Assembly (NCBI RefSeq): GCF_003334305.1
Contig: NZ_QOWS01000003.1
DNA from: Escherichia coli
GTDB taxonomy: Bacteria; Pseudomonadota; Gammaproteobacteria; Enterobacterales; Enterobacteriaceae
Strand: one strand, 5' to 3'
Length of the DNA: 64,000 nucleotides
Below the pieces are notes generated by a model. That model was given only the letters and a program-made list of their open reading frames with translations. It ran no database searches and had not been told where the DNA came from. The position numbers were made by a program, and so were the translations under genes. Below, piece by piece: positions 1-64,000 of the stretch (within the stretch, counting starts at the first letter, position 1; every line of letters begins with the position of its first letter).

Positions 1-869
1 ATAAGCCGTATCACCTGCTCAATCTTATCCAGCAGTACCTGCGGTGCATCGTTAAACAGCAGATGTGCCTCGTCGAAGAAAAACACCAGTTTTGGTTTCT
101 CCAGATCGCCCGCTTCCGGCAATTGTTCATACAACTCTGAAAGCATCCACAGCAGGCTGGCGGCGTACAGTTTCGGCATCTGATAAAGCTTCTCGGCGCT
201 GAGGATATTGATAACGCCTTTACCGTTGGTATCGGTGCGCATCCAGTCTTTGATATCCAGCATCGGCTCGCCAAAGAAGTGTGCTGCGCCTTGCTGTTCC
301 AGCGACAACAGTCCGCGCTGGATGGCACCAACCGATGCGCTACTGATATTACCGTACTGATTCTGGAAAGATTTGGCGTTATCGCCGATGTACTGGGTAA
401 TCGCCCGCAGATCTTTAAAGTCGAGCAGCAACAATCCCTGATCGTCAGCAATACGGAAGATGATATTCAGCACGCCAGATTGCACATCGTTGAGATTCAA
501 CAGCCGCGCCAGCAACAGCGGCCCCAGATCCGAAACCGTCGCCCGCACCGGATGGCCTTTCTCGCCAAAGATATCCCACACCACCACCGGATTAGCATGC
601 GGTTGCCAGTCATTGACGCCGATATTTTTAAGCCTTGCGAGTAGTTTTTCCGATGCCGTTCCTGCCTGCGCGATGCCGGTCAGATCGCCTTTCACATCGG
701 CCATAAACACCGGAACACCGATTTCCGATAGAGACTCCGCCAGTTTTTGCAGCGTGACAGTTTTACCCGTCCCCGTTGCGCCAGTAATCAGCCCGTGACG
801 GTTAGCCATTCCCGGCAGTAAAAACAGTTCTGTGTCCGGCGTGCGGGCAATTAACAGGGGTTCGCTCAT
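1..869 (-). CDS. yjgR: YjgR-like P-loop ATPase (DUF853 family), 5' part only; gene runs off the window start
   Basis: Minus-strand translation from the ATG (complement of 867-869) gives [49 protein letters not shown] with a Walker A GTGKT; reading frame stays open to position 1. Not in the ORF track because it is truncated. Confidence 0.85.
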
Positions 870-969
870 GAGATATCCTCCAGTTTCCTGCCTGGAGTAT
901 AGGCAACGGCTGTGCACTCTTCACCGCTAAATTCAGCAGATTGCGAGACGCCTTCCAAAGAGATTTAAG

Positions 970-992
970 TGCCGGGCGACAGGCACCCGGCA
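970..992 (-). terminator. Putative terminator hairpin downstream of ahr
   Basis: Inverted repeat tgccgggcgacaggcacccggca immediately after the ahr stop (999-1001 complement); only moderately U-rich tail on the minus transcript. Confidence 0.35.
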
Positions 993-998
993 AAGGGA

Positions 999-2018
999 TC
1001 AGAAGTCGGCTTTCAGAACCACGCGATAACGCGCCTTACCGTCGCGCACATGCTGGATGGCGTCGTTAATTTTCGACATCGGGAACAGTTCGGTGGTCGG
1101 CGCAACCTTGCTGCGGGCGGCAAAACGCATCAGCTTACGCAGCTCATAAGGTGTGCCGGTTGCTGAACCAGAGACGCTGCGGTCGCCCGCAATTAACGTA
1201 AAGGCCGGAACAGACAGCGGCGTGAGAACCGCACCGACCGTATGGAAATTACCGCCATAGGTCAGCGCCTCAAAATAAGGCTGCCAGTCGAGGCTGACGT
1301 TGACGGTGTTGATAATGAGATCAAACTGCCCCGCCAGTGCTTTCAGTGCCTGCGGATCGCGGCTATTCACCACTTTATCGGCACCCATCGCCAGCACTTC
1401 CTGCTCTTTCGCCGGATTAGAACTAAAGGCTGTCACCTCGCATCCCATTGCGTGCAGAAGTTTTATAGCGATATGCCCCAGCCCGCCAATACCAATTACC
1501 CCAACGCGGCTGGTGGCAGTGATATGGTGCATCAACAGTGGTTTAAAGACCGTGATACCGCCGCACAACAGCGGCCCGGCAGACTCGATATCAATATTTT
1601 CTGGCAGCGGAATCACCCATTGCCAGTCCGCACGCAACTTCTCGGCAAAACCGCCGCGATTCATAATTGTTGGCACCGCACCTTGCTCGCAGTTGATCTG
1701 ATTACCGCTAATACAGGCATCGCAATGCCCGCAGCTGCGTGCCGTCCAGCCAATCCCGACACGCTGACCGACCTGCAAACCTTTATCCTGTGCGGCGCTC
1801 CCGAGCGCCACCACGCGACCAATCACCTCATGCCCGGCAACCAGCGGATACTGTGAAAATCCCCATTCGTTGTCGATCATCGACAGATCGGAATGGCAGA
1901 TCCCGCAGTAATCCACCTGCACTTCAACATCTTGTGGCTTCAGTTCACCGGGATCGTACTCATAAACTTCCAGTTCGCCGCCCGCTTCTTTTGCGGCATA
2001 GCATTTTATCATCGACAT
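999..2018 (-). CDS. ahr: NADPH-dependent aldehyde reductase, Zn-dependent alcohol dehydrogenase family
   Basis: ORF 999-2060; product from MSMIK... (339 aa) carries the GHEVIG and CGICHSDL zinc-ADH motifs and a GIGGLGH Rossmann motif; matches remembered Ahr/YjgB. Confidence 0.93.
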
Positions 2019-2156
2019 TTTTTGATCCTTCTCTGGTGTTGTCTGGGAAGTGTAGAGCATGGCAGGGCGGGGTGCCTGGAGTGTGACAAAGGTTACACAT
2101 CGCTGTATGCAATGCTGAAAATTTCAGCACTTAGCGAAGTGGGAGCAAGCTGGCGC

Positions 2157-2184
2157 TTGCATGGTGGCGTGCGCTAGGTATAAT
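2157..2184 (+). promoter_or_regulatory. leuX promoter (sigma70-like)
   Basis: -35 TTGCAT (2157-2162), 16-bp spacer, -10 TATAAT (2179-2184), about 30 nt upstream of the tRNA 5' end. Confidence 0.6.
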
Positions 2185-2213
2185 CCACAACGTTTTCCGC
2201 ATACCTCTTCAGT

Positions 2214-2298
2214 GCCGAAGTGGCGAAATCGGTAGACGCAGTTGATTCAAAATCAACCGTAGAAATACGTGCCGGTTCGAGTCCGGCCTTCGGCACCA
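2214..2298 (+). tRNA. leuX: tRNA-Leu (anticodon CAA)
   Basis: 85-nt sequence GCCGAAGTGGCGAAATCGGTAGACGCAGTTGATTCAAAATCAACCGTAGAAATACGTGCCGGTTCGAGTCCGGCCTTCGGCACCA: 7-bp acceptor stem, long variable arm, CAA in the anticodon loop, encoded CCA end. Confidence 0.95.
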
Positions 2299-2314
2299 CA
2301 TCGTATGCAAATCG

Positions 2315-2339
2315 AGTCGCTCAAGGGCGGCTTTTTTTG
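2315..2339 (+). terminator. Rho-independent terminator after leuX
   Basis: Stem agtcgc / gcggct with a 6-nt loop followed by a run of seven T (2333-2339). Confidence 0.55.
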
Positions 2340-2499
2340 TGCCTGAAATCCAGTATCCGCAAGGCTTTCCTCGCTTTTTCACTCAACCTAAGTCAACCTG
2401 ATTCAATCTACATCAACTTACTGATGCGGGTACAACTGCGGGTATTTCCCGGTTCGATTATGTTTGTACCCACACAGGGCCCTTGAAAGGATACTCATC

Positions 2500-3764
2500 A
2501 TGGCTCTGAGTGATGTGAAGGTCCGTTCGGCTAAGCCGGAAGCAAAAGCCTATAAACTTACTGACGGTGAAGGCATGGTTTTGTTGGTCACCCTAATGGC
2601 TCCAAATACTGGCGACTTCGTTATCGTTTTGGCGGTAAGGAGAAGATGCTGGCGCTGGGGAAATACCCTGAAGTCTCGCTGGTCGATGCCAGAGGTCGCC
2701 GGGATGAAGCCCGTAAGTTGTTAGCTAACGGCGTCGATCCTAGTGAGAACAAGAAAGCTGTTAAGGTAGAGCATGAGCAAGAGGTGATAACGTTTGAAGT
2801 GGTAGCCAGAGAGTGGCACGCCAGCAATCAGAAGTGGTCTGCATCGCATAGCGCTCGTGTATTGAAAAGCCTCGAAGATAATCTCTTTGCTGCTATCGGT
2901 AAGCGGAACATTGCTGATCTGAAGACTCGGGATCTGCTTGTCCCCATCAAAGCGGTGGAGTCGTCTGGGCGTCTCGAAGTCGCTGCTCGTTTGCAGCAGC
3001 ATACTACCGCGATTATACGCTTTGCTGTACACAGTGGATTAATCGACTACAACCCCGCTCAAGAGATTGCTGGTGCGGTTGCTACGGCGAAAAGACAGCA
3101 TCGTGCTGCTCTGGAACTTAACCGCATTCCTGAATTGCTTCAACGCATCTATCACTATTCTGGCAGGCCGTTAACCCGACTGGCGGTTGAACTCACATTG
3201 TTAGTTTTCATCCGTTCAAGCGAGTTGCGTTTTGCTCGCTGGTCAGAAGTTGATTTTGATACTGCCATGTGGACGATTCCGGGAGAACGTGAGCCACTGG
3301 AGGGAGTTAAGCATTCTCAGCGTGGTTCGAAGATGCGGACTCCACATCTTGTACCCTTATCTCGACAAGCTCTCACCATTCTGGAAAAAATCAAAAGCAT
3401 GAGTGGAAACCGTGAGCTGATCTTCGTTGGTGATCACGATCCGCGTAAGCCAATGAGTGAGAATACGCTTAACAAGGCCTTGCGAGTGATGGGCTATGAC
3501 ACGAAAACGGAAGTGTGTGGACATGGTTTCAGGACGATGGCGTGTAGTTCTTTGATTGAATCGGGATTGTGGTCGAGGGATGCAGTAGAGCGGCAGATGA
3601 GTCATCAGGAACGTAGCTCAGTACGGGCGGCTTATATCCATAAGGCGGAACATCTTGGGGAGCGAATGTTGATGCTGCAGTGGTGGGCTGATTATCTGGA
3701 TGCGAATAGAATGGCGGCTATCACTCCATTTGACTATGCAAAGATTAATAGTTCTTTTCGATAA
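2500..3764 (+). pseudogene. intB: P4-family tyrosine integrase with an N-terminal frameshift; longest intact frame 2646-3764
   Basis: ATG at 2500 gives MALSDVKVRSAKPEAKAYKLTDGEGMVLLV and then leaves frame; the expected continuation HPNGSKYWRLRYRFGGKEKMLALGKYPEVSLVDARGRRDEARKLLANGVDPS is in the other frame joined at about nt 2589, consistent with a 1-bp deletion (gtcac where gtccac is expected). Position next to a tRNA 3' end is typical for P4-type integrases. Confidence 0.75.
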
Positions 3765-3820
3765 TTCTATCTAAGTATATGAATATTAACTGTTTTTTAA
3801 TTAAAGGCTTATAACTGAGA

Positions 3821-3854
3821 AGCCTCCGCCCTAATGGGGAGAGGCTTTTGTCTT
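3821..3854 (+). terminator. Possible terminator hairpin after the integrase gene
   Basis: agcctc / gaggct inverted repeat followed by tttgtctt; the loop is long (14 nt), so this is weak. Confidence 0.3.
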
Positions 3855-3965
3855 AACTCAATCAAGAAGGAAATCGTTATGTAAAACTTTATTTTTTTGT
3901 CCGGTATGTGAACGGAAGTGTTAAATATCCACTATGCCTTGTTCGCGCAATGGTCATCCTTTCAA

Positions 3966-5435
3966 TCAAATAACTCCAAGCTTTGCATACAATTCTTTTT
4001 TCTCTTTCATGCTGTTATCCAATGGTGCTACTCGCAATGCCGCTTTCAAATAAGCCGCAGCACCAGAGTAATCACGCATTTGCTCGCAAACTAAAATGAG
4101 TTGGCTTAACACATGGAACTTCATTGGAGTTGTTTGGTTTACTTTCTCCAATAGTACTCTTGCTTCAGAATATTTCGCTTCAAGGCCAAGGATAGATGAT
4201 TCTAAATACATGGTGGCCGCGTTTTCTGCTTCAGCTTGCTTTCGTTGCAACAGCCAGAAATTTGCTTGACTGATATTGCGTAACTGTAGGTTTGCCTTAA
4301 CTATCAACTCGAACAAAGCTGCTGGTTGAGTCAATTTACCCTCAAGTAAGATCGCTTTATTATCTTCTACAACTTTTTCAAAGTCGAATAAGCGATTGGC
4401 GCGATACAAGGCAATAAGTTGCTGATGTAAAGCTTGTAGATCTTTACTGCGGCTATACTCCTGCGACGCTAATTGAGCAGCTTTTTGGTAAGATTGATCG
4501 GACATTGCTTCAAGTACCGCACTTGACCAGTCCTGAGCAGGTTTAGTTTGAAAAACGGGAGCAATAGCACCAACTTTTAATTGCTTAGTGGCAGCAGAAT
4601 CAAATGCATGAATTAAGTCGGAAATAGTGGAAAAGCGATCCTCCGCTCGTTTTTGTAAACAAGTAAGAACCACTTGTTCCAGGTCCGTATGAATAGAGCT
4701 ATTAATCTCTGTCGGAAGCTTGAAAGGTGCGTGGCGCTGAACTTGTGCTGGCGTATCATGGGGCAGCTTTCCTGTCAGCAGCTGGTATAGCAAAACACCT
4801 AAGCTATAGATGTCGCCCAATAGTAGCTCTTCCAGGCTGCCTCTACGGCTATCGACGTTGGAGAACTCTGGGGCCGAATACAGCACAGTCCCGCCATTTT
4901 CACGGGTACGAACGTAAATTTCTTCTGGTAAAGCTGAGCTGCCAAAGTCCGTCAACTTCACCAGGTCCCGCTCTCCAACCAAAATGTTATGTGGCTTAAT
5001 ATCTCCATGAGATATTGGTACTGGTAATTCGGCCAAATAATGCACAGCACAGAGCACTTGACGATATATTCTGAACAACCGTTCATAGGTCTGGCCAAAA
5101 TTACGCTGCCTGTCATCGAGCTTTTGCGCCAGGGTTTGGCTGGGAAAATACTCCATTTCAATATAGAACCATTCATTATCTATACGGCCCATATCAAAAA
5201 TTTGCACAATATTTTCGTGCGGCTCGACGTTTAAAAGCTCTTTACCTTCGGCAAGCTGACGGTCTTCCCGAGTAATATCCTTAGGGATTTTTACTGCGAC
5301 AATTTTTCCATCTTTCAGGCGTTCCGCCCGCCATACCCAGCCATGGCTGCCATCACCAAGGCATTCAAGTAACAGGTATTTGTCACCAAGGCGTTTATTC
5401 GTCCCTGGCAAAAAATGTGCTGATTTTATATTCAC
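3966..5435 (-). CDS. Hanks-type Ser/Thr protein kinase with a C-terminal helical (TPR-like) domain
   Basis: 489-aa ORF with Gly-rich loop LGDGSHGW, catalytic lysine in VAVKIP, catalytic loop HGDIKPHN, DFG, SAPE and DIYSLGVLLYQLLTG; C-terminal half is helical and repeat-like. Last gene of the operon; its start overlaps the upstream gene stop by 4 nt. Confidence 0.88.
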   Translation of the reverse strand: MNIKSAHFLPGTNKRLGDKYLLLECLGDGSHGWVWRAERLKDGKIVAVKIPKDITREDRQLAEGKELLNVEPHENIVQIFDMGRIDNEWFYIEMEYFPSQTLAQKLDDRQRNFGQTYERLFRIYRQVLCAVHYLAELPVPISHGDIKPHNILVGERDLVKLTDFGSSALPEEIYVRTRENGGTVLYSAPEFSNVDSRRGSLEELLLGDIYSLGVLLYQLLTGKLPHDTPAQVQRHAPFKLPTEINSSIHTDLEQVVLTCLQKRAEDRFSTISDLIHAFDSAATKQLKVGAIAPVFQTKPAQDWSSAVLEAMSDQSYQKAAQLASQEYSRSKDLQALHQQLIALYRANRLFDFEKVVEDNKAILLEGKLTQPAALFELIVKANLQLRNISQANFWLLQRKQAEAENAATMYLESSILGLEAKYSEARVLLEKVNQTTPMKFHVLSQLILVCEQMRDYSGAAAYLKAALRVAPLDNSMKEKKELYAKLGVI

Positions 5436-5974
5436 ATCAACACCTCATAGTGAATTCTGTCCAAAACAATCATGTTCAGGTTTTTGATAAATAAAAAGCG
5501 ACTAAATACCACCTCAACATCAGGAGCGGCGATTACTTGGGTACCCGTGGACGAAGTAAAACCCATACGGCATATGTCTTTCAGTTTTTGAGTATCAGGT
5601 ACACCTACTAAGCCTTGGCTCCAGGCACTGAGGACCAGGGTTTTGGGGCAATGATTCCAGCGCTGTGCTGCTTCCAGTAAGTTTTTTAATTTTTCTTCCA
5701 GCTTTTGCTGCCCCTTCGCTGAACCATCAAAGCGTTCAAATTCGATTAAACACACAGGCGATGCAGAAGATTTATGAAACCAGCCCGAGTCAGAGCGAAT
5801 ATCAGCACCAAATGTCCCTGGAGCCGGGCATTCCACTACCGCCATAAATGACTGTTCATGCCCGAATGTATTCCAAACGCTACAGCCCAGGCTGTGGACC
5901 AATACATCCTGGTCCAATAGCTTACCGCTTGCTAAAAGTGGAAATGTCTCATTTACCCAGGCAACTTCAGGCAT
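5432..5974 (-). CDS. Hypothetical protein (about 180 aa), operon partner of the kinase
   Basis: ORF track 5432-6031; the first ATG is at 5974 (complement of 5972-5974), 7 nt after the HerA-like stop and preceded by AAGGTG. No recognisable motif. Confidence 0.7.
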   Translation of the reverse strand: MPEVAWVNETFPLLASGKLLDQDVLVHSLGCSVWNTFGHEQSFMAVVECPAPGTFGADIRSDSGWFHKSSASPVCLIEFERFDGSAKGQQKLEEKLKNLLEAAQRWNHCPKTLVLSAWSQGLVGVPDTQKLKDICRMGFTSSTGTQVIAAPDVEVVFSRFLFIKNLNMIVLDRIHYEVLM

Positions 5975-5981
5975 AGGCACC

Positions 5982-7667
5982 TTAGCCACTGAAAGAGCCC
6001 CAAACACGCAGTACCTCTGGTGATTCACCACCGTGAATTAATGCCTTACTACCAACTTTAACAAGCAGTGGTGCAGGGATTGAACGACCACACACCAAAG
6101 CTTCACCGGTTGATAAACTCGGGAGTTCCTCCAGATCAGCTTTGCTCACCATATCTGATGCTTTAGCTATAAATCGTTGATCGTCAGGGTTCTTTAAGCG
6201 CATCGTAATTAGCGTATTGCACTGAGAGGTCACATCTGAATCTAATTTCGATGGACGCTGGCTCACAATGCCAAATCCAACGCCAAATTTACGACCTTCA
6301 CCAGCGATCTTTTTAATAATGCGGTGACTGACTGCGTTGCCGCCGGCCGGGGCAAAATTATGACCCTCTTCGTAAATGATAAAGCATGGGCGCAGCGGGT
6401 CCGTTTTGCTCGAGGCTGCTTTTAATATTTCACTAGATAACAGTGCACAAATGACTTGCTTAGCGGTATCACTCAAACCTTGTAAGTCAACAACGACTAA
6501 ACGCCCCTGTTGATTGCTCGGGCGACCCACCATTTTGTAAATATCAGTTGGCTCAGCCATTGTTGCGCTGTAAAAACTTTTAGCTTCATTAAGCACACGT
6601 GAAAGCTTCATCGAGGCGACGGCGGCACTACGGCCTGATAACGCCTTCGCCTCAGCTTCAGAAAGGTCGTCCCACTCTTTTAACTCTTCAATACCATCAC
6701 CTAATAAGAAGCGTAGGCGGTTAATATCTCGTGGCTCAGTCTTATCTGCAGAGCGCCAATAACGAATTGCAACATCGAGTACTCGTTGCTGCGGTTCCGT
6801 TAAGCCAGGTAATATTTCAGCAATATCGTCCATTTCAAAATGGTCAAACTGAAGCGCTAATGGCGTATTCTTACTGGCGTATTTATGTTTAAAAGATTCA
6901 TGCTGCGGCGAGTAAACCTGAATACCTGCACCGGCGGCTTGCAGCTTTTCAAAGGTCTGTTTTATCAGTGGCAGTGCTTCTTGATCACGCTTATCGTCAG
7001 TGGCTTCTAAGAAGCTTGAGAATTGCAGATTACCGCCAGCGAGGGCTTTACCGTATTCACCATGTGGGTCAAATACTACTACCGTACCGTTATTAACCGC
7101 AACTAAACGCTCAATAATGCGGCCAACTGTATAAGACTTACCTGAACCCGTCATTGCCAGAACAGCCAAATGCTCAGTGACCAACTTGTTCACGTCAATA
7201 AAAACAGGAACTGTATTCTCACCTTTGTCGTAGCCTACTAAGTTACCTAAGTGCAAACTGGAGTGTTCATTAAATTCGTAAAAATCACTCAAAAACTGAA
7301 AATCGACGGTTTCAACAGCGGTACCCGGGTTAAGCGGGCGACGTGGAATTTTGATTTGACGAGTAACAGGATCGCGGTAACCAACCAGCTCGACCTGAGC
7401 AAACATATTCTCACCAGTTACATTCGCACCGGGCAAAAGCTCAAGCTCGGTTACACCATCGCCAAAGCCGGCGTTATAGAGCATATTAGTACGGCTTATC
7501 TTGGTCACTCGCCCCAGTACGGCGACTTGCCCCTCATCTTTGCGTTCCTGGTGCATAATGCGTACAAACTCACCACGGCGTACTGAAAACGAGTCTTGTA
7601 CAACCATAGTTAACTGACTGGCATCACCAGTGTTACCGACTAATTTACCTAAAACTTTATAAGCCAT
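5982..7667 (-). CDS. HerA/FtsK-superfamily P-loop ATPase (DUF87-like)
   Basis: 561 aa; Walker A LAMTGSGKSYT, then VVVFDPHGEY, Walker B-like FIIYEEGHNF and a C-terminal GVGFGIVSQRPSKLD segment typical of HerA-type ATPases. Confidence 0.82.
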   Translation of the reverse strand: MAYKVLGKLVGNTGDASQLTMVVQDSFSVRRGEFVRIMHQERKDEGQVAVLGRVTKISRTNMLYNAGFGDGVTELELLPGANVTGENMFAQVELVGYRDPVTRQIKIPRRPLNPGTAVETVDFQFLSDFYEFNEHSSLHLGNLVGYDKGENTVPVFIDVNKLVTEHLAVLAMTGSGKSYTVGRIIERLVAVNNGTVVVFDPHGEYGKALAGGNLQFSSFLEATDDKRDQEALPLIKQTFEKLQAAGAGIQVYSPQHESFKHKYASKNTPLALQFDHFEMDDIAEILPGLTEPQQRVLDVAIRYWRSADKTEPRDINRLRFLLGDGIEELKEWDDLSEAEAKALSGRSAAVASMKLSRVLNEAKSFYSATMAEPTDIYKMVGRPSNQQGRLVVVDLQGLSDTAKQVICALLSSEILKAASSKTDPLRPCFIIYEEGHNFAPAGGNAVSHRIIKKIAGEGRKFGVGFGIVSQRPSKLDSDVTSQCNTLITMRLKNPDDQRFIAKASDMVSKADLEELPSLSTGEALVCGRSIPAPLLVKVGSKALIHGGESPEVLRVWGSFSG

Positions 7668-8814
7668 TATTCAATCCCTCATCGAGGCCTGCCAACCACC
7701 CTGCCTCAATATCATTATTCTTTAGTGCCTGGTGTAAACCCTGGCGATAAAACGTAGCAAATTTAGGTAAAATACCAAGCTGTTGATAACCAAGTAATTG
7801 TGGCAACGGCATTGCATTACCTTTGTTTTGCATATCCAGCACCATCAGGCGAGAGGCAACTAAATCGAGATCAGCACTTTTCCATTCTGGTTCGTCACCC
7901 GCTAATTGCACCATTTTTATCTGTCCACCTCGGGCACTACGGAAGTGAAAACCAATTAGACCTTGCTTAGCTTCAATATTGGGTTCAATGCGCTTTTCTT
8001 GTTCAGACAAACGAAATGCGATGGTGCGCGAATAGTTGCCTAAAATGCCATTGATAAATCGCAAATCTCCCACGCCAACCAAACTTTCATCCAGTCCTTC
8101 CAGATTTTGCATCAACTCTTTAGAAAACCCATCAGATGCTAAAATTTGTTTGCGTCCTTGTTCGGTACGTAAATCTTGTTTGGCGATACTTACAATGGCA
8201 CTAAAGCGCTCAGCCAAAATGCTCGCAAGTACTACACCATTTTGATTCCAGGGAAAAATTCTGGAGCGATGGTTTTGCCAAAAAGTTTCTATCACTTGTC
8301 TGGTTTTTTCGTACTCTTGTTTATGACGGACATTTCTCTCCAGCGGAGCCATATCCCGTGCTAAAAACAACGGCGTATCCAGCAAAATTAAATCGCCAGG
8401 CTCATAACCTAAAAGTTTTTTCTCAACTAACTGATAAGCCTGACGAATTTCAATTAAATCAAGCCGTTTACGCTGAGCTTCAAAATCAATATCATCCAGT
8501 TCTGATACCGAGTCGCTACCCACCGTGCTGACTTTATTGTCATCTATTAACAAATCTGTGCGCACTGCTGCACTGGCATAAATAAAACCACCCAATACCT
8601 TGTCTAAGCACGATTTAGTCGCAATACCGGCTACGCGTAAATTAACAATTGTGGGCTTGGGGACCGCTTTCACTAAGCCAGCATCACGGAATAGCGGCGC
8701 CACTTGCTCAATATCACGGACCTGTTTAAGCAAGCGTCCTGCACTTCCCGGTAAGCGAAGCTGGCTATCGATGGCGAGCGATTGCGCTAAATTCATCGTT
8801 TTGTTCTCATTCAT
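7657..8814 (-). CDS. Hypothetical protein (about 386 aa)
   Basis: ATG at 8814 (MNENKTMNLAQ...) lies 2 nt after the stop of the upstream gene; its 3' end overlaps the HerA-like start by 11 nt. No confident motif. Confidence 0.75.
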   Translation of the reverse strand: MNENKTMNLAQSLAIDSQLRLPGSAGRLLKQVRDIEQVAPLFRDAGLVKAVPKPTIVNLRVAGIATKSCLDKVLGGFIYASAAVRTDLLIDDNKVSTVGSDSVSELDDIDFEAQRKRLDLIEIRQAYQLVEKKLLGYEPGDLILLDTPLFLARDMAPLERNVRHKQEYEKTRQVIETFWQNHRSRIFPWNQNGVVLASILAERFSAIVSIAKQDLRTEQGRKQILASDGFSKELMQNLEGLDESLVGVGDLRFINGILGNYSRTIAFRLSEQEKRIEPNIEAKQGLIGFHFRSARGGQIKMVQLAGDEPEWKSADLDLVASRLMVLDMQNKGNAMPLPQLLGYQQLGILPKFATFYRQGLHQALKNNDIEAGWLAGLDEGLNNGL

Positions 8815-8816
8815 GC

Positions 8817-9665
8817 TTATAGCGTTCCTGTGTGTAGCTGCTCGCCAAGTAATGGGGCATAAGCCCAATATTGCGAGGCTTGTAGGCATGTTTTACCGGT
8901 AGCTGTTATGCCCGCGTCGTCGATAAAATCGTGCTGCCGCAACATCTCACCCCGCTTGACAATATCAAGGCTATTAACATCAAACATCAGCTTAACCGCA
9001 TTATGCTCAGACAACGCTTGTAAGTTCATGCCACCGCCAGCGTAGAGTAATAGCAATACAACTAGATCGTGCTTATCTGGCGTGTAGTCAGTTGATGGCG
9101 CTTTAGGTTCGATTATTCGTTCAGCAATGCCTGCATGGTCCACAAACCAATTCAACCAGCTCACCAGGAGCTCACTATGATCGAGTAAAGTCAGCGACCA
9201 CAAAGGTAACGTGGTAAAGGCTAATAGCCCACTGTTGCTGTGTTTTCGTATGTAGCGGGTATGCACTACATCACCGGCCTGGTGCTGGTAGCGATCTGCG
9301 CTGCCAGTAAAGCCAGCAATAGCCTGGTCTGTTTCACTGGCTAGCAAAGCGGTTAGCCCCGGTTCCTGCCCCCTCAAGCTCGCTGGTACTAACTGCCAAT
9401 CCAGTGGATAGGGCAATTGCGCTAATAAGGTAAATTGTTCTGCTTTCAGGTTTATTACCAAAGCGGCACAACCTGCCTGCATAGCCCAGTGATACAGGTG
9501 CTGCATAGTATTAGCGTCAGTCAACTCTTCTGCTTGCACTATTAACAAACCGCTGGCTGGCGGCGAGCTAATCCAATCCTTCATTAAGGGGGTAGCCCCC
9601 GCAACAGTTTGCAAAAAACGGCCTTTACGATTACTGGCCAGTGCCGCAGATAAATAACGACTCAT
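8817..9665 (-). CDS. Hypothetical protein (about 282 aa)
   Basis: ATG at 9665 (MSRYLSAAL...), 10 nt after the stop of the 1428-aa gene; the longer frame to 9692 needs a non-ATG start. No recognisable motif. Confidence 0.72.
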   Translation of the reverse strand: MSRYLSAALASNRKGRFLQTVAGATPLMKDWISSPPASGLLIVQAEELTDANTMQHLYHWAMQAGCAALVINLKAEQFTLLAQLPYPLDWQLVPASLRGQEPGLTALLASETDQAIAGFTGSADRYQHQAGDVVHTRYIRKHSNSGLLAFTTLPLWSLTLLDHSELLVSWLNWFVDHAGIAERIIEPKAPSTDYTPDKHDLVVLLLLYAGGGMNLQALSEHNAVKLMFDVNSLDIVKRGEMLRQHDFIDDAGITATGKTCLQASQYWAYAPLLGEQLHTGTL

Positions 9666-9675
9666 CGCGTCACCT

Positions 9676-12600
9676 CTACAAACCAGTGGCAAAGGTAAGG
9701 CGCATTTTTACAATGCCTTTGTCTACAAGTCCTTTCTGTTGCTCAGGTGTTAACACGGGTTCCTGATTTTGGCTCAAAGCCTTATAAATCGGTTGCCAAT
9801 CCGCCAGTGTTAAGCCTGTATCATTTAATATTTGCTCACCTTGACTCTGCCATTTGGCCTGGGTGCTTTCACACACCTGTTGAAGTTCTCTGACACCCAA
9901 ATTGCTCACATCCTCCAGAGTCAACGCTGCTGGTTCCGCTTGCTTTTGAGAAGCCAATAGCGGTTTTAATAACGGCAGCCAGCTGTTTACCTGTGCGATG
10001 GAGTTGCGTCTTACTTGGTTTAGACGCTCTTCAATTTTAAGTAGCTGGCCTTGAATCGGTGTAAGTTGACCGCGTGCCGGTTTTAAAAGCTCTTCTGGTA
10101 AATCCCGTAACGATGAAAACTGCCCATTGCGCAAACTGTTTTGCATACTTTGACGCTTGCTCTCTGCATCACTGGGGAGATCGGCAATAGCATCTTCAAT
10201 GAGCTGTAATTTCATTACCAGTTTTGGTAGCTCTGCAATGTCATCGGCGAACTGATACTCAGCCGTGGCGCTACTAAGCCATTCTTGCAGTTGTTGTGCA
10301 CGTAGTTTTTGCTCTGTGAGGTTATTAACCAGCTTACTAAATCGTTCTTTGCAGTTGCGGTAGCTGGACAAAATATGCCCCTGAATCTCCGCTATCGGCA
10401 ACTGTTGATCATTGTGCAGGTTTAAACCCACTTCTTGCGCTAAGGCTGAAAGCTTGTCATGCGCTCTACCTAAATCGAGTTTACGCAGGTAATGCAGTAA
10501 GGTATCGCTATCTGCTTGCTGCTCTTTTCGGCCAGTGGCACTGCTGGTATCGTCTTTTAACGCTCCATCTAAAATATGACCTATGGTGCGCAGCGTGTTG
10601 GTGTACAGACGTTTCGGAAAATTCGTCAGCGGGGCACACTCTGTTTCAACATCTATGATTAAATCAACGAGTCGGTTGTTGATACGCTCAGCGCTGCACT
10701 CAACAAACTCGGCAAATAAACAGGCCTGTTCAATCCGTTGATAAAGCGAGGTCGTTTTGTCTTCTAAGCTGAGAATATGGGCATCTTTTAGCATAGGCCT
10801 GGAACTATTAAGCGGTTTAACCTTTGCTACCAGCTCCAGCACTTCAGCGCGTTTGTGGATAAGCCCTGCCAATACTTTCGTGTCGTTGGCCTCGACCATA
10901 TCAGCCAATTGTTCTTCTTGCTGTTTGAGCACGTTAAATAGCGATTGTGCTTTTTCCAGCTGCTCTTTAGCTTCCACGGTGACGAAACCCAGCTTATTTT
11001 TACCCAGTGGCGCGAACATTTCATTAATGCGTGCATAACCATACACGCGGCTCATGACTTCCACATTGGCTGCATAGCTGCCCATATCGTTACCACGGAA
11101 CCAGTTTTGCGCTTCTCTAATGGCATTTTCTAAGCGGGAGCGCGGGTAGTGCTCCCAAATTGCCTGTTTTTCTGTTGGATTGGTTAAAGTGAGTAAGTTC
11201 AGCTCTCCACACCACCACATCCAGTCATTAAACACGCCTTTGGCGGTAACACTCGTTTCAGCCACATAGGCGAAATAAAACTGTTGCTTAAAGCCTTCGA
11301 ATTGCCACTTGTGCTTTTTATTAGGGTGAGCAATACGGGCTAAAAATAATGGGATCTGCGCCTGGCTTCGCTGCACATTATTAAGTTCAGTAAATAGCCC
11401 GGCATGTTCATCGGCAGTGTAACCTTTGGCAATATAGCTGCCCGGCACCTTAAGTTTATCCAACAAGCTGCTCAGCTCATTCACTGGCACGCCGTGTTGC
11501 TGCTGTAAATCGAGAATGCCATTTAACTCAGGGTGAGCAATGGCCAGCTGATACCAGCCTTTAAACAACAGGTCTCGGTCATTCGGTGATAATTTACCAT
11601 CTACCTTTAACGGCCAGGCAATTAAACCGCGCTGCTGCAAACGCTGGCGCCACTTGTGAATGGCATCCGTGGCAAAGGTTGTCAGGGCATGCAGCTTGTT
11701 TTTGAATTTCGCGGTAAAGCTGTCGGCAGTTAAATTCACGCCGTGCAACTGACATGCTGCCAAACTTAAGCCAATACGCTCTAACTGGTCTGCTTCGCTT
11801 GGGTTGACATAATGCAGCAGTATCGCATCACGCAACTCATTTCTTTCATCCAGTCGGCTGTATTGCTCCATGAGATGTGCAGAAGCAGTTAACGCTAATA
11901 CTGGCGTGCGACCATTTTGGTGGCTGTGGTTTGCCGCAAAGGTGTGAAGATTGTTCAGCTCAATTAGGTTGCTGACCCAGGCAAACAAGGCTTTACCTTC
12001 TGGGTGAAGCTTAAATCCATCCAGGGTAAGTAAACCACCCTGGCGGCCACGGGGCTCGGTTAAAATGGCCAAAGGTGCATCGTCGCTGCCCGCTTTATTA
12101 CTCAGCAAGTTTTCATCATAGGTCCAGTTGTTATCAAGTAATCTCACAAAGCCCGTTACACGGGCTAATGCCTTGATGAGCGGCTTCTGGCTACTTTGTT
12201 TGCTAAGTTCACTCATTGCCTGTTCATGAGCGTCGCCCATGGCGGGATCTTTAAAAATCAGTGAGTTTTGCTGGGCACTGCGATAGCGCAAATCCAGGCG
12301 CAGTAACATCGCCACACTGGGGCCAATATGCGTTGCTTCGCTGGCGTCCAGTTCGGTAGTTTCACCCACTAGCTTGTGCCATAAGGCATCGGCAGCGAAT
12401 TCAATCGCTGGGTGGTCATACAGCAAGCTGAGTAAGTATTTAAACTCACCTTTTGACAGAGGTAGTAATACCGCGCCTTTATCGCCGCTTGCGGCTTGTT
12501 CTTTAATTGAAAAAGTACGCAGGTTATCCAGCAAAGTATCTAAGTTCAGCGCTTGATCTACTGCAGGGTAGTACCATTCATCTTTATCGCGGCGGAATTT

Positions 12601-13962
12601 GGCTTGCTCCAGGGCTTGTCGGCACTGTAGGCGGTCAATGCTCAGTTTGCGGTAATGAGCGGCTATGGGTTCCAGATCTTCGTTTTTCAGCGCCAGCAAT
12701 TCTGTGGCATAGCCCATTTCAGCTAAGCGCACGGGTAATTGGCCGTAGAGCAAACTACGACATTCGGTCAATAGTGCCTGGTCGCGAGTTTGAATGCCTT
12801 CTATCGCGCCTTTATCCAGCACATGCCTGGCTACGCGGCCAGAGCCTGCCAGCACAGCTTCAAATAAATCGCCCACATCCTTGATACTGCGGCCTGCTTG
12901 TTGGTATTGGCTCAGCACTGCATCCACATTAGCCATGACCACGTTAAACCAACCGAAGTTGGCACCACTCATGGCGTATGCAGCTTCCACTAAACCAGCA
13001 GGGTAATTAAAACCCAGCTTGCCGTCTTTTAAGAGGCTTGCCACATAGTCTGATACATCGGCAAAGGCATTATGCTCAAGTTCCACTAACTCAAAGCGGC
13101 GTGCGACCGATTGAATTTCGCGCAATTGCTGGCCAAGCAGTGGTGAACACAGCGCTACATAGCGCAACCATGGAAGTTTACGGCGAGGGTCTTCCTCTTT
13201 AATTGCTTTACCAATCAGGCGAATGGCCTGGCCATCGAGGCGTTTATTTTGTTCATCTTCCAGGCCAAAGGTGGCGGCTTCTGCAACGGTTTCCAGCTCA
13301 TCCAGCACCACCAACATATACTGCACGCCAAAGCTCTTTAATACTTTATAGGCGGCTTGCACCAAACTGACTACCAGCGTTTGGTCAGTATAGAGGTCTT
13401 CTTCGCTGTGGTTGGCGTTCAGCTGTAAGGCATCTGCTAACAGTTCAGATTTAAAGCCAAATGGCATTAAGCGTTCATAGGCTTGTTTGGCAATTTCACT
13501 TTGAATCGATCCATCAAAGGTTTGGGTGGCCAGTGGTAATAGCGCCTGATATAAACCAAAAGCAAACCAGTTATCCGAGTTTTGATAATCTGATGCCACT
13601 TGCGAGTAGCGAATGTAGAGCGCCAGGTATTTGTCTTGCGTGTCGCGATTAAACAGCTGCTTATCGTGCAGTTGGCCTTGTTCGTCGCGGACAAACCAGC
13701 CCCTTGAACAGTCGTTAATTTGTGCAACCAATTCATGGCCTAAACGTGATTTACCCCGACCCCATTCGGCTTCGACGGCAAACACATGGGCAAAGCGATC
13801 ATCGTCGTGATCCACCGTATGCAAAAAGGTTTGAAAGCGTTTAAAAAAGCGGCTCTGGCCCACTAACGGGTCGCGAGGTGGATAATCTGATACGCCCGTC
13901 GCCGCCCAGCGATGTTGTTTTGCCAGGCTATCAACCATCTGTTCGTTTAATTCAAAACTCAT
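9676..13962 (-). CDS. Giant protein (1428 aa) with an N-terminal KAP-type P-loop NTPase domain and about 1200 aa of helical extension
   Basis: Walker A AEWGRGKSRL (the GxWGxGKS pattern of KAP NTPases) near residue 65 and Walker B MLVVLDELE about 150 residues later; the remainder is long and uninterrupted. ATGA overlap with the upstream gene. Confidence 0.85.
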   Translation of the reverse strand: MSFELNEQMVDSLAKQHRWAATGVSDYPPRDPLVGQSRFFKRFQTFLHTVDHDDDRFAHVFAVEAEWGRGKSRLGHELVAQINDCSRGWFVRDEQGQLHDKQLFNRDTQDKYLALYIRYSQVASDYQNSDNWFAFGLYQALLPLATQTFDGSIQSEIAKQAYERLMPFGFKSELLADALQLNANHSEEDLYTDQTLVVSLVQAAYKVLKSFGVQYMLVVLDELETVAEAATFGLEDEQNKRLDGQAIRLIGKAIKEEDPRRKLPWLRYVALCSPLLGQQLREIQSVARRFELVELEHNAFADVSDYVASLLKDGKLGFNYPAGLVEAAYAMSGANFGWFNVVMANVDAVLSQYQQAGRSIKDVGDLFEAVLAGSGRVARHVLDKGAIEGIQTRDQALLTECRSLLYGQLPVRLAEMGYATELLALKNEDLEPIAAHYRKLSIDRLQCRQALEQAKFRRDKDEWYYPAVDQALNLDTLLDNLRTFSIKEQAASGDKGAVLLPLSKGEFKYLLSLLYDHPAIEFAADALWHKLVGETTELDASEATHIGPSVAMLLRLDLRYRSAQQNSLIFKDPAMGDAHEQAMSELSKQSSQKPLIKALARVTGFVRLLDNNWTYDENLLSNKAGSDDAPLAILTEPRGRQGGLLTLDGFKLHPEGKALFAWVSNLIELNNLHTFAANHSHQNGRTPVLALTASAHLMEQYSRLDERNELRDAILLHYVNPSEADQLERIGLSLAACQLHGVNLTADSFTAKFKNKLHALTTFATDAIHKWRQRLQQRGLIAWPLKVDGKLSPNDRDLLFKGWYQLAIAHPELNGILDLQQQHGVPVNELSSLLDKLKVPGSYIAKGYTADEHAGLFTELNNVQRSQAQIPLFLARIAHPNKKHKWQFEGFKQQFYFAYVAETSVTAKGVFNDWMWWCGELNLLTLTNPTEKQAIWEHYPRSRLENAIREAQNWFRGNDMGSYAANVEVMSRVYGYARINEMFAPLGKNKLGFVTVEAKEQLEKAQSLFNVLKQQEEQLADMVEANDTKVLAGLIHKRAEVLELVAKVKPLNSSRPMLKDAHILSLEDKTTSLYQRIEQACLFAEFVECSAERINNRLVDLIIDVETECAPLTNFPKRLYTNTLRTIGHILDGALKDDTSSATGRKEQQADSDTLLHYLRKLDLGRAHDKLSALAQEVGLNLHNDQQLPIAEIQGHILSSYRNCKERFSKLVNNLTEQKLRAQQLQEWLSSATAEYQFADDIAELPKLVMKLQLIEDAIADLPSDAESKRQSMQNSLRNGQFSSLRDLPEELLKPARGQLTPIQGQLLKIEERLNQVRRNSIAQVNSWLPLLKPLLASQKQAEPAALTLEDVSNLGVRELQQVCESTQAKWQSQGEQILNDTGLTLADWQPIYKALSQNQEPVLTPEQQKGLVDKGIVKMRLTFATGL

Positions 13963-15260
13963 AACGACGATCCTTGAAGGTTTATTCTATTGGCGGCGCG
14001 TTTTTTATTGGCATAGCAGTTTTGCGCCAGTTGCTTAATGGTCCGTTGTAACGTTTGGCTTTTGTAGCCAAATAGTGGTGCTAACGGCAGGCTATAACAG
14101 GCATCGCTGAAGCTTGTATGAATTCGATATTGGCCGGCCTCTCCACGACCCGCCTCGGTAAATTGCCAGATTTTTTTTGCCAACAATTCGGCAATGAATG
14201 AGCTCAGGACGCGGTTTAGGCGGTTGATGCTTTCCGTGTTCGCATCGAGTGCCGGGTAGAGGGGTATATTGAGCTCACCGAGCAGAAGCACAAGAAACTC
14301 GGCCAAACTACCCAGACTCACCTCATCACCTTCAATGCCCTGTACCGCCACATTTATTTGACCGGGGGCAAAGGCATTTTGCCCGGCAGGTAAGGTGAGC
14401 AACAAACCGCCACGTTGCTCGGCAGCCCAGGCATCTTGCACAAAGATAATTAGACTGAGTAAAAATAACCAGGGCTGTTGGGCGAATAGCTCGGTAAGCG
14501 GCATGTTGTCATGACCCGAGCGGGACACCAATAACCAATCGGCATTGGGTTTAAGGTTATGTTCATCAAGCAAGGTATTAGGGAGTGCTAACAACCGCCC
14601 ACTACACCAGTTATTTGTCAGTTGTTTTGCGGTGACATCCACCGCTTGTATAGGTGCCGGTGGTTCATTTTGTTCGCTCACGGTAAACAAGGTATAGCTG
14701 GTGCGCAAAATACGACATAGCGCGGGAATGGCAGCATTGTCGTTTAGGCTATGACCGAGCAAATCGCGTTCGGTTTGTGCCAGAGGGCCGGCAATGATTT
14801 GCGGCGTGGTGGCAGTGCTTTCCAGCTGGGCTAAGACCCATTCACTGGCATTGCCCAGTTGCTGAATGAGTTTAACCAATACCATTGTGTCACTCATCGT
14901 GCCTGCTTCCTGGCAGCGAGCGGCGGCTAAATTGATCCAATGTTGGCGAACATCTGGGTTTAAGCCCAACAACGCTAATTGCCATTCACCTGACTGGCTT
15001 AAATCGTTAAAGGCATCAAGCAATGGTGCAGTGAGGCTAAAGGCGCTAACGATATCCGTTTCAGCGTCGTTCTTTTTCGGCTGTATTATTGGTTGTAGCA
15101 GTGACCTAAGGGCAGGCACAGCCGCCAATAACAATGCTGCTTTGTTGGCGTTCAAACCACCTTGTTGCCAAAGCTGCAGGCAGAGGTTAAGTGCCGCTTC
15201 GCTATTTACGGGGTCGTTATATTGCCTGGTTGTACTGCTGTCCGTGCCCCTTGTCTCCAT
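13959..15260 (-). CDS. Hypothetical protein (433 aa)
   Basis: Complete ORF starting METRGTDSS; 2-nt gap to the upstream HsdS-like gene and 4-nt overlap with the downstream gene. No recognisable motif. Confidence 0.78.
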   Translation of the reverse strand: METRGTDSSTTRQYNDPVNSEAALNLCLQLWQQGGLNANKAALLLAAVPALRSLLQPIIQPKKNDAETDIVSAFSLTAPLLDAFNDLSQSGEWQLALLGLNPDVRQHWINLAAARCQEAGTMSDTMVLVKLIQQLGNASEWVLAQLESTATTPQIIAGPLAQTERDLLGHSLNDNAAIPALCRILRTSYTLFTVSEQNEPPAPIQAVDVTAKQLTNNWCSGRLLALPNTLLDEHNLKPNADWLLVSRSGHDNMPLTELFAQQPWLFLLSLIIFVQDAWAAEQRGGLLLTLPAGQNAFAPGQINVAVQGIEGDEVSLGSLAEFLVLLLGELNIPLYPALDANTESINRLNRVLSSFIAELLAKKIWQFTEAGRGEAGQYRIHTSFSDACYSLPLAPLFGYKSQTLQRTIKQLAQNCYANKKRAANRINLQGSSL

Positions 15261-15262
15261 CT

Positions 15263-16741
15263 TTACTCTTCAGCCTCCGCTTGCGCCGCCTCTTCCAGCA
15301 AACTGTATAACTCATCCACATCGCTAAATAGCGGTGTGGCACCTTCAATGGCATAACCCTCAGCGCTCAGTTTGCTTAAAATCGCTTGATCAAAGCTGCT
15401 GTCGCCATCTTCCAGGGCTTGTTGGGCCTGGATTAGTTGTTGCTCAGTCAGTTGGCCTTCGATTAATGACTCAACTAGAGTTTTGGCAGATGCTGTTAAC
15501 TTTTTTGCATATGCTGCCGTAGTAACGGCTAGTCTCAGCTTACTTCCTATTTCTCTATTCTTCGCTATGTCAATCGGAATCAGAATATTTAACAGGTTTT
15601 CTGAAGTCACTTTTGGTACAACGCTGCCAGTAGTCACACCTTTCCAACACGGAAAGTGTTTATCCAGGAACCTACAAATAGACTCAATATCATATTCATC
15701 TTTTACCTTTAAAACCCAAACATGGTTGTTTGCCCAAAACTTTCCATCAGCTACATTTGCACAGCCAATAGAGCCATCTTGCGCAATAATCAGATATTTA
15801 CCGTTGAAATTGAATTCGGTATGAGTATCTATTGGACCTGATGCGCCATAGTAAAAATATGGTCCGGGTACTCTGTCTTCCGATTTAATAGGGTCGCCAC
15901 ATTTGCATTTACTAATGAAATTAGATAGTTTTGATGAATTCCTAAAGGTCATTTGACTATCGGCCGCACGTGCAAACTCAGGAGCTAAAGACACTGCTGA
16001 TAATACCTGTTGTTTCATTCTTCTAGGTTTCAATGTTAATGAATCAACAAGGTTGAAGTGAAATAAATCTTTAATTTTTCTATCAGCCATTCCTTCAAGT
16101 CGTTTCGCCCAAGCGCGTAACTGCTCGGCTTGGCGAACTTTATCCCCGATGTATTTTTGGGCTAGAGGTAAAACTTTAGGAACCGCTAGCGAGCGGACAC
16201 TTGGGAAGTCAATTGCAGGGCGAGTTGCGCCATATGCTTCCTTCCAGATCGCTACTTGTCCGGTTTTGCTATTCAAATATGCCACCAAGAAATAGGCGTC
16301 AACTTTTTTGGGATCGGGCTTGAATCTGACTGAGTGCTGACTAATGTTGGCCGGTAGATGTTTAGCTGACACAACAGCCGATTTACCAAATTTTGCACCA
16401 GTAATCGTAAGTAAAACGTCGCCATCCACTAATCGGCTGCGCTTTAATTTTTCATCATCTTCATCGTTAATAAAAACAGCTTCTTCAGCTTGCAAGAACA
16501 TTTCTTCAACTTCAGAAGTGCGATAAAACTTAACACGGCCTTTTTCTAAATAATTTGCTCCTAAAGGTGTTGCGCCACTAGCCACCCCGCGCTTTGAATC
16601 AATTACCGCTTCTAGGGGCAAAGCACCTAGGTTGTCTTTTATCTTATTAATTTGTCTTTCAAATCGCGGTTGATAGTGCCAAGGATCAATCCGCCTTTCA
16701 GACAATTGTTCGGGTGTTCTTTTAAAAATAGTTGCCATCAC
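15263..16741 (-). CDS. Type I restriction-modification specificity subunit-like protein (HsdS-like, two target-recognition domains)
   Basis: Two repeated TRD-end segments (GATRPAIDFPSVRSLAVPKVLPLAQ and GVTTGSVVPKVTSENLLNILIPIDIAKNREIG) plus a helical C-terminus, resembling HsdS. Start is GTG at 16741 or ATG at 16738, overlapping the methyltransferase stop. Confidence 0.75.
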   Translation of the reverse strand: MMATIFKRTPEQLSERRIDPWHYQPRFERQINKIKDNLGALPLEAVIDSKRGVASGATPLGANYLEKGRVKFYRTSEVEEMFLQAEEAVFINDEDDEKLKRSRLVDGDVLLTITGAKFGKSAVVSAKHLPANISQHSVRFKPDPKKVDAYFLVAYLNSKTGQVAIWKEAYGATRPAIDFPSVRSLAVPKVLPLAQKYIGDKVRQAEQLRAWAKRLEGMADRKIKDLFHFNLVDSLTLKPRRMKQQVLSAVSLAPEFARAADSQMTFRNSSKLSNFISKCKCGDPIKSEDRVPGPYFYYGASGPIDTHTEFNFNGKYLIIAQDGSIGCANVADGKFWANNHVWVLKVKDEYDIESICRFLDKHFPCWKGVTTGSVVPKVTSENLLNILIPIDIAKNREIGSKLRLAVTTAAYAKKLTASAKTLVESLIEGQLTEQQLIQAQQALEDGDSSFDQAILSKLSAEGYAIEGATPLFSDVDELYSLLEEAAQAEAEE

Positions 16742-18885
16742 TCACCCCGCTTATAAGCCGATACAATCTTATCCAGATCGTTTGCGACACCGGCGTTATA
16801 GTCTTCGATATTGTTTTTCACCACATAACCCAATGTTTCAGCCACTGCCATAAACACGTCGGTTTGTGGCTCGGGCAAAAATTGCTCTGGCTGGTTGGGG
16901 TTAGCATGGCGTTTTTGTAAATACAAAATCGAGGTTTTGGCCCCCGTACCGGAGAGTTTAAAGCAGTCGCTCGGCAATGAAATTACTGCTTTTACAATAG
17001 CTTTACCGCCAACAAACTCGCCGGTTTTTTCGTCTTTTTTCCCCATAATGTACTCACGGACATAACGGTCGCCGGAGTTACATAAAATACCATCAGGCAG
17101 CACTATTAACAGGCGGCCACCGGGTTTAAGCAGTTGCAGGCAGCGGTCGATAAAAAGTACTGCTGGGTCAATAGTGGCACCTACCGGTTGCCAGTTGCCC
17201 TTGCTATCGGGCTTGCTGCCCAGCGCGAGCCCTGCGGTTGTAGGCTGCAGGCTGTAAAACGGCTTTTTATCAGTCCCGCCCGTTCTGCGCAAATCGGTAC
17301 GGTAGCCCGCCCATTTAGGCTCGCCGTTTTCATCCAGCTCTAAATCACCGATATCCTGCCACTTCATTTTCACGTGGTCATACCAGGCGTTGTAGCTATC
17401 AACGACTTTTTTGGTCGGACGAAAACCACCGAGCACTTGCTCCATATTGGCTTCGTAATTGGCTTTTGAGTTTTGACCATTTTTGCCTTTATCAAATTTA
17501 GGCGTACCGAACGGCGGGTTGGTGCAAATCAGGTCAAAGCTATTCGGCTTCAGAGCGTTAGTAGTGAGTGAGTTGTCGGTATAAAAAATCTGCGCTTTGG
17601 GGGCACCTTGCAATGCCATATTCACGCGGGCCAGCATTACCATGCGTGGTGCAGCATCGGCACCGGTAAATGCACAGTCGCGTAATTTTTGTTTCAATGA
17701 TTCTTTTTTATCGTCGGCCAGCACCAGCTTAAAATCGATCCATTTATCAATCTGGCTTAACGCCACCGAGCCAAAACCAAAGGAGCCACAGGTGGGGTCG
17801 CAGAAACGAAAATCGCCATTGGCTAAGCGCGATCGCATTTCATCGTCATCGTCGATGTCGTGCATAGCAATTTCTAGCATGGCCTGTTTTACTGGGTTTG
17901 GTGTTAAATAAACGCCAAGGCCACCTTTGGATTCAAAGTTAGCGCGTAGGAATACATCAAACACTCTGCCTAGTAAATCTCCTGACACATCAGCCAACGT
18001 GCCGTGTTCTTTCGCGATTTTACCGTCGTTGGTTTTTACCGGACCCAGGTTTTGTATTGCTTCCAGCAAATCCTGATAGTTTTTCGCAACAGACAGTCGC
18101 AGGTGTGTTTCTTTACTAAAGATGGGGTTACGTGAGCCATCATCTGAGATCACAACGTAGTTTTCGTGGCTTTTAAATTCCTCAAAGGCGGCTTTGATTT
18201 GGGCAACGGCTTTATCGCCGTGGCTCTCCACATATTGCCAATCAAAGACATCACGAAAACGCAGGGTATTTCCCTCATCATCTTTAAAGGTAAGGTCTTC
18301 ATCGTGATGCAGGCGGAAAGTTTCTAAAAACAGAAGCTTAGCTACTTCTTCAATAATGTCGTTCTTGTCGTTTACCTTGTCTTTGGTAACGCGATAAACA
18401 TTTTCATGGAAGGCATCAAATCGCTGCATTAAGCGTGTATAAACACGCATCGACCAGCGAAAGGTTGGATCACGCTCCATGCGATCAAAGCTACGTAATT
18501 CTTCCAGACCAGGCAGGGTATCTGCACCGTGGGTACCGTCAGATCCATCGGCACCGAACAAGGCCAAAATACGTTGGTTCAAGCCATCGTCCACAACGGC
18601 ATATACTGGCCAGTCACCTTCGATATCACTTAACAGCTGATAGGCTAAATCATCAAACTTTGCAGTGTCAGCGGCGTATTCCCAATGGCCTTCTGTCAGC
18701 GCAATCAACATGACTGGTGGCGTTAAGTTGCCTTCAACCAGGCCTTGAATGAGACCAGCCTTGGCGAATTCATGCTCGGGTAATTCGACCAATGGCTGAG
18801 TAAACTCGGAGTGCTGTTTGACCAGTTTATTGAACAGTGCTTCTAGCTGCTGTTGCGGGTCTTGTTTTTTTGCTTCTTTTGCCAT
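16738..18885 (-). CDS. N6-adenine DNA methyltransferase (HsdM-like) with an extra N-terminal region of about 350 aa
   Basis: 715 aa; AdoMet motif I-like DPTCGSFGFG and catalytic motif IV NPPFG; the domain order resembles the type I M subunit. Confidence 0.85.
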   Translation of the reverse strand: MAKEAKKQDPQQQLEALFNKLVKQHSEFTQPLVELPEHEFAKAGLIQGLVEGNLTPPVMLIALTEGHWEYAADTAKFDDLAYQLLSDIEGDWPVYAVVDDGLNQRILALFGADGSDGTHGADTLPGLEELRSFDRMERDPTFRWSMRVYTRLMQRFDAFHENVYRVTKDKVNDKNDIIEEVAKLLFLETFRLHHDEDLTFKDDEGNTLRFRDVFDWQYVESHGDKAVAQIKAAFEEFKSHENYVVISDDGSRNPIFSKETHLRLSVAKNYQDLLEAIQNLGPVKTNDGKIAKEHGTLADVSGDLLGRVFDVFLRANFESKGGLGVYLTPNPVKQAMLEIAMHDIDDDDEMRSRLANGDFRFCDPTCGSFGFGSVALSQIDKWIDFKLVLADDKKESLKQKLRDCAFTGADAAPRMVMLARVNMALQGAPKAQIFYTDNSLTTNALKPNSFDLICTNPPFGTPKFDKGKNGQNSKANYEANMEQVLGGFRPTKKVVDSYNAWYDHVKMKWQDIGDLELDENGEPKWAGYRTDLRRTGGTDKKPFYSLQPTTAGLALGSKPDSKGNWQPVGATIDPAVLFIDRCLQLLKPGGRLLIVLPDGILCNSGDRYVREYIMGKKDEKTGEFVGGKAIVKAVISLPSDCFKLSGTGAKTSILYLQKRHANPNQPEQFLPEPQTDVFMAVAETLGYVVKNNIEDYNAGVANDLDKIVSAYKRGE

Positions 18886-18935
18886 GATGTTTTCTAAAAT
18901 CCTTTAATACAGCCAATGGTTACTACAAATGCCGG

Positions 18936-19322
18936 CTAATTTATCAGTACCAGCAAGGGGCCTTTAATCTCTATCTGCGCGTGCTTCTGTGCCAGTTTGC
19001 GTATCTGCTGTTCACTGGTCGTAATACCAGCAGGGAGCTTTTTCAGTACTTGTGCAAGGGGCATGCGCCCACCAGCTTGATGCAACAATGATACCAAATG
19101 TGCCGCGATATCAGGTATAACCTGGTACGTTGCCGTTGTGGGCCCTTTTAGATGATTACTTTGAGGCAATGAGGCAAGCCATAGCGAAACTTGAGACTGG
19201 CTAAAGCCAAGTGTTTGCCAGAGGGTTTGGTTCTCATTAAATACAACGGCGGCGCTTCTGGGAGTTGCTGTTTGCTGAGTTATTAGTTGTTCCAGGCTTT
19301 GTCGCTGGTATTCATGGGTCAT
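18936..19322 (-). CDS. Small hypothetical protein (128 aa), possibly helix-turn-helix
   Basis: ATGA overlap with the McrC-like gene stop; a 50-nt gap precedes the methyltransferase gene. The segment TLWQTLGFSQSQVSLWLAS loosely resembles an XRE-type HTH (weak). Confidence 0.65.
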   Translation of the reverse strand: MTHEYQRQSLEQLITQQTATPRSAAVVFNENQTLWQTLGFSQSQVSLWLASLPQSNHLKGPTTATYQVIPDIAAHLVSLLHQAGGRMPLAQVLKKLPAGITTSEQQIRKLAQKHAQIEIKGPLLVLIN

Positions 19323-20662
19323 CTCATGCCTCCACTATAGGATACTGAAGCAGCCATCCGATCCAGTTTGGGGCTCATTGTACAGGACACGTCATTCGGC
19401 CACATCATCCTCTCACCGCGTTTTGCCATTATCCGGTATGGCACAACCCATAATTTTAAAGTCTCCGAGAAAGCAAAATGCTGCGCTATAGGTTGGCTAA
19501 AGTCATCATGCGCAGGGTAAATCAGATACATTTCGCCATTCCCACCAAGATATTTTTGTCCGTAGGCAAACATTTGATAGAAGTCAGCTTGTGCCAGTCC
19601 ATAGAGTGATTTTGTCTGCTGGCTGCTATTCACCAGCTTCCATTTTGTATCCATCACCATTTCGGTTTGAACTGGTTTGTGTGATTGAATCAGCAAGTCG
19701 GGGCGAAGCTTAAAGCAATCTTTAAGTCCATGCTTTACCAAAGAATAAGTTGCTGCTTGAGGTAAAACTTTGAGGTGAGGTGGTAACTCGTCGGGTAGGG
19801 TCTGTGCCACAAAGGATTCAAATACCGCTTCCATAGGGAACAAAAGTGATATCGCTTTGGTGTTTCCCTGCAAAGCACTCGGGCTCATTCCCCTCAGGAT
19901 CAATTGCGCCCATGCCATTGGCTCGTTGTAATGAGCCATACCACGCTCGAGGCGTAAGTTGTTTATATCACGTTCAATATCCCGGCTAAGTGGAATACCG
20001 TCAAACGCAAAACGCAGTTCGTAAAGCCAGCGTTGATTATCTGATGACAGCTGCAGACTAAGAAGCTTATCTAGTGCGGAGTGTAAGAGCCGATTGGCTG
20101 CACAATCAGGCATGTAGTCATCATAATCGACACAAAACTTATGGCGATTCACCGCGTTATGTCGCAGCTGTGCAGAAAGCATCAGCTTGCCCTTCATAAA
20201 AGCCAGATTACCTTGCTTGCTCACATAGTCGGAGCGTAAACCCTGTTTAAGCAATTGGCTGACGCTATGCAAAAACTGGTTAATAAAAATCTCAAGCAAA
20301 GGCATACGCTGAGCCTGAAGAGTGGCTTGCTGGGTTTGAATATGTCGGAACCCAGGCAGATGGCTTAGCATCGTCAGCAATGTTTGACGTGCATTAGCCG
20401 CTGTGAGGTTTTTACCAACCTTGGGCAGTATCTCAAGCTGGAAACCGTGAGGTGTTGAAAGCATCCCTGCGTAGTTTTGAACCTGAAGCAATTTGAAGCC
20501 TGAGCGAGAGGTGAGTTTGAGGAACTGGCTCCCTTGATTACTTGCCAGGCTAAGCGCTTCTAAATAATTAAAGACCTGTGGAGGCACCGGTTTTGCGCCA
20601 ACTGAAGCCGCTTTTCCACTCCCCAAGAGGTCATATTCAAAAACGGAGATAACTTCACCCAT
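19319..20662 (-). CDS. McrC-like PD-(D/E)xK nuclease
   Basis: 447 aa; RPDLLI ... MDTKWK arrangement typical of the McrC catalytic core; overlaps the upstream McrB-like gene by 8 nt, as in mcrBC. Confidence 0.8.
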   Translation of the reverse strand: MGEVISVFEYDLLGSGKAASVGAKPVPPQVFNYLEALSLASNQGSQFLKLTSRSGFKLLQVQNYAGMLSTPHGFQLEILPKVGKNLTAANARQTLLTMLSHLPGFRHIQTQQATLQAQRMPLLEIFINQFLHSVSQLLKQGLRSDYVSKQGNLAFMKGKLMLSAQLRHNAVNRHKFCVDYDDYMPDCAANRLLHSALDKLLSLQLSSDNQRWLYELRFAFDGIPLSRDIERDINNLRLERGMAHYNEPMAWAQLILRGMSPSALQGNTKAISLLFPMEAVFESFVAQTLPDELPPHLKVLPQAATYSLVKHGLKDCFKLRPDLLIQSHKPVQTEMVMDTKWKLVNSSQQTKSLYGLAQADFYQMFAYGQKYLGGNGEMYLIYPAHDDFSQPIAQHFAFSETLKLWVVPYRIMAKRGERMMWPNDVSCTMSPKLDRMAASVSYSGGMR

Positions 20663-22730
20663 GATTTACTGCCTGCTCATCAAGGGGAGTCTGTTGGGGC
20701 TGATAAATTGAACGATAAGCCTGTGGAATATTCCAGATCTCTTGATCGAAATCTTTGAGCTCATAAGCTGTTGATTGCTGATCATGGCGTCGTAAACCAT
20801 GGTTGTTACCAAAAAGCGTATCGAGATCGTCGGTTTTCTCAATCACGAATTGCAGGTTGTCGTCTTGCTTTTGATTGTCTGCCAGCACCAACCGGATCTT
20901 GTTCCAGTCATCGAAAAAGTATTCCTGTAAAAGCGGAATGATCTTTTTCTGGAATGCGATCTTCAATTGTTTAAACGCAGCTTCTTCATCACCGGCATCG
21001 AGTGCATTTTTTACCGGCATAAAGAACGCATGCCCCAGCGTATGTTCACGATCGTAAAGAGCCTCGATGCGGCTATTGAGTTTCTCTAACAACGACTCGA
21101 GCTCTATGCCTTTCACCTTAGCTTCACTCAGTAAAGAGAGATCAGGCATCATTTCGACAAAGTCAAAGCGACGGCGCAAAGCCGTGTCCATCAGAGCTAA
21201 AGAACGGTCCGCTGTATTCATGGCTCCGATGATATCGACATTGCCGGGTACGCTGAAGTGATCACCGCTATAAGCCAGTTGCAGGCTCATCGCATTGGGC
21301 ATGCCTGCACGCTTGTCTACTTCAATGAGTGAGATTAGTTCACCAAAGATCTTGGATATGTTACCGCGATTGATCTCATCAATGAAAATGGCGTAGCGAT
21401 GTCCTGGATCGGCATTCGCACGTTGGCAAAGGCGCATAAAGATACCCGGCTCAATGGGATAAGAGATATTGCCACTCTCGTCAGAGCGAGCGCGTATACC
21501 TTCAATAAATTCTTCATAGCCGTAAGATTGGTGGAACGTAACCACCGCAAAACGCTGGATGGCTTCGGCAGATTTAGGGCCACGTTTAAGTTCGGCGTAG
21601 AGCTCTACCAAATCCTCCACTTGCTCGAGCTGTGAATCAACTAGAAACCATTCGCTGTTATCTGTTTTGTTAAATACGGCAGGCTCACGCCGATTCTTAT
21701 AATCAACGGTTAACGACTCGGGAACTGTATAGGATTGCAAAGCTGCCCAGGCAGTATTCGATAGATTGCCATTACGACCGTTTAATAATGCCTTACGTTG
21801 AAACCACATATGTTCAATAATTTGGCGAACTTTCGCTCGTTTCCCAAGATCGAGCAGCACCAGCGTTATAACCTGCATCCAGTTCAACGATTCAAGGCGA
21901 GAATCCAGCCAGGCATCACGATCAGCGGGAACAGCATGAGAAGTGTACTCTTTCATTTTTTGCTGCAACCTGAAGGTCTTGCCAGTGCCAGGGGGGCCAA
22001 AGAAGATCACGTTAGTTGGTGAATGTAGGATGATCTTGTTCTCGATGGGCTCACTGCGGGTTATGGATGTAGTGCTAGCTACTTTCTCCTGCTTTTGTTC
22101 ATTATCGCGTTCACGGAGCAATTCATAGAGATGCCAGATGGCCATATTCACATAATAAGGATCTGTATCAGGAGATTGGGCGTGTATGGCTTGTTTCAAT
22201 TCATAGTTTTTCTGTAACCAATTTCCGGTCAGTACCAAACCGAGATGGAAGTGCTGATTTAAGAATTCTGCTGCTTTATTAAAAGCATTCTCATCCACAG
22301 TACTGGTGTAGTTTTCTGGCGAGAACGCGGCAAAGACGCGATTTCTCAAACTCCAATACATACGCTTGAGAAGTCCGTTTTCTTTAGCTTGTTGAAGTGC
22401 ATTGCCAACATATTGGTAAGTTTCTTCATCCGGCTGTTGCCGAATTCGTTCAGTTAGTTCTCTAAGCAGTGGCAGGCTTTGCTGATATTCTGCTAAGGAT
22501 GGAACGCCCTGGCGAATACTTGCAATGCCGTTGTCACGCTCATACCAAAGCTGTTTGACCAGACCATCTGTTGCAGGCTCAGCAAAAGTTGAGGTTTGCT
22601 GTAGCAAAGTCGTAAATGCACGGTATCGCTGATACCATCTGGAAGCTGTGTAATTTTTATCTTTCGCCAGGGCATCAATCAATTCACTAATCGTTAGCCT
22701 ACCTGCTTCGACACTATCTACAAGAGTCAT
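20655..22730 (-). CDS. McrB-like AAA+ NTPase with a distinct N-terminal domain of about 230 aa
   Basis: 691 aa; Walker A GPPGTGKTF, Walker B FIDEINRGN and the McrB-type ALRRRFDF motif. First gene of the operon; GAGGAA ribosome-binding site 8 nt upstream of the ATG. Confidence 0.85.
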   Translation of the reverse strand: MTLVDSVEAGRLTISELIDALAKDKNYTASRWYQRYRAFTTLLQQTSTFAEPATDGLVKQLWYERDNGIASIRQGVPSLAEYQQSLPLLRELTERIRQQPDEETYQYVGNALQQAKENGLLKRMYWSLRNRVFAAFSPENYTSTVDENAFNKAAEFLNQHFHLGLVLTGNWLQKNYELKQAIHAQSPDTDPYYVNMAIWHLYELLRERDNEQKQEKVASTTSITRSEPIENKIILHSPTNVIFFGPPGTGKTFRLQQKMKEYTSHAVPADRDAWLDSRLESLNWMQVITLVLLDLGKRAKVRQIIEHMWFQRKALLNGRNGNLSNTAWAALQSYTVPESLTVDYKNRREPAVFNKTDNSEWFLVDSQLEQVEDLVELYAELKRGPKSAEAIQRFAVVTFHQSYGYEEFIEGIRARSDESGNISYPIEPGIFMRLCQRANADPGHRYAIFIDEINRGNISKIFGELISLIEVDKRAGMPNAMSLQLAYSGDHFSVPGNVDIIGAMNTADRSLALMDTALRRRFDFVEMMPDLSLLSEAKVKGIELESLLEKLNSRIEALYDREHTLGHAFFMPVKNALDAGDEEAAFKQLKIAFQKKIIPLLQEYFFDDWNKIRLVLADNQKQDDNLQFVIEKTDDLDTLFGNNHGLRRHDQQSTAYELKDFDQEIWNIPQAYRSIYQPQQTPLDEQAVNHG

Positions 22731-22899
22731 CGTGACTTTTCCTCTGTTGTGACATTACTTATTTTTTAATTAATATGAGGTATTCTAACTATATTGAGTT
22801 AATCGTTGTGACAAGTGCCTGTTATATATACAACTATCTGTTAACTCAGCTCTAATTTAAATACAATGTAAGGTTGTAGGGTGAATGCTGTTATCAACC
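22731..22899 (-). promoter_or_regulatory. AT-rich intergenic region, probable promoter of the 12-gene operon
   Basis: 169 bp between the HNH gene stop and the McrB-like start; candidate -35 TTGTCA (complement of 22809-22814) and -10 TATAGT (complement of 22788-22793) with a short 15-bp spacer, so the hexamer call is weak. Confidence 0.35.
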
Positions 22900-23772
22900 T
22901 CACCCCCTAAAAACCTCTTTCCGATGCCACTCTACAAACACCTCATAAGGGTAATTTTTACGCACCTGCGGCAACGCAATAGTTTTCCCGTCAAAATCCC
23001 AGAATAATCTCTCAACGATCCCTCCGCCGTTTACCGCATCTGATACCAGTACCCGCATATTTTCATCCAGGCCAATCGATCCTTTATCAAAGGCTTTATG
23101 GTGAATTGCGCAAAGCGCCAGGCCATTAGGAATTTCACAAGGACCTCCTTGCTGTTTCCATTTTATATGCGCCGCTTCCAACGCTACGGTGGTGTCGTCG
23201 TGGCGCATATTAAAGCCACATATCGCGCACTGGTAGTTATAAGCGCGTAATACATTTTTGCGAAATAAAGGGTCGCGCTGTTTACGGATTTGCTGGAGAT
23301 CAAAACCCAGCTCGTCAGCAATTTCTTCCTGAATACTCTCGGTGAAGTGCGCTTCGAGTATCTGTTGCGCCAGAGTATTGATGAGTTTTTTATTGCCGGT
23401 TACCAGGGCGTAGTGCTGTTCATCGAAACCGCCTGCAACGTGGTATTCGTTCAGTTCCTTCACTGGCGGTTGTCGGCTGCTCCCTGCTGTTGAGCAAAGC
23501 TCGGCATTGTGTAATTGCCAGAATCCGTCGCCTTGTAATCGCCAGAACGGCATATCAGGTCGGTAATGTGAACGCTGTGGCCCAAAACGTTCCAGTAAAC
23601 TGTGCAGAGGTTCGTAGATTTCCGATCCATAATCGAAAAGGCGTGGATGTCCATTCAGGTATCCCGCTAATACGTATAGCAATAACAATGGCTTATGCGG
23701 CGCGCGCTGTTCACCTTTGTGCCAGATTTTTATGTTGGCAATTGCCTGCTGTAGCGATTTACTGGAAGCCAT
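22900..23772 (-). CDS. HNH endonuclease with an uncharacterised N-terminal domain (candidate modification-dependent restriction enzyme)
   Basis: C-terminal HNH motif CAICGF ... AAHIKWKQQGGPCEIPNGLALCAIHHKAFDKG. Preferred start is the ATG at 23772 (MASSKSL), preceded by AGGGA; the ORF track extends to 23829 with a TTG start. Confidence 0.78.
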   Translation of the reverse strand: MASSKSLQQAIANIKIWHKGEQRAPHKPLLLLYVLAGYLNGHPRLFDYGSEIYEPLHSLLERFGPQRSHYRPDMPFWRLQGDGFWQLHNAELCSTAGSSRQPPVKELNEYHVAGGFDEQHYALVTGNKKLINTLAQQILEAHFTESIQEEIADELGFDLQQIRKQRDPLFRKNVLRAYNYQCAICGFNMRHDDTTVALEAAHIKWKQQGGPCEIPNGLALCAIHHKAFDKGSIGLDENMRVLVSDAVNGGGIVERLFWDFDGKTIALPQVRKNYPYEVFVEWHRKEVFRG

Positions 23773-23983
23773 TGATATCCCTGGCAGTGAAATAATTGCG
23801 ATCATGCTCGCAAATTTTCGGCTGTTCAAGCCTGCAAGTGAAGATATATTACTTTGATCTCATTTGTTTTTTTGCTGCCTGTGTACCCTAATTGCCATGC
23901 GATGTTGCACCGACGCAAACCACCTTTTACGCCGGAGGAGTTAAAAGCGTTGATGGATGCGAATAAATCAAATTAATGAACGC

Positions 23984-24964
23984 TCACTTTTCGCGCCAAA
24001 ACTGCAAAATTGCTTCTACAAACCTGTCAGAAATAACCCCCCGACGGGCTGCCGTGCTGAAATGACTGCTTCGCAGTGCCGTCGTCCAGTTCTCCGGTGA
24101 CCGGTACGCTGAACCGTAATATCCCGTGCTTAAATCGTCCGGGTCTTCATCAGGCGCGTTCGTCAGTCCTCTTTCACCTTGTTGCTGGAAGTCGACGAAA
24201 ATAATATTGGCTAAAACATTATTTTGATAATTGCCATAAATAGCTTCATACGAATGCGGGAAATTTTCTTTCCAGTACCAGGTGGTATCGCCGCAAAACC
24301 ACGGCGCGTCAGTAATATTATTAAGCTGAGAATGGTATTGTTTTAGATCCCTACGAAAGGCTTCAACCATATGATTAAAGTGTTGAGGGTGTGACGCGTA
24401 GTCACTGGTCATTAAGTCAAATTCGCCTTGCATCCAGCATACGCCGAGGAATTTGTTCTGCGGATTTTTTGCCAGTGCGGCTCGCGTTCTGCTGACTAAA
24501 TCCTGGTATAGCGGAGTATCCGATCCCCAACGACAAGCATCATGGCTGGCTCCGTGCCGTTCTGAATATGTCCCTTCGCTGCCCGCGATAAAAGCCGAGC
24601 CGCCACGACAACATGGAACGATGAGAACCCCTGCATTATCAGGAATAGAGGGCAGTAATTTCCGTGCAATATGCAGTGCCTGGCCAACGGTGCCGTACTG
24701 TGTTTGATGATTCGTTGCCAGAGGATGGTGATAACCCTGCATATCCTGAACATCGTGTGGGCAGTGAGTCAGTGGAATAATGTCGTTAAAGTGACATGAC
24801 GGGCCTCCGGGATGCGTATGCGCAAATCTCGCTAATTGTTTAATTCTGGGATGAGGCGCATCTTCCCTGTCCGGTAATGGCAGTCCTTCGCCATACGCCA
24901 TGGCATTAGACTGACCAGCAACGGTAAGAACATAGTAATAATCGGGCGATATTATTGCGTTCAT
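23984..24964 (-). CDS. nanS: 9-O-acetyl-N-acetylneuraminate esterase
   Basis: Product from MNAIISPDYYYVLTVAGQSNAMAYGEG... (about 326 aa) matches remembered NanS/YjhS. Confidence 0.9.
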   Translation of the reverse strand: MNAIISPDYYYVLTVAGQSNAMAYGEGLPLPDREDAPHPRIKQLARFAHTHPGGPSCHFNDIIPLTHCPHDVQDMQGYHHPLATNHQTQYGTVGQALHIARKLLPSIPDNAGVLIVPCCRGGSAFIAGSEGTYSERHGASHDACRWGSDTPLYQDLVSRTRAALAKNPQNKFLGVCWMQGEFDLMTSDYASHPQHFNHMVEAFRRDLKQYHSQLNNITDAPWFCGDTTWYWKENFPHSYEAIYGNYQNNVLANIIFVDFQQQGERGLTNAPDEDPDDLSTGYYGSAYRSPENWTTALRSSHFSTAARRGVISDRFVEAILQFWREK

Positions 24965-25028
24965 ATAAATTTCGCGTAATTGAAATGACAAATTGATAGC
25001 AGGGCCCCTTTACCGGGGCCCTGAAGCG

Positions 25029-26135
25029 TTAATTTTGTACTGTGACTTTATTATCCTTCACAGAGATCAAAACTGAATCCGTCACCGCTTTGCCGCCTGC
25101 AGTTTCACCGCCAATAATCAATAGACTATTATTCCAGGGCAATGATACTCCGTAGGCCCGACCTTGCGATAATTCACCCGATTTATCCCATTTCCCGTTA
25201 TGCCAAAGATGAATATCAGTGCTATATGATTTTTTTAGGCCTTCATGCGCATAGTTCTTACCGTTCTGGTAATTTTCTCGTGAACCTTTGAATCCGGCCC
25301 CTCCGGCAAATATAAGAGAATCATTGCTTATCCCCGCAAAACCGCCAGCGACGCCATCTGGTGATGAGACGGGAGCAAGCTTATTCCATTTTAAATTATT
25401 ACCGGTGAAATCAAGTTCAAATACGGCATCCGTTCGCAATCCTGGTTTGGCTTCGCCATTAATAAGCCAGGTTTTATCACCTTTATTCACAAGCGCCGCA
25501 CCAGCCGTTCCGTACCAGGGAGATTCGCCAGCGTAACTCCATTGCTGTGTTGAGGGATCAAAAGACAACAGAAACTTATTGAAGAAATAATCTTCTGCTT
25601 TTTTGTCAAAATAATGGGCATTGATCTTGTCTATAGTTGCTGAATCTTTTCCAGCCTCGTTGAGATCTTCAAAATAGCCATTGAAGATATTCTGGTTAAC
25701 ACCGCCAGTAACATAAGCCTTGCCGTTGTGTACAAAAGTCACATGACCCGCCATGCCCATCGGTGCATGCGACATCAATTTAACCCAACTATTGGTTTTG
25801 GGGTTGTATTTGTGTACGTCATTAAATACCTGAGTCAAGCCCTTGCTATTTTTGCCAATGCCGCCAAACACATACAGATTGCCATCAATAAATGCCGAGG
25901 TTGCTTGATCTCTTGGTCCACCAGGGAATGCAGCTAACGCTGTCCATTTTTTATCTTTGGCCTGTGTATCCAGCTTGTACCATGCCGTACCTGCGCTACC
26001 TAAACCAATGTAGACAGTGTCGTTATCAATTGCTCCGGTACCACTTTTAAATGGCACAGGAGTTTCAGGTAATACAGACGCGTTTGCGGCAAATGAAGCC
26101 ATCATGATAGCAAGCGCCGTTATTGTTTTATTCAT
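25029..26135 (-). CDS. nanM: N-acetylneuraminate mutarotase (Kelch-repeat beta-propeller)
   Basis: Product from MNKTITALAIMMASFAANA (signal peptide) onward; repeated GG/W Kelch-like blades; matches remembered NanM/YjhT. Confidence 0.9.
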   Translation of the reverse strand: MNKTITALAIMMASFAANASVLPETPVPFKSGTGAIDNDTVYIGLGSAGTAWYKLDTQAKDKKWTALAAFPGGPRDQATSAFIDGNLYVFGGIGKNSKGLTQVFNDVHKYNPKTNSWVKLMSHAPMGMAGHVTFVHNGKAYVTGGVNQNIFNGYFEDLNEAGKDSATIDKINAHYFDKKAEDYFFNKFLLSFDPSTQQWSYAGESPWYGTAGAALVNKGDKTWLINGEAKPGLRTDAVFELDFTGNNLKWNKLAPVSSPDGVAGGFAGISNDSLIFAGGAGFKGSRENYQNGKNYAHEGLKKSYSTDIHLWHNGKWDKSGELSQGRAYGVSLPWNNSLLIIGGETAGGKAVTDSVLISVKDNKVTVQN

Positions 26136-26154
26136 TGTGACTGTCTCCTGTCTA

Positions 26155-26871
26155 CTACAGTTTAAATGACACACCAATGCGATAACTGTTTTCCGATAAA
26201 TTATCTCTGCCGTTGTAAACACCCTGACGGTCCAGGTAGTCATATTCTATGTATGGCGTAATATCGGGCGTCATATGGTATTGTAGAACAAATGCATTTT
26301 CCGTCGCCCATTTCTTATGGTTTGCATAGCGATAATCGTTCTGTTTGCTGTATAGCGTCGTTTGCCATGCGAAGGTGAAATCACTATTAATATGGTAAGT
26401 GACATATCCATCCCAACGATGAACGTTATCACGAGACATATCACCGGATAAGTCTTGTTGTCGGTAAGCTTTCCAGTCGTAACGATAGCGAATGCCAAAA
26501 TTAAGATCTTTTGTCGCGTCCCAGGACAGTTTTACGTAGGGTCCGTAGCGTGTGCCGTTGCTGCTAAAATGCGTTAACATTCCCGGGCGCACCGTCCATT
26601 GATCATCAAGTTTAATCGCGTAATTAACTTCAACCTGAACATCATTGAGTGCGGCATTTTCCTTTTTATTATCATGAATGGTATTCCAGGTATTACTTTC
26701 CATGCTTGCCCACCATCCATTTTGCCATCCCTCACTGACTTTGAGTCGAGTCTCATAGGCGTGGCTTCCACTACGATATCCACCACGTACGTCCAGTGTT
26801 GCAGCCTGAGAAATTAATGGTGACGAAAAGCACAGTAATAATACGCCAGAAAGTATTTTAGCCTTTTTCAT
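26155..26871 (-). CDS. nanC: N-acetylneuraminic acid outer-membrane channel (KdgM family porin)
   Basis: Product MKKAKILSGVLLLCFSSPLISQA... with signal peptide, beta-barrel character and a terminal F; matches remembered NanC/YjhA. Confidence 0.9.
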   Translation of the reverse strand: MKKAKILSGVLLLCFSSPLISQAATLDVRGGYRSGSHAYETRLKVSEGWQNGWWASMESNTWNTIHDNKKENAALNDVQVEVNYAIKLDDQWTVRPGMLTHFSSNGTRYGPYVKLSWDATKDLNFGIRYRYDWKAYRQQDLSGDMSRDNVHRWDGYVTYHINSDFTFAWQTTLYSKQNDYRYANHKKWATENAFVLQYHMTPDITPYIEYDYLDRQGVYNGRDNLSENSYRIGVSFKL

Positions 26872-28324
26872 AAATTTCACTCATTTGTAGGATACAGAAA
26901 GCAATACAAAGCCCGCATAAACAATTAGCATTTATGTTGTGTAGTATTTTTTGCCAGGCTTATAGTGTCTTTGGCAACCGATAGCTGTATTTTATATTTT
27001 TTGTATAATGTCTCCTGTGAAAAATCTCTTTCCACATTATTTAAATAAACAGAGAGCCAGATTAAATACTTGAGTATAAAATCTCTGCTGATGTTTAATT
27101 GATTTGAATGTTCGTAAGCTATATCACTTACTCAATTCATTTTACCCAGAGTCATAAAATAGAGTGTCTGTTGATCTCATTTTCATATTCCTTTCAGACT
27201 GAAGTGCATTTTCATCACCCGATGAGAAAGAACTGAAGTGATGTTTGCCATAGATTACGAGATGCCCAGTCTCATTGCCTATCGTGGTGCACCTTTATAC
27301 CTGTTATACCAGATCAAAAATCACGCAATCCATACAACGAAACCAGATTTGCAATTCGTGTCACAAAATATGTCGATCTTTTTCTAAGAAGAAGATGCCA
27401 TGTGAAGCCAGACGAACACTTGCGGAGGCCTTCACAAACCAAAGATTGTTGTTTAATTGTATGTTTTATAAGTAATTTATTTAAAGTATAAACAAGGAAA
27501 GATTTGCAAGCTAACTCAGTGAGCGTGGTGAAAATCAGTGTTTACCCGCCATCAGGCTGAGCATAATTCTCATCATGAAATATGTTTCCTGGTTTGTGGC
27601 TTGTAACTGGTCACTTCTGAAGTCGATCTGGAGAGGCTTGTTGATGTTGGTGTTTTCAGGATGATGTTTCACTTAGTTTGTTTGCCGTATCGCCCGGCGA
27701 ATGGCTGTGATTGAGGAAGGTTTAAGTCGTAGTGACCAAAGCTATATTTACCAACGAATGTAGATGAAAAAATCATCTCCTGCGTTCCCCATATCTCCAG
27801 GATAAAAAGGAATGTAACAATCTCATGGCGTAAGCTGACGAATCAGCCAGGAATAATCGCTAGGGACCTAAGAATTAGCATGATAATAGCCACTAAGAAA
27901 TTACTGCGCTCCATGAAATAGCCATTTTGTGGCAAATGGAGTTGACTAATAATGTCATATGTGAGACGGCTAGTTGAACGAATATTAAATTTTGCTGAAT
28001 TTTTTATGTTGATTTTACTTGTTACAGAACATATCACATGATATATAGATAAGATTAGTTGCATTAATGATGAGGGTTATTATTAGATTCGTATCCGATT
28101 GATAAATATATAAAGGTACATAGCATGCAAGAGCATGGCGTTTGTATGGCAACGTTATTATAATTAACTGTTGCTACTCCATTTAAGTTCACTCAGAAGA
28201 ACTGGTCCACTTACGTTAGTTATTAAGCAAACGTTCGCTTTTATAAACATAATCAGGATAAAAATGTTGGATTATTGCTAACCCAGCACAGCTAGTGCGC
28301 GTCTGTAATTATAAGGGAAAAACG
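26872..28324. promoter_or_regulatory. Long AT-rich nanC-fimB intergenic regulatory region
   Basis: About 1.45 kb without a convincing ORF between the divergent nanC and fimB genes; by recollection this region carries the fimB and nanC promoters and NanR/NagC/IHF sites. Individual sites were not located. Confidence 0.6.
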
Positions 28325-28927
28325 ATGAAGAATAAGGCTGATAACAAAAAAAGGAACTTCCTGACCCATAGTGAAATCGAATCACTCCTTAAAGCAGCAA
28401 ATACCGGGCCTCATGCAGCACGTAATTATTGTCTGACTTTGCTTTGTTTTATTCATGGTTTCCGGGCGAGTGAAATTTGTCGATTGAGGATTTCGGATAT
28501 TGATCTTAAGGCAAAGTGTATATATATCCATCGATTAAAAAAAGGCTTTTCAACAACGCATCCGCTATTGAACAAAGAAGTTCAGGCTTTAAAAAACTGG
28601 TTGAGTATCCGTACTTCGTACCCGCATGCTGAGAGCGAGTGGGTATTTTTATCTCGTAAGGGAAATCCGCTTTCTCGGCAACAGTTTTACCATATTATCT
28701 CGACTTCCGGTGGTAATGCCGGGTTGTCACTGGAGATTCATCCGCACATGTTACGCCATTCGTGTGGTTTTGCTTTGGCGAATATGGGAATAGATACGCG
28801 ACTTATCCAGGATTATCTTGGGCATCGCAATATTCGTCATACTGTCTGGTATACCGCCAGCAATGCAGGGCGTTTTTACGGCATCTGGGATAGAGCCAGA
28901 GGACGACAGCGTCACGCTGTTTTATAG
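28325..28927 (+). CDS. fimB: Type 1 fimbriae switch recombinase FimB (tyrosine recombinase)
   Basis: MKNKADNKKRNFLTHSEIESLL ... HMLRHSCGFALANMGIDTRLIQDYLGHRNIRHTVWYT (200 aa). Confidence 0.95.
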   Translation: MKNKADNKKRNFLTHSEIESLLKAANTGPHAARNYCLTLLCFIHGFRASEICRLRISDIDLKAKCIYIHRLKKGFSTTHPLLNKEVQALKNWLSIRTSYPHAESEWVFLSRKGNPLSRQQFYHIISTSGGNAGLSLEIHPHMLRHSCGFALANMGIDTRLIQDYLGHRNIRHTVWYTASNAGRFYGIWDRARGRQRHAVL

Positions 28928-29404
28928 AGATAGTTGAGATACCAGGGATGGTGTTAAAAACTACATTATTCTTACGATATATCAAAAATGATTAACCATT
29001 TATTAATTGATGTTATTGTAAGTGTGATTATTAATTTTCATAATAAACATTAAGTTAACCATATCCATACAAAATACAATGGTTTATGTTCTTCAAAATA
29101 AATAAACAAAATCATTCATAAATTTACACATCACTTAAATTCTCCTGTTTCCGCACTTTTTTCTTTATTTTTTAAGCAACTGGAAGTTAATCCACTGCAA
29201 TCTATTGTTATATTGAATCAAATCAATGAAAATAGATGTTATCACATCAGTGATATTTTATTTTTGTATGATATTTAATGTAATTGACTGATAGCCACAT
29301 CACTTCGTGTGTGGTTATCTTTTTATCTATTGGGCTAATTTTGACCGATTGAGGTTTCCTATAGGTATTCATTCAAATATATCTCAGTTAGGAGTACTAC
29401 TATT

Positions 29405-30001
29405 GTGAGTAAACGTCGTTATCTTACCGGTAAAGAAGTTCAGGCCATGATGCAGGCGGTTTGTTACGGGGCAACGGGAGCCAGAGATTATTGTCTTATT
29501 CTGTTGGCATATCGGCATGGGATGCGTATTAGTGAACTGCTTGATCTGCATTATCAGGATCTTGACCTTAATGAAGGTCGAATAAATATTCGCCGACTGA
29601 AGAACGGATTTTCTACCGTTCACCCGTTACGTTTTGATGAGCGTGAAGCCGTGGAACGCTGGACCCAGGAACGTGCTAACTGGAAAGGCGCTGACCGGAC
29701 CGACGCTATATTTATTTCTCGCCGCGGGAGTCGGCTTTCTCGCCAGCAGGCCTATCGCATTATTCGCGATGCCGGTATTGAAGCTGGAACCGTAACGCAG
29801 ACTCATCCTCATATGTTAAGGCATGCTTGTGGTTATGAACTGGCGGAGCGTGGTGCCGATACCCGTTTAATTCAGGATTATCTCGGGCATCGAAATATTC
29901 GCCATACTGTACGTTATACCGCCAGTAATGCTGCTCGTTTTGCCGGACTATGGGAAAGAAATAATCTCATAAACGAAAAATTAAAAAGAGAAGAGGTTTG
30001 A
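29405..30001 (+). CDS. fimE: Type 1 fimbriae switch recombinase FimE (tyrosine recombinase)
   Basis: MSKRRYLTGKEVQAMMQAV ... HMLRHACGYELAERGADTRLIQDYLGHRNIRHTVRYT (198 aa). Confidence 0.95.
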   Translation: MSKRRYLTGKEVQAMMQAVCYGATGARDYCLILLAYRHGMRISELLDLHYQDLDLNEGRINIRRLKNGFSTVHPLRFDEREAVERWTQERANWKGADRTDAIFISRRGSRLSRQQAYRIIRDAGIEAGTVTQTHPHMLRHACGYELAERGADTRLIQDYLGHRNIRHTVRYTASNAARFAGLWERNNLINEKLKREEV

Positions 30002-30048
30002 TTTAACTCATTGATAATAAAGTTAAAAAACAAATAAATACAAGACAA

Positions 30049-30057
30049 TTGGGGCCA
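30049..30057. repeat. fim switch left inverted repeat (IRL)
   Basis: TTGGGGCCA, reverse complement of the repeat at 30354-30362. Confidence 0.85.
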
Positions 30058-30067
30058 AACTGTCCAT

Positions 30068-30097
30068 ATCATAAATAAGTTACGTATTTTTTCTCAA
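30068..30097 (-). promoter_or_regulatory. fimA promoter inside the switch, reading towards fimE (OFF phase)
   Basis: On the minus strand: -35 TTGAGA (complement of 30092-30097), 18-bp spacer, -10 TATGAT (complement of 30068-30073); no comparable element faces fimA on the plus strand. Confidence 0.55.
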
Positions 30098-30353
30098 GCA
30101 TAAAAATATTAAAAAACGACAAAAAGCATCCAACTGTTTGATATGTAAATTATTTCTCTTGTAAATTAATTTCACATCACCTCCGCTATATGTAAAGCTA
30201 ACGTTTCTGTGGCTCGACGCATCTTCCTCATTCTTCTCTCCAAAAACCACCTCATGCAATATAAAAATCTATAAATAAAGATAACAATAGAATATTAAGC
30301 CAGCAAATAAACTGAAAAAGTTTGTGCGCGATGCTTTCCTCTATGAGTCAAAA

Positions 30354-30362
30354 TGGCCCCAA
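30354..30362. repeat. fim switch right inverted repeat (IRR)
   Basis: TGGCCCCAA, reverse complement of the repeat at 30049-30057. Confidence 0.85.
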
Positions 30363-30481
30363 ATGTTTCATCTTTTGGGGGAAAACTGTGCAGTGTTGGC
30401 AGTCAAACTCGTTGACAAAACAAAGTGTACAGAACGACTGCCCATGTCGATTTAGAAATAGTTTTTTTAAAGGAAAGCAGC

Positions 30482-31030
30482 ATGAAAATTAAAACTCTGG
30501 CAATCGTTGTTCTGTCGGCTCTGTCCCTCAGTTCCGCAGCGGCTCTGGCCGATACTACGACGGTAAATGGTGGGACCGTTCACTTTAAAGGGGAAGTTGT
30601 TAACGCCGCTTGCGCAGTTGATGCAGGCTCTGTTGATCAAACCGTTCAGTTGGGCCAGGTTCGTACCGCTAGCCTGAAGCAGGCTGGAGCAACCAGCTCT
30701 GCCGTTGGTTTTAACATTCAGCTGAATGATTGCGATACCACTGTTGCCACAAAAGCCGCTGTTGCCTTCTTAGGTACGGCAATTGATGCTACGCATACTG
30801 ATGTACTGGCTCTGCAGAGTTCAGCTGCGGGTAGCGCAACAAACGTTGGTGTGCAGATCCTGGACAGAACGGGTGCTGCGCTGGCGCTGGACGGTGCGAC
30901 ATTTAGTTCAGAAACAACCCTGAATAACGGAACCAACACCATTCCGTTCCAGGCGCGTTATTTTGCAACCGGTGCCGCAACCCCTGGCGCAGCTAATGCG
31001 GATGCGACCTTCAAGGTTCAGTATCAATAA
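30482..31030 (+). CDS. fimA: Type 1 fimbrial major subunit FimA
   Basis: [23 protein letters not shown] signal peptide followed by a pilin domain; ATG at 30482 inside ORF 30425-31030. Confidence 0.95.
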
Positions 31031-31094
31031 CCTACCCAGGTTCAGGGACGTCATTACGGGCAGGGATGCCCACCCTTGTGCGATAAAAATAACG

Positions 31095-31634
31095 ATGAAA
31101 AGGAAGAGATTATTTCTATTAGCGTCGTTGCTGCCAATGTTTGCTCTGGCCGGAAATAAATGGAATACCACGTTGCCCGGCGGAAATATGCAATTTCAGG
31201 GCGTCATTATTGCGGAAACTTGCCGGATTGAAGCCGGTGATAAACAAATGACGGTCAATATGGGGCAAATCAGCAGTAACCGGTTTCATGCGGTTGGGGA
31301 AGATAGCGCACCGGTGCCTTTTGTTATTCATTTACGGGAATGTAGCACGGTGGTGAGTGAACATGTGGGTGTGGCGTTTTACGGTGTCGCGGATGGTAAA
31401 AATCCAGATGTGCTTTCCGTTGGAGAGGGGCCAGGGATAGCCACCAATATTGGCGTAGCGTTGTTTGATGATGAAGGAAACCTCGTACCGATTAATCGTC
31501 CTCCAGCAAACTGGAAACGGCTTTACTCAGGCTCTACTTCGCTACATTTCATCGCCAAATATCGTGCTACCGGGCGTCGGGTTACTGGCGGCATCGCCAA
31601 TGCACAGGCCTGGTTCTCTTTAACCTATCAGTAA
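31095..31634 (+). CDS. fimI: Fimbrial protein FimI
   Basis: [19 protein letters not shown] signal peptide; the frame is open back to 30963, so the start is ambiguous. Confidence 0.85.
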
Positions 31635-31670
31635 TTGTTCAGCAGATAATGTGATAACAGGAACAGGACA

Positions 31671-32396
31671 GTGAGTAATAAAAACGTCAATGTAAGGAAA
31701 TCGCAGGAAATAACATTCTGCTTGCTGGCAGGTATCCTGATGTTCATGGCAATGATGGTTGCCGGACGCGCTGAAGCGGGAGTGGCCTTAGGTGCGACTC
31801 GCGTAATTTATCCGGCAGGGCAAAAACAAGTGCAACTTGCCGTGACAAATAATGATGAAAATAGTACCTATTTAATTCAATCATGGGTGGAAAATGCCGA
31901 TGGTGTAAAGGATGGTCGTTTTATCGTGACGCCTCCTCTGTTTGCGATGAAGGGAAAAAGAGAGAATACCTTGCGTATTCTTGATGCAACTAATAACCAA
32001 TTGCCACAGGATCGGGAAAGTTTATTCTGGATGAATGTTAAAGCGATTCCGTCAATGGATAAATCAAAATTGACTGAGAATACGCTACAGCTCGCAATTA
32101 TCAGCCGCATTAAACTGTACTATCGTCCGGCTAAATTAGCGTTGCCACCCGATCAGGCCGCAGAAAAATTAAGATTTCGTCGTAGCGCGAATTCCCTGAC
32201 GCTGATTAACCCGACACCCTATTACCTGACGGTAACAGAGTTGAATGCCGGAACCCGGGTTCTTGAAAATGCATTGGTGCCTCCAATGGGCGAAAGCACG
32301 GTTAAATTGCCTTCTGATGCAGGAAGCAATATTACTTACCGAACAATAAATGATTATGGCGCACTTACCCCCAAAATGACGGGCGTAATGGAATAA
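31671..32396 (+). CDS. fimC: Periplasmic pilus chaperone FimC
   Basis: 241-aa PapD-like chaperone with signal peptide; position and sequence match remembered FimC. Confidence 0.93.
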   Translation: MSNKNVNVRKSQEITFCLLAGILMFMAMMVAGRAEAGVALGATRVIYPAGQKQVQLAVTNNDENSTYLIQSWVENADGVKDGRFIVTPPLFAMKGKRENTLRILDATNNQLPQDRESLFWMNVKAIPSMDKSKLTENTLQLAIISRIKLYYRPAKLALPPDQAAEKLRFRRSANSLTLINPTPYYLTVTELNAGTRVLENALVPPMGESTVKLPSDAGSNITYRTINDYGALTPKMTGVME

Positions 32397-32462
32397 CGCA
32401 GGGGGAATTTTTCGCCTGAATAAAAAGAATTGACTGCCGGGTGATTTTAAACCGGAGGAATA

Positions 32463-35099
32463 ATGTCATATCTGAATTTAAGACTTTACCAGCGAAACAC
32501 ACAATGCTTGCATATTCGTAAGCATCGTTTGGCTGGTTTTTTTGTCCGGCTCTTTGTCGCCTGTGCTTTTGCCGCACAGACACCTTTGTCATCTGCCGAA
32601 CTCTATTTTAATCCGCGCTTTTTAGCGGATGATCCCCAGGCTGTGGCTGATTTATCGCGTTTTGAAAATGGGCAAGAATTACCGCCAGGGACGTATCGTG
32701 TCGATATCTATTTGAATAATGGTTATATGGCAACGCGTGATGTCACATTTAATACGGGCGACAGCGAACAAGGGATTGTTCCCTGCCTGACACGCGCGCA
32801 ACTTGCCAGTATGGGGCTGAATACGGCTTCTGTCTCCGGTATGAATCTGCTGGCGGATGATGCCTGCGTGCCATTAACCTCAATAATCCATGACGCTACT
32901 GCGCATTTAGATGTTGGTCAGCAGCGACTCAACCTGACGATCCCTCAGGCATTTATGAGTAATCGCGCGCGTGGTTATATTCCTCCTGAGTTATGGGATC
33001 CCGGTATTAATGCCGGATTGCTCAATTATAATTTCAGCGGAAATAGTGTACAGAATCGGATTGGGGGTAACAGCCATTATGCATATTTAAACCTACAGAG
33101 TGGGTTAAATATTGGTGCGTGGCGTTTACGCGACAATACCACCTGGAGTTATAACCGTAGCGACAGATCATCAGGTAGCAAAAATAAATGGCAGCATATC
33201 AATACCTGGCTTGAGCGAGACATAATACCGTTACGTTCCCGGCTGACGCTGGGTGATGGTTATACTCAGGGCGATATTTTCGATGGTATTAACTTTCGCG
33301 GCGCACAATTGGCCTCAGATGACAATATGTTACCCGATAGCCAAAGAGGATTTGCCCCGGTGATCCACGGTATTGCTCGTGGTACTGCACAGGTCACTAT
33401 TAAACAAAATGGGTATGACATTTATAATAGTACGGTGCCACCGGGGCCTTTTACCATCAACGATATCTATGCCGCAGGTAATAGTGGTGACTTGCAGGTA
33501 ACGATCAAAGAGGCTGACGGCAGCACGCAGATTTTTACCGTACCCTATTCGTCAGTCCCGCTTTTGCAACGTGAAGGGCATACTCGTTATTCCATTACGG
33601 CAGGAGAATACCGTAGTGGAAATGCGCAGCAGGAAAAACCCCGCTTTTTCCAGAGTACATTACTCCACGGCCTTCCGGCTGGCTGGACAATATATGGTGG
33701 AACGCAACTGGCGGATCGTTATCGTGCTTTTAATTTCGGTATCGGGAAAAACATGGGGGCACTGGGCGCTCTGTCTGTGGATATGACGCAGGCTAATTCC
33801 ACACTTCCCGATGACAGTCAGCATGACGGACAATCGGTGCGTTTTCTCTATAACAAATCGCTCAATGAGTCAGGCACGAATATTCAGTTAGTGGGTTACC
33901 GTTATTCGACCAGCGGATATTTTAATTTCGCTGATACAACATACAGTCGAATGAATGGCTACAACATCGAAACACAGGACGGTGTTATTCAGGTTAAGCC
34001 GAAATTCACCGACTATTACAACCTCGCTTATAACAAACGCGGGAAATTACAACTCACCGTTACTCAGCAACTCGGGCGCACATCAACACTGTATTTGAGT
34101 GGTAGCCATCAAACTTATTGGGGAACGAGTAATGTCGATGAGCAATTCCAGGCTGGTTTAAATACTGCGTTCGAAGATATCAACTGGACGCTCAGCTATA
34201 GCCTGACGAAAAACGCCTGGCAAAAAGGACGGGATCAGATGTTAGCGCTTAACGTCAATATTCCTTTCAGCCACTGGCTGCGTTCTGACAGTAAATCTCA
34301 GTGGCGACATGCCAGTGCCAGCTACAGCATGTCACACGATCTCAACGGTCGGATGACCAATCTGGCTGGTGTATACGGTACGTTGCTGGAAGACAACAAC
34401 CTCAGCTATAGCGTGCAAACCGGCTATGCCGGGGGAGGCGATGGTAATAGCGGAAGCACAGGCTACACCACGCTGAATTATCGCGGTGGTTACGGCAATG
34501 CCAATATCGGTTACAGCCATAGCGATGATATTAAGCAGCTCTATTACGGAGTCAGCGGTGGGGTACTGGCTCATGCCAATGGCGTAACGCTGGGGCAGCC
34601 GTTAAACGATACGGTGGTACTTGTTAAAGCGCCTGGCGCAAAAGATGCAAAAGTCGAAAACCAGACGGGGGTGCGTACCGACTGGCGCGGTTATGCCGTG
34701 CTGCCTTATGCCACCGAATATCGGGAAAACAGAGTGGCGCTGGATACCAATACCCTGGCTGATAACGTCGATTTAGATAACGCGGTCGCTAACGTTGTTC
34801 CCACTCGTGGGGCGATCGTGCGAGCAGAGTTTAAAGCGCGCGTTGGGATAAAACTGCTCATGACGCTAACTCACAATAATAAGCCGCTGCCGTTTGGGGC
34901 GATGGTGACATCAGAGAGTAGCCAGAGTAGCGGCATTGTTGCGGATAATGGTCAGGTTTACCTCAGCGGAATGCCTCTAGCGGGAAAAGTTCAGGTGAAA
35001 TGGGGAGAAGAGGAAAATGCTCATTGTGTCGCCAATTATCAACTGCCACCAGAGAGTCAGCAGCAGTTATTAACCCAGCTATCAGCTGAATGTCGTTAA
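32463..35099 (+). CDS. fimD: Outer-membrane usher FimD
   Basis: 878-aa usher-family protein, in the expected place in the fim cluster. Confidence 0.95.
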   Translation: MSYLNLRLYQRNTQCLHIRKHRLAGFFVRLFVACAFAAQTPLSSAELYFNPRFLADDPQAVADLSRFENGQELPPGTYRVDIYLNNGYMATRDVTFNTGDSEQGIVPCLTRAQLASMGLNTASVSGMNLLADDACVPLTSIIHDATAHLDVGQQRLNLTIPQAFMSNRARGYIPPELWDPGINAGLLNYNFSGNSVQNRIGGNSHYAYLNLQSGLNIGAWRLRDNTTWSYNRSDRSSGSKNKWQHINTWLERDIIPLRSRLTLGDGYTQGDIFDGINFRGAQLASDDNMLPDSQRGFAPVIHGIARGTAQVTIKQNGYDIYNSTVPPGPFTINDIYAAGNSGDLQVTIKEADGSTQIFTVPYSSVPLLQREGHTRYSITAGEYRSGNAQQEKPRFFQSTLLHGLPAGWTIYGGTQLADRYRAFNFGIGKNMGALGALSVDMTQANSTLPDDSQHDGQSVRFLYNKSLNESGTNIQLVGYRYSTSGYFNFADTTYSRMNGYNIETQDGVIQVKPKFTDYYNLAYNKRGKLQLTVTQQLGRTSTLYLSGSHQTYWGTSNVDEQFQAGLNTAFEDINWTLSYSLTKNAWQKGRDQMLALNVNIPFSHWLRSDSKSQWRHASASYSMSHDLNGRMTNLAGVYGTLLEDNNLSYSVQTGYAGGGDGNSGSTGYTTLNYRGGYGNANIGYSHSDDIKQLYYGVSGGVLAHANGVTLGQPLNDTVVLVKAPGAKDAKVENQTGVRTDWRGYAVLPYATEYRENRVALDTNTLADNVDLDNAVANVVPTRGAIVRAEFKARVGIKLLMTLTHNNKPLPFGAMVTSESSQSSGIVADNGQVYLSGMPLAGKVQVKWGEEENAHCVANYQLPPESQQQLLTQLSAECR

Positions 35100-35108
35100 G
35101 GGGGCGTG

Positions 35109-35639
35109 ATGAGAAACAAACCTTTTTATCTTCTGTGCGCTTTTTTGTGGCTGGCGGTGAGTCACGCTTTGGCTGCGGATAGCACGATTACTATCCGCGG
35201 CTATGTCAGGGATAACGGCTGTAGTGTGGCCGCTGAATCAACCAATTTTACTGTTGATCTGATGGAAAACGCGGCGAAGCAATTTAACGACATTGGCGCG
35301 ACGACTCCTGTTGTTCCATTTCGTATTTTGCTGTCACCCTGTGGTAATGCCGTTTCTGCCGTAAAAGTTGGGTTTACCGGCGTTGCAGATAGCCACAATG
35401 CCAATCTGCTTGCACTTGAAAATACGGTGTCAGCGGCTTCGGGACTGGGAATACAGCTTCTGAATGAGCAGCAAAATCAAATACCCCTTAATGCTCCATC
35501 GTCCGCGCTTTCGTGGACGACCCTGACGCCGGGTAAACCAAATACGCTGAATTTTTACGCCCGGCTAATGGCGACACAGGTGCCTGTCACTGCAGGGCAT
35601 ATCAATGCCACGGCTACCTTCACTCTTGAATATCAGTAA
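35109..35639 (+). CDS. fimF: Fimbrial minor subunit FimF
   Basis: [22 protein letters not shown] signal peptide, pilin fold, terminal YQ. Confidence 0.92.
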
Positions 35640-35651
35640 CTGGAGATGCTC

Positions 35652-36155
35652 ATGAAATGGTGCAAACGTGGGTATGTATTGGCGGCAATATTGGCGCTCG
35701 CAAGTGCGACGATACAGGCAGCCGATGTCACCATCACGGTGAACGGTAAGGTCGTCGCCAAACCGTGCACAGTTTCCACCACCAATGCCACGGTTGATCT
35801 CGGCGATCTTTATTCTTTCAGTCTGATGTCTGCCGGGGCGGCATCGGCCTGGCATGATGTTGCGCTTGAGTTGACTAATTGTCCGGTGGGAACGTCGAGG
35901 GTCACTGCCAGCTTCAGCGGGGCAGCCGACAGTACCGGATATTATAAAAACCAGGGGACCGCGCAAAACATCCAGTTAGAGCTACAGGATGACAGTGGCA
36001 ACACATTGAATACTGGCGCAACCAAAACAGTTCAGGTGGATGATTCCTCACAATCAGCGCACTTCCCGTTACAGGTCAGAGTATTGACGGTAAATGGCGG
36101 AGCCACTCAGGGAACCATTCAGGCAGTGATTAGCATCACCTATACCTACAGCTGA
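35652..36155 (+). CDS. fimG: Fimbrial minor subunit FimG
   Basis: MKWCKRGYVLAAILALASATIQA signal peptide; about 167 aa. Confidence 0.92.
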   Translation: MKWCKRGYVLAAILALASATIQAADVTITVNGKVVAKPCTVSTTNATVDLGDLYSFSLMSAGAASAWHDVALELTNCPVGTSRVTASFSGAADSTGYYKNQGTAQNIQLELQDDSGNTLNTGATKTVQVDDSSQSAHFPLQVRVLTVNGGATQGTIQAVISITYTYS

Positions 36156-36174
36156 ACCCGAAGAGATGATTGTA

Positions 36175-37077
36175 ATGAAACGAGTTATTACCCTGTTTGC
36201 TGTACTGCTGATGGGCTGGTCGGTAAATGCCTGGTCATTCGCCTGTAAAACCGCCAATGGTACCGCTATCCCTATTGGCGGTGGCAGCGCTAATGTTTAT
36301 GTAAACCTTGCGCCTGCCGTGAATGTGGGGCAAAACCTGGTCGTAGATCTTTCGACGCAAATCTTTTGCCATAACGATTATCCGGAAACCATTACAGACT
36401 ATGTCACACTGCAACGAGGCTCGGCTTATGGCGGCGTGTTATCTAATTTTTCCGGGACCGTAAAATATAGTGGCAGTAGCTATCCATTTCCGACCACCAG
36501 CGAAACGCCGCGGGTTGTTTATAATTCGAGAACGGATAAGCCGTGGCCGGTGGCGCTTTATTTGACGCCTGTGAGCAGTGCGGGCGGGGTGGCGATTAAA
36601 GCTGGCTCATTAATTGCCGTGCTTATTTTGCGACAGACCAACAACTATAACAGCGATGATTTCCAGTTTGTGTGGAATATTTACGCCAATAATGATGTGG
36701 TGGTGCCTACTGGCGGCTGCGATGTTTCTGCTCGTGATGTCACCGTTACTCTGCCGGACTACCCTGGTTCAGTGCCAATTCCTCTTACCGTTTATTGTGC
36801 GAAAAGCCAAAACCTGGGGTATTACCTCTCCGGCACAACCGCAGATGCGGGCAACTCGATTTTCACCAATACCGCGTCGTTTTCACCAGCGCAGGGCGTC
36901 GGCGTACAGTTGACGCGCAACGGTACGATTATTCCAGCGAATAACACGGTATCGTTAGGAGCAGTAGGGACTTCGGCGGTAAGTCTGGGATTAACGGCAA
37001 ATTACGCACGTACCGGAGGGCAGGTGACTGCAGGGAATGTGCAATCGATTATTGGCGTGACTTTTGTTTATCAATAA
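36175..37077 (+). CDS. fimH: Mannose-binding fimbrial adhesin FimH
   Basis: MKRVITLFAVLLMGWSVNAWSFACKTANGTAIPIGGGSANVYVNLAP lectin-domain N-terminus; 300 aa. Confidence 0.95.
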   Translation: MKRVITLFAVLLMGWSVNAWSFACKTANGTAIPIGGGSANVYVNLAPAVNVGQNLVVDLSTQIFCHNDYPETITDYVTLQRGSAYGGVLSNFSGTVKYSGSSYPFPTTSETPRVVYNSRTDKPWPVALYLTPVSSAGGVAIKAGSLIAVLILRQTNNYNSDDFQFVWNIYANNDVVVPTGGCDVSARDVTVTLPDYPGSVPIPLTVYCAKSQNLGYYLSGTTADAGNSIFTNTASFSPAQGVGVQLTRNGTIIPANNTVSLGAVGTSAVSLGLTANYARTGGQVTAGNVQSIIGVTFVYQ

Positions 37078-37149
37078 AGAAATCACGGGGCATTGCTAAT
37101 GCAGGTACGCAATATTACCTGAAGCTAAAAACCTGCACGTTAGCCCTTT

Positions 37150-37186
37150 GTAGGCCAGATAAGACGCGTTAGCGTCGCATCTGGCA
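37150..37186. repeat. REP (repetitive extragenic palindrome) element
   Basis: gtaggccagataagacgcgttagcgtcgcatctggca, a palindromic unit of the E. coli REP family between fimH and gntP. Confidence 0.7.
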
Positions 37187-37250
37187 TAAACAAAGCGCAC
37201 TTTGCCGACAATCCGAACTGAGCCTGCCATTGGCAGGCTCTGGTGTTCTT

Positions 37251-38594
37251 TTACGCTACCATGCTAATAATCAGCACAATAATCAGCCCAACCACGGAGT
37301 TGACCAGCTCCAGCAGACCCCAGGTTTTCAACGTGTCTTTTACCGACAGGTCAAAGTAACCTTTGAACAACCAGAAAGATGCATCGTTAATGTGGGTGAG
37401 GGTGTTGGAACCCGCAGCCGTCGCCAGCACCAGCAGCGCCGGATTCACGCCAACCAGCTGACCGGTTGCTGGATCAAGGATTGCAGCACTGATAATCCCG
37501 GCGGCGGTCATCGCCGAAACGACACCCTGACCCGTCGCCAGACGAATTAGCACAGTGATCAGCCATGCCATGATGTAGGGCGAGATATTGCCGTGGGACA
37601 TCAACATGCCGATGGTGTCGCCAATGCCGGTGTCGATGATAGTTTGCTTCAGCACGCCACCCGCACCGATGATCAGAATCACCATTGCAATGCTTTTCAC
37701 CGCACTTTCAAAAGCGTTCATCACCCACTGCATGTCATGACCACGTGCGGTGCCAAAGAGTACGAATGCAACCACCATCGCAATAAACATTGCAATCGGC
37801 GAGGAACCGATAAAGTTAACCACTTCCCAGGCAGGGGTATCTTTTACCAGCCAGATATTGGCGATGGTGGTAGAGATCATAATGATCGCCGGGATCAGCG
37901 GCACCAGAATCGAAACGCCGAAAGAGGGCAGATTGTTCATATCTACCGGTTGATCTGCTTTCAGGAATGATGGCGTTGGGCGCTCAAGATTGCCGAGGAA
38001 CTTCGGCAGGATCAGACCTGCGCAGATTACACTTGGGATCGTCACCAGTACGCCATAGATATAAACCATCCCCATATCTGCGCCATAAGCATTCACCAGC
38101 GCCACCGGACCCGGCTGCGGTGGGAACAGTGAATGTGCGGTAGTGGCAGCTGCTACTGCCGGGATCGCCAGTTTCAGGAACGGAATTTTAGCTTCGGCGG
38201 CAATAACAATAACCAGCGGCGCTAACATGATAAAGGCCACTTCATAGAACATCGCCAGACCAAAAATCAGGCCGATGATAATCACTGACAGCTGTACATA
38301 GCGCAGACCGAGACGCGCCAGCAGCGTATGCGCTATCTGGTGAGCCGCGCCGGAGTCGACCATCAATTTACCGATGACCGCACCGAACACCACGATGATA
38401 GCCAGTTCCCCCAGCGTGTTGCCGAAGCCCGCTTTCATGGTGTGCAGCAGCGACATCAAATCCATGCCCGCCAGCATCCCGACGGACAGCGCCGCCACCA
38501 ACAAAGCCACCATTGAATTGATTTTGAACTTCAAATTCAGTACCAGCATCAGACCAATGCCGAATACCACCCAGAGAATGTTAAGCACATGCAT
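37251..38594 (-). CDS. gntP: Gluconate/fructuronate transporter (GntP family)
   Basis: 447-aa polytopic membrane protein starting [23 protein letters not shown]; matches remembered GntP. Confidence 0.93.
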
Positions 38595-38647
38595 AACGTT
38601 TTACCTTACCTGGTTGAACCGTTGTTATTTTGGGCGACATGTTATGC

Positions 38648-38663
38648 AAATTGGTCAACCATT
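38648..38663. promoter_or_regulatory. Putative UxuR/ExuR operator (gntP side)
   Basis: AAATTGGTCAACCATT, a near-palindrome of the TTGGT..ACCAA type in the gntP-uxuA divergent region. Confidence 0.4.
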
Positions 38664-38710
38664 GTTGCGATGAATGTCACATCCTCTGATCAATAACCAT
38701 CGATTACCCT

Positions 38711-38729
38711 TTGCTGCAATTTGCAGCAA
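38711..38729. promoter_or_regulatory. Perfect 9-1-9 palindrome in the uxuA upstream region
   Basis: TTGCTGCAA t TTGCAGCAA; a probable regulator-binding site whose identity is unknown. Confidence 0.3.
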
Positions 38730-38754
38730 CAACCATGAGAGTGAAATTCTTGTG

Positions 38755-38772
38755 ATGTGGTTAACCAATTTC
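38755..38772. promoter_or_regulatory. Putative UxuR/ExuR operator (uxuA side)
   Basis: Palindrome TGGTTAACCA inside gtggttaaccaatttc, about 165 nt upstream of uxuA, with a TTGACA hexamer just downstream (38783-38788). Confidence 0.45.
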
Positions 38773-38933
38773 AGAATTCGGGTTGACATGTCTTACCAAA
38801 AGGTAGAACTTATACGCCATCTCATCCGATGCAACGCCACGGCTGCGGTCTGGTTGTTCATCCGGATACCTAAACAACTCCAGGGTTCCGCGTCTCTTTG
38901 CTGTGGAACCCACTATGTGAAAGAGGAAAAATC

Positions 38934-40118
38934 ATGGAACAGACCTGGCGCTGGTACGGCCCAAACGATCCGGTTTCTTTAGCTGATGTCCGTCAGGCGG
39001 GCGCAACTGGCGTGGTTACCGCGCTGCACCATATCCCGAACGGCGAAGTATGGTCCGTAGAAGAGATCCTCAAACGCAAGGCGATCGTTGAAGACGCAGG
39101 CCTGGTGTGGTCTGTCGTAGAAAGCGTACCAATTCACGAAGATATCAAAACCCACACTGGCAACTATGAGCAGTGGATCGCTAACTATCAGCAGACTCTG
39201 CGCAACCTGGCGCAGTGCGGCATTCGCACCGTGTGCTACAACTTCATGCCGGTGCTCGACTGGACCCGTACTGACCTCGAATACGTGCTGCCAGACGGCT
39301 CCAAAGCTCTGCGCTTCGACCAGATCGAATTCGCTGCATTCGAAATGCATATCCTGAAACGTCCAGGCGCGGAAGCGGATTACACCGAAGAAGAAATTGC
39401 TCAGGCTGCTGTTCGCTTCGCCACTATGAGCGATGAAGACAAAGCGCGTCTGACGCGTAACATCATTGCCGGTCTGCCGGGCGCGGAAGAAGGGTATACC
39501 CTCGACCAGTTCCGTAAGCACCTGGAGCTGTACAAAGATATCGATAAAGCGAAGCTGCGCGAAAACTTTGCCGTCTTCCTGAAAGCGATTATTCCAGTTG
39601 CTGAAGAAGTTGGCGTGCGTATGGCGGTTCACCCGGACGATCCGCCGCGCCCGATCCTCGGCCTGCCGCGCATTGTTTCCACCATTGAAGATATGCAGTG
39701 GATGGTTGATACCGTAAACAGCATGGCGAACGGTTTCACCATGTGCACCGGTTCCTACGGCGTGCGTGCTGACAACGATCTGGTTGATATGATCAAGCAG
39801 TTCGGTCCGCGTATTTACTTCACCCATCTGCGCTCCACCATGCGTGAAGATAACCCGAAAACCTTCCACGAAGCGGCGCACCTGAACGGTGACGTTGATA
39901 TGTACGAAGTGGTGAAAGCGATTGTTGAAGAAGAACACCGTCGTAAAGCGGAAGGCAAAGAAGACCTGATCCCGATGCGTCCGGACCACGGTCATCAGAT
40001 GCTGGACGACCTGAAGAAGAAAACCAACCCAGGTTACTCCGCAATTGGTCGTCTGAAAGGCCTGGCCGAAGTTCGCGGTGTCGAACTGGCGATCCAGCGC
40101 GCTTTCTTTAGCCGTTAA
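38934..40118 (+). CDS. uxuA: D-mannonate dehydratase
   Basis: [40 protein letters not shown] ... (394 aa). Confidence 0.95.
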
Positions 40119-40198
40119 TATCCACCGGCATGGCTGCGCGCCGTGCCGGTTCCTTCTTCCTTGCCGTCACTCTCTGAAGACGGATTCTGGAGTTTACG

Positions 40199-41659
40199 AT
40201 GACTACTATTGTTGACAGCAATCTGCCGGTTGCCCGCCCGTCATGGGATCATTCTCGTCTGGAATCACGCATTGTGCATCTCGGTTGCGGGGCGTTTCAC
40301 CGCGCGCACCAGGCGCTGTATACCCATCATCTGCTGGAAAGCACCGACAGCGACTGGGGCATCTGCGAAGTTAACCTGATGCCAGGCAACGACCGCGTGC
40401 TGATCGAAAACCTGAAAAAACAGCAACTGCTGTACACCGTAGCGGAAAAAGGCGCAGAGAGCACCGAGCTGAAAATTATCGGTTCGATGAAAGAAGCGCT
40501 GCATCCGGAAATCGATGGCTGCGAAGGTATTCTCAACGCGATGGCGCGTCCGCAAACGGCGATTGTCTCTCTAACGGTCACGGAAAAAGGCTACTGCGCT
40601 GATGCGGCAAGCGGTCAACTGGATCTCAATAACCCGCTGATCAAGCACGATCTGGAAAACCCGACTGCGCCGAAGTCCGCGATTGGTTACATCGTCGAAG
40701 CCTTGCGTCTGCGTCGTGAAAAAGGGTTGAAAGCGTTTACGGTGATGTCCTGCGATAACGTGCGTGAAAACGGTCATGTGGCGAAGGTCGCGGTACTGGG
40801 GCTGGCTCAGGCGCGTGACCCGCAGCTGGCGGCATGGATTGAAGAAAATGTCACCTTCCCGTGCACCATGGTTGACCGCATCGTTCCGGCGGCGACGCCA
40901 GAAACCTTACAGGAAATTGCTGACCAGCTGGGTGTTTACGACCCGTGCGCCATTGCCTGCGAACCGTTCCGTCAGTGGGTGATTGAAGATAACTTCGTTA
41001 ATGGTCGCCCGGACTGGGATAAAGTGGGCGCACAGTTCGTTGCAGACGTTGTGCCGTTCGAAATGATGAAGCTGCGTATGCTGAACGGCAGCCACTCTTT
41101 TCTGGCGTACCTCGGTTACCTCGGCGGCTATGAAACCATTGCCGACACCATGACTAACCCGGCTTATCGCAAAGCGGCCTTTGCCCTGATGATGCAGGAA
41201 CAAGCGCCAACGCTGTCGATGCCGGAAGGTACAGACCTGAACGCCTATGCGACGCTGCTGATCGAGCGTTTCAGCAACCCGTCTCTGCGTCACCGTACCT
41301 GGCAGATTGCGATGGACGGCAGCCAGAAGTTACCGCAGCGTCTGCTGGACCCGGTGCGTCTGCACCTGCAAAACGGCGGCAGCTGGCGTCACCTGGCGCT
41401 GGGCGTGGCTGGCTGGATGCGTTACACCCAGGGCGTGGATGAGCAGGGTAATGCCATTGACGTGGTCGACCCGATGCTGGCGGAGTTCCAGAAGATCAAC
41501 GCGCAGTATCAGGGCGCAGACCGCGTGAAAGCGCTGCTGGGCCTGAGCGGTATTTTTGCCGATGATCTGCCGCAGAATGCCGACTTTGTTGGCGCAGTGA
41601 CGGCGGCATATCAGCAGCTGTGCGAACGCGGTGCGCGCGAGTGTGTGGCTGCGCTGTAA
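40199..41659 (+). CDS. uxuB: D-mannonate (fructuronate) oxidoreductase
   Basis: 486 aa starting MTTIVDSNLPVARPSWDHSRLESRIVHLGCGAFHRAHQALY; mannitol-dehydrogenase family. Confidence 0.95.
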   Translation: MTTIVDSNLPVARPSWDHSRLESRIVHLGCGAFHRAHQALYTHHLLESTDSDWGICEVNLMPGNDRVLIENLKKQQLLYTVAEKGAESTELKIIGSMKEALHPEIDGCEGILNAMARPQTAIVSLTVTEKGYCADAASGQLDLNNPLIKHDLENPTAPKSAIGYIVEALRLRREKGLKAFTVMSCDNVRENGHVAKVAVLGLAQARDPQLAAWIEENVTFPCTMVDRIVPAATPETLQEIADQLGVYDPCAIACEPFRQWVIEDNFVNGRPDWDKVGAQFVADVVPFEMMKLRMLNGSHSFLAYLGYLGGYETIADTMTNPAYRKAAFALMMQEQAPTLSMPEGTDLNAYATLLIERFSNPSLRHRTWQIAMDGSQKLPQRLLDPVRLHLQNGGSWRHLALGVAGWMRYTQGVDEQGNAIDVVDPMLAEFQKINAQYQGADRVKALLGLSGIFADDLPQNADFVGAVTAAYQQLCERGARECVAAL

Positions 41660-41683
41660 CTAACTGATTACCCTACAGACTTA

Positions 41684-41728
41684 CTGGTCAATCAAACTGA
41701 TATTTGGTTGACCAGTTTTCGTTTTTTT
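41684..41728 (+). terminator. Rho-independent terminator after uxuB
   Basis: Stem ctggtcaa / ttgaccag (41684-41715) followed by tttt cg ttttttt. Confidence 0.7.
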
Positions 41729-41801
41729 GCCCACCTGTACGTGCCAACTTCCAGTGCTAATGGTATAGTTTGAGATTAACGGGGGCCGTAAAATTGCCCG
41801 T

Positions 41802-41837
41802 TGTAGGCCGGATAAGGCGTTCACGCCGCATCCGGCA
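41802..41837. repeat. REP element
   Basis: gtaggccggataaggcgttcacgccgcatccggca. Confidence 0.7.
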
Positions 41838-41873
41838 AAAATTTGATTAACCGCACCTAACGGACACAACACC

Positions 41874-42647
41874 ATGAAATCTGCCACCTCTGCGCAAAGA
41901 CCTTACCAGGAAGTCGGGGCGATGATCCGCGATCTGATCATAAAGACGCCGTACAACCCTGGCGAACGGCTGCCGCCGGAGCGTGAAATTGCAGAAATGC
42001 TTGATGTCACGCGGACGGTGGTACGTGAAGCGCTGATCATGCTGGAGATCAAAGGGCTGGTGGAAGTGCGCCGGGGTGCCGGTATCTATGTTCTTGATAG
42101 CTCAGGCAGCCACAACACAGACAGTCCGGATGCCAACGTCTGCAATGATGCGGGTCCTTTTGAGCTGTTACAGGCGCGTCAGTTACTGGAAAGTAACATC
42201 GCCGAGTTTGCCGCCCTGCAGGCTACCCGCGAAGATATCGTCAAAATGCGTCAGGCATTGCAACTGGAAGAGCGTGAACTGGCTTCCAGTGCGCCGGGCA
42301 GCAGCGAAAGCGGTGACATGCAGTTCCATCTCGCTATTGCCGAAGCAACGCATAACAGCATGCTGGTGGAGCTGTTCCGTCAGTCCTGGCAGTGGCGGGA
42401 AAACAACCCAATGTGGATCCAGTTGCACAGCCATCTGGATGACAGCCTGTATCGCAAAGAGTGGTTGGGCGATCACAAACAGATCCTCGCCGCGTTAATC
42501 AAAAAAGATGCCCGAGCGGCGAAGCTGGCAATGTGGCAGCATCTGGAAAACGTTAAGCAACGTCTGCTGGAATTCTCGAACGTTGACGATATTTATTTTG
42601 ACGGCTATCTGTTTGATTCATGGCCGCTGGATAAAGTCGACGCCTGA
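41874..42647 (+). CDS. uxuR: GntR-family transcriptional repressor of hexuronate genes
   Basis: 257 aa starting MKSATSAQRPYQEVGAMIRDLIIKTPYNPGERLPPEREIAEMLDVTRTVVREAL (winged HTH) with an FCD effector domain. Confidence 0.95.
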   Translation: MKSATSAQRPYQEVGAMIRDLIIKTPYNPGERLPPEREIAEMLDVTRTVVREALIMLEIKGLVEVRRGAGIYVLDSSGSHNTDSPDANVCNDAGPFELLQARQLLESNIAEFAALQATREDIVKMRQALQLEERELASSAPGSSESGDMQFHLAIAEATHNSMLVELFRQSWQWRENNPMWIQLHSHLDDSLYRKEWLGDHKQILAALIKKDARAAKLAMWQHLENVKQRLLEFSNVDDIYFDGYLFDSWPLDKVDA

Positions 42648-42660
42648 CTTATTATAATAA

Positions 42661-42691
42661 GCGCAAGGGTAAACGTTCCTTGCGCTTTCTT
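42661..42691. terminator. Hairpin terminator between convergent uxuR and yjiC
   Basis: gcgcaagg / ccttgcgc stem with a 9-nt loop followed by tttctt. Confidence 0.5.
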
Positions 42692-42787
42692 AAATTAAGA
42701 AGTCGCAATGAGTATTACTTTGTAAATTGCAGGGTATTGTTTAAATATCTGTATAACCTGAATATTAGTACTCATTCTTCTCAGTGG

Positions 42788-43618
42788 CTATTTACCAATA
42801 TAATTCCATTCACCATTTTTTAATTCAAACAGTTCTGGAAGAGATGACGGTTGCAGAGTCATGCGTTTGAGTGGCGCATCTTCATCACCGGGGATAACGT
42901 TATATCCCATTTTTGCATGGATCTCCGCGGTACCGGGATAGGCTTCTATACCAATTATTGGGTCATTTCCCATTCCAATATTAGCATTAAGTAATGCGGC
43001 AAGGGCGAATCCGGAAGAATTTGCTACCCCTGAGACAGTTATTATCTGATCAATATAGATATCAATTCTTGGCTGCTCATTGGTCCATCTTTTTGCCTGA
43101 GAAACTGGAAGGGTTGAAATATATCCTATCGTGGTTCCGGCGTAACCTGGAACATTGCAACCAGGGCCTAATGTTATTTCATGAACTGTATAGTCCTCAA
43201 CAGGATCGAAAGGGCTCTTCATAAATAAATTTAGCCGTAAACCTTCTGCTAATTCTGTAGCAGCATGCGCCTTTTTACATATACCACCATATATTTCGTC
43301 TAAAGCTGAGGTGATTTTCAAGTTTCGATAGAGCATACGTCCTGTTGTTGTAATACCATCGGATTCTCTGCATGCTTCTGTCACATAATTAAATGGCCAG
43401 GACTCTTTACTAATATCAAGTTTTCTAATTTCGACAACGCTTTTTCCATCGTAATTATGGTTATTGCCACGAGCAAGAGGCAGAAGATAGATATTTTCCG
43501 TATCCAGGCGAGCTCGTTCATATTTACGTGTTAACTCATTGTCGACTTTTGGGTGATGAAGGAAGTGATTATCTGTAATAATTTGACTCTGAAGGGCATT
43601 GCTTAATGGCATAGACAT
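42788..43618 (-). CDS. yjiC: Uncharacterised protein YjiC
   Basis: 276-aa ORF starting MSMPLSNALQSQIITDNHFLHH; position matches remembered K-12 yjiC. Confidence 0.8.
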   Translation of the reverse strand: MSMPLSNALQSQIITDNHFLHHPKVDNELTRKYERARLDTENIYLLPLARGNNHNYDGKSVVEIRKLDISKESWPFNYVTEACRESDGITTTGRMLYRNLKITSALDEIYGGICKKAHAATELAEGLRLNLFMKSPFDPVEDYTVHEITLGPGCNVPGYAGTTIGYISTLPVSQAKRWTNEQPRIDIYIDQIITVSGVANSSGFALAALLNANIGMGNDPIIGIEAYPGTAEIHAKMGYNVIPGDEDAPLKRMTLQPSSLPELFELKNGEWNYIGK

Positions 43619-44290
43619 AATAGTTACCTTTTAGGAGTATTTCACTGATGTTTAGAAAAATAGATAAATTTTTCTGTAGTAAAAAGAGAAGTAAACAAAT
43701 GACATGCATGTTTCTGTTGTAGTGATATCAACTCTACACGGTGATATTAAAGGGTAGGAAACACTCTAAAGTATCAAAAAACGCTCATTTGAAATTATTT
43801 TCATGCAATTAAAAAGCATATCTTATTACTAATTGGAATTTGATGTTGCTATATTGATGTCTATATTAATAATGCCTGTGAATGGTATTTTTGATGTATT
43901 TGATATGTTATCAATTTATATTATTTACAAACTAATTGTTTCAAATAATACATGGCTGATTATGCGGAAATAAATAATTTCCCACCGGAATTAAGTAGCA
44001 GCGGTGACAAGTATTTTCATCTACGTAACTATTCGGAATATTCAGAATATACTAGCGGTTTTTTTTTGAGTTTGATGATTTTTATCAAATCATGACTTTT
44101 TTCCTGAAAAGTCAGTAGATATTCATAGGCAAGTAAGGTTTTATACTTTGCTGACAGGATTCAGGCCTGTCTCAGACTGACATGGATGTAATGAACAAAA
44201 GGGAATGGCTATGGAAAATGAGCATCAATACAGTGGTGCCCGGTGTTCAGGGCAAGCCGCATATGTTGCTAAACGTCAGGAGTGCGCAAA

Positions 44291-44683
44291 ATGATGCGCC
44301 AATCACTTCAGGCTGTTTTACCTGAAATTTCAGGCAATAAAACGTCATTGCTGCGTAAATCGGTATGCAGCGATCTCCTCACTCTTTTTAATTCTCCTCA
44401 TTCGGCATTACCGTCATTACTTGTTTCAGGCATGCCAGAGTGGCAAGTGCATAACCAGAGCGACAAACATCTCCAGAGCTGGTATTGCCGTCAGCTGCGT
44501 TCTGCACTGTTATTTCATGAGCCACGGATTGCGGCGTTGCAGGTTAATTTTAAAGAAGCGTACTGCCACACTCTGGCGATCAGCCTTGAGATAATGCTGT
44601 ACCACGACGGTGAACCGCTAACGTTTGATCTGGTCTGGGATAATGGCGGTTGGTGTAGTGCGATGCTGGAGAATGTCAGCTAA
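44291..44683 (+). CDS. iraD: Anti-adapter protein IraD (inhibits RssB-mediated RpoS degradation)
   Basis: [30 protein letters not shown] ... (130 aa), preceded by a long AT-rich leader region. Confidence 0.88.
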
Positions 44684-45587
44684 GCACAATCTCCAGCTCG
44701 CGCAGTTCACGCCAGAAGCGTTCGGCAACTGGATTCATGCGGGTATTCATTCGGTATGCATAGGCCTGAATCGGGATCACCAGTTCGTCCCGATTCAGTA
44801 CAACGAGCTTCCCGCTGCGAATTTCTTGTTGGATGGCGTACTCCGGCAGCCAGGCAATCCCACAGCCGTCGAGGGCAACCTGCTTTAAAAGCTCGCTCAT
44901 CGAAGAGACAAAAAAGGTGCTGAAACTTAACTCACTGTGGCGCGTCAGGGTGCGATTAATCAATCGCCCCATGTAGGAGTTGCGGCTGTAATTCAGTAAC
45001 GGAAAGTGTGGCTGCGCGAGGTTAAAAAGTGCTTCTCCGTGTTCGTCACTGGCGCAGACAGGGAACAATTGAGATTCAAATAAGCGAATGTGGTCAAACG
45101 GCGCTTCCAGCAAATCTTCGTCGTGAAAGGAAAAAATACAGTCACTTTGCCCTTCACGCAGTTTATCGACCGCTTCATCGACATCAATAGCTTCAATTGC
45201 CCAGGTAAAGAGCGGCGGCATCTGGCTGATAATGGACGGTAACAGCCCGAGGGAAAGAGAGTGTGCAGCGGCTATCTTGATTTTTCGTTGCGCGTAATCG
45301 CTGCCGCCACGCAGCTCTGCCAGATTGCTCTCTAACTGTTGCAACAGATGGCGGATCTGCGAATGGAAGATTTTCCCTTGTTCTGAGAGTTGCAGCGGCG
45401 TTACCTGGCGGTTAAACAATTCAACACCAATCGCCTGTTCCAGCGCACGGATGCGGCGGCTGAATGCCGGTTGCGAGACGTTGCGACTGACTGCCGCCTG
45501 GGAAAAATTGCGGCATTTTTCCAGGGTCAGAAAATCATAAAGCCATTTGGTTTCAATATTATGCAAAATCGCACCACAGTCATCCAT
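44676..45587 (-). CDS. hypT: LysR-family transcriptional regulator HypT (YjiE)
   Basis: 303 aa; N-terminal [34 protein letters not shown] and a LysR substrate-binding domain. Confidence 0.9.
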
Positions 45588-45651
45588 TACGTTTTACTCT
45601 GTCAGCCGCCCTTGCGGGCATTCTACGTCCATTCGGGCGGCTGACAACCGT

Positions 45652-46824
45652 TTAAGCCGTTTCAAACGTTCCATTCACGCAGGCTTTGCCGTCTTTGACC
45701 ATCAGTTTGCCGCGAGCGTATACCTGCTCAATGCGCAGTTCTGGCGTCATGACCAGCAAGTCAGCATCATTGCCTGGCAGAATTTCGCCTTTCCCGGTCA
45801 GGTTAAGGAAACCGGCTACGCTACTGGTGAGCGGGCGCAGGGCATCGCTGATACTGAAATCATAGTCTTTGACCAGCACCTGCACGGTTTCCAGCAACGT
45901 TTCAAAACCGGCAACACCGATATGGGTTAAATTCCCTTCGTCATCGAAGAACGGCTGGCTACCGTTGCCGTCGGAGCTGAGGGTGACGCGTGCCAGCGGA
46001 ATACCCGCCTGAACGGCGCGGGCAATACCTTCGGCAGGGGCGACCGGTTCGTCAATGCTGCTGGTGATATCGATAGTGCCGCCTTTGCGCGCGAACTCCA
46101 GCGCCTGCTCAAACAACGGAACGTTGCGGTTAACGTGGGTCGGCAGCAACTTGCTGATCGGCACATCGCAGTTTTCCAGCAGGTCATAGACAGGCTGTAA
46201 CGCCTTTTTGCTGTCGCCCATGTGGAACACGGTGACGCCAGGTTTACCGCCGAGCAAACCGCCAACGCGGGATTCCGCCGCCATATTAGCCAGGTGATAA
46301 ACGTCCGGTGCGGCAGAACGGTGATCAGAGATGGCGCATTTCACGCCAATCACACGATCGATAATCGCCACGTCTTTTTCCACGGAACCTGTAATGGTGC
46401 GGGAAGGGACATGATAAGCGCCGGTCAGCATCCAGGCGCTGATGCCTTCTTCATTGAGCGCACGGGTCTTGGCGAGCAGGGATTCCGGGTGGCGAGAGAT
46501 AGAGTCGGTGCCCAGCAGACCAACCACTGACGTGACGCCCGCTTCCGTCAGGCGACTTAGCGCCACTTCTGGCGTGCGCGTCGTGGGACCTGCTTCGCCG
46601 CCACCACCAATCAAATGGACGTGTTGATCAATAAAACCAGGACAGAGGATCTGCCCGCTGAGATCGACAACCGTGCAGTCCGGTACAATGTCAGAAGGGA
46701 TATTGCTGGCAACGGCGATAATTTTGCCGTTAGCGACGAGGACATCGCAAATTCCCCGATCTTCCGGCGCATACAAATGCGCTCCCTGCAGCAGGGTAAA
46801 ACCGGCTGCGGTATAATCAATCAT
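45652..46824 (-). CDS. iadA: Isoaspartyl dipeptidase
   Basis: 390-aa amidohydrolase with the GFIDQHVHLIGGGGE metal-binding motif. Confidence 0.92.
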   Translation of the reverse strand: MIDYTAAGFTLLQGAHLYAPEDRGICDVLVANGKIIAVASNIPSDIVPDCTVVDLSGQILCPGFIDQHVHLIGGGGEAGPTTRTPEVALSRLTEAGVTSVVGLLGTDSISRHPESLLAKTRALNEEGISAWMLTGAYHVPSRTITGSVEKDVAIIDRVIGVKCAISDHRSAAPDVYHLANMAAESRVGGLLGGKPGVTVFHMGDSKKALQPVYDLLENCDVPISKLLPTHVNRNVPLFEQALEFARKGGTIDITSSIDEPVAPAEGIARAVQAGIPLARVTLSSDGNGSQPFFDDEGNLTHIGVAGFETLLETVQVLVKDYDFSISDALRPLTSSVAGFLNLTGKGEILPGNDADLLVMTPELRIEQVYARGKLMVKDGKACVNGTFETA

Positions 46825-46836
46825 GGTAACTCCTTG

Positions 46837-47298
46837 TTAAACAATAAGCTGCATAACCCAGATCGACAGCAATGCGTTAATCACGCAGACCGTAATGATA
46901 TGCGGGTAATATTTGGCATTCACTTCGGCTGTCCCCAGGCAGCGACCGACATTTTGCACCGGGTTGCCCATTAAATACATCGCGGGCAGTAAAACGGTGA
47001 CATCGTGACCGGTTAATGCGCCGGCGGTCGCCAGACTGGCGGCAACACCGACTGCGCCGCCCATACTCATTAATGCGGCTAAAAGGACGGTTGCCGCTTC
47101 ACCGGGTAATCCCCACAGCGCCATTACGGGTTCACAGATATGCCCCACCCAGTCGAGCAGGCCGGTAATTTTCAGCGCCTGAATGATGACAAACGCCATC
47201 ACCACGTTTGGCAGCAGGTTGGTCGTGGCGATAGTAAAGCCACGGCGCGCGCCATCGATAAACATATCCATGACGTTTTTGCGGACCTGAGTTGTCAT
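46837..47298 (-). CDS. yjiG: Inner-membrane protein YjiG
   Basis: 153-aa hydrophobic ORF; ATGA overlap with yjiH. Confidence 0.85.
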   Translation of the reverse strand: MTTQVRKNVMDMFIDGARRGFTIATTNLLPNVVMAFVIIQALKITGLLDWVGHICEPVMALWGLPGEAATVLLAALMSMGGAVGVAASLATAGALTGHDVTVLLPAMYLMGNPVQNVGRCLGTAEVNAKYYPHIITVCVINALLSIWVMQLIV

Positions 47299-47978
47299 GC
47301 TTGCGCTCCTTGCGTTGGGTTGCGACGTTCTTCGAAGTTAAGCCAGACGCGCAAAATGTTGGCTCCGACAAATTTAAACACCAGGATGACGGCTAAAGGT
47401 ACGATTACGGACGTGCCCAGAAAGGCGAACACCGCGACGCCGGAAGAGAAGTAGTTGGTGATGATGGCGCTACCGCTGGTTTGATATGCGGCGAAAATCA
47501 CTTTATCGCGTTCGGTAATTTCCCCTTCCTGCGCCAGCTCTTTGGTCATACCGGCGGCGGCATCAGTGTTTTGCAGGTTAGCGATCAGCGCCAGCGAGCA
47601 GATCCCTGGAATGCCCAACAACGGTTTTAGCACAGGCGTCATTAACTGCTGCGCGGCGCGTAATCCACCAAGACCATCGGTAATTGAAATAATCCCCAGA
47701 GAGAGAATGACTGACGGTGCCAGCTCCAGCGCAAAGAGAAAGCCATCTTTAGCCCCCGCGCCACCCGCCCCGCGAAATGAGGTGGTGGCTCCATTCGCAC
47801 CAGGCAGTTGCCCAAACGATCCGTTCAGAACGGAAAAATCAAAAACGCGCCACCAGCTGTCTGTCCCGGAAAAAACTCCGGAAAAAAAGATTATGGTGAG
47901 AAAAAAAGCCAGATACCCTTTAATGCCCACTTTTTCTGTCGCCAGCTCCCCGGCTACAGCATCCCCTTGTTGTGTCAT
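47295..47978 (-). CDS. yjiH: Inner-membrane protein YjiH
   Basis: About 227-aa membrane protein from MTQQGDAVAGE; forms an operon with yjiG. Confidence 0.85.
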   Translation of the reverse strand: MTQQGDAVAGELATEKVGIKGYLAFFLTIIFFSGVFSGTDSWWRVFDFSVLNGSFGQLPGANGATTSFRGAGGAGAKDGFLFALELAPSVILSLGIISITDGLGGLRAAQQLMTPVLKPLLGIPGICSLALIANLQNTDAAAGMTKELAQEGEITERDKVIFAAYQTSGSAIITNYFSSGVAVFAFLGTSVIVPLAVILVFKFVGANILRVWLNFEERRNPTQGAQA

Positions 47979-48227
47979 AACAATCCCCATTGTTTTTTTG
48001 TGTTTGTGTGTTGCTTGAGCCAGGAAAATTCCTGGAGCTGAAAAACCTTATCAGCCATGTGGGTATGGGGAAAATGCAAGTATGTTTCTTGCTATGCGTT
48101 TTTTGCATAGCGGAAAAATTACGCTGTGTAGAAAAGGCTCTGCGCAGGATTGAGTTGCAGAAAATTCATAAACCCAGTGACAATGACATCAGTAAATAAA
48201 AACAGAAAATCCAGGGACGAAAACGCG

Positions 48228-48782
48228 ATGGCAAAGTACAACGAAAAAGAGTTGGCGGATACGAGCAAGTTTTTAAGTTTTGTCCTCCGACACAAACCGG
48301 AGGCGATTGGTATCGTACTTGACCGTGAAGGATGGGCGGATATCGATAAGCTCATACTTTGTGCCCAAAAAGCGGGCAAGCGGTTAACCCGTGCATTGCT
48401 GGATACTGTGGTTGCCACCAGCGATAAAAAGCGTTTTAGTCATTCCAGTGATGGTAGGTGCATCCGCGCGGTTCAGGGGCATTCGACTTCGCAGGTCGCC
48501 ATTTCCTTTGCCGAAAAAACACCGCCACAGTTTCTCTACCACGGTACGGCAAGCCGTTTCCTTGACGAGATAAAAAAACAGGGGCTGATTGCAGGGGAGC
48601 GTCATTACGTACATCTCTCTGCTGATGAAGCAACGGCACGCAAAGTGGGAGCAAGACACGGATCGCCGGTTATCTTAACCGTCAAAGCACAGGAAATGGC
48701 GAAACGAGGCATCCCTTTCTGGCAAGCGGAAAACGGGGTCTGGCTGACATCAACGGTTGCTGTTGAGTTTCTTGAGTGGTAA
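48228..48782 (+). CDS. kptA: RNA 2'-phosphotransferase (Tpt1 family)
   Basis: [42 protein letters not shown] ... (184 aa). Confidence 0.92.
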
Positions 48783-48794
48783 GGGAAACACTCC

Positions 48795-49973
48795 TCATGA
48801 AGTGACCACTTGCAGCTTAAATAATTGTACTGTGCTGATAAGCGCAGCAATAAACAACGCCGCCGCGCCGCAGAGAGTGGCGCCGGCAAGCGCCGATGTT
48901 CCATTGCCGAGCATACTGGTCAGCGCCGGGCCGAGGATTTGTCCAATGCCGTAAATGAGCGTCACAAAGCCTAAAAGATTGAGATTTCCCGGAACGCTCA
49001 GTTGGCGGGCGATAGTCATCACCAGAGATGTCGTGCCCATAAAGGTACCGCCAAAACCGATACTACTAATGATAAGCAAGAGAGGAGAGTCGCTGGCGAG
49101 AGTAAGCAGCACACTGATAGCCTGCACCAGCAAATTCGCCGTCAGGCAAGGCAAAGCCCCCCAACGTTTTGCTGCCCATAGCCAGCCAAAGCAGCCTGGC
49201 ACAATTGATAAGCCGACTAACGTCCAGAGATGGGCGGTTAACAATGGTGAGCCTGCATCTTTCGCCATGAGCGGCAGGTAAGTCGCGACGATGATATAAC
49301 CAAATCCCGCAAGGCCGTACAGAATAGCCAGTAACCACCAGCTCATTATCTGTTGCTCCGTTTTTGCCAATGGCATTGGTGCGATGGCGTGTTTTTTCGA
49401 GGGCATTAAAAGCGTAAGTGCAATCAGCATCATGCCAGAAAGCGCCCCGGCGCCTTGCCATAACGTTTGCGAGGAGAAGGCAAAATGCAGGCCTGCCAGA
49501 ACATATTCGTTGCCCAGTGCAATGCCAATGCCAACGCCAGAAAACAAAGCTGCCAGCACAAAAGGATGGCGCGTGTGCTGCATAATCAGCGTCGAACCAA
49601 AAATCAGCATACCGGCGCTGGCGACACCCGCCAGGAAGCGAATCAATAACACCAGAATAAATGGCGGCAACCATGCCATTGCGAGGATCAACAACCCGCT
49701 CGCCAGGGCAGAAACCAACAGTAATGGGCGCAGGCGCGACGGCTGGTGAAATGCGCCAAACGAAAATAGCAGACTGCCAGCCAGATACCCCGCATAGTTG
49801 CCGCTGGCAATCCACGAGAGCTGGCTAAATGAAAACGCCCCTTCCGCCATCATGACGGGCAACATAGGCGTATAAAGGAAGCGACCTAATCCCATACCTA
49901 AGGTCAGAACCAGCATCCCGAAAAGCGCGGTGCTGAAAGAAAAGCGTTCTACGGGATGCGAGGACGAAGGCAT
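48795..49973 (-). CDS. yjiJ: MFS-family transporter YjiJ
   Basis: 392-aa polytopic membrane protein. Confidence 0.85.
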
Positions 49974-50040
49974 GTTTAACCTTGTATGTCATTTTTGTTG
50001 TTAACAAGTTAATAACAAAAAGGTGAAATATGCCAGCCTG

Positions 50041-51048
<1,008 letters not shown>

Positions 51049-51219
51049 TCACCCATTGTATTTCCTCGCCGGGGGGACAGGTCAGCCAAATGCATAACCC
51101 GCAGCCGCCGCGTAAATCACGGGGAATATCGCTGACGCGAAAAGTCATGCCCGCTGCCTGCAACGCCTTGCGGGTTTGTATGACGCCGACCGTGGAGTGA
51201 AATAAAAATAAAAACTCTT

Positions 51220-53148
<1,929 letters not shown>

Positions 53149-53263
53149 GATTTTCCTTCCCCGTACCACGGGAGATAATGAAAAGAGGCCACATTATTAC
53201 CATTCTTTTAGTGTGGTTTATTTGATCTCTCTCGCGGTTAGCTACTTAGTTTTTCATGGATTT

Positions 53264-54544
53264 CTAAAAATTGCCGAGGGGGAACAAGGCCGGGAGCTGC
53301 GACAACAAATATAAAATTAGCCCAATACAACCGCCAACCAGCGTACCGTTGACACGGATAAACTGCAGATCTTTGCCGATATTTAACTCTATTTGCCGCG
53401 ACATATCCCGCGCATCCCAGCTTTTTACCGTATCGCTGATATGGCGCGTCAGGAATGCGGAAAACTCAGGCGCGACGCGGTGCGCGGCTTGTTCCAGATG
53501 ACCATTTAACGACGCCCGCAAGGCATCATCGGCAATTAACGTTTCGCCAAACCATTGACCCGCCCGCGCGATACGTTCTTTCACACGAGAATCTTCACTG
53601 TTGATATCCGCTTTCAGCCATTCCCGTAAATCCCCCCACAATTCACTGAGATAGCGGTTAAAAGCTTCATCTTCTTTCAGATAGCTTTTTACGGCATCAG
53701 CTCGCGCTGCCATTTCAGGATCGTTTTTCAACTTGTCGATCAGGGCAAAAGTGGCGCGATCAAACGCATGGCGGATCTGATGCGCACGATCGCGGCTGAT
53801 ATCATCAAGCAAAGAATTCACCGCGTCAGAAACCAACTCCGCGCTATGTTCGCCCAGCCATTCGGTGGGGAGAATTTTGGCTTTTAGTGGATGCTCGCTC
53901 TCCAGCCAGCGAACAATTTGCTGGGCGATTAACTTGCGCGATTTATCGCGCTGGAGAAGGGCGATCAACTGTGCGATCAGCGTATCCAGCAGCACCTGAT
54001 GACGATCGTTTTTGGTCATACTCTCCAGCATCAACGCACTGGTGCCGGAAAGATCTACCTTATCAATCGCCCGATGGACCGCGCGCTTAAGCAGGCGCTG
54101 AATACGCGCATCATCGGTCAGTTCAAGAAAACCGCTCATGATCTGCAACAGATGCTGACCAACGCGGCGGGCGTTTTCTGGCTGACTAAACCAGTTGCCA
54201 ATCAACAACGCCGGTTCGTGACGTCGAATCAATGCCACCAGCGACTGGGTATCGAGAAATTTTTCCTGCACGAACTGGCCGAGATTTTCGCCAATCCGGT
54301 CTTTATTACGCGGGATAATCGCCGTATGACGAGAAATGATCGGAATCGGCACGCGGCGAAACAGCGCCACCACCGCAAACCAGTCCGCCAGCGCGCCGAC
54401 CATCGCCGCTTCAGCAATCGCCTTCACGCCGCTCACCCAAAAATTGGGCGGCAAAAACAGCGTAACGACAAAGGTAGCAGCGGCGATAAGCAGTAAAGAG
54501 AGCGCCAACATTTTGGCGCGTCTGAGTTCAATGAGTTTATTCAT
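53264..54544 (-). CDS. yjiN: Inner-membrane protein YjiN (DUF445)
   Basis: 426-aa ORF with N-terminal transmembrane segments. Confidence 0.85.
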
Positions 54545-54584
54545 AACGTTAAGAATAGAGCCTGACGGCAGGATCGCGCAAAAA

Positions 54585-55817
54585 TCACCGCTCCTCCGCC
54601 AGCTCGGCAGCCTGATGTTGGCGCACGCGATTGAGCAATCCTGCCAGGGTGAAAACGACGATAACGCCCGCCACGACGGCTAACAGATGAAACGGCAAGC
54701 GACCGCCGTTAAACCACAGCCAGCGGCCGATTTCGACCGAGACAGACATCACCATCAGGATCACCATATTCAGCGATGCGGAGACGGTTCCTTTCGGTAA
54801 GTTATTGGAAAAAAGCGTAAAGCGGAATAAGGTCGGGAAGATCAAACCAATCCCGAAAGCATACAAACTGGTGCCCAGCACCGACCACAGCCAGACGTGC
54901 GGTGACAGCAGATTGCCGATAATCAACAGCGCGAGGCCGACCAGTTGAATGGGTACAGCACGCCAGATAAAGCGCGGTTCGGTCGGATCTTTAACGAAAC
55001 GCGCCACGATGGCATTCGCGACAATCACCGCGCCGAACACCGGAACCTGTGTCCAGGCGAACTGCGAAGTTGTTAAGCCGCCTGCGTCAATCAGGATCAC
55101 CGGCGAGACAGCCACCCAACTCATCATCGGGATATAGCTTAAAGAGATGGTTGCTGCGCCAAAGAGGAACAGCCGGTTGCAAAAGACATTACGAAAATCG
55201 CGCAAGACGCTTTTGGCGCTAAATGGAACCGCGCCGCGCTTCACCGTCTCTGGCATCGCCAGCAGTAAGCCAACAAATGAGATAAACCCCATAACCGCAA
55301 TGATGGCAAAAAGGACTTTCCAGTGCACAAAGTGCATCAGAGCTGCGCCGGAAAGCGGGCCAATAATCGGCGCAATCAGTACGATGGAGGTGATAATCGC
55401 CATCAACTTAATCCCTTTTGTCTGTCCGAACGCCTCCTGCACCGTGACATAACCAACGGTAGCAATAAAACAGATACTGGTGCCCTGAATTGCACGCGCG
55501 ATAAGAAACTGTGTCATAGACGTTGTGAACATTGTCGCAGCGCAGGCAAGGGTAAATATTAGCGCCCCGGTAATCAGCACCGGCCTGCGGCCAATCCTGT
55601 CGGAAAGCGGCCCCAGCAGCCACTGTAACGCCATACCCCCCGCGAGATAGAGACTGACGGCAGCCGGAGCCAGACTGACATCGGCATTAAAATCACGGAC
55701 CACATTAATGATCCCCGGCTGGATCAGATCCGTCGAAAGATAGGCGGCAAAGTCATACAAAATCAACGCCATCGGGAAAAACAGCGTAGCGGCATGGCGG
55801 GCAAAAAAACGTGGCAT
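54585..55817 (-). CDS. mdtM: MFS multidrug efflux transporter MdtM
   Basis: [26 protein letters not shown] ... (about 410 aa), 12-TMS MFS. Confidence 0.92.
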
Positions 55818-56283
55818 AACAAACAACTCCTTGTCCGGAGAACCCCAACGGGGAAAACGAAATTCAATACCGTCGGTAATGACGAAAGGCAGGCGAGAAG
55901 GACAAATGTACTGAATTTCATGTAATCAACCACACTGCCTGTGAACACACAGACAGAGAAATACCTTCTGACTCCAGGTCAGAATGTATAACGATTACAA
56001 ATAGTCATCAGCACATTACACCTCTTTAATTGATGGGTTGCATAGAAAATATACACCTTAAGTGTAATTAAAATTTGCGGTTAATCAAAAGAGCGCGGTG
56101 GAAAGGGGAATATCTGCCGGGTACAGGAAATGTAAAACGCGAGCCTGTTTCCGGAAAAATGTATCGTTTGCAGAGGAACACAAATAGCCTGGAAAGCGCC
56201 TCGGGGAACGAGAAATTGCCGGGTGAGAATGGTTTTGTTAGTCGCTACAGTCGGGCCATCTTATCTACAGGTGACGGATCGCC

Positions 56284-57228
56284 ATGACAAACTTCACAAC
56301 CAGCACGCCGCATGACGCATTATTTAAATCCTTTCTCACGCACCCTGACACCGCGCGGGATTTTATGGAGATCCACTTACCCAAAGATTTACGTGAACTG
56401 TGCGATCTCGACAGCTTAAAACTGGAATCCGCCAGCTTCGTCGATGAAAAATTGCGGGCGCTACACTCCGATATTCTGTGGTCGGTAAAGACCCGTGAAG
56501 GTGATGGTTATATTTACGTAGTGATTGAACATCAGAGCCGCGAGGATATCCATATGGCCTTTCGCCTGATGCGATATTCCATGGCGGTGATGCAGCGCCA
56601 TATCGAGCATGATAAACGCCGGCCGCTACCGCTGGTCATCCCGATGCTGTTTTATCACGGTAGCCGTAGTCCTTATCCCTGGTCCCTGTGCTGGCTGGAC
56701 GAATTTGCTGACCCGACCACCGCACGGAAGCTTTATACCGCAGCGTTCCCGCTGGTGGATGTCACTGTCGTGCCAGACGACGAGATTGTGCAGCACCGCA
56801 GAGTCGCCCTGTTGGAGTTGATCCAAAAGCATATTCGCCAGCGCGATCTGATGGGGCTTATCGATCAACTGGTAATATTACTGGTTACAGAGTGTGCTAA
56901 TGACAGCCAGATAACTGCGCTGTTAAATTACATTTTACTGACTGGCGATGAAGCGCGTTTTAAGAAGTTTATCAGCGAACTTACCCGTCGAATGCCACAA
57001 CACAGGGAGCGAATAATGACGATTGCAGAGCGAATTTATAATGATGGATGGCTGTTGGGGATGGAAAAGGGGAAAGAAGAAGGGGAACAACGCCTCCTTA
57101 GATTGTTGTTGCAGAATGGGGCAGATCCTGAATGGATACAAAAGATTACCGGACTTTCGACAGAGCAAATGCAGGCATTAGAGCAGCCCTTGCCTGAAAT
57201 CAAGCGCGATCCATGGATCGAATACTAA
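56284..57228 (+). CDS. rpnD: Rpn-family recombination-promoting nuclease-like protein (PD-(D/E)XK, transposase_31 fold), apparently intact
   Basis: 314-aa uninterrupted ORF starting [33 protein letters not shown] with [11 protein letters not shown] in the nuclease core. Confidence 0.8.
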
Positions 57229-57318
57229 TCAGAGACGGATGACAAACGCAAAGCTGCCTGATGCGCTACGCTTATCAGACCTACATTTCCTCTGCAATCT
57301 ATTGAATTTGCGCGGTTT

Positions 57319-57352
57319 GTAGGCCGGATAAGGCGTTCACGCCGCATCCGGT
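57319..57352. repeat. REP element
   Basis: gtaggccggataaggcgttcacgccgcatccgg. Confidence 0.7.
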
Positions 57353-57469
57353 ATGAACGAAGCACACTTTGCCTAAGCCATGCTGGAACGTGGCGATGAC
57401 CCTGCAAAGATACAACGAGTTACAGGCGATTCGTGAGAGGAAATCAGGTGCTTCGCCACTAATTCGAAT

Positions 57470-58882
57470 TTATTCCATTGCCCGATACACGGCCTCGCCA
57501 ATTTGCTTTAGTGCTTCGCGATAGGTTTCGCTGAGCGGCAAAGCGCAGTTGATGCGTAGACAATTACGGTATTTGCCGGAAGCCGAGAAAATCGAGCCTG
57601 CTGCCACCTGGATATTCATGCGGCACAGCTGCCGCGCAACGCAGACCATATCGACCTGTTCAGGCAATTCTATCCACAGTAAAAATCCGCCTTTCGGGCG
57701 CGTAATACAGATTTCGCAGGGAAAATATTCCCGTATCCAGCAGGTATAAAGCGCCAAATTGCGCTGATAGCTCTGCCGCATCCGCCGGATATGGCGATGA
57801 TAGTGACCTTCCAGCACAAACGTTGCCGCCGCCATTTGCGTGGACGGCACATTAAAGCTGCTGATGGCGTATTTCATATGCATCAGTTTATCGTGATAAC
57901 GCCCCGGTGCGACCCAACCCACGCGCAGGCCTGGAGCAATACTTTTACTGAACGAGCTGCACAACAACACTCGCCCGTCGATATCCCATGAATGGATGGT
58001 CCGCGGGCGCGGATACTCCGTTGCCAGTTCGCCGTAGACATCATCTTCAAAAATCACAATATCATGACGCTGAGCGAGAGAGAGAACGGCCCGTTTGCGT
58101 GCGTCCGGCATAATAAATCCCAGCGGATTATTACAGTTTGGCACCAGAATGATGCCTTTAATCGGCCACTGTTCCAGCGCCAGTTCCAGTGCTTCAACGC
58201 TGATGCCAGTTTCTGGATCGGTTGGGATTTCAATCACTTTCACGCCCATGCCTCGCAGCATCTGCATCGAACCGTAATAACAGGGAGATTCGACCGCGAC
58301 AATATCGCCCGGTTTACACACCGCCATTAACGCCAGCGACATCGAGTTATGGCAGCCGCTGGTGATGATGATGTCATCGGCGGTGACCACCGAGCCGCTG
58401 TCGAGCATCAGGCGGGCAATCTGCTCCCGCAACACTCGCTGACCGGCTAACAAGTCATAACCGAGAACGGTTTGCAGATTATGCTGCACCACCCGGCTTA
58501 GCTCACGCCACAGCGGTTTCAGGCTGGGCGTTTCGACATCCGGCGTGCTTTTGCTTAACGGAACAATGGAATTGTCGCTATGCGCCTCCAGCATATCCAG
58601 CACCTGATCCCACTGGGTAATTTCCACCGGGCGCTGCACCGGACGCGTCATCGGCGGTACAGGCGGCTGGGCTTTACGTTGTGCGACAAAATAACCCGAA
58701 CGCGGCTGCGGAGTGATGAGCCTCATCGTTTCCAGCGTCTGATACGCCTGTTGCACGGTGCTGATGCTGACGCCGTGCTCCTGACTTAAGCTGCGCACCG
58801 ACGGCAATTTCTCCCCGTGACGATACAGCCCTTGCTCAATCCGCTCGGCAAGTAGAGTCGCCAGATGTTGATAACGCGTCAT
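57470..58882 (-). CDS. yjiR: MocR-type regulator (GntR HTH fused to a PLP aminotransferase-like domain) YjiR
   Basis: 470 aa; N-terminal winged HTH (EKLPSVRSLSQEHGVSISTVQQAYQTLE) and a fold-type I aminotransferase domain. Confidence 0.9.
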   Translation of the reverse strand: MTRYQHLATLLAERIEQGLYRHGEKLPSVRSLSQEHGVSISTVQQAYQTLETMRLITPQPRSGYFVAQRKAQPPVPPMTRPVQRPVEITQWDQVLDMLEAHSDNSIVPLSKSTPDVETPSLKPLWRELSRVVQHNLQTVLGYDLLAGQRVLREQIARLMLDSGSVVTADDIIITSGCHNSMSLALMAVCKPGDIVAVESPCYYGSMQMLRGMGVKVIEIPTDPETGISVEALELALEQWPIKGIILVPNCNNPLGFIMPDARKRAVLSLAQRHDIVIFEDDVYGELATEYPRPRTIHSWDIDGRVLLCSSFSKSIAPGLRVGWVAPGRYHDKLMHMKYAISSFNVPSTQMAAATFVLEGHYHRHIRRMRQSYQRNLALYTCWIREYFPCEICITRPKGGFLLWIELPEQVDMVCVARQLCRMNIQVAAGSIFSASGKYRNCLRINCALPLSETYREALKQIGEAVYRAME

Positions 58883-59058
58883 GCTGTATTCCTTATTTGG
58901 CCCATACAGAAAGAAAAACCGGTACAGATGAGGCTAAAAAACCGGATGCAGATGCTGTTTTAACCTGTCTGTATGTTAAATAAAACTAATATTTGCATCT
59001 GTATTGTGAACTGCCAGAAGGCGGATGATGAAGCCTCTGAAAGATGAGGAGGCAGCAG

Positions 59059-59223
59059 ATGGAATTTCACGAAAACAAAGCCAAAACGCCGTTTATCAGA
59101 CTTGTGCAACTCTGGCATGCGGTGAGGCGTTGGCGGCGGCAAATGCAGACCCGACGAGTGTTACAGCAGATGAGTGATGAACGGTTGAGGGATATTGGGT
59201 TACGCAGGGAGGATGTGGAGTGA
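59059..59223 (+). CDS. yjiS: Small DUF1127 protein YjiS
   Basis: 54-aa ORF MEFHENKAKTPFIRLVQLWHAVRRWRRQMQTRRVLQQMSDERLRDIGLRREDVE with GAGGAGG upstream; below the ORF-track length cutoff. Confidence 0.8.
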   Translation: MEFHENKAKTPFIRLVQLWHAVRRWRRQMQTRRVLQQMSDERLRDIGLRREDVE

Positions 59224-59574
59224 ACTATGGGCGGCGTGTTGGCAAATGCTGCCTGTCTGCATTCAAAATTGCTACAAAATCCAACCATAAAAGTCGTTTA
59301 CAACATATTTTTCTGATTTACATACAGATAATGACCTGAGCTGTCTCTCTGGGGGTCATCATCTATGCGTCCGGGGGATCTGTCACAAAAAGGAATAGAA
59401 CAAAATCATCAGCGGTGAATAAAGCGATTCGTTTTAGATCACATTAATGAAATTTTTGTATCAAAAATTAGTTATCGCGCTCACAGTTCATAATGAAACA
59501 ATTCTCTGCAAATAGATAACCGAAGCTTCGTTGCTAGTATCAATTCGCTAATTATACACCTGCCAGAGGATACA

Positions 59575-62115
59575 ATGAAAAATAGAAATCGTATGATCGT
59601 GAACTGTGTTACTGCTTCCCTGATGTATTATTGGAGCTTACCTGCACTGGCTGAGCAGTCGTCAAGTGAGATAAAGATTGTTCGCGATGAATACGGCATG
59701 CCGCATATTTATGCCAATGATACATGGCACCTATTTTATGGCTATGGCTATGTAGTAGCACAAGATCGCCTTTTTCAGATGGAAATGGCACGTCGCAGTA
59801 CTCAAGGGACTGTCGCGGAAGTGCTTGGCAAAGATTTTGTGAAATTTGATAAAGATATCCGTCGTAACTACTGGCCGGATGCTATCCGGGCGCAAATTGC
59901 TGCCCTTTCCCCAGAGGATATGTCCATTCTGCAAGGCTACGCTGATGGAATGAATGCCTGGATTGATAAGGTAAATACCAATCCAGAGACGCTCTTACCA
60001 AAACAGTTTAATACATTTGGCTTTACTCCTAAGCGCTGGGAACCGTTTGATGTCGCGATGATATTTGTGGGCACCATGGCAAACCGCTTCTCTGATAGCA
60101 CTAGCGAAATTGATAATCTGGCACTGCTAACGGCTTTAAAAGATAAATATGGTGTATCACAAGGCATGGCGGTATTTAATCAGTTGAAATGGCTGGTAAA
60201 CCCATCAGCGCCAACCACTATTGCCGTACAAGAGAGTAACTACCCACTTAAATTTAATCAGCAAAACTCGCAAACAGCAGCTCTGTTGCCACGCTACGAT
60301 TTACCTGCACCAATGCTTGACCGACCAGCAAAAGGGGCGGATGGCGCACTGCTGGCGTTAACAGCAGGGAAGAACCGGGAAACTATTGCTGCACAATTTG
60401 CACAGGGTGGTGCCAATGGTCTGGCGGGGTATCCAACGACCAGCAATATGTGGGTGATCGGCAAAAGCAAAGCCCAGGATGCGAAAGCAATCATGGTAAA
60501 TGGTCCGCAGTTTGGCTGGTATGCGCCTGCGTATACTTATGGTATTGGTCTGCACGGTGCTGGTTATGATGTCACTGGCAATACACCATTTGCCTATCCT
60601 GGGCTGGTTTTTGGTCATAATGGTGTGATTTCCTGGGGATCAACGGCAGGTTTCGGCGATGATGTCGATATTTTTGCTGAACGGCTGTCGGCAGAGAAAC
60701 CAGGCTACTACTTGCATAATGGTAAGTGGGTGAAAATGTTAAGCCGTGAGGAAACCATTACGGTGAAAAATGGTCAGGCAGAGACCTTTACTGTCTGGCG
60801 TACGGTGCATGGCAACATTCTCCAAACTGACCAGACGACACAAACGGCTTACGCTAAATCCCGCGCATGGGATGGTAAAGAGGTGGCGTCTTTGCTGGCC
60901 TGGACTCATCAGATGAAGGCCAAAAATTGGCAGGAGTGGACACAGCAGGCAGCGAAACAAGCACTGACCATCAACTGGTACTATGCTGATGTAAACGGCA
61001 ATATTGGTTATGTTCATACTGGTGCTTATCCAGATCGTCAATCAGGCCATGATCCGCGATTACCCGTTCCTGGTACGGGAAAATGGGACTGGAAAGGGCT
61101 ATTGCCTTTTGAAATGAACCCTAAGGTGTATAACCCCCAGTCGGGATATATTGCTAACTGGAACAATTCTCCCCAAAAAGATTATCCCGCTTCAGATCTG
61201 TTTGCCTTTTTGTGGGGTGGTGCAGATCGCGTTACGGAGATCGACCGACTGCTTGAGCAAAAGCCACGCTTAACTGCTGATCAGGCATGGGATGTTATTC
61301 GCCAAACCAGTCGTCAGGATCTTAACCTGAGGCTTTTTTTACCTACTCTGCAAGCAGCGACATCTGGTTTGACACAGAGCGATCCGCGTCGTCAGTTGGT
61401 AGAAACATTAACACGTTGGGATGGCATCAATTTGCTTAATGATGATGGTAAAACCTGGCAGCAGCCAGGCTCTGCCATCCTGAACGTTTGGCTGACCAGT
61501 ATGTTGAAGCGTACCGTAGTGGCTGCCGTACCTATGCCATTTGATAAGTGGTACAGCGCCAGTGGCTACGAAACAACCCAGGACGGCCCAACTGGTTCGC
61601 TGAATATAAGTGTTGGAGCAAAAATTTTGTATGAGGCGGTGCAGGGAGACAAATCACCAATCCCACAGGCGGTTGATCTGTTTGCTGGGAAACCACAGCA
61701 GGAGGTTGTGTTGGCTGCGCTGGAAGATACCTGGGAGACTCTTTCCAAACGCTATGGCAATAATGTGAGTAACTGGAAAACACCTGCAATGGCCTTAACG
61801 TTCCGGGCAAATAATTTCTTTGGTGTACCGCAGGCCGCAGCGGAAGAAACGCGTCATCAGGCGGAGTATCAAAACCGTGGAACAGAAAACGATATGATTG
61901 TTTTCTCACCAACGACAAGCGATCGTCCTGTGCTTGCCTGGGATGTGGTCGCACCCGGTCAGAGTGGGTTTATTGCTCCCGATGGAACAGTTGATAAGCA
62001 CTATGAAGATCAGCTGAAAATGTACGAAAATTTTGGCCGTAAGTCGCTCTGGTTAACGAAGCAGGATGTGGAGGCGCATAAGGAGTCGCAGGAAGTGTTG
62101 CACGTTCAGAGATAA
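59575..62115 (+). CDS. pac: Penicillin G acylase precursor (Ntn-hydrolase)
   Basis: 846 aa; [74 protein letters not shown] matches remembered E. coli penicillin G amidase (signal peptide, alpha subunit, spacer, beta subunit beginning SNMWVIG). Confidence 0.95.
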
Positions 62116-62130
62116 TTAAGCCCGAAAGCC

Positions 62131-62158
62131 CTCATATTCTGGAGGAATATGAGGGTGA
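62131..62158. terminator. Hairpin between convergent pac and yjiA
   Basis: ccctcatattc / gaatatgaggg stem with a 5-nt loop; flanking T-runs are weak. Confidence 0.35.
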
Positions 62159-62192
62159 TAAAGTCTCAGGTATTGTGATGTTGGAGGGCTGG

Positions 62193-63149
62193 TTACTTTT
62201 TGAGTCCCGCAAACGCCGCCCGAATCTCATCCTCCGGCAACTGAATCCCGATAAACACCATCGTGCTATGCGGTGTTTCATCGCCCCATGGCCTGTCCCA
62301 GTCGGCGCTGTAGAGGCGCTGGACGCCCTGGAACAGCAGGCGGTTAGGTTCGCCGTCAATCCACAGCATCCCTTTGTAACGCAGCAGTTTATCCGCCGAT
62401 TCCAGCAGCAGGTTTTCCATCACCCGGGAAACTTCGCTGATATCTACCGGGTAATCCAGTTCCACCACAATCGACGAAATATCGTTTTGTTTGTCCGCGA
62501 TAAAATGGAAACGCGGTTTGGTGCTGACGACGTTTTCTTCCAGCATAAAACCGTTGGTGTTGAACAGCAGACCCAGGTCGATGTCGCCGTGGGTGACGGT
62601 GTAGACCGGTGCACGGGCGTTGATGCGTGCCAGACGTTCACGCAGTTTTTCTGCTTCGCCTGCGACGTCGGTTTTAGTCAGCAGAATACGGTCGGCGTAG
62701 CCCACCTGGGACTGGGCGATGGTGAACTGGTTCATCTGCTCATCGGCATGTACCGCATCCACCAGCGCAATCACGCCGTCCAGCAGGTAGCGCTGGCATA
62801 AAATCTCATGGGAGAAAAAGGTTTGAATAATCGGGCCAGGATCGGCCATGCCGGTGCATTCAATGACCAGACGATCGAACTGAATATTGCCCTTGTCGAG
62901 ATTATCCAGCAGGTCGAGTAGCGCGTCCTCCAGCTCGTTGGAGCGCGAACAGCAGATGCAGCCGTTGGTCAGCGTTTTGATCTGCGTTGCGCGATCACCA
63001 ATCAATTGATCATCAACGGAGACTTCGCCGAATTCGTTTTCAATCACGGCAATCTTGTAGCCGTGTTGTTCATTAAGAATATGGCGCAGCAGGGTGGTTT
63101 TGCCCGCGCCTAAAAAACCGGTGAGTAGGGTAACTGCAATCGGGTTCAT
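62193..63149 (-). CDS. yjiA: CobW/COG0523-family GTPase YjiA
   Basis: MNPIAVTLLTGFLGAGKTTLLRHILNE (P-loop) and a GCICC motif; 318 aa from the ATG at 63149. Confidence 0.93.
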   Translation of the reverse strand: MNPIAVTLLTGFLGAGKTTLLRHILNEQHGYKIAVIENEFGEVSVDDQLIGDRATQIKTLTNGCICCSRSNELEDALLDLLDNLDKGNIQFDRLVIECTGMADPGPIIQTFFSHEILCQRYLLDGVIALVDAVHADEQMNQFTIAQSQVGYADRILLTKTDVAGEAEKLRERLARINARAPVYTVTHGDIDLGLLFNTNGFMLEENVVSTKPRFHFIADKQNDISSIVVELDYPVDISEVSRVMENLLLESADKLLRYKGMLWIDGEPNRLLFQGVQRLYSADWDRPWGDETPHSTMVFIGIQLPEDEIRAAFAGLKK

Positions 63150-63159
63150 GCTCTCTCCA

Positions 63160-63363
63160 TTAACAACAGCGCATACCGCCTTTACCATCGCCGCCGTAGC
63201 GTGCGTTCTGGCGTTCGCGGAAGAATTCTTCATAGCTCATGTACGGCTTGTCGGGATGGTTGGTCTTCATATGCTCGACGTAGTTGTCGTAGTCTGGAAT
63301 GCCAATCAACATCTTCGCCGCCTGGCCGAGATATTTTTTTGCCTGTCCTAAGTTACCAAACAT
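63160..63363 (-). CDS. yjiX: Small DUF466 protein YjiX
   Basis: 67 aa [58 protein letters not shown]; partner of the downstream CstA-family transporter. Confidence 0.88.
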
Positions 63364-63412
63364 AGTTCACTCTGATAAGAACAAAGCCCCGCCGAAGCGG
63401 GGCTAAATACGG

Positions 63413-64000
63413 TTAGTGGTGCGAAGAGATCTTCACGCCGCCTTCCGGGATTGGAACGTACGGTGTTTCTTTGTCAGTACGTTTGTCGCTGTTACGCACA
63501 TTCAGCCAGGTTTTGAAACCGTAGAAGATGATGCTGTACACCACAATCAGGAACAGAATACTCAGGCCTGCGTTGGTGTAGTTGTTCACAACGATGTGGT
63601 TCATGTTGGCAATCTGCTGCGCCGTCAGGTCAGTACCGTTAGCAATCTTCTCTTTGTACTGGCTTGCCATGTAGAAGAAGCCTTCCATCTGCGGGTTGGT
63701 GCTGAACAGTTTCAGACCCAGCGCCCAGGTGGTGCAGATAAGCAGCCATACAGCCGGAACAACAGTTACCCAGATGTATTGGGTGCGCTTCATCTTAATC
63801 AGCACAACGGTGCCCAGTACCAGCGCTACGGCTGCCAGCATCTGGTTGGAAATACCGAACAGCGGCCACAGGCTCTTAACGCCGCCCAGCGGATCGACCA
63901 CGCCCTGATACAGCAGGTAGCCCCACAGACCCACACAGCCCGCAGTACCGATGATACCGGCAACCAGAGAGTCGGTTTTTTTCAGGAACGGGATGAAGTT
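63413..64000 (-). CDS. btsT: CstA-family pyruvate/peptide transporter BtsT (YjiY), 3' part only; gene continues past the window end
   Basis: Hydrophobic C-terminal segment ending KETPYVPIPEGGVKISSHH; the frame stays open to position 64000. Confidence 0.85.
   Translation of the reverse strand, partial: NFIPFLKKTDSLVAGIIGTAGCVGLWGYLLYQGVVDPLGGVKSLWPLFGISNQMLAAVALVLGTVVLIKMKRTQYIWVTVVPAVWLLICTTWALGLKLFSTNPQMEGFFYMASQYKEKIANGTDLTAQQIANMNHIVVNNYTNAGLSILFLIVVYSIIFYGFKTWLNVRNSDKRTDKETPYVPIPEGGVKISSHH

Follow-up and report, generated by a model that had tools for sequence, protein, structure and literature searches.

The window, i.e., the whole 64,000-nt stretch of E. coli DNA that was analysed, carries the tRNA-Leu(CAA) gene leuX at positions 2214–2298 of the plus strand (ARAGORN; Rfam tRNA, 59.4 bits). 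The 3' end of this gene is the left boundary of a genomic island. An alignment with K-12 shows that similarity stops exactly at the leuX CCA end, position 2298, and that an identity of ~99% is found again from ~23976, at the 3' end of nanS. The first-pass annotation had placed an island at the leuX 3' end and this is borne out: the island starts directly after leuX, at 2299, and ends at the nanS stop (~23980). A check of the GC content, proposed in the same annotation, also agrees, with 0.465 in the island vs 0.54 in the left flank.

A P4-type tyrosine integrase gene is present at positions 2500–3764 on the plus strand (NCBIfam PRK09692 integrase domain, 2.6e-62) and is followed by 13 open reading frames on the minus strand. 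This is the layout that had been described, but the integrase is not intact. It is a paralogue of K-12 intB with roughly 75% nt identity, and the alignment shows one base missing near position 2545 relative to the intB reading frame, with stops in the translation. Because of this one-base frameshift the gene is a pseudogene, with an internal ORF left at positions 2646–3764; the RefSeq label for the integrase in the identical strain A7 is 'frameshifted'. A search for a direct repeat of the leuX 3' end near 23830–23980 had been proposed. A second copy of the 23-nt leuX 3' end, which would represent attR, is absent from the entire 64-kb window with up to 3 mismatches allowed, and no meaningful direct repeat was found that spans the island.

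The right junction (positions 23773–23983, with no strand assigned) is decayed, as seen from the K-12 alignment and the RefSeq annotation of strain A7, and it has no leuX repeat. This region lies upstream of the HNH gene and is common to K-12 at ~85%. It contains a short HNH-gene fragment on the plus strand (positions 23872–23976, from the strain A7 annotation). The boundary on this side is not a sharp one: K-12 retains a remnant of the last island gene beside nanS, ~85–89% identical, thus the nanS-side end is older than the cargo. The 21.7 kb between leuX and nanS (2299–23980) probably represent a decayed and immobilised island of the integrase type, with a frameshifted integrase and without attR.

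In K-12 the same interval is occupied by KpLE2 (fec, sgc and yjh genes and IS elements), in keeping with the earlier proposal of a different cargo at the KpLE2/leuX hotspot. Of 5426 complete E. coli genomes, 207 (about 4%) carry the whole island, which is therefore accessory; the possibility that its genes are core genes conserved at this locus, raised beforehand as a case against the island, does not hold. Carriage of the island or of its cassette ranges from 207 to 230 of the 5426 genomes and is always chromosomal and single-copy. The island as such is not new, since the leuX–nanS interval has been published as E. coli defence hotspot #37 (nanS-yjgB, tRNA-Leu-CAA), which is occupied in 462 of 475 genomes (PMC10121019). 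All genes that could be assigned are members of restriction or defence families, with no match to a metabolic or conjugative family, as expected from the reading as a defence island. The gene types that had been named, McrB/McrC, HsdM/HsdS, HNH, HerA and Ser/Thr kinase, are upheld by PADLOC, NCBIfam, Pfam and PDB matches. They are defence genes as listed but not a loose collection, in that 10 of the 13 (positions 3966–19322) form one collinear, conserved system. The cargo is likely to consist of three independent modules directed against mobile genetic elements: an SBD-HNH endonuclease, a McrBC-like pair and a ten-gene cassette. The other two modules, the McrBC pair and the HNH gene, stand apart from the cassette and are each much more widely distributed. 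Among complete E. coli genomes the SBD-HNH gene is found intact in 31%, the McrBC-like pair in 19% and the ten-gene cassette in 4%.

Module 1 (positions 22900–23772, minus strand) encodes a predicted phosphorothioate-DNA-dependent Type IV restriction endonuclease with an N-terminal sulfur-binding domain (SBD) and a C-terminal HNH domain. The protein matches NCBIfam NF045808 with 436.8 bits (cut-off 180), Pfam HNH_2 (2.8e-09) and, in the PDB, the ScoMcrA SBD (5zmo, 7e-08) and the TagI HNH. By sequence it belongs to the ScoMcrA/SprMcrA-type SBD-HNH family of Type IV enzymes, and it should cut incoming phosphorothioate-modified DNA.

Module 2 consists of two genes side by side with an 8-bp overlap, both on the minus strand. 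The McrB-like AAA+ GTPase subunit (691 aa, positions 20655–22730) is similar to McrB of T. gammatolerans (5.7e-55) and of E. coli (6.2e-40) in the PDB, and matches Pfam AAA_5 and NCBIfam McrB (3.2e-43). The McrC-like nuclease subunit (447 aa, positions 19319–20662) matches Pfam McrBC PF10117 (2.2e-95) and NCBIfam McrC (4.6e-27), and a RPD...DTK motif can be read in its sequence. The pair is a member of the Type IV McrBC family by sequence and would act as a modification-dependent, GTP-driven nuclease. It differs from known McrBC in the McrB-like protein, which has a putative reader domain of ~230 aa at the N-terminus without a family assignment, as well as an AAA+ insertion after Walker A. The McrC-like gene stop overlaps the start of the first cassette gene by 4 bp. 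The pair is nonetheless demonstrably independent of the cassette. It is present in 1015 genomes, whereas 230 have the cassette, and strain H105 carries it at the same locus adjoining an Eco31I-family R-M system.

Module 3 is the ten-gene cassette, all on the minus strand. Its genes are given here with their equivalents in 'MADS-like', an 11-gene candidate (madl1-11) from P. aeruginosa (Maestri et al., bioRxiv 10.1101/2023.03.30.534895, Supplementary Notes). The first gene (positions 18936–19322, madl2) encodes a 128-aa protein with no family match in PADLOC, NCBIfam or the other family libraries. Homologues occupy the same position in 39 loci overall, e.g., in P. veronii (37% identity, 3e-22) and Desulfonema (28%, 5e-15), and the protein may be a winged-helix adaptor or regulator. 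The second gene (16738–18885, madl3) encodes an HsdM-family N6-adenine DNA methyltransferase of 715 aa with a long N-terminal extension. It matches PADLOC MTase_I (PDLC03023) over its full length with 1577 bits, the NPPF motif is present in 66 of 66 loci, and the NCBIfam MAD2 score is 111.6 bits vs a cut-off of 720. The HsdS-type specificity subunit that follows (15263–16738, madl4) has two target-recognition domains (TRDs; PADLOC Specificity_I, 7.7e-164). Like the specificity subunits of Type I R-M systems, it is hypervariable even when close relatives are compared; the HsdS sequences in Pantoea and Rosenbergiella are only 32–34% identical, but the neighbouring genes are 87–99% identical.

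A fast-evolving 433-aa protein (positions 13959–15260, madl5) has no match in any family library, nor does a 54-sequence profile give one. The 1428-aa protein (9676–13962, madl6) has a divergent KAP-like P-loop NTPase region at the N-terminus, with Walker A GRGKS and Walker B VVLDELE, followed by ~1000 aa that are largely helical. The E. coli protein itself has no significant match in PADLOC, NCBIfam or the other family libraries (E = 0.12–0.54 to the KAP_NTPase profile). Within its family that profile is matched at E<=0.1 by 19 of 34 N-terminal fragments, the best at 1.4e-4. Of the KAP-type NTPase proposed in the first-pass annotation, the P-loop is upheld, with Walker A present in 71 of 71 loci, and the KAP assignment is weakly supported. 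Members of the family hardly vary in length (~1428 aa in the 120 best matches) and are termed 'hypothetical' in every source. The 282-aa protein (8817–9665, madl7) is also fast-evolving, with a median identity of 30%. It has no match in the family libraries and shows a faint winged-helix signal at the C-terminus; its profile gives E~0.14 at best against the PDB, to MarR-type regulators, eS10 and eS19.

The 385-aa protein encoded directly upstream of HerA (positions 7657–8814, madl8) has no sequence-family match in PADLOC, NCBIfam or other libraries, and sequence similarity to NurA is undetectable. Its predicted structure is NurA-like with an RNase H fold. The AF2 model has a pLDDT of 84.3 and a pTM of 0.82, and a Foldseek comparison with the PDB places NurA structures in all top 10 positions (2ygk_A, E=2e-11; HerA-NurA complex 9x1n); EndoV, PIWI and RNase H structures come next. 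The conserved residues are D87, D107/D108, D146, E277 and H290, several of the acidic and His residues being 93–100% conserved. Strand 1 has the motif (A/S)-G-I and no conserved Asp at the place of the catalytic Asp of NurA, so that the protein may be catalytically altered or only structural. The gene overlaps that of HerA by 11 bp. The HerA/FtsK-type hexameric DNA translocase (561 aa, 5982–7667, madl9) is the most conserved cassette protein, with an identity of 60–99% in all loci and a median of 84% in the 51 loci that have every gene. It matches PADLOC HerA (1.2e-56), and eight other HerA models score better than mad8 (6.6e-26); the NCBIfam HerA match (6e-59) is below the cut-off and Pfam DUF87 is found on homologues. 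Of 69 loci, 59 have the Walker A sequence GSGKS and all 69 have the Walker B sequence hhh(F/Y)EE(G/A)H.

The 180-aa protein (positions 5432–5974, madl10) is predicted from structure to have a PD-(D/E)xK restriction-endonuclease fold. The alpha-beta-beta-beta-alpha-beta core carries E...D...ExE, and features of the BamHI/OkrAI branch are present. The BamHI-like site consists of E48, D62, E78 and E80, and this catalytic set is invariant in 70 of 70 loci. The last gene (3966–5435, madl11) encodes a Hanks-type Ser/Thr kinase of 489 aa with a helical or TPR-like C-terminal region. PADLOC mad6 is the best match (1.2e-45), and PD-T4-6, MkoA and PglW are also among the best. All NCBIfam matches are far below cut-off (MADS6, 116.9 bits vs 460), and the motifs HxD-KP-N, DFG and VAxK are kept in 67–68 of 68 loci. 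In all, six cassette proteins have no match in any family library, and structure prediction assigns two of these as putative nucleases, the NurA-like and the BamHI-like protein.

The same nine or ten genes are found in the same order in other bacteria. Among 77 loci, 51 have all nine genes from the methyltransferase to the kinase detected. The gene order is constant across loci from at least nine phyla, the loci being found in Proteobacteria, Cyanobacteria, Planctomycetota, Acidobacteriota, Verrucomicrobiota, Fibrobacter, Myxococcales, Firmicutes and Chloroflexi. None of the 77 loci has only a sub-part of the cassette except at contig ends. Gene junctions overlap or are <=10 bp, except for one of 50 bp; promoters and terminators could not be assigned. 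None of 72,556 plasmids or 50,697 phage genomes contains the cassette, and among 2.9 million viral contigs just 3 do. No island protein matches HsdR or REase_I in PADLOC or NCBIfam.

Gene content, context and analogy suggest a defence role for the cassette. As part of an explanation that we regard as probable overall, we propose a restriction that is gated by methylation and that HerA-NurA would carry out. Together with the swappable HsdS, the HsdM-like methyltransferase would place m6A at a bipartite site of the host DNA, and at unmethylated sites of invading DNA the methyltransferase-HsdS complex would license effectors that stand in for the missing HsdR. The small BamHI-like nuclease could make the first cut, and the HerA hexamer with the NurA-like protein could then thread and degrade the DNA from the break; this order of events, nick then resection, is one that we purely infer. 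The KAP-like NTPase and the Ser/Thr kinase might conceivably serve as switch and regulator, and the fast-evolving 433-aa and 282-aa proteins may be adaptors or sensors. In MADS, a system that resembles the cassette (see below), the reported lethality of S loss alone hints at a regulation more complex than simple R-M logic. The position of the BrxR/WYL regulator is taken by the McrBC pair in E. coli and its relatives among the Enterobacterales, where this pair and the cassette together make up one closely packed unit of 12 genes. It is possible, although somewhat doubtful, that the cassette represents a distinct R-M-like class, with a Type I-style methyltransferase and S subunit in which a BamHI-like enzyme that nicks or cuts and a bacterial HerA-NurA machine for resection have taken the place of HsdR, gated by the giant KAP-like NTPase and the Ser/Thr kinase. 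If so, this would be the first case of an archaeal-type HerA-NurA pair as the executioner of an epigenetically targeted defence, and the association with a McrBC pair or a BrxR regulator at the operon head would reflect a second line of defence, built into the system, against phages that evade it through methylation.

An abortive-infection or BREX-like function in place of restriction is unlikely but merits consideration. The methyltransferase and S subunit would still mark self, the trigger would be unmethylated DNA or a phage protein, and the kinase (as in Stk2, PD-T4-6 and PglW) together with the NTPase would either shut the cell down or keep the phage from replicating; the proteins with nuclease folds would be structural or attack DNA indiscriminately. 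The reported lethal effect of S loss alone in MADS suggests a self-toxic effector arm, the best PADLOC matches of the cassette kinase are the defence kinases mad6, PD-T4-6, MkoA and PglW, and the NurA-like protein has no canonical strand-1 Asp. However, the BamHI-type catalytic set does not vary in any of the 70 loci, the NurA-like protein keeps several of its acidic and His residues at 93–100%, and HerA is very strongly constrained (60–99%; median 84% in the 51 complete loci), all of which speak against this reading. PglZ, PglX and BrxC-type components are also lacking.

The ten genes could in principle be two or three neighbouring systems that travel together, i.e., a Type I-like pair of methyltransferase and S subunit without further partners, a system of HerA, NurA and nuclease, and a kinase that acts alone. 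Defence genes commonly cluster, the adjacent McrBC pair is itself independent, and PADLOC families include HerA with an effector, and single kinases, that are self-contained elsewhere. The strict gene order with overlapping junctions in the 51 loci with all genes, within a set of distant phyla, the restriction of sub-parts to contig ends, and a methyltransferase-S pair without HsdR make this very improbable. Even more improbable is a role outside defence, in which the cassette is a remnant of the DNA-processing machinery of a mobile element (replication, segregation, or HerA-NurA-type end resection that serves recombination) with an orphan methyltransferase. In archaea HerA-NurA works in repair and resection, and HerA/FtsK ATPases also function in segregation and conjugation (PMC10853773). 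Against this, the cassette is missing from the plasmids and phage genomes and nearly so from the viral contigs, it has no linked genes for replication, conjugation or structural proteins, the hotspot is almost always occupied by defence systems, and the S subunit diversifies like R-M specificity genes.

The kinase domain shows a partial match to PglW of BREX type 2/Pgl (66.7 bits vs a cut-off of 990), and PADLOC and NCBIfam find no PglX, PglY, PglZ or BrxC-type components in the island. DndFGH/Dpt, Sir2-HerA and DUF4297-HerA resemble the cassette in that a HerA/FtsK motor is combined with nucleases, NTPases and fast-evolving DNA-binding proteins in a system of several proteins directed against invaders (PMC10853773). 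However, none of the 'HerA/FtsK capture' architectures described by Rakesh, Aravind and Krishnan (2024, PMC10853773) combines HsdM/HsdS, a NurA-like protein, a kinase and the 1428-aa protein, and DndF, DndG, DndH, Sir2 and Orc/Cdc6 components are not detected in the island by PADLOC or NCBIfam. Similarity to archaeal HerA-NurA consists in a HerA gene that adjoins and overlaps a gene of predicted NurA fold, the best structural matches being NurA from S. solfataricus and P. furiosus and the HerA-NurA complex of T. kodakarensis. The cassette differs in that it is bacterial, is found in a defence-island context, lacks Mre11-Rad50 and does not conserve the strand-1 catalytic Asp. Type I R-M systems share the HsdM-family gamma-class m6A methyltransferase with NPPF, the two-TRD HsdS and the hypervariability at the level of the TRDs. 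They differ in having HsdR, the SF2 translocase-nuclease that the cassette lacks, and in the cassette seven other genes are obligatorily linked and the methyltransferase has 715 aa with its long N-terminal extension.

A methylation-associated defence has been shown experimentally for MADS (mad1-8) of P. aeruginosa SMC4386, in which self and non-self are discriminated by methylation and deletion of the S gene alone is reported to be lethal. As in MADS, a single operon of the cassette encodes an N6A methyltransferase, a subunit similar to HsdS, a Ser/Thr kinase and an ATPase of the HerA type, and there is sub-threshold similarity to MAD2, MAD5, MAD6 and MAD8. However, all scores against the models of MAD2, MAD5 and MAD6 fall 4–6 fold short of the NCBIfam cut-offs and there is no NCBIfam MADS8 match. 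In the detection model of the MADS authors, the MAD6 kinase, MAD7 and the MAD8 HerA-type ATPase are mandatory. MAD1, 3, 4 and 7 (OLD/Toprim ATPase, DUF4276, DptG-like) have no match in the island, mad7 not even at E<=10; of these, MAD3 is of the AbiEii/OLD-Toprim type, MAD4 is DUF4276 and MAD7 is a DptG/DndG-like protein. The E. coli cassette has instead the NurA-like protein, the BamHI-like nuclease and the KAP-like giant protein.

The closest likeness is to MADS-like, which in the literature searched is named only in a preprint; an experimental report on it or on the cassette was not found there. Of the four proteins that have no prediction in the preprint, two are now assigned as a putative NurA-like protein and a putative BamHI-like nuclease. 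The E. coli cassette lacks the BrxR/WYL regulator madl1, which is absent from the window, and the McrBC pair is present there, overlapping the first gene by 4 bp. One P. aeruginosa locus (L087) reads BrxR-WYL, 132 aa, methyltransferase, S, 440, 1428, 275 and 380 aa, HerA, 192 aa and kinase, and this order fits the published description of madl1-11. The E. coli cassette is collinear with madl2-madl11 in order and sizes, and its methyltransferase, S subunit, HerA and kinase are at the same positions. The E. coli 1428-aa protein is 56% identical to P0057, the representative of a 90%-identity cluster that holds P. aeruginosa proteins. The ten-gene cassette is homologous to madl2-madl11, and the E. 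coli version is a new member of the MADS-like candidate kind in a tractable host.

The island occupies positions 2299–23980, from the 3' end of the tRNA-Leu(CAA) gene leuX (2214–2298, found by ARAGORN and Rfam) to nanS. Both ends were compared with K-12 MG1655 by MAFFT alignment. On the leuX side the sequences are identical up to the CCA end and diverge from position 2299. On the nanS side near-identity with K-12 extends back from approximately position 23976, the nanS 3' end. The interval is filled by a P4-type integrase homologue on the plus strand and 13 genes on the minus strand; in K-12 the same interval is occupied by KpLE2, with IS elements and fec, yjh and sgc genes. The first-pass annotation had described this gene arrangement and a cargo different from KpLE2 at the leuX site, and the K-12 comparison and the gene calls confirm the former and the K-12 comparison the latter. 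The RefSeq annotation of E. coli strain A7, which is 100% identical to the window across 2100–24100, served as a cross-check for the gene calls. The comparison of base composition proposed in that annotation also bears it out, with a GC content of 0.465 in the island versus 0.54 in the ahr–leuX flank. The cargo consists of three modules of restriction or defense type, and the reading of the segment as a defense island is judged to be right. The full island is carried by 207 of 5426 complete E. coli genomes.

Two expectations of an integrated element fared less well. The P4-type integrase is present as a homologue, but the gene is frameshifted and not intact. The anticipated direct repeat of the leuX 3' end is absent: a search for attR revealed no copy of the 23 nt sequence with up to three mismatches and no long direct repeats. 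The right end of the island is not a clean junction. With a dead integrase and no attR, the island in the window looks fixed. The adjacent nanS gene (23984–24964) is an intact ORF of 326 codons in the window; its A7 RefSeq record is incomplete and lacks the C-terminus.

Module 1 (22900–23772) encodes a phosphorothioate (PT)-dependent restriction endonuclease that matches the NCBIfam family "phosphorothioated DNA-binding restriction endonuclease" with 436.8 bits (curated cut-off 180). The N-terminal domain is similar to the sulfur-binding domain of ScoMcrA and the C-terminal part to HNH enzymes. Of 5426 E. coli genomes, 1707 have this gene intact and 4870 have traces of it, K-12 included. The K-12 remnant is a decayed 5' part between yjhR and nanS (positions 42249–42600 of the K-12 locus, 23600–23983 in the window), with approximately 85–89% nt identity and a 73-bp deletion. 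Since such traces are present in most E. coli, including K-12, the nanS end of the island predates the present cargo. Module 2 (19319–22730) is a McrBC-like pair (Pfam McrBC, 2.2e-95; McrB AAA+, 5.7e-55 to a T. gammatolerans structure) that is found in 1015 E. coli genomes. Both modules are members of known families. Within the 64 kb, McrBC-like and HsdMS-like genes are seen in the leuX island only. The K-12 "immigration control region" (mcrBC-hsdRMS-mrr; hotspot #36) sits between yjiS and yjiA. That place in the window has an 846-aa ORF (59575–62115), annotated as penicillin G acylase in the A7 RefSeq record; upstream of it, between mdtM and yjiR, is an Rpn-family gene (56284–57228; region 56284–63233).

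The segment between nanS and yjgB (ahr), at tRNA-Leu-CAA, is hotspot #37 of Hochhauser et al. 2023 (PMC10121019). It was filled in 462 of 475 genomes and was termed a dedicated defense hotspot (PMC10121019). A defense island at leuX is therefore expected and not new; neither island nor hotspot is unusual, and both have been published before. What the island displays is how the hotspot is built. At the nanS end is the PT-dependent nuclease, old and in many cases decayed; next come a McrBC pair of wide occurrence and an exchangeable slot beside McrC, which holds an Eco31I-type restriction-modification (R-M) system in one strain and a ten-gene cassette in another. E. coli H105 has a McrBC pair of 95% identity at its leuX locus, beside an Eco31I-family Type IIS R-M system (positions 15329–23350 of that locus). 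The H105 system consists of two methyltransferases and an endonuclease in place of the ten genes. The site next to mcrC thus acts as a slot in which methylation-based systems are exchanged. The nested prevalence of the modules suggests that cargo was exchanged by recombination within a lasting hotspot, and not that whole elements integrated repeatedly.

The point of interest is the ten-gene cassette (3966–19322), which has a very broad and strictly collinear distribution. It is present in 230 E. coli genomes (approximately 4% of complete genomes), and every copy is single and chromosomal. Homologues of its 1428-aa protein number more than 450, all annotated as hypothetical and without a recorded Pfam domain; the length is nearly constant in the best 120. 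A profile of this protein was searched against one genome per species and produced 77 loci. Wherever the contig covers the whole locus, the genes and the way they are arranged are the same: (small protein), methyltransferase, S subunit, ~400 aa, ~1430 aa, ~275 aa, ~380 aa, HerA of 561 aa, ~185 aa and kinase of ~490 aa. The loci are from Gamma-, Beta-, Alpha- and Deltaproteobacteria, and from Cyanobacteria, Planctomycetota, Acidobacteriota, Verrucomicrobiota, Fibrobacter, Myxococcales, Firmicutes and Chloroflexi. The cassette is conserved gene for gene over at least nine bacterial phyla. In Firmicutes loci, size-matched ORFs are at the positions of two fast-evolving genes missed by tblastn. Firmicutes versions of the cassette (L070, 7864–9980) have two ORFs of ~350 aa where the single 433-aa gene would be, and in some loci (L066, L069 and L075) the NurA-like gene is separated from herA by an additional 1–2 kb.

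Adjacent genes of the cassette overlap or are separated by 10 bp or less, except for one 50-bp gap. The 128-aa gene, whose start is overlapped by the stop of the McrC gene, could be assigned to McrBC at first sight; its homologues are at the cassette head in 39 loci. Promoter and terminator scans gave no signal above shuffled background. Carriage by plasmids or phages was considered and rejected, with no cassette in 72,556 plasmids (PLSDB) or 50,697 phage genomes (INPHARED). Among 2.9 million IMG/VR viral contigs three have it, and each bears a 1428-aa homologue. A RefSeq chromosome labeled "strain DH5alpha" (H29, NZ_CM135829.1) contains a 99.9% identical copy of the 1428-aa gene; as the cassette is absent from K-12, the label or assembly is suspect.

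Conservation differs greatly between the genes. Median identities to E. coli, taken over the 51 loci where all nine genes from methyltransferase to kinase are detected by tblastn, are 84% for HerA, 65% for the methyltransferase, 60% for the 385-aa protein, 56% for the kinase, 49% for the 1428-aa protein and 48% for the 180-aa protein. They decrease to 37% (128-aa), 33% (433-aa), 31% (S subunit) and 30% (282-aa). The S subunit (15263–16738) is only 32–34% identical in Pantoea and Rosenbergiella, where the neighboring genes are 87–99% identical. Such a drop amid far more similar neighbors indicates recent swapping of target-recognition domains.

The methyltransferase, S subunit, HerA and kinase were assigned by sequence, and their catalytic motifs are conserved family-wide (NPPF in the methyltransferase, HxD/DFG/VAxK in the kinase and the Walker motifs in HerA). 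The six other proteins, searched singly and as profiles of 51–72 homologues, have no significant match in Pfam, NCBIfam, PADLOC, PHROGs or PDB sequences. Pfam "Serglycin" matches were discarded as spurious; they are on the GS linkers that joined concatenated small proteins. Structures were predicted for the two best-conserved of the six. The 385-aa model (pLDDT 84, pTM 0.82), whose gene overlaps herA, has NurA proteins as its best ten PDB matches, the T. kodakarensis HerA-NurA complex among them, and after these come EndoV, PIWI and RNase H. Residues D107/D108, D146 and E277 are kept and H290 is invariant. Strand 1 has no conserved acidic residue, and the activity of this protein is therefore uncertain. 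With the 180-aa protein, the cassette has two predicted nuclease components, one NurA-like and one BamHI-like. The N-terminus of the 1428-aa protein is a P-loop domain (GRGKS, VVLDELE). The first-pass name "KAP-type NTPase" is plausible for it but unproven, as the KAP_NTPase matches to this domain, recurrent in 19 family members, are weak. The 282-aa protein has a faint winged-helix signal.

It is quite likely that the cassette serves defense. It has no HsdR, and the combination of a methyltransferase-S pair, a small endonuclease and a translocase-nuclease makes an R-M-like system the simplest reading. Host DNA would be marked as self by methylation, and cutting by the BamHI-like protein would be licensed at unmethylated sites. 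Processive DNA degradation by HerA and the NurA-like protein would come next. The KAP-like NTPase and the kinase would be control elements, and the fast-evolving 433-aa and 282-aa proteins may be adaptors or sensors. This order of events is tentative and may well be wrong. The main competing reading is an abortive or BREX-like mode driven by the kinase, which is supported by the altered NurA site of the 385-aa protein and by the report that loss of S alone is lethal in the methylation-associated system MADS.

MADS is an eight-gene, experimentally validated methylation-associated defense system of P. aeruginosa (bioRxiv 10.1101/2023.03.30.534895). Its components MAD2, MAD5, MAD6 and MAD8 have sub-threshold matches in the cassette by PADLOC and NCBIfam. 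MAD7, MAD3 and MAD4 are absent, and the cassette is therefore not MADS; the other scores are far under the cut-off. A "HerA/FtsK capture" or BREX-related identity was also rejected, as the published architectures differ from that of the cassette. A putative 11-gene "MADS-like" system, seen in ten P. aeruginosa islands, is named in that preprint's Supplementary Notes, with a WYL domain (madl1), methyltransferase (madl3), S subunit (madl4), ATPase (madl6), HerA-like helicase (madl9), kinase (madl11) and four proteins with no prediction (bioRxiv 10.1101/2023.03.30.534895). No experimental work on it was found in the literature searched, and a search by the RefSeq accessions of the cassette proteins found no paper.

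Within the 1428-aa family, P. aeruginosa proteins fall in a cluster built at 90% identity, whose representative shares 56% identity with the protein from E. coli. The P. aeruginosa locus encodes, in order, BrxR-WYL (304 aa), 132 aa, methyltransferase (707), S (506), 440, 1428, 275, 380, HerA (561), 192 and kinase (490). This is the described MADS-like system, and the E. coli cassette therefore corresponds to madl2–madl11, with which it shares gene order and sizes. In P. aeruginosa (L087 and L088, 1–3529) a SACS/NOV_C-domain protein of ~1600 aa is encoded on one flank of the operon, and the other has two tyrosine integrases and phage genes. The WYL regulator (madl1) of P. aeruginosa is lacking in E. 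coli; a McrBC pair is at its position in E. coli, Erwinia, Rosenbergiella, Ewingella and Pantoea. Natural variants of the cassette are McrBC-headed or BrxR-headed. The presence of the cassette in approximately 4% of complete E. coli genomes at one defined chromosomal site, its conservation across phyla, its HerA-NurA-like pair and BamHI-like nuclease and these natural variants together make its mechanism testable in the easiest host with standard coliphage collections. The cassette is a new, E. coli-resident member of a candidate kind so far known by name, to which two predicted nuclease components and a concrete set of catalytic residues are now added.

Follow-up and report, generated by a model that had tools for sequence, protein, structure and literature searches.

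In E. coli, the leuX tRNA gene is described as defense "hotspot #37", the most occupied hotspot of the species, anchored on its left side by an arm-type integrase (review PMC12707154). According to a survey that covers the same site, 68% of the occupied cases have no detectable mobile element, many of them with an integrase (Hochhauser et al. 2023, PMC10121019). Islands at another tRNA gene, pheV, provide a second point of comparison. Those without an attR have a mean size of 23.5 kb and have been read as elements that were stabilized by an ancestral deletion of attR and then became fixed (PMC11537424), and the same paper cites the HPI of Yersinia enterocolitica as a further stabilized tRNA island without an attR. 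A third point of comparison is phage P4, whose integrase (440 aa) is built from three domains in the same way as the integrase considered here, beginning with an Arm-DNA-bind_3 domain at the N-terminus.

The locus analyzed in this study lies within a stretch of 64,000 nucleotides of E. coli DNA (assembly GCF_003334305.1, contig NZ_QOWS01000003.1), hereafter called the window. It resembles hotspot #37 in its position, in the arm-type integrase at its left anchor, and in its replaceable defense cargo, whereas integrase pseudogenization and the allele described below, in which a single T is deleted (ΔT), are absent from those parts of the published accounts of the hotspot that are drawn on here (PMC10121019; PMC12707154). 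Like the pheV islands that lack direct repeats, the leuX island has a P4-type integrase beside a tRNA gene, no recognizable attR, and a small size (about 20 kb), but it occupies a different tRNA gene, carries different cargo, and has an integrase gene that is additionally frameshifted. The leuX island fits exactly the picture drawn for its stabilized pheV analogs without an attR.

It is very probable that the integrase gene of the window is a real, inherited pseudogene in an island that became fixed at the leuX hotspot after loss of its right attachment site. The case is an ordinary and known one, that of a mobile element which through decay is becoming a fixed chromosomal segment, and the integrase pseudogene itself is common, already known, and already annotated in E. 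coli.

The leuX target, island borders, and cargo

The only tRNA gene that ARAGORN finds in the window is an intact tRNA-Leu(CAA) gene (2214-2298, plus strand), which is the integration target and is annotated as tRNA-Leu in identical genomes. Its upstream flank is occupied by ahr (999-2060, minus strand), and the combination of this tRNA with ahr upstream identifies the locus as E. coli leuX, as a first-pass annotation made from the sequence had proposed when it spoke of a leuX island. The integrase gene lies directly downstream, and the attachment core is contained in the 3′ end of the tRNA gene. This core, GAGTCCGGCCTTCGGCACCA, is formed by the last 20 nt of leuX (2279-2298, plus strand) and equals the annotated core of the P4 attP. 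Because it is present as a single copy in the window, it acts as attL only.

Several short repeats are located between leuX and the start of the integrase gene. Four TCAAYYT repeats in a 10-bp phase (2383-2419, plus strand, with starts at 2383, 2393, 2403, and 2413) form the sole cluster of this type in the 64 kb and are conserved upstream of the intact integrase allele of E. coli W; they are possibly binding sites for accessory factors or for the integrase. Two copies of TGCGGGTA, placed 12 bp apart (2425-2444, plus strand), are candidate P′ arm integrase sites by analogy with the P4 attP, in which tandem arm repeats (TTGGGGGCATAA/TTGGGGGCATCT) sit upstream of int with the same 12-bp layout and in the same position. 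A near-inverted copy of the arm repeat, read from the sequence (GTACCCAC; 2466-2473, minus strand), might be comparable to the inverted repeat at the start of P4 int. In both systems, the segment that separates the core from int contains a tandem pair of 12-bp repeats along with an inverted copy, although the repeat is TTGGGGGCAT in P4 and TGCGGGTA in the window, and it is plausible that the TGCGGGTA repeats are likewise arm-type integrase binding sites. The window island differs further from P4 in that it carries defense cargo instead of the P4 satellite genes, in that its int is frameshifted, and in that a second att site and a second arm are absent.

The island extends from 2299 to about 22890, or about 20.6 kb. 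All genes that follow the pseudogene are on the minus strand, in the order kinase, HerA-type ATPase, hypotheticals, specificity subunit, methyltransferase, McrC, and McrB. Ten of these genes form a MADS-like defense operon (3966-19322, minus strand; PADLOC and the RefSeq annotation of strain A7). The PADLOC assignments within it, all on the minus strand, are mad6 for a serine/threonine kinase (3966-5435), mad8 for a HerA-type ATPase (5982-7667), mad5 for a type I S (specificity) subunit (15263-16738), and mad2 for a type I methyltransferase (16738-18885). The other six ORFs of the cluster have no PADLOC match, including the one that encodes a hypothetical protein of 1428 aa (9676-13962, minus strand). 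MADS has been described as an eight-gene defense operon and is reported to be most common in Escherichia (MADS preprint). The McrC/McrB restriction genes (19319-22730, minus strand) are taken from the RefSeq annotation of strain A7, which is 100% identical. At least 80% of a probed interval that includes the cargo (3800-28000) was found in 206 genomes.

The right boundary of the variable region falls at 22885-22897. Shared sequence resumes at 22891, where homology with the BREX-carrying strain E2863 begins, and from this point on the sequence is common to nearly all E. coli, including genomes with other cargo. To the right lie a conserved gene for a restriction endonuclease that binds phosphorothioated DNA (22901-23773), nanS/M/C, and fimB. 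The flank at 22901-24964 also contains the remains of an HNH endonuclease together with a truncated pseudogene of nanS, and these remnants are signs of an earlier rearrangement at the right border of the island.

No second copy of the leuX core was found on either strand of the 64-kb window, whether the query was a 23-mer (up to 3 mismatches, or up to 5 errors with indels allowed), an 18-mer (up to 3 mismatches), or a 14-mer (up to 2 errors), limits that a shorter or more degenerate att core could escape. An equal search of the E. coli W locus matched only leuX itself and the junction between the two islands of that strain. Furthermore, the TGCGGGTA pair is unique both in the window and in E. 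coli W, with no second arm-repeat pair in either, and a general search for direct repeats returned only short AT-rich or REP-type repeats. An AT-rich repeat of 20 nt at 3785 and 22754 (85% identical) flanks the cargo, but it was rejected as an att site as a weak, low-complexity match. The TCAACCT at 22894 was also rejected as a right-arm site. Its position matches that of the right junction and is immediately ahead of 22901, where the conserved restriction gene ends, but it is a lone 7-mer inside the conserved sequence that is shared from 22891 onward. The RefSeq annotation names no excisionase or recombination directionality factor among the island genes, and two small hypothetical proteins encoded there (180 and 128 aa) have no match in PADLOC, the one screen applied to them. 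Elsewhere in the window, a perfect direct repeat of 35 nt (TTGTAGGCCGGATAAGGCGTTCACGCCGCATCCGG), found at 41801-41835 and 57317-57351, looks like an ordinary REP-type intergenic repeat.

The integrase gene and its lesion

The integrase gene (2500-3764, plus strand) measures 1265 nt, compared with 1266 nt and 421 aa for the intact allele of E. coli W (WP_001218329.1; 2951-4216 in the extracted W locus). The W allele adjoins the same kinase gene as in the window and shares with it the same upstream 160 nt, the same right junction, and cargo that is about 99% identical, but it is intact and sits behind a second island inserted at leuX. Alignment of the two genes pairs 1265 of 1266 positions. Besides the missing base, there are two substitutions, at 2792 (synonymous) and at 3032 (Q178H), and a window protein with its frame restored would be one residue, Q178H, apart from the W protein.

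From the sequence alone, it had been proposed that the frame starting at the ATG at 2500, which reads MALSDVKVRSAKPEAKAYKLTDGEGMVLLV, is broken near 2589 by the deletion of a single base, and alignment to intact integrases of related leuX islands had been suggested as a check. The alignment with E. coli W bears out this proposal, with a position that was right to within 1 nt. Exactly one base is missing, a T from the TT pair at T2588 (GGTTCAC in the intact allele, GGTCAC in the window), such that the ancestral GTT-CAC at codon 30/31 has been shortened by one T and the frame has shifted. Codon 30 is now GTC (2587-2589, plus strand), as located by alignment with both E. coli W and strain 2014C-3599. 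The possibility that the missing base is instead a C (GTC-CAC) was rejected, as the alignment indicates a T and an 81-nt probe with the C restored has no exact match in the comparison set of 5,426 complete E. coli genomes.

Past codon 30, the frame of 2500 encodes unrelated residues up to a stop at 2722-2724, and the residual upstream ORF (2500-2724, plus strand) thus consists of 30 native and 44 out-of-frame residues. The conserved continuation, HPNGSKYWRLRYRFGGKEKMLALGKYPEV, does lie in another frame, that of 2502, which is free of stops to 3764. As first described, its longest intact portion is 2646-3764 (plus strand; 372 aa from Met50). Apart from the one deletion, the gene contains no further stops, and its catalytic domain is complete.

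In the intact allele, Pfam recognizes Arm-DNA-bind_3 (PF13356) at residues 3-87, Phage_int_M (PF22022) at 99-193, and Phage_integrase (PF00589) at 211-384, the last of these covered at positions 9-170 of a 172-position model. With the frame lost at codon 30/31, the break therefore falls inside the arm-binding domain, where it had originally been placed, and mid-way in the region predicted to bind arm sites of the kind found upstream of the gene. Membership in the P4 family, also part of the first reading, agrees with an identity of 56.9% to P4 Int across 97% of the protein (E = 8e-153). The N-terminal and central domains match CP4-like integrase domains in the PDB (E = 1e-32 to 1e-21), and the match to the NCBIfam integrase domain PRK09692 (E = 2e-74) reaches 250 bits, which is under the curated cut-off of 434 bits. 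The downstream frame contains the tyrosine-recombinase motifs (Arg, His-x-x-Arg, His, Tyr), readable as IRSSEL, HGFR, SH, and AAYIH, and by motif assignment these would supply the catalytic residues. This frame (2646-3764) retains the core-binding and catalytic domains and is without a usable arm domain. No single ORF in the window contains all three integrase domains and, because the frame is broken at codon 30/31, the window holds a pseudogene of the P4 family rather than a functional member. Near-identical integrases are widespread across the Enterobacterales: the 90%-identity cluster of WP_001218329.1 has 4282 members, with hosts that include E. coli, Salmonella, Klebsiella, Citrobacter, Enterobacter, Morganella, Yersinia, Pantoea, and Cedecea.

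The same gene is damaged differently in other strains. In the STEC strain 2014C-3599, the T is present and a GA is missing from the catalytic domain, at the equivalent of window positions 3503-3504. This ΔGA allele, located at 2951-4214 in the extracted locus of that strain, occurs in exact form in 15 genomes, O121 strains among them. One ΔT genome, H155, has lost additional sequence downstream. Thus, the integrase has decayed at least two times independently.

Distribution of the broken allele and alternative readings

The ΔT allele is real and inherited. An 80-nt probe centered on the break matches exactly in 104 of the 5,426 complete genomes, among about 292 genomes (293 records) that carry the integrase, whereas the intact form, assessed as a T-containing sequence of 81 nt, is commoner (163 of the 293 records); these frequencies are confounded by clonal sampling, and the number of ΔT lineages is only approximate. 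The sources of ΔT carriers span humans, livestock, wildlife, fish, soil, and food, in many countries and laboratories. The broken gene is found beside two or more distinct versions of its neighbors ahr and yjgR, as well as once in a tandem-island context with a second island in front, and RefSeq (PGAP) labels the gene "frameshifted" in identical genomes. Two of the 293 matches to the 80-nt integrase probe are plasmid-borne, not chromosomal.

These observations also settle whether the missing T is an artifact of sequencing or assembly in a gene that is truly intact, an either-or choice that had accompanied the original description of the frameshift. Single-base indels are the most frequent type of assembly error, and the lesion lies inside a T-rich stretch (GGTTTTGTTGGTC), but the affected site is a TT pair and not a long homopolymer, as 2500-2724 has no run of five or more. 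Identical sequence across the break in 104 complete genomes from varied laboratories, hosts, and countries also argues against error. At least 40 genomes are 100% identical to the window over 1501 nt (2300-3800), including the two linked substitutions that separate this haplotype from the W allele. Moreover, a wider protein collection lists the exact truncated product of 372 aa for at least 1000 contigs. The artifact reading is effectively refuted, and its residual probability is close to nil. A genuine deletion could still be bypassed if ribosomal −1 frameshifting or transcriptional slippage produced full-length integrase at a low level, but this is extremely improbable. The downstream frame is open from 2569, and a −1 slip between 2569 and about 2590 would give a near-native protein, but this useful interval contains no slippery X XXY YYZ heptamer, and the lack of homopolymers noted above speaks against transcriptional slippage. 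One canonical heptamer in the zero frame (G GGA AAT) is present at 2658; a slip there would still scramble residues 31-53, where the arm domain has its conserved HPNGSKYWRLRYRF core. In addition, the T-containing form is the commoner one, and ΔT is thus a derived lesion rather than a conserved recoding site.

It is very doubtful that an arm-less fragment of 372 aa is translated from the internal ATG at 2646 and kept for an arm-independent role, in which it might act as an arm-independent recombinase, in junction resolution, as a regulator that binds the leuX core, or as a block to incoming elements. A TAAGGAG lies 3 nt upstream of this ATG, the catalytic domain is complete in the downstream ORF, and over 100 genomes show no other damage to that ORF, which a retained fragment would account for. 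However, TAAGGAG is plain coding sequence (G-K-E-K-M) that the intact allele shares, and thus is no evidence of adaptation, and a Shine-Dalgarno spacing of 3 nt is below the E. coli optimum. Constraint on the fragment is further argued against by the O121 lineage, in which the catalytic domain itself is disrupted, and by the ΔT genome with downstream sequence loss. Few extra mutations would be expected in any case if the deletion is recent; the lack of damage beyond ΔT fits a recent event, and would fit continued selection on the downstream ORF as well. A different type of selection, in which integrase loss was favored in order to keep a useful defense island in place, is unlikely. The cargo does comprise a complete defense operon together with McrBC, and two independent frameshifts in one gene, ΔT and ΔGA, are together held by at least 119 of about 292 carriers, but clonal sampling of the sequenced genomes confounds these frequencies. 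Furthermore, strains with an intact integrase hold the same island and the same junction, and without an attR there is nothing to lock.

Probable order of events and consequences for the island

In the preferred reading, that of an inherited pseudogene in an island already fixed, a P4-family tyrosine integrase would once have integrated the defense island at the leuX 3′ end. The right-hand attachment site would later have been lost, and the island would have become a fixed chromosomal segment. With nothing left to recombine, selection on the integrase gene would have been relaxed, and one widespread haplotype would then have lost the T at codon 30/31. The native ATG would now yield a product of 74 residues, of which 30 are native, and at best a protein of 372 aa might be made from the ATG at 2646, with residues 1-49 of the arm-binding domain missing. 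Such an arm-less protein is predicted to be unable to bridge arm and core sites, and would be incapable of arm-dependent integration or excision. Recombinase activity has presumably been lost, judging from the domains that remain.

Parsimony across the three alleles suggests that loss of attR probably came first. The absence of attR is common to the intact allele of W and the broken alleles, and thus most parsimoniously predates the frameshift. Excision had probably become impossible by the time the integrase decayed, and immobilization is probably more the cause of the frameshift than its result. The first-pass annotation had proposed that a real frameshift would likely leave the island immobilized. 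The frameshift stands, whereas the causal step holds only in part, because the island also has no attR in E. coli W, in which the integrase is intact.

For practical purposes, the gene should be labeled a pseudogene, as RefSeq already has it, and the MADS/McrBC island of this strain is best regarded as a fixed chromosomal segment rather than as a mobile element. Beyond correct annotation, the importance of the finding is slight. The locus does present one island at hotspot #37 with three integrase states (intact, ΔT, and ΔGA) and a common right junction without an attR. It can serve as an example of how defense islands that have only an integrase become stranded, and of how the turnover of hotspot cargo need not rely on the resident integrase.

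New islands still enter between leuX and the dead integrase. In strain 158274-3, a second island separates leuX from the integrase that was already frameshifted, an arrangement that implies that other elements could still insert at leuX before the broken gene. The E. coli W locus runs from leuX through a first integrase, a 23-kb island, a degenerate copy of the leuX 3′ end (25788-25808), and the intact integrase to the shared island. This tandem arrangement was read at 2874-27272 in W locus coordinates, and the extra integrase-bearing island carries type I R-M, AbiE, and CbtA/YeeU. The one segment of the shared island that is not colinear with W, which is about 99% identical elsewhere, is 15463-16724 in the specificity-subunit gene, and this divergence suggests a swap of target-recognition domains between strains.

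Follow-up and report, generated by a model that had tools for sequence, protein, structure and literature searches.

Within the window, the whole 64,000-nt stretch of Escherichia coli DNA that we analyzed, the minus-strand operon at positions 3966–19322 is, judged from gene order and protein similarity, the E. coli ortholog of MADS-like, an already named system of which it lacks only the WYL/BrxR regulator. The original prediction had presented seven of these genes as a candidate undescribed system, but with the methylase (M) and specificity subunit (S) genes included, the operon corresponds to MADS-like (madl1-11) position by position. We think it probable that the operon, which lies in the leuX defence island, discriminates self from foreign DNA by methylation and acts through a HerA/NurA-like effector. 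We only infer its function in defence, because searches of the literature returned no experimental report on MADS-like from any host.

Extent and gene order of the operon

All seven minus-strand open reading frames predicted between 3966 and 15260 were present, with the same starts in the RefSeq coding sequences of E. coli A7, and their order and tight spacing were confirmed (gaps of −11 to +10 nt; kinase/180-aa −4, 180-aa/HerA +7, HerA/385-aa −11, 385-aa/282-aa +2, 282-aa/1428-aa +10 and 1428-aa/433-aa −4 nt). This supports the view that they form a co-transcribed multi-gene module within a defence island, but the seven-gene boundary was wrong. With similar spacing, the chain runs on into the genes for S, M and a 128-aa protein (433-aa/S +2, S/M −1 and M/128-aa +50 nt), and overlapping or nearly touching stops and starts extend through M and S. 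The restriction-modification-like genes upstream, which had been set apart, are by synteny and these tight junctions integral to the unit.

Comparison of gene neighborhoods showed that the seven genes do co-occur, but in a larger unit, since the M, S and 128-aa genes were syntenic with them wherever the contig reached. The gene order recurs in 34 species-level genomes, which is far beyond chance. The order M-S-433-1428-282-385-HerA-180-kinase is identical in Enterobacterales, Vibrio, Psychrobacter, Acinetobacter, Pseudomonas, Nitrosomonas, Methylobacter, Thiodictyon and Fibrobacter, and a Desulfobacteraceae contig that reached the six distal genes had them in unchanged order. We therefore delimited the operon as ten genes (3966–19322), because the M, S and 128-aa genes are colinear with the other seven across about 30 genomes from several phyla. 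The first gene of the conserved unit, that of the 128-aa protein (18936–19322, minus strand), overlaps the mcrC stop by 4 nt; its product gave no match in family searches, and is homologous (35% identity, E = 5e-20) to the 132-aa product of the gene between BrxR and the methylase in a Pseudomonas locus (L039). In Fibrobacter and Vibrio, too, a homolog of 120–137 aa is encoded immediately before M, and we treat the E. coli gene as the madl2 homolog. For five of the ten operon proteins no family match emerged, and relatives of the 128-, 180-, 282- and 433-aa proteins outside the system were not detectable.

Relationship to MADS-like and other systems

MADS-like was described in silico as an 11-gene system of Pseudomonas aeruginosa in which madl1 encodes a WYL protein, madl3 a methylase, madl4 an S subunit, madl6 an ATPase, madl9 a helicase and madl11 a kinase, the neighbors of the helicase being hypothetical proteins given no prediction, and the system itself being flanked by a Type IV restriction-modification system and an integrase (Maestri et al., bioRxiv 10.1101/2023.03.30.534895, Supplementary Notes). 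Locus L039 of Pseudomonas reads BrxR/WYL, 132 aa, N6_Mtase, S, 422, 1428, 275, 380, DUF87/HerA, 192 and Pkinase, and the E. coli order (128 aa, M, S, 433, 1428 with a P-loop, 282, 385, HerA, 180 and kinase) is the same minus WYL. The methylase is third, S fourth, the ATPase sixth, the helicase ninth and the kinase eleventh, as in MADS-like, a match made against the authors' verbal description rather than their madl sequences. Every E. coli operon protein was orthologous to its Pseudomonas counterpart, and P. aeruginosa orthologs exist; tblastn against Pseudomonas frederiksbergensis (L013) gave identities of 71% for M, 26% for S, 35% for the 433-aa, 54% for the 1428-aa, 28% for the 282-aa, 69% for the 385-aa and 49% for the 180-aa protein, 87% for HerA and 59% for the kinase. 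Ten of the eleven genes thus agree in order and content, and the neighbors are of the same kind; the difference is madl1, missing from E. coli, where McrBC abuts the operon. In E. coli the madl2 homolog is preceded by mcrC, and in Vibrio and Fibrobacter, too, the preceding gene differs; the regulator looks like an accessory part that can be exchanged.

The madl3 equivalent (16738–18885, minus strand) encodes a 715-aa HsdM-like N6-adenine DNA methyltransferase, M, which matched PADLOC MTase_I over its full length (1577 bits) and whose top NCBIfam match was MAD2 (111.6 bits against a cut-off of 720). Pfam N6_Mtase was found in its orthologs and the NPPF motif in 26/26 of them, so that, from its motifs, this type I-style methylase is active-looking. 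Its partner S (madl4 equivalent; 15263–16741, minus strand) is HsdS-like, with two target-recognition domains; it matched PADLOC Specificity_I at 8e-164, and its top NCBIfam match was MAD5 (90 bits against a cut-off of 400). S is a fast-diversifying specificity subunit: it is the most variable gene among species (26–87% identity), and within E. coli the whole of S was matched in only 36 genomes, while the downstream genes were at least 99% identical in 242 records, and target-recognition domains are swapped between strains. Such an HsdM-like methylase with a two-domain HsdS and swapped domains is shared with type I restriction-modification, but a complete system of that type was rejected, since HsdR is missing: HsdR and REase_I models matched 0/10 operon proteins, and none is so annotated in RefSeq. 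With no HsdR in the operon, restriction would have to come from the HerA-centered module.

Assignment to an already catalogued system is partly borne out at the level of single models: mad6 was the best PADLOC match of the kinase, MAD2 and MAD5 were the best NCBIfam matches of M and S, and HerA matched PADLOC mad8 as well, but all of them lie below membership cut-offs, those in NCBIfam by a wide margin. Canonical MADS (mad1-8), which is experimentally validated, was rejected, as none of the proteins matched PADLOC mad7, for those without assignment even at E ≤ 5, and the mad6 and mad8 matches were partial or weak; the authors' MacSyFinder model makes MAD6, MAD7 and MAD8 mandatory, and in MADS phage escape is epigenetic and the S-subunit gene mad5 could not be deleted alone (Maestri et al., bioRxiv 10.1101/2023.03.30.534895). 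[quoted passage not shown] It differs in gene order and in the absence of Mad3 (AbiEii/ATPase-Toprim), Mad4 (DUF4276) and Mad7 (DptG-like), in place of which it has four orphan proteins, a protein with the NurA fold and the NTPase of 1428 aa. The MADS study reportedly appeared later, in Cell Host & Microbe in 2024.

The earlier view that the locus is not BREX/Pgl, Sir2-HerA, DUF4297-HerA or Stk2 was borne out. BREX type 2/Pgl, too, is linked to methylation and made up of several genes, among them those for a Ser/Thr kinase and for a large ATPase with a P-loop, and a BrxR-type regulator heads the Pseudomonas version of the operon; however, PADLOC models for PglZ, PglX and BrxC had no matches, similarity to PglW was confined to the kinase domain (1e-19), and BREX includes neither HerA nor NurA-like proteins. 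A further comparison is TdpAB of the Tdp phosphorothioation system (PDB 8WET; An et al., Nat Chem Biol 2025, cited in PMC12914056). Tdp, reported from extremophilic bacteria, puts a phosphorothioate mark on self DNA through the single enzyme TdpC and has neither a kinase nor a 1428-aa NTPase, whereas the E. coli operon has an m6A methylase of type I-like character together with S.

HerA, its NurA-fold partner and the remaining proteins

The predicted HerA was confirmed as a 561-aa HerA-type hexameric ATPase/translocase (madl9 equivalent; 5982–7667, minus strand), with matches to NCBIfam helicase_HerA (6e-59), DUF87, PADLOC HerA (1e-56) and mad8 (7e-26). Its gene is the most conserved of the operon (79–99% identity), and the motifs GSGKS, YEEGH and SQRPS are conserved among orthologs. 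The top PDB match was HerA of the Thermococcus HerA-NurA complex (9X1L, 4e-48); the other solved HerA structures, 4D2I and additional HerA/DUF87 chains, came after it at about 1e-20 to 1e-33, and TdpA at 2e-7.

NurA is the usual partner of HerA, and it had originally been stated that no nuclease was recognizable by eye in the locus. However, the 385-aa protein encoded beside herA (madl8 equivalent; 7657–8814, minus strand, overlapping the HerA start by 11 nt) carries the NurA nuclease (RNase H-like) fold, at ~11% identity to NurA. A HerA-clade ATPase with an adjacent NurA-fold partner is thus common to this operon and to the HerA-NurA end-resection complex (PDB 2YGK, 9X1L, 7F6D), the difference being that the E. 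coli pair is part of an operon of ten genes, methylase and kinase genes among them, and does not adjoin Mre11-Rad50. The NurA motif in the middle of β1 is (A/G)-(V/I)-D-G. At this place the 385-aa protein has G63-I64-A65-T66, Ala65 being aligned with the β1 aspartate by eye and not by structural superposition, and in a family alignment of 35 sequences (down to 15% identity) 0 acidic columns were at least 90% conserved; D146, at the end of β4, is mostly retained. On this reading the protein seems to lack the canonical β1 catalytic aspartate, and it may be catalytically dead.

The 180-aa protein (madl10 equivalent; 5432–5974, minus strand) had no match in family and PDB searches; every locus has an ortholog, as do the two distant variants of the system (hmmsearch, 3e-20 and 2e-17). 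Its enzyme-like residues H27, S32, E48, D62, W65, E78-F-E80-R81, K91 and K95 do not vary even among sequences only 20% identical, a motif that, read by eye, may make it a candidate nuclease.

For the 1428-aa protein (madl6 "ATPase" equivalent; 9676–13962, minus strand), which has a long helical C-terminal part, the P-loop assignment is secure, as variants of only 24% identity still keep Walker A (W67-G-x-G-K71-S/T-R) and Walker B (D221-E222-x-E224) unchanged. The KAP label given to it originally gained no significant support: its Walker A, "WGxGKS", is similar to that of KAP proteins, but the match to Pfam KAP_NTPase was not significant (i-E 0.54, residues 58–224), PADLOC and NCBIfam searches were empty, and the PDB profile search returned only coiled-coil noise at residues 1180–1295. 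On either side of it are encoded the 433-aa protein (madl5 equivalent; 13959–15260, minus strand), syntenic in all loci at 32–88% identity and without a match in Pfam, NCBIfam, PADLOC, PHROG or PDB-profile searches, and the 282-aa protein (madl7 equivalent; 8817–9665, minus strand), syntenic at 26–92% identity and without a match in family and PDB searches. In the distant variants a protein of 295–297 aa occupies the position of the 282-aa gene, with no detectable sequence similarity.

Proposed mechanism and alternatives

Most likely, self DNA would carry a methylation mark, and DNA without it would be restricted by HerA together with the NurA-like protein. M and S would methylate adenines at a bipartite site, thereby marking host DNA, and incoming unmethylated DNA would be recognized by candidate readers, either the M-S complex or the large NTPase with the 433- and 282-aa proteins. 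The DNA would then pass to HerA, bound as a hexamer to the NurA-like protein, to be threaded and degraded, on the model of archaeal HerA-NurA in end resection and of TdpAB acting on DNA that lacks phosphorothioate. Cutting would perhaps fall to the 180-aa protein, because the NurA-like protein, here a HerA-docking scaffold, seems to be without the canonical β1 aspartate. A defence role is suggested by an island with McrBC and an endonuclease, by Mrr and CBASS neighbors, by BrxR in Pseudomonas, by patchy spread and by S domain swaps; the methylation logic follows the best matches of M and S, MAD2 and MAD5, together with epigenetic escape from MADS and the failure to delete mad5 alone. More tentatively, the operon could confer restriction-modification-like immunity without HsdR by means of a co-opted archaeal-type HerA/NurA-fold threader, in which the NurA-like protein would be degenerate, the 180-aa protein, an enzyme not seen before, would cleave, and the orphan NTPase and the kinase would exert control. 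The five-gene core would then be a portable restriction cassette (NTPase, ~290-aa, NurA-like, HerA and ~190-aa proteins) that pairs with unrelated methylases.

The kinase would serve as an accessory regulator or back-up effector, a place we gave it because one variant of the system has none. It is, as predicted, a Ser/Thr kinase of the Hanks type (madl11 equivalent; 489 aa, 3966–5435, minus strand), and its C-terminal half is helical and TPR-like: mad6 was its top PADLOC match (1e-45), Pfam Pkinase was found in orthologs, and a distant ortholog had TPR Pfam matches, all faint or weak. Against NCBIfam MAD6 it scored 116.9 bits (cut-off 460). VAVK, HGDIKPHN, DFG and APE are conserved in 33/33 orthologs, and from these motifs the kinase is active-looking. 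If it were itself the effector, as in Stk2 or PD-T4-6, it would respond to infection by phosphorylating host or phage proteins and stopping growth; sensing or scaffolding would be left to HerA, the large NTPase and the NurA-like protein, and methylation would play a minor part. Conserved catalytic motifs, matches to many models of PD-T4-6 single-gene defence kinases (1e-39) and to PglW and MkoA, and a NurA-like protein that may be dead all agree with abortive infection of this kind, as does the role of HerA as an activating scaffold in Sir2-HerA and DUF4297-HerA. We nevertheless regard it as unlikely, since the five-gene core persists in the variant without a kinase, strict M-S linkage and S diversification fit discrimination by DNA sequence, and escape in MADS is epigenetic.

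That variant, L044, is archaeal-looking and keeps the large NTPase and the 297-aa, NurA-like, HerA and 193-aa proteins beside methylases of an unrelated N6_N4 type, one of them on the opposite strand. Distant variants thus set a conserved five-gene core apart from exchangeable methylase, kinase and regulator parts, and the pairing in L044 suggests that the coupling of methylase to effector is modular. Because its core adjoins unrelated methylases, the core is independent of this particular M and S pair, and one could go further and regard the locus as two adjacent systems, an orphan or incomplete M and S pair next to a methylation-free HerA/NurA/kinase module. This we find improbable: M, S and the seven genes stay colinear, their junctions overlapping or 2 nt wide, at essentially every bacterial locus sampled, down to 26–63% identity, no sampled locus has the seven genes without a nearby methylase, and the madl2-like gene upstream of M travels along.

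Directly upstream of the operon and co-directional with it lie mcrC and mcrB (type IV restriction; RefSeq, 19319–22730, minus strand), and on the other side the plus strand carries leuX, a tRNA-Leu(CAA) gene found by ARAGORN, and the island integrase, a tyrosine recombinase in RefSeq (2214–3764). The island also holds a phosphorothioate-dependent endonuclease beside McrBC (RefSeq), and in other genomes Mrr or CBASS adjoins the system. mcrBC occurs in 1015 E. coli genomes, mostly without the operon, and the similarity ends near position 19381, within the 3′ end of mcrC. The operon is patchy, being present in 257 of 5426 complete E. coli genomes (4.7%), with close protein relatives recorded in Klebsiella, Vibrio, Pectobacterium, Proteus, Enterobacter and Shigella. 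A mobile-element repair, replication or segregation machine built on HerA-NurA resection for upkeep of the leuX island would suit a HerA closest to archaeal repair HerA, its NurA-fold partner and the occurrence of HerA/FtsK ATPases in conjugation and segregation (PMC10853773), but is very unlikely given 0 copies of the NurA-like gene in PLSDB plasmids or INPHARED phages (tblastn), restriction and CBASS neighbors, a BrxR-type regulator heading the Pseudomonas operon, and a diversifying S and linked methylase with no obvious role in repair.

MADS-like is among the largest defence operons known, and its presence in 4.7% of complete E. coli genomes makes coliphages and standard genetics usable on it. 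The NurA fold of the madl8 equivalent is new relative to the published label "hypothetical", and ties bacterial methylation-based immunity to an archaeal end-resection machine and to TdpAB, giving a concrete hypothesis for the effector. If the proposed mechanism is true, it would explain how a type I-like methylase could support restriction without HsdR, and MADS-like would be the second case, after Tdp, of HerA/NurA-type machines serving as modification-sensitive restriction engines.

Extent of the operon and its genomic setting

The seven minus-strand open reading frames of the original prediction, encoding a kinase (3966–5435), a 180-aa protein (5432–5974), HerA (5982–7667) and proteins of 385 aa (7657–8814), 282 aa (8817–9665), 1428 aa (9676–13962) and 433 aa (13959–15260), were borne out at exactly these positions, and in strain A7, whose sequence across this region is 100% identical to the window, RefSeq annotates all seven as CDS and places their start codons identically. 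From the kinase end to the 433-aa end, their junctions measure −4, +7, −11, +2, +10, and −4 nt. The junctions further upstream are equally tight: +2 nt between the 433-aa gene and an HsdS-like specificity gene (S; 15263–16741), −1 nt between S and an HsdM-like methylase gene (M; 16738–18885), and +50 nt between M and a gene for a 128-aa protein (18936–19322). Scans for consensus promoters and terminators gave matches below chance level.

Using a profile of the 385-aa protein, we retrieved 34 loci from contigs representing one genome per species, to which all of the E. coli proteins were then mapped. As far as each contig extends, the gene order is M, S, 433, 1428, 282, 385, HerA, 180, kinase, and this order is kept in Enterobacterales, Vibrio, Pseudoalteromonas, Psychrobacter, Acinetobacter, and Pseudomonas, as well as in Nitrosomonas, Methylobacter, Roseateles, Thiodictyon, and Fibrobacter; a Desulfobacteraceae contig reaches the six distal genes, again in the same order. 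Across the mapped loci, identity to the E. coli proteins was 79–99% for HerA, 63–97% for M, 59–98% for the 385-aa protein, 50–96% for the kinase, 40–98% for the 1428-aa protein, 47–97% for the 180-aa protein, 32–88% for the 433-aa protein, 26–92% for the 282-aa protein, and 26–87% for S. The 128-aa gene matched the Pseudomonas gene at the same position (35% identity, E = 5e-20), and homologs of 120–137 aa directly precede M in Fibrobacter and Vibrio. From the spacing, the cross-species order and these homologs, we concluded that the conserved unit comprises ten genes (3966–19322); the seven-gene boundary first proposed was too narrow, since tight spacing and synteny run on through S, M, and the 128-aa gene.

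The S gene had a whole-length match in only 36 E. coli genomes, while many others matched one half only (query 1–901) and the rest short conserved pieces. In 242 records, the genes downstream of S shared at least 99% identity, and the flanks of S were nearly identical throughout. This pattern of matches is characteristic of target-recognition domain swapping, with several specificities within E. coli.

The window covers the E. coli leuX island, with tRNA-Leu(CAA) at 2214–2298, an integrase ORF at 2646–3764, McrBC at 19319–22730, a phosphorothioate-dependent endonuclease of the SBD-HNH type at 22900–23829, and the core nan/fim genes beyond the latter. The island looks old and immobilised. We found no direct repeat of at least 12 nt from the tRNA 3′ end up to position 30000 that would mark its far end. 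The tRNA-adjacent integrase ORF encodes 372 aa in the window; the annotation of strain A7 marks it as frameshifted. The stretch examined contained neither dnd nor ssp modification genes; the phosphorothioate-dependent endonuclease is probably a type IV enzyme acting on its own. The 385-aa gene was not found by tblastn in PLSDB plasmids or INPHARED phages.

Among 5426 complete E. coli genomes, the seven-gene stretch was found in 257 (in 208 at 80% coverage or more) and McrBC in 1015, mostly without the operon. The ATG of the 128-aa gene overlaps the mcrC stop codon, and this gene accompanies McrBC in only about 289 of the 1015 genomes (at least 99% identical). In the remaining McrBC genomes, the match begins only some 60 nt short of the mcrC stop codon and runs at about 95% identity, with a break near 19381; the fusion between the operon and McrBC therefore lies within the 3′ end of mcrC, and McrBC is a neighbor of the system. 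We rejected McrBC as a component because about 700 further genomes carry it without the operon. In strain D97-1, McrBC is followed by a truncated 128-aa gene and then the integrase, as if the operon had been deleted. In addition, ADT77934.1 from E. coli W (ATCC 9637) clusters with the 128-aa protein at 90% identity, and this standard laboratory strain may therefore carry the system.

Relationship to MADS, MADS-like and other systems

The assignment of the last gene as a kinase held: its best PADLOC match was mad6 (1e-45), and the VAVK, HGDIKPHN, DFG, and APE motifs occurred in 33 of 33 orthologs. Further PADLOC matches linked HerA to mad8, S to mad5, and M to mad2, and the best NCBIfam models were MAD2 for M and MAD5 for S, with all of these mad/MAD matches lying far under the curated cut-offs. 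The validated MADS system includes Mad3 (ATPase-Toprim), Mad4 (DUF4276), and Mad7 (DptG-like) (Maestri et al., bioRxiv 10.1101/2023.03.30.534895). All three are absent from the E. coli operon, so the locus is not MADS, and canonical MADS was rejected on its membership tests as well. BREX/Pgl was likewise rejected on membership tests, and the DndFGH “HerA/FtsK capture” and BREX-related capture systems (PMC10853773, PMC12839542) held nothing matching the gene set of the operon.

A second, untested system of 11 genes, “MADS-like,” has been described from P. aeruginosa islands (Maestri et al., Supplementary Notes, bioRxiv 10.1101/2023.03.30.534895). In this system, madl1 is a WYL HTH regulator, madl3 an N6-methylase, madl4 an S subunit, madl6 an ATPase, madl9 a helicase/translocase, and madl11 a kinase; four further proteins have no significant prediction, and a Type IV R-M system and an integrase lie close by (bioRxiv 10.1101/2023.03.30.534895). 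The Pseudomonas ortholog locus, which reads BrxR/WYL, 132 aa, N6_Mtase, S, 422, 1428, 275, 380, DUF87, 192, Pkinase, and continues with Mrr and an integrase, reproduces this published layout exactly, and the E. coli operon differs only by the missing WYL regulator. By the published description and orthology to the Pseudomonas loci, we therefore infer that the operon is the ortholog of madl2–madl11, and the E. coli locus is very probably MADS-like. Thus, the original prediction of an undescribed system did not stand, as the operon matches a kind that is named and uncharacterised. Our literature search found no paper testing MADS-like experimentally, and surveys of hotspots in E. coli and P. aeruginosa do not mention the operon.

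HerA, its predicted NurA-fold partner and the invariant core

The HerA assignment was also confirmed (NCBIfam HerA, 6e-59), with the GSGKS, YEEGH, and SQRPS motifs found in 37–38 of 38 sequences. In PDB profile searches, it was closest to the NurA-partnered HerA of Thermococcus (4e-48); the remaining solved HerAs, Sulfolobus 4D2I among them, scored about 1e-20 to 1e-33, and TdpA scored 2e-7. The proteins of 180, 282, 385, 433, and 1428 aa had no significant match in Pfam, NCBIfam, PADLOC, or PHROGs, nor had the 128-aa protein in NCBIfam, PADLOC, or PHROGs, and PDB sequence profile searches with ortholog alignments of all six gave coiled-coil or chance matches only.

For the 385-aa protein, named “NurA domain-containing” in UniRef, no more than 123 relatives, including some at 15–28% identity, emerged when 1.84 billion representatives were searched exhaustively with a profile. 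AlphaFold2 modeling with 25 close orthologs gave a pLDDT of only 46, and a 35-sequence alignment including the 15–28%-identity relatives gave a pLDDT of 89.7 and a pTM of 0.86. Foldseek on this model concurred with a NurA fold, and among the distant relatives Pfam NurA was the top family, with a weak signal in 2 of 35. The model thus shows the NurA fold for this protein and, given the likeness of the adjacent HerA to a NurA-partnered HerA, the operon contains a HerA/NurA-fold pair encoded by overlapping genes. NurA has an essential aspartate at mid-β1. At this position, mapped by eye, the 385-aa protein reads G-I-A65-T, and the 35-sequence family alignment has no acidic residue conserved at 90% or more; the protein may be a non-catalytic scaffold. 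In the 180-aa protein, residues H27, S32, E48, D62, W65, E78-F-E80-R81, K91, and K95 are invariant down to 20% identity, and look like the active-site pattern of an enzyme, loosely resembling PD-(D/E)xK.

The description of the 1428-aa protein as “KAP-type” could not be established, as Pfam KAP_NTPase reached an i-E of only 0.54 and no other match was found. Its Walker A (W67-G-x-G-K71-S/T) and Walker B (D221-E222) motifs are invariant even in 24%-identity relatives. Its C-terminal part (residues about 1180–1295, within 9676–10400) had weak profile matches to influenza haemagglutinin HA2 (E about 3e-3), which we interpret as reflecting a long, helical, coiled-coil-like stretch rather than homology. 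Word-index homolog searches with the 180-aa protein and the N-terminus of the NTPase yielded orthologs only, with no fusions and no named domains.

Two distant relatives of the 385-aa protein sit in recognisably the same system. The first, a divergent bacterial variant at about 25% identity (L043; GCA_975970845.1 CDLULV010000004.1, 1–20414), reads S, 431, YhcG, 366, 1329, 295, NurA-like, HerA, 217, kinase-TPR, and is followed directly by a CBASS operon (patatin, SMODS, E2/ThiF) and Mrr; its YhcG nuclease gene is an insert between the S-side genes and the NTPase. The second, on an acidic, archaeal-looking metagenome contig (L044; ENA ERZ27230166 k119_132017, 1998–16391), reads 571, 458, 1332, 297, NurA-like, HerA, 193, and lacks the kinase and type I M and S, with two N6_N4 methylases (N6_N4_Mtase) adjoining the core instead. 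By BLASTP and hmmsearch, orthology holds in both loci for the large NTPase, the NurA-like protein, HerA, and the ~190-aa protein, while the ~290-aa and ~430-aa proteins are equivalents by position only. From this comparison, we concluded that the invariant core consists of the NTPase, the ~290-aa protein, the NurA-like protein, HerA, and the ~190-aa protein, and that the methylase type, kinase, and upstream regulator are exchangeable. Directly upstream of the madl2-like gene lies BrxR/WYL in Pseudomonas, McrC in E. coli, YhcG in Fibrobacter (4784–7855 of its locus), and, in Vibrio rotiferianus (5854–7786 of its locus), an unknown 509-aa gene that overlaps it; this position may accommodate interchangeable regulators or accessory nucleases.

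Proposed mode of action

We consider it likely that the operon is a defense system. HsdR is absent from it, and its surroundings are those of a defense island. M and S would methylate a bipartite site and so mark self DNA; the large NTPase, with the orphan proteins and/or the M–S complex, would detect unmarked DNA; and a HerA hexamer seated on the NurA-like protein would thread and destroy it, with cutting by either the NurA-like or the 180-aa protein. The kinase would modulate the response or serve as a back-up. Archaeal HerA–NurA provides a precedent for such a machine, and, as cited in PMC12914056, TdpAB (PDB 8WET) restricts DNA without the TdpC phosphorothioate mark (An et al., 2025). In MADS, methylated phages escape, and the S-subunit gene mad5 is not deletable alone (bioRxiv 10.1101/2023.03.30.534895). 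This specific HerA-centered mechanism is a tentative reading, with slightly less than an even chance of being right. Alternatively, the kinase could drive abortive infection, or the locus could consist of two independent systems side by side; a further rival is a repair or maintenance machine of a mobile element.

Taken together, the finding is real and biologically interesting, yet the operon is not a new system: it is the E. coli member of MADS-like, for which our analysis adds the NurA-fold assignment, delimits the core, and offers a tractable host.

Follow-up and report, generated by a model that had tools for sequence, protein, structure and literature searches.

The block of twelve minus-strand genes at positions 3966-22730 of the window (the whole 64,000-nt stretch of Escherichia coli DNA analysed here) is probably a composite, in which an McrBC pair heads a ten-gene core of the MADS-like kind; a putative mechanism is proposed at the end of this text. 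The block lies on an island of roughly 20 kb at the tRNA-Leu gene leuX. The MADS-like kind itself is known, albeit uncharacterised; what is new is the variant with McrBC at the regulator position. All twelve genes of an earlier note on this DNA are found as open reading frames at the stated coordinates, and RefSeq/PGAP calls the same twelve (E. coli A7). Genes and flanking elements are given below from the head of the block downwards; madl names refer to the MADS-like locus of Pseudomonas aeruginosa discussed further on.

22731..22899, minus strand: AT-rich intergenic region (169 bp, 31% GC) upstream of the mcrB-like gene, candidate promoter/operator of the block
20655..22730, minus strand: McrB-family GTPase, 691 aa (NCBIfam McrB 3.2e-43; PDB 6ut3, 6hz4; Pfam AAA_5)
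19319..20662, minus strand: McrC-family nuclease subunit, 447 aa (NCBIfam McrC 4.6e-27; PGAP 'McrC family')
18936..19322, minus strand: h128, small conserved protein (found in 65 loci; 36% identity to madl2)
18886..18935, minus strand: 50-nt spacer preceding the methyltransferase gene, unstructured, with conserved AGAAAACATC immediately 5' of the ATG
16738..18885, minus strand: HsdM-like N6-adenine DNA methyltransferase (MTase), 715 aa (PADLOC MTase_I full-length, 1577 bits; 70% identity to madl3)
15263..16738, minus strand: HsdS-like specificity subunit with two target-recognition domains (PADLOC Specificity_I 7.7e-164; madl4 ortholog)
13959..15260, minus strand: h433, conserved protein (found in 72 loci; 38% identity to madl5)
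9676..13962, minus strand: h1428, large P-loop NTPase (Walker motifs; 55% identity to madl6)
8817..9665, minus strand: h282, conserved protein (madl7 ortholog)
7657..8814, minus strand: h385, predicted NurA-like (RNase H-fold) nuclease (structure prediction; madl8 ortholog)
5982..7667, minus strand: HerA-family hexameric translocase ATPase, 561 aa (NCBIfam HerA 6e-59; PADLOC HerA 1.2e-56; 87% identity to madl9)
5432..5974, minus strand: h180, small protein of predicted PD-(D/E)xK restriction-endonuclease fold (structure prediction; madl10 ortholog)
3966..5435, minus strand: Hanks-type Ser/Thr kinase with a C-terminal TPR-like region, 489 aa (PADLOC mad6 1.2e-45; NCBIfam kinases; 59% identity to madl11)
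3820..3847, minus strand: stable GC-rich hairpin about 120 nt past the kinase stop, where the transcription unit may end

With the PGAP starts, six junctions are overlaps (1-11 nt), four are short gaps (2-10 nt) and one is the 50-nt spacer, and 71 of the 18,765 nt are non-coding. McrB and McrC overlap by 8 nt, and McrC and h128 by 4 nt (ATGA, 19319-19322). A 50-nt gap (18886-18935) separates h128 from the MTase, which overlaps HsdS by 1 nt (TGATG, with an ATG start) or 4 nt (GTGA, with a GTG start). HsdS and h433 are 2 nt apart, h433 and h1428 share an ATGA (13959-13962), and gaps of 10 nt (h1428/h282) and 2 nt (h282/h385) follow. An 11-nt overlap joins h385 to HerA; 7 nt lie between HerA and h180, and a GTGA overlap links h180 to the kinase (5432-5435). 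Of the four overlaps previously described as ATGA-type, two read GTGA. The short gaps at h282, h385 and h180 hold with internal ATG starts, not with the longest ORFs. Junctions of at most 11 nt account for 10 of 11 in the block, compared with about 7 of 19 same-strand junctions of the fim, uxu and yji genes in the same window (manual count), so the block is packed more tightly than the remaining window. Tight junctions also recur within the core of homologous loci. The mcrC/h128 overlap is not conserved even in McrBC-bearing relatives; in Rosenbergiella, about 150 nt lie between the two genes.

Gene content elsewhere separates the first two genes from the other ten. With an h1428 profile, 77 related loci were found, and their gene content was established by iterated HMM searches. 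The core h128-MTase-HsdS-h433-h1428-h282-h385-HerA-h180-kinase is complete in 56 of the 62 loci whose flanks were long enough for the comparison; its order is constant in nearly all loci, and rearrangements are rare. Core-bearing species belong to roughly ten phyla or classes, including Proteobacteria, Cyanobacteria, Planctomycetota, Acidobacteria, Verrucomicrobia, Fibrobacter, Firmicutes and Chloroflexi. McrB and McrC, in contrast, are present in 5 of the 77 loci and absent from 72. The earlier note had argued from physical linkage that a methyltransferase-containing module and an NTPase-kinase module form one system. This stands for the MTase/specificity half and the NTPase/HerA/kinase half, not for all twelve genes: co-occurrence elsewhere extends to the ten core genes and leaves out McrB and McrC. 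Independent occurrence, which the note had named as evidence against its proposal, was found for the first two genes, while the two halves it meant stay together. These comparisons indicate that the MTase-containing module and the NTPase/HerA/kinase module are one system.

PADLOC and NCBIfam identify the MTase and HsdS as no more than Type I M and S subunits, and no HsdR is present, which would agree with an orphan Type I modification pair that has nothing to do with the NTPase, HerA and kinase genes, making three systems in the block. This is extremely improbable, as M and S hold the same position beside the eight remaining core genes in 56 of 62 loci from distant phyla. In a natural E. coli deletion (L003), the MTase C-terminus, S, h433 and most of h1428 are gone and the remaining genes are kept, a pattern that agrees better with a unit that has lost its function as a whole than with a toxic nuclease left unguarded.

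A MADS-like system, madl1-madl11, has been noted in P. aeruginosa defence islands and called putative; its composition is described in supplementary notes that leave four proteins unannotated (Maestri et al., bioRxiv 10.1101/2023.03.30.534895). Via the h1428 homolog cluster, we located an 11-gene locus of P. aeruginosa (L085) that encodes, in order, a BrxR/WYL regulator, a 132-aa protein, N6_Mtase, S, and proteins of 440, 1428, 275 and 380 aa, followed by DUF87, a 192-aa protein and Pkinase+TPR. This composition equals the published madl1-11 description. The ten E. coli core proteins match L085 genes 2-11 one-to-one and in the same order (29-87% identity, BLASTP), so that ten of eleven genes are orthologous, and both loci lie on integrase-associated islands. 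This indicates that the ten-gene core (3966-19322) is the E. coli ortholog of MADS-like genes 2-11. The E. coli clade differs in lacking the BrxR/WYL regulator madl1 and carrying instead the McrBC pair, which overlaps gene 2. From composition and island context, we infer that the core is active in defence. The MADS study of Maestri et al. later appeared in Cell Host Microbe (2024). No functional test of a MADS-like system was found in the sources read, which include the preprint of that study.

Among the core proteins, the MTase carries the motifs NPPF and DPTCGSFGFG in its translation. The target-recognition domains of HsdS are swapped between E. coli islands that are otherwise at least 99% identical (L083, L084), which points to an active, diversifying recognition module. 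In h1428, Walker A (GRGKS, 68-72) and Walker B (LDELE, 220-224) are followed by a long helical C-terminal region, and the alignment shows no variation at G68, G70, K71, S72, D221 or E222. The protein has 467 homolog clusters, and nearly all full-length hits among those listed span 1420-1470 aa; a domain search returned only a non-significant KAP_NTPase hint. The HerA-family protein matches PDB HerA 9x1l (4e-48), and the kinase motifs VAVK, HGDIKPHN and DFG are intact. We found no match for h128 in Pfam, NCBIfam, PADLOC or PDB, and none for h433 in Pfam. Any roles given here to h128, h433, h282, h1428 and the kinase are guesses.

Structure prediction assigned folds to two proteins annotated as 'hypothetical', and thereby newly to madl8 and madl10. 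The model indicates that h385 (madl8) is a NurA-like nuclease beside HerA, with TdpB of the TdpAB complex among its top structural matches; no link from the h385 family to canonical NurA was detectable in sequence. For h180 (madl10), the model indicates a BamHI-like PD-(D/E)xK nuclease, with D62, E78, E80 and K95 invariant in a BamHI-like D...ExE arrangement. The HerA gene is thus adjacent to, and overlaps, the gene of a predicted NurA-fold nuclease, as in HerA-NurA resection complexes, TdpAB, SIR2-HerA and DUF4297-HerA. Here, however, this pair forms part of a methylation-based system that also includes a kinase and another nuclease.

MADS itself (mad1-mad8), from P. aeruginosa SMC4386, has reportedly been shown by experiment to be an anti-phage system. 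The block shares its common logic, with an N6-MTase, an S subunit, a Ser/Thr kinase and a HerA-like ATPase; an HTH gene heading the operon is also listed among the likenesses of MADS. Block proteins give weak profile matches to mad2, mad5, mad6 and mad8, and PADLOC matches the kinase to mad6 and HerA to mad8. NCBIfam equivalog scores stay far below the cut-offs (MAD2 111.6 vs 720, MAD5 90 vs 400 and MAD6 116.9 vs 460 bits), and no block protein matches mad1, mad3, mad4 or mad7 even at E<=10. Counterparts of Mad3 (AbiEii/OLD-Toprim ATPase), Mad4 (DUF4276) and Mad7 (DptG-like) are absent here, the gene order differs, and the NurA-like, PD-(D/E)xK and 1428-aa NTPase proteins are additional. In the MacSyFinder model of the MADS authors, MAD6, MAD7 and MAD8 are mandatory (bioRxiv 10.1101/2023.03.30.534895); MAD6 and MAD8 are matched in the block but MAD7 is missing, and an assignment to MADS was rejected.

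Two other classes were considered. The core shares with Type I restriction-modification a recognition module of the HsdM/HsdS type whose TRDs are shuffled; beside M and S, however, no HsdR-like helicase-nuclease was found among the twelve genes or their flanks, and this assignment was also rejected. In Pgl/BREX type 2 (PglW kinase), too, methylation-based self-marking goes together with a large P-loop ATPase and a kinase. The PglW match is, however, restricted to the kinase domain, and no profile matches to PglZ, BrxC/PglY or PglX were found in the block.

The head pair resembles Type IV McrBC (E. coli K-12 McrBC, Thermococcus McrB) in combining an McrB AAA+ GTPase and an McrC nuclease subunit encoded by overlapping genes. 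It differs in scoring below the equivalog cut-offs (148 vs 637 and 95 vs 338 bits), in an insertion of ~135 aa after Walker A of the McrB-like AAA+ motor and in an McrC tail that overlaps the next gene. The McrB-like protein matches the PDB McrB chains 6ut3 and 6hz4 at 6e-55 to 6e-40; its residues 1-230 gave no Pfam, NCBIfam or PDB match. Roughly 700-800 E. coli genomes have the same pair (90-95% identity) but lack all ten core genes; in one example it lies beside an Alw26I-type RM system. Comparison with these genomes and with the related loci indicates that McrBC is a separable, self-sufficient, GTP-dependent Type IV restriction module outside the ten-gene unit.

An obligate twelve-gene defence system that includes McrBC is therefore very unlikely, given the 72 of 77 homologous loci without McrBC and its wide stand-alone occurrence in E. 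coli. Continuous tight packing, the 4-nt mcrC/h128 overlap and the single upstream AT-rich region would agree with such a system, as would the presence of McrBC in every E. coli island with a complete core. A Fibrobacter MAG has a different McrBC downstream of the kinase, which points to an independent acquisition, McrBC having joined the system twice. This repetition could be read in favour of one obligate system; the pairs sit, however, at opposite operon ends in the two lineages, and in E. coli McrBC fills the slot of a dispensable-looking regulator gene. A related possibility, that McrBC was functionally recruited into the MADS-like system, for instance as a gate of expression or activation or as a co-expressed arm killing modified escape phages, is doubtful. 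If true, the two captures at opposite operon ends would reflect selection for the pairing.

The slot itself is evident from the closest McrBC-less relatives, in which a 60-88-aa Xis/MerR-type HTH gene overlaps or abuts (0-4 nt) the h128 start. In P. aeruginosa, a BrxR-WYL gene has the same head position. Between 19322 and 22899 no HTH/WYL regulator (madl1) was found, and McrB and McrC fill the position. The comparison indicates that, in the Enterobacterales lineage, McrBC took the place of the small HTH/WYL regulator gene found at the operon head in other lineages, and that in the E. coli block this ancestral gene was replaced together with its upstream region. McrC is 92% identical to stand-alone E. 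coli McrC over 426 aa and extends ~20 aa beyond the 428-aa stand-alone version into the h128 start, while DNA homology to stand-alone mcrC ends at or near the stop codon of the stand-alone gene. The join of McrBC and core probably added about 20 codons to mcrC, which now overlap the h128 start.

The single AT-rich region upstream, noted earlier, is present and contains two copies of TGTCACAAC (22746-22754 and 22805-22813), with no others in the window; on its minus strand there is no sigma-70 consensus match of at least 9/12. In agreement with the note, internal terminators are not apparent (20 terminator-like sites in a consensus scan vs 21.8 expected, no excess). Promoter-like sites inside the block are not in excess either (14 found vs 28.4 expected, consensus scan). 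The 50-nt spacer, which the note had considered as a site for an internal promoter, contains no consensus promoter by scan and folds less than shuffled sequence (z +1.69). Downstream, the hairpin at 3820-3847 is stable (z -3.17, 0/200 shuffles) but has no canonical U-tract.

These signals bear on whether McrBC and the core are two independent, abutting systems, the core having its own promoter in the spacer or within the 3' portion of mcrC and no functional or transcriptional link to McrBC. The two parts are evolutionarily separable, two weak promoter-like matches (9/12) on the coding strand of mcrC (20147-20120 and 20004-19976) could drive the core independently, a pre-MTase spacer of 50-86 nt is conserved in close relatives, and mcrC and h128 are well apart in Rosenbergiella. 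We nevertheless consider this unlikely. The promoter-like matches do not exceed chance frequency, the spacer sequence is unconserved in relatives except for the bases just 5' of the ATG, neither the mcrC-h128 junction nor the spacer holds a terminator-like structure, and the ancestral head gene with its upstream region is missing. Because that head is gone and the sequence shows neither an internal terminator nor a consensus promoter, transcription of the E. coli core probably starts in the region 5' of mcrB. A single transcript covering all twelve genes is plausible and compatible with the geometry of the sequence, which would also allow ribosomes to re-initiate at the overlaps.

Taken together, we favour the composite of an McrBC head and a MADS-like core. 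In the mechanism that we propose, M and S would methylate a bipartite host motif, and the M/S complex with the large NTPase would recognise unmethylated sites on incoming DNA. The kinase may relay or gate activation, upon which HerA-NurA and/or the PD-(D/E)xK protein would degrade the DNA. McrBC would independently attack modified DNA. If this mechanism holds, the island would cover both unmodified and modified invaders.

The twelve minus-strand genes at 3966-22730 (mcrB, mcrC, h128, a methyltransferase gene, hsdS, h433, h1428, h282, h385, herA, h180 and a kinase gene, where hN denotes a protein of N amino acids) are packed with only 71 non-coding bases in 18,765. All twelve open reading frames and all eleven junctions agree with their description in the earlier note, save small corrections. 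The overlaps that it called ATGA-type are real, but two of them are GTGA instead, and the junction between the methyltransferase gene and hsdS is a 1-nt TGATG overlap when PGAP's ATG start is taken. In the current annotation, six of the twelve genes are hypothetical. Profile searches assigned the other six as follows.

Products assigned by profile searches
McrB-like (20655-22730, minus strand): McrB-family GTPase
McrC-like: McrC-family protein
Methyltransferase: HsdM-like N6-adenine methyltransferase
HsdS: specificity subunit with two target recognition domains (TRDs)
HerA: HerA ATPase
Kinase: Hanks-type Ser/Thr kinase with a TPR tail

The h1428 profile recovered 77 loci from species representatives, whose gene content was established by searching iteratively with HMMs of all twelve proteins. 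From h128 to the kinase gene (3966-19322, hereafter the core), the ten genes follow a constant order, with rare rearrangements, and 56 of the 62 loci whose flanks suffice for testing have the full set. Across these homologous loci, most junctions stay within 20 nt. The taxa represented are Alpha-, Beta-, Gamma- and Deltaproteobacteria, Cyanobacteria, Planctomycetota, Acidobacteria, Verrucomicrobia, Fibrobacter, Firmicutes and Chloroflexi. Because both the order and the presence of the core are conserved, the proposal that the methyltransferase half and the NTPase/kinase half form one system, previously argued from their physical linkage, is strongly supported. The idea that all twelve genes belong together holds for the core but not for McrB and McrC, found at 5 of the 77 loci. 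We conclude that the true unit comprises ten genes, to which a separable module of two genes is joined.

Some loci carry additional genes. Distant members share a conserved gene of ~360 aa (L034 versus L066, E 3e-16), also present in L070 and L075, which received no family assignment and is missing from the systems of E. coli and Pseudomonas.

Additional genes in homologous loci
L034, 8931-9998: ~360-aa gene between h433 and h1428
L066, 8852-9946: ~360-aa gene between h433 and h1428
L041, 7556-8752: ~400-aa ORF between hsdS and h433

Many loci (L019, L021, L024-L029 and others) add an ORF of ~500 aa just upstream of h128, at a distance of about 1.5 kb. The iterated HsdS profile matched it, but pairwise BLASTP and NCBIfam do not support this, and we therefore do not claim it as an S subunit.

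Four of the five McrBC-bearing loci belong to Enterobacterales (Erwinia, Ewingella, Pantoea and Rosenbergiella) and have the pair upstream of the core. In the fifth, a Fibrobacter MAG, the pair is downstream of the kinase gene instead, and its McrB has the motor domain alone in common with the McrB of the block (45% identity). Within E. coli, about 740 further genomes match the block at <99% identity; every sampled match in this group covers the McrBC pair only, at 90-97%. In strain DA33135 the pair adjoins an Alw26I-type restriction-modification system, and the other ten genes are not nearby. The stand-alone McrC has 428 aa, to which the island form adds a tail of ~20 aa. Homology between the two genes ends at or near the stand-alone stop codon, and the ATGA overlap between mcrC and h128 falls within the added tail. 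In Rosenbergiella, mcrC and h128 are spaced by about 150 nt.

The nearest McrBC-less relatives, Vibrio hannami and Pseudoalteromonas prydzensis (85-87% identity in h1428), as well as Pseudomonas frederiksbergensis, have a 60-88-aa excisionase/MerR-type HTH gene ahead of h128, whose start it overlaps or abuts (0-4 nt). In P. aeruginosa, a BrxR-type WYL regulator occupies the same head position. With an HTH gene, a WYL regulator or McrBC at this position, the operon head is therefore a variable slot, and the comparison indicates that in the Enterobacterales clade McrBC took the regulator's place. The added mcrC tail showed no similarity to the HTH gene that the McrBC-less relatives carry.

The 169-bp region upstream of mcrB is indeed AT-rich (31% GC). 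It contains two copies of a short motif, 59 bp apart in the same orientation and the only two in the 64-kb window, which could form an operator.

Repeated motif upstream of mcrB
22746-22754, minus strand: TGTCACAAC
22805-22813, minus strand: TGTCACAAC

In E. coli, the region upstream of mcrB probably drives transcription of all twelve genes, because the ancestral operon head is gone and there is no intervening terminator. In consensus scans, neither promoters nor terminators are enriched inside the block, and the kinase stop is followed, about 120 nt on, by a stable hairpin. Weak promoter-like matches do occur within mcrC, and the core may instead be expressed from these, independently of McrBC. 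A recognisable Shine-Dalgarno sequence is present at most gene starts of the block; none was found at the methyltransferase start. The 50-nt spacer preceding this gene has less structure than shuffled sequence does. The bases immediately 5' of the methyltransferase ATG (AGAAAACATC-ATGGCA; window 18886-18895) are conserved in close relatives (L005-L012, L030), among which the remainder of the 50-86-nt spacer is not. These conserved bases could be a translational control point.

Weak matches to mad2, mad5, mad6 and mad8 pointed towards MADS. A preprint describes a tested eight-gene MADS and a putative eleven-gene "MADS-like" system, the latter comprising madl1 (HTH-WYL), madl3 (methyltransferase), madl4 (S), madl6 (ATPase), madl9 (helicase), madl11 (kinase) and four further unannotated proteins (bioRxiv 10.1101/2023.03.30.534895). 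MADS proper can be ruled out, as Mad3, Mad4 and Mad7 have no counterpart and scores fall far under the equivalog cut-offs. Type I restriction-modification is likewise ruled out by the lack of HsdR, and BREX/Pgl by a PglW match restricted to the kinase domain. A 330-member cluster of h1428 homologs belongs to P. aeruginosa. Its locus there has exactly the MADS-like architecture, and the ten E. coli core proteins correspond one-to-one to genes 2-11 of this locus at 29-87% identity. The core is thus the E. coli ortholog of genes 2-11, whereas the head gene differs (McrBC versus the P. aeruginosa regulator). A literature search with the six RefSeq protein accessions found no publications, and this architecture is not described in two comparative-genomics papers on Dnd/BREX-related HerA systems. 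By homology, the core belongs to a family noticed before, with a putative function. The new elements are the replacement of the regulator by McrBC and two nuclease fold assignments.

These folds belong to two of the six hypotheticals. None of h128, h433, h1428, h282, h385 and h180 has a significant match in PADLOC, NCBIfam or Pfam, the sole hint being KAP_NTPase for h1428 (E 0.42), in which the Walker A and Walker B motifs are invariant. When alignments of h385, h180, h128, h282 and h1428 were used as profiles against PDB sequences, nothing meaningful was retrieved; matches of h1428 to haemagglutinin HA2 are coiled-coil noise. AlphaFold2 models based on alignments from the related loci were confident for h385 and h180, which are predicted to adopt a NurA-like fold and a BamHI-like PD-(D/E)xK fold, respectively. 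Among 1.84 billion cluster representatives, the h385 family alignment has 159 matches, many of them fragments and 52 at E<=1e-30, with no sequence bridge to canonical NurA. Judged by this search, the family of the NurA-like component is small and closed. Compared with McrB of solved structure, the McrB-like protein carries ~135 additional aa (residues ~255-388) in its motor, inserted after Walker A and before the remainder of the AAA+ domain; its N-terminal ~230 residues have no matches.

One or both HsdS TRDs are swapped wholesale between E. coli islands whose identity elsewhere is >=99%. TRD swapping is the usual signature of diversifying specificity, and these swaps suggest that the recognition module is being used. 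In the mechanism we propose, the methyltransferase and HsdS would mark host DNA. Unmarked DNA would be sensed by the methyltransferase/HsdS together with the large NTPase h1428 and small partners, activation would be gated by the kinase, and DNA would be destroyed by HerA-NurA and/or the PD-(D/E)xK protein. McrBC would attack modified DNA independently of the core.

The window is E. coli chromosome, identical in sequence to strain A7 (NZ_CP028767), and the block is carried on an island inserted beside tRNA-Leu. The island is bordered by ahr/yjgR on one side and by truncated nanS, then nanM, nanC and fimB, on the other.

Island and chromosomal features
2214-2298: tRNA-Leu
2646-3764, plus strand: island integrase gene preceding the block, frameshifted here, intact in strain 98221
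22900-23829, minus strand: phosphorothioated-DNA-binding HNH restriction endonuclease (NCBIfam PT-DNA_restrict, 2.9e-131)
23984-24991, minus strand: nanS, right island border, annotated as truncated
59567-62107, plus strand: penicillin G acylase gene, between yjiS and yjiA

The twelve genes have a GC content of 46.5%, compared with 54% in the left flank. The 19-kb locus (at least 80% of the block) is found in 207 of 5,426 complete E. coli genomes, about 4%, and tblastn against 72,556 plasmids gave no match to h1428. Natural deletion variants exist in E. coli. In AR_0118, an internal deletion joins the methyltransferase N-terminus to the h1428 C-terminus, with loss of HsdS and h433; in SRY149, only McrBC, h128 and a methyltransferase stub remain, beside an integrase remnant. 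The HNH endonuclease gives the island what seems to be a third and independent Type IV-like module. Its gene immediately precedes the block, in the same orientation, and is retained in the E. coli deletion variants; it is not upstream of McrB in the Erwinia locus, the sole relative with sufficient upstream flank. The yjiS-yjiA interval is presumably the site of the K-12 immigration-control region (mcrBC, hsdRMS, mrr), and if so, the window strain is without the classical McrBC and EcoKI locus.

Taken together, the replacement of a regulator by McrBC is a clear case of defence modules spliced into each other's operons, and a warning that system boundaries are not definable from tight gene packing alone. 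The NurA-like and BamHI-like fold assignments provide two concrete nuclease candidates for mutation, and from the natural HsdS TRD swaps one would predict m6A motifs that differ between strains, readable from existing long-read data. With the core as a MADS-like ortholog, a large and phylogenetically widespread defence candidate is now in a genetically tractable host.

Follow-up and report, generated by a model that had tools for sequence, protein, structure and literature searches.

A non-RD Hanks-type kinase with a C-terminal TPR array ends a probable MADS-like operon of Escherichia coli that also encodes a predicted NurA–HerA module

The gene at positions 3966..5435 (minus strand) of the analyzed window, a stretch of 64,000 nucleotides from an Escherichia coli contig (NZ_QOWS01000003.1), encodes a 489-aa protein that combines a Hanks-type Ser/Thr kinase domain of the non-RD subclass with a TPR array. 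It is the last gene of a ten-gene operon, most likely the MADS-like system as it occurs in E. coli, with the kinase corresponding to Madl11. On balance, we consider it rather probable that the protein is a catalytically competent kinase and an obligate, terminal-gene subunit of a methylation-based anti-phage system, in which it would regulate restriction by a NurA–HerA machine.

The kinase domain covers residues 14 to 290 approximately (4566..5396, minus strand), as deduced from the alignment with StkP and PknB, from Foldseek and from residue invariance in 67 sequences. Residues 22–270 match Pfam Pkinase (E 1.2e-33), and the best solved relatives, StkP and PknB, could be aligned across residues 14–278. 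The domain contains the motif GxGxxG (27–32), K49, E63, H143-G144-D145, N150, DFG (163–165), APE (188–190), D208 and R267. In the StkP/PknB alignment, 'ISHGDIKPHNILV' falls on 'IVHRDLKPQNILL', with G144 in place of the RD arginine. Foldseek searches with the kinase model returned PknB, PknE, PknA and Stk1 at E-values between 1e-11 and 1e-10 (PknB at 9e-12); in the AF2 model, the kinase domain was predicted with no more than moderate confidence, and its activation loop is unmodelled.

An alignment of 67 members of the family, which were drawn from many phyla and span 32–96% identity, revealed that G29, G32, K49 (within VAVK), E63, H143, D145, K147 and N150, as well as D163-F-G, P189-E190 and D208, are invariant. 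A188 is present in 66 of the 67 members, as is R267, for which the single exception is an alignment gap. G144 was likewise found in 66 of 67, making HGD a hallmark of the family. T177 and T183 of the activation segment are also invariant and represent candidate phosphorylation sites. The claim of the sequence-only reading that all canonical kinase motifs are present, with glycine replacing the usual arginine of the catalytic loop, was thus borne out. The protein is a Hanks-type Ser/Thr kinase with all required motifs and a member of the non-RD subclass. It is apparently catalytically competent, as judged by the conservation of its residues; a non-RD catalytic loop also occurs in some weakly active kinases. 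Since the RD arginine is missing, phosphorylation of the activation loop is probably not needed for activation, and control of the kinase would probably be exerted through partner binding at the TPR domain.

The C-terminal half had previously been described as helical and repeat-like, a description that structure prediction and profile searches sharpened to a TPR array, a classic protein-interaction module (residues 303–486 approximately; 3978..4529, minus strand). AlphaFold placed 12 helices across these residues with pLDDT values of about 85–96, corresponding to about six repeats, and the helix starts at 372, 406, 440 and 474 show the 34-residue spacing in the last repeats. A profile of the C-terminal region matched TPR proteins in the PDB (E 3.6e-14 to 2e-9) over positions 15–183, which is nearly its whole length; among them were consensus or engineered TPR proteins, CDC27, SRP72 and MamA. 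Pfam matches to TPR_19 and TPR_14 were weak. Because Foldseek with the whole kinase model yielded kinase-domain matches and no TPR match, the assignment is based on the profile search. Hydropathy autocorrelation gave no 34-residue period above that of shuffled sequences. Conserved residues in the C-terminal half include DWS (302–304) and (C/F/Y)EQxRD (450–455).

The open reading frame starts with GTG and coincides with the RefSeq CDS WP_001022619.1, named 'serine/threonine-protein kinase'. The region was detected in 254 of 5426 complete E. coli genomes (~5%), and of the 255 matching records, 253 have the reading frame at an identity of at least 99%. Full-length relatives were found down to 32% identity, and, together with the conservation within E. 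coli, this indicates a real gene rather than a chance reading frame. Furthermore, the kinase family forms a discrete clade, with full-length members scoring from 584 through 405 to 263 bits, followed by generic kinases with matches restricted to the kinase domain. A copy on an E. coli plasmid (NZ_CP098193) was dismissed as a degraded kinase remnant that lacks the rest of the system.

As proposed earlier, the kinase gene is the last of its operon: the next gene beyond its stop codon is a frameshifted integrase gene in convergent orientation, whose 3' end is reached after 201 nt of non-coding sequence. A consensus scan found no intrinsic terminator after the kinase gene. A GC-rich hairpin that lacks a U-tract is located beyond the gene at about 3820–3850. 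The 4-nt overlap with the preceding gene is also real, the start of the kinase gene and the stop of its neighbor sharing GTGA (...TTG ATG TGA with GTG AAT...). However, the overlapped gene encodes a 180-aa protein (5432..5974, minus strand) and is not HerA, which is located one gene further upstream (5982..7667, minus strand). The proposed tie to the HerA module held and is much stronger than a single overlap would imply, as the NurA-like gene, HerA, the 180-aa gene and the kinase gene were found in line in 56 of the 57 loci with enough flanking sequence.

The operon extends on the minus strand from its first gene (18936..19322) down to 3966, i.e., over roughly 15 kb, and all of its genes lie on this strand. 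The first gene encodes a 128-aa protein homologous to the product of the second gene of an 11-gene Pseudomonas operon (35% identity, E 3e-22, to L009:5872-6270). It is followed by an N6-adenine DNA methyltransferase of the HsdM family (715 aa; 16738..18885), supported by the PADLOC model MTase_I (1577 bits) and by RefSeq, and by a type I-like specificity (S) subunit (15263..16738), assigned by PADLOC Specificity_I (7.7e-164) and named 'restriction endonuclease subunit S' in RefSeq. Because the operon also encodes this methyltransferase and specificity subunit, the system is regarded as modification-based. Next come a fast-evolving 433-aa protein (13959..15260; median identity of 34% in the ortholog comparison) and a 1428-aa protein (9676..13962), which is the equivalent of the Madl6 'ATPase'. 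The latter carries an N-terminal P-loop, GRGKS, at residues 68–72, and the Walker A pattern GxGK[ST] is present in 51 of 51 orthologues; family searches returned a faint KAP_NTPase match (E 0.53) and no other. A further fast-evolving protein of 282 aa (8817..9665; median identity of 30%) was traced by synteny in tblastn searches and gave no family match.

The remaining genes upstream of the kinase encode a 385-aa nuclease candidate of the NurA (RNase H-like) fold (7657..8814), whose 3' end overlaps the start of HerA, the 561-aa HerA-family hexameric translocase/ATPase itself and the 180-aa protein, which is translationally coupled to the kinase and 49% identical to its Pseudomonas counterpart. 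Invariant residues of the 180-aa protein are H27, S28, E48, R60, D62, W65, E78, E80, R81 and K95, in which a nuclease-like D..ExE..K pattern may be suspected; searches of Pfam, PADLOC, NCBIfam and the PDB gave no match. For the 180-, 282-, 385-, 433- and 1428-aa proteins, nothing significant was found in Pfam, PADLOC, NCBIfam, PHROGs or PDB sequences, and it was structure prediction that provided an identity for the 385-aa protein.

The AF2 model of the 385-aa protein (pLDDT 82, pTM 0.80) was used for a Foldseek search, in which PDB matches 1 to 11 were all NurA (2YGK at 1.4e-11, the HerA–NurA complexes 9x1n, 9x1m and 9x1l, and 7F6D), at a sequence identity of 11–13%. A faint Pfam NurA match was obtained for 2 of 30 members of the family. 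The family alignment shows D107, D146, E277, H290 and D317 as invariant. For HerA, supported by PADLOC (1.2e-56) and NCBIfam, the best PDB match was 9x1l, the HerA of the Thermococcus kodakarensis HerA–NurA complex (4.4e-48); no other gene of the system is as well conserved, its identity across phyla being 65–99%. The two adjacent, overlapping genes thus encode a module of a NurA-fold protein, a predicted nuclease, and a HerA ATPase. A DptG-like (Mad7-type) identity of the HerA neighbor was discarded, the fold search giving NurA. The pair resembles the archaeal and bacterial NurA–HerA end-resection complex in the adjacency of the two genes and in its best matches, which are solved HerA–NurA complexes; here, in contrast, it is embedded in a modification-based operon and followed by the 180-aa protein and the kinase.

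The surroundings of the operon indicate a defense island. One boundary is formed by a tRNA-Leu(CAA) gene (leuX; 2214-2298) identified by ARAGORN and by the P4-type integrase gene, annotated by RefSeq as 'tyrosine-type recombinase/integrase, frameshifted' (together 2214..3764, plus strand). Directly upstream of the operon, genes of the McrC and McrB families are located (19319..22730, minus strand), as judged by RefSeq, by coordinates and by NCBIfam McrC/McrB matches below cut-off. The McrC stop overlaps the start of the 128-aa gene by 4 nt, and the pair holds the place occupied by a BrxR/WYL regulator in the Pseudomonas operon. A gene for a phosphorothioate-DNA-binding restriction endonuclease (RefSeq) also lies beside the operon.

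The order from the NurA-like gene to the kinase is conserved in Proteobacteria, Cyanobacteria, Planctomycetota, Acidobacteriota, Verrucomicrobiota and Bacillota. All seven downstream genes were detected in 48 of 53 loci, and the 4-nt overlap between the 180-aa gene and the kinase gene is kept in 43 of 60, across more than six phyla. The kinase, with a median identity of 54%, is better conserved than the 282-aa (30%) and 433-aa (34%) proteins, and its family is essentially absent outside the operon. Synteny and overlap suggest that the kinase would be an obligate subunit of the operon-encoded system. In a Variovorax locus (L056), the kinase and the 180-aa gene are present and the rest of the operon is missing, so some autonomy of the kinase is possible.

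The MADS-like candidate is owed to Maestri et al., whose work has reportedly appeared in Cell Host Microbe in 2024. It was described bioinformatically for P. aeruginosa as an 11-gene arrangement with a WYL gene in first place, the methylase third, the S subunit fourth, an ATPase sixth, a helicase/translocase ninth and a kinase eleventh, the others being hypothetical (Maestri et al., bioRxiv 10.1101/2023.03.30.534895, Supplementary Notes). A P. monteilii locus (L009) displays this layout, with BrxR/WYL, a 132-aa protein, N6_Mtase, S, proteins of 426, 1428, 275 and 380 aa, HerA (561 aa), a 192-aa protein and a kinase of 490 aa. A P. aeruginosa locus has the same layout, its kinase belonging to the same 90% cluster as P0107, and the kinases of the Pseudomonas loci with the 11-gene layout are 58–59% identical to that of E. 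coli. The E. coli operon shares gene order and domain content with the candidate from the methylase through to the terminal kinase, a match made to the published description. Both are located in defense islands, with type IV restriction genes as neighbors. They differ in the first gene, as Madl1 is a WYL/HTH regulator, whereas the E. coli island lacks a WYL gene and has the McrC/McrB-family genes there. The layout had accordingly been noted in Pseudomonas, and the system itself is not of a new kind; what our analysis adds to the description is a NurA-fold nuclease candidate as the eighth gene and a predicted TPR array at the C-terminus of the kinase. No experiment on the MADS-like system in any host was found in the literature, and the BREX-related and Dnd/HerA-capture surveys contained no description matching the operon under another name (PMC12839542, PMC10853773).

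Canonical MADS (mad1–8 of P. aeruginosa SMC4386) is similar in being a methylation-based system of several genes, in which an N6-methylase and an S subunit are joined by a Hanks kinase and a HerA-like ATPase. Deletion of its kinase gene mad6 abolishes defense, and Mad6, Mad7 (DptG-like) and Mad8 (HerA) are mandatory components of the authors' model. Membership in canonical MADS was rejected, as the scores fell short of the curated cut-offs: 116.9 of 460 bits for MAD6 (NF047741), 90 of 400 for MAD5 and 112 of 720 for MAD2. Mad1, Mad3 (AbiEii/Toprim), Mad4 (DUF4276) and Mad7 were not found among the operon proteins with PADLOC, NCBIfam and Pfam, and no operon protein matched the mad7 model even at E<=10. 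HerA matched the mad8 model (E 6.6e-26), with generic HerA models scoring better. The HerA partner is DptG-like in MADS and NurA-like here, and the kinase is located in the C-terminal half of the MAD6 model, whereas in the protein studied the kinase comes first and the TPR array second. Although mad6 was the top PADLOC match of the kinase, generic PknB-like kinases reach 235–370 bits on the NCBIfam MAD6 model, exceeding its 117 bits; what connects the protein to the MADS precedent is therefore a similar architecture and not orthology. In a search for a true MAD6 sequence, all 10 candidate representatives stayed below the cut-off.

Hanks kinases are known from other defense systems as well. Stk2 of Staphylococcus is a stand-alone Hanks kinase in anti-phage defense. 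The single-gene system PD-T4-6 of E. coli also relies on one, and its models followed mad6 in PADLOC at E-values of about 1e-39; the match to one of these models, like that to the phage kinase family phrog_2361, continues into the C-terminal region. Assignment to PD-T4-6 was rejected despite this similarity, since PD-T4-6 stands alone and the kinase studied here is fixed in a conserved operon of 10–11 genes. PglW of Pgl/BREX type 2 is likewise a Hanks kinase integral to methylation-dependent phage resistance, but comprises 1400–1600 aa with a NERD nuclease, tandem pseudo-kinase and kinase, wHTH and an inactive STAND domain (PMC12839542). The PglW model NF033442 scored 66.7 bits against a cut-off of 990, and PglX, PglZ and BrxC were not among the neighbors, so this system was set aside.

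A kinase domain followed by a TPR domain also occurs in mycobacterial PknG, which is itself of the non-RD type, as are the eukaryotic immune kinases IRAK, Xa21 and FLS2. According to what Dardick and Ronald (2006) and Scherr et al. (2007) reportedly concluded, non-RD kinases are classically not controlled by phosphorylation of the activation loop and are over-represented among innate immune receptors. The non-RD loop shared with PknG and the immune kinases represents a functional analogy only, and no specific sequence relationship to either was found.

Most likely, the kinase is a subunit that regulates or licenses a NurA–HerA restriction machine guided by methylation; anti-phage defense by the system, the substrate of the kinase and the direction of regulation are what we infer from the features described above. 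Judged by their families, the N6-methyltransferase and the S subunit would mark a specific motif in the host DNA. Recognition of unmarked or foreign DNA or of phage factors may involve the 1428-aa P-loop protein together with the 433- and 282-aa proteins, which is the weakest step of the scheme. The NurA-fold nuclease and the HerA hexamer, as their fold and family suggest, would constitute the DNA-translocating and DNA-degrading effector. The kinase may dock by its TPR array onto another subunit or a phage protein and phosphorylate one of the proteins of the machine, whereby restriction would be licensed or restrained; the most plausible targets are HerA, the NurA-like protein and the co-translated 180-aa protein. 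A more specific version, which we put forward tentatively, is that the kinase acts as an infection switch, its TPR array being seated on NurA–HerA or on a phage protein and phosphorylation by the kinase licensing NurA–HerA to destroy unmethylated DNA.

Other readings of the kinase were weighed against its regulation of NurA–HerA restriction. It might be an autonomous abortive-infection effector resembling PD-T4-6 or Stk2, a backup layer rather than a regulator of the operon, in which the TPR array senses a phage protein and many host proteins are phosphorylated, shutting the cell down. The PD-T4-6 and phrog_2361 similarities, the reduced Variovorax locus and the terminal position, typical of accessory modules, are in line with this view. 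However, the near-perfect synteny across phyla and the start/stop overlap argue that kinase and machine are produced together in stoichiometric amounts, members of the family are essentially never encountered elsewhere, and the kinase evolves more slowly than the 282- and 433-aa proteins, which are likelier phage-contact surfaces. We therefore regard such an effector as rather doubtful. Control of self-protection, i.e., phosphorylation of the methyltransferase, the S subunit or the 1428-aa protein so that modification and restriction are switched and autoimmunity is prevented after acquisition or during replication, appears unlikely. Modification-based multi-gene systems with kinases do exist (Pgl/BREX type 2 with PglW, and MADS), and in MADS the loss of the S subunit is lethal by itself and tolerated only when mad2 or mad3 is deleted too, indicating that control of autoimmunity is critical in such systems; the kinase studied here, though, is physically joined to the HerA end of the operon and not to the M/S end.

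Catalysis itself might be dispensable, the kinase fold and the TPR array merely holding a complex together. The non-canonical HGD loop and the typical scaffold function of TPR proteins could be taken to point to such a pseudokinase, but invariance of K49, E63, D145, K147, N150, D163, APE (A188 in 66 of 67) and D208 down to 32% identity is not expected of pseudokinases, and we consider this very improbable. The generic RefSeq name and the best NCBIfam match, the PknB/Stk1 model, would fit a housekeeping-type signaling kinase that merely adjoins a defense operon. This match, however, reached only 151 bits against a cut-off of 450, the gene occurs in <5% of E. coli genomes within a tRNA-linked island, and across phyla it is always accompanied by the same six to ten genes, a synteny that effectively refutes the idea and leaves it hardly credible.

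The operon could help to address how protein kinases contribute to methylation-based phage defense, as in Pgl/BREX type 2 and MADS. Former 'hypothetical proteins' are now laid out as a modification module, sensing candidates, a predicted NurA–HerA effector and a kinase, and the system reaches well beyond Pseudomonas, into at least six phyla. Since the MADS-like candidate had already been noted, the value of the operon lies in a defined experimental entry point rather than in surprise: a compact, conserved kinase–TPR protein beside a recognizable NurA–HerA effector, native to E. coli, in which genetics, phage panels and biochemistry are easiest to carry out, with K49, D145, D163 and the TPR groove as residues of interest for mutation. 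If the infection switch proposed above were true, the protein would be the first Hanks kinase gating a NurA–HerA degradation machine in bacterial immunity, and a functional parallel to the non-RD kinases heading innate immune signaling in plants and animals.

The 489-aa open reading frame at 3966-5435 (-), which starts with GTG and corresponds to the RefSeq CDS WP_001022619.1 (annotated as 'serine/threonine-protein kinase'), encodes a protein kinase domain at residues 22-270 (Pfam, E 1.2e-33). The nearest solved proteins by sequence were StkP of pneumococcus and PknB of mycobacteria, the alignment spanning residues 14-278. It placed the catalytic loop ISHGDIKPHN on IVHRDLKPQN, and therefore G144 takes the place of the 'RD' arginine. 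Conservation was evaluated in an alignment of 30 homologues and subsequently in 67 family members obtained from a one-genome-per-species scan. Among the 67 members, G29 and G32 of the Gly-rich loop, K49 (VAVK), E63, H143, D145, K147, N150, D163-F-G, P189 and E190 of the APE motif, and D208 were invariant, as was T183 of the P+1 loop, which is expected for a Ser/Thr-specific kinase. A188 and R267 were present in 66 of the 67 members, the lone exception for R267 being an alignment gap. G144 was likewise found in 66 of 67, indicating that the non-RD state is a hallmark of the kinase family and not a local mutation. The sequence-only reading, which had described a non-RD kinase with all canonical motifs, is thereby supported, and the catalytic site is, by these alignments, intact and strongly constrained.

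For the C-terminal half, previously described as helical and repeat-like and proposed for structure prediction, the AlphaFold2 model featured twelve short helices at residues 303-486 (pLDDT about 85-96), the last of which begin at 372, 406, 440, and 474, corresponding to a 34-residue spacing. Used as a single sequence, this region gave only weak TPR matches in Pfam and no match in the PDB. When 21 diverse C-terminal domains of the family were combined into a profile, it matched engineered and consensus TPR proteins of the PDB over nearly the full length (E 3.6e-14 to 2e-9), followed by CDC27, SRP72, and MamA; thus, the helical repeat domain can be specified as a TPR array. Family-specific conserved patches within the array were D302-W-S at its start and (C/F/Y)EQxRD at residues 450-455 (67-member alignment).

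The kinase gene was confirmed as the last gene of the operon, since downstream of it only non-coding DNA precedes the 3' end of a convergent P4-type integrase gene located beside tRNA-Leu(CAA). No canonical terminator was called downstream of the kinase by a consensus terminator scan; a GC-rich hairpin without a U-tract (GCCTCTCCCC...GGCGGAGGC, 3820-3850) follows the stop codon and was also not called. The integrase gene (2464-3764 (+)) is split over two frames and designated 'frameshifted' in RefSeq, and the island has probably lost its mobility. At its 5' end, the kinase GTG shares bases with the TGA that ends the gene before it (GTGA), with GAGG located seven bases upstream of the start codon. 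The 4-nt overlap noted from the sequence is therefore real, but the gene involved encodes a 180-aa protein (5432-5974 (-)), HerA (5982-7667 (-)) being the next one up. This arrangement indicates co-translation of the kinase and the 180-aa protein. The latter had no database match; its invariant residues (E48, D62, E78-x-E80-R81, and K95 in the family alignment) form a putatively nuclease-like pattern that resembles BamHI-type PD-(D/E)xK enzymes.

Further upstream, all on the minus strand, the operon encodes a 385-aa protein (7657-8814), a 282-aa protein (8817-9665) and a 433-aa protein (13959-15260), both without assigned function, a 1428-aa protein (9676-13962) with an N-terminal Walker A motif kept in 51 of 51 orthologues, a type I-like specificity (S) subunit (15263-16738), a 715-aa HsdM-family N6-methyltransferase (M; 16738-18885), and a 128-aa protein (18936-19322). 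The 385-aa 'hypothetical protein', whose gene overlaps that of HerA, had no family match at the sequence level in database searches. The eleven best PDB matches of its AlphaFold model (pLDDT 82, pTM 0.80) were all NurA nucleases, with Sulfolobus NurA on top (E 1.4e-11); NurA chains from the HerA-NurA complexes of T. kodakarensis and D. radiodurans were also among them. The best PDB match of the operon HerA by sequence was the HerA chain of the same T. kodakarensis complex (E 4.4e-48). The HerA-like module is therefore a NurA-HerA pair encoded within a defence operon, the NurA nuclease fold of the 385-aa protein being predicted with good confidence.

The linkage was evaluated in a scan of about 100,000 species, each represented by a single genome. 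It yielded 65 loci, of which 61 had full-length kinase relatives (32-96% identity), from Gamma-, Beta-, and Alphaproteobacteria, Cyanobacteria, Planctomycetota, Acidobacteriota, Verrucomicrobiota, Myxococcota, Fibrobacter, and Bacillota. The order NurA-like, HerA, 180-aa gene, kinase was kept in 56 of the 57 loci with enough upstream sequence, substantiating the proposed tie to the HerA-like module, and the complete set of seven, running from the 433-aa gene to the kinase, was present in 48 of the 53 loci with 10 kb upstream. The 4-nt stop/start overlap at the kinase was kept in 43 of 60 loci, with a 1-nt overlap in nine more. Median identities to the E. coli proteins were 83% for HerA, 60% for the NurA-like protein, 54% for the kinase, 49% for the 1428-aa protein, 48% for the 180-aa protein, 34% for the 433-aa protein, and 30% for the 282-aa protein. 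Evolutionary rates differ sharply between operon genes, HerA being 65-99% identical across phyla (loci L010-L070). With median identities of about 30%, the 282-aa and 433-aa proteins are therefore candidates for phage-contacting or specificity parts. Among 1.8 billion representative proteins, the kinase family formed a small discrete clade (full-length members at 584, 405, and 263 bits), below which generic kinases were matched in the kinase domain only; together with the synteny, this indicates that the kinase is a dedicated component of the system. The region was found in 254 of 5426 complete E. coli genomes, with at least 99% identity in 253 of 255 matching records; in one match (NZ_CP018948.1, E. 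coli Ecol_224), an IS1 element interrupts it. Variovorax sp. dw_308 (locus L056, 9648-11455) was the sole case of a kinase and 180-aa gene with no detectable NurA-like, HerA, or upstream genes, and may represent a remnant or an autonomous pair. A 68%-identical kinase gene on the E. coli IncF plasmid NZ_CP098193.1 (locus L075, 352-1807), broken into small fragments with the rest of the system absent, is a decayed remnant.

The best PADLOC match of the kinase was mad6 of the MADS system. This match is misleading, as ordinary PknB-like kinases reach 235-370 bits on the MAD6 model, and canonical MADS membership was rejected: the kinase, S subunit, and methylase scored 117, 90, and 112 bits against NCBIfam cut-offs of 460, 400, and 720, respectively. 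Mad1, Mad3, Mad4, and Mad7 matched no operon protein in PADLOC, NCBIfam, and further profile searches. In MADS, defence requires the kinase gene, but since the two kinases share no specific relationship, the parallel is one of architecture. Besides MADS itself, the MADS preprint presents an 11-gene candidate from defence islands of P. aeruginosa, termed 'MADS-like' and featuring a WYL regulator first, a methylase third, an S subunit fourth, an ATPase sixth, a helicase/translocase ninth, and a protein kinase eleventh, the other genes being hypothetical (bioRxiv 10.1101/2023.03.30.534895). Exactly this layout was found in a P. monteilii locus with a 58%-identical kinase (in order, BrxR/WYL 304 aa, 132 aa, N6_Mtase 707, S 504, 426, 1428, 275, 380, HerA 561, 192, and kinase 490). 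The same gene order recurs within a defence island of a P. aeruginosa genome, whose kinase falls in the same 90%-identity cluster. The E. coli operon corresponds to genes 2 to 11, its 128-aa protein being 35% identical to, and a homologue of, P. monteilii gene 2. It lacks the WYL gene, and McrC- and McrB-family genes occupy the BrxR/WYL place of Pseudomonas. This McrBC-like pair lies directly upstream, with a 4-nt overlap between the McrC stop and the start of the 128-aa gene, the first of the operon, and both of its members score under the NCBIfam equivalog cut-offs; past the pair, within 19319-23829 (-), comes a restriction endonuclease of the phosphorothioate-DNA-binding type (NF045808, 437 bits). 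Matched to the published layout description, the kinase is, with high confidence, the Madl11 equivalent; no experimental test of the MADS-like system was found in the literature. A P. aeruginosa island with the same system (L077/L078, 17167-21473) also encodes a 2098-aa Mokosh-like protein with kinase and helicase domains, and therefore a second, unrelated defence kinase, as well as an SLFN-helicase with a MazG-like pair.

Judged by gene content, the kinase is in fixed association with NurA-HerA, the giant P-loop protein, and the M and S pair. In the proposed mechanism, M and S would mark self DNA, unmarked DNA would be passed to the NurA-HerA translocase-nuclease, and the kinase, which its TPR array would anchor or trigger, would phosphorylate a component and thereby license or restrain NurA-HerA activity. 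In line with what is generally known of non-RD kinases, the missing RD arginine suggests that control would come from bound partners and not from phosphorylation of the activation loop. A pseudokinase scaffold is unlikely, since the catalytic residues are invariant. An autonomous abortive-infection kinase is a less likely alternative to the proposed mechanism, and a switch between modification and restriction one that is less likely still.

Both the description and the interpretation given from the sequence stand, and the kinase belongs to a candidate defence system that had already been noted earlier. New in this study are the TPR assignment of its C-terminus, the identification of the HerA partner as NurA, the evidence of how widely and strictly the synteny is kept, and the distinction of the system from canonical MADS. 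The locus represents a good experimental entry into the role of kinases in methylation-based defence.
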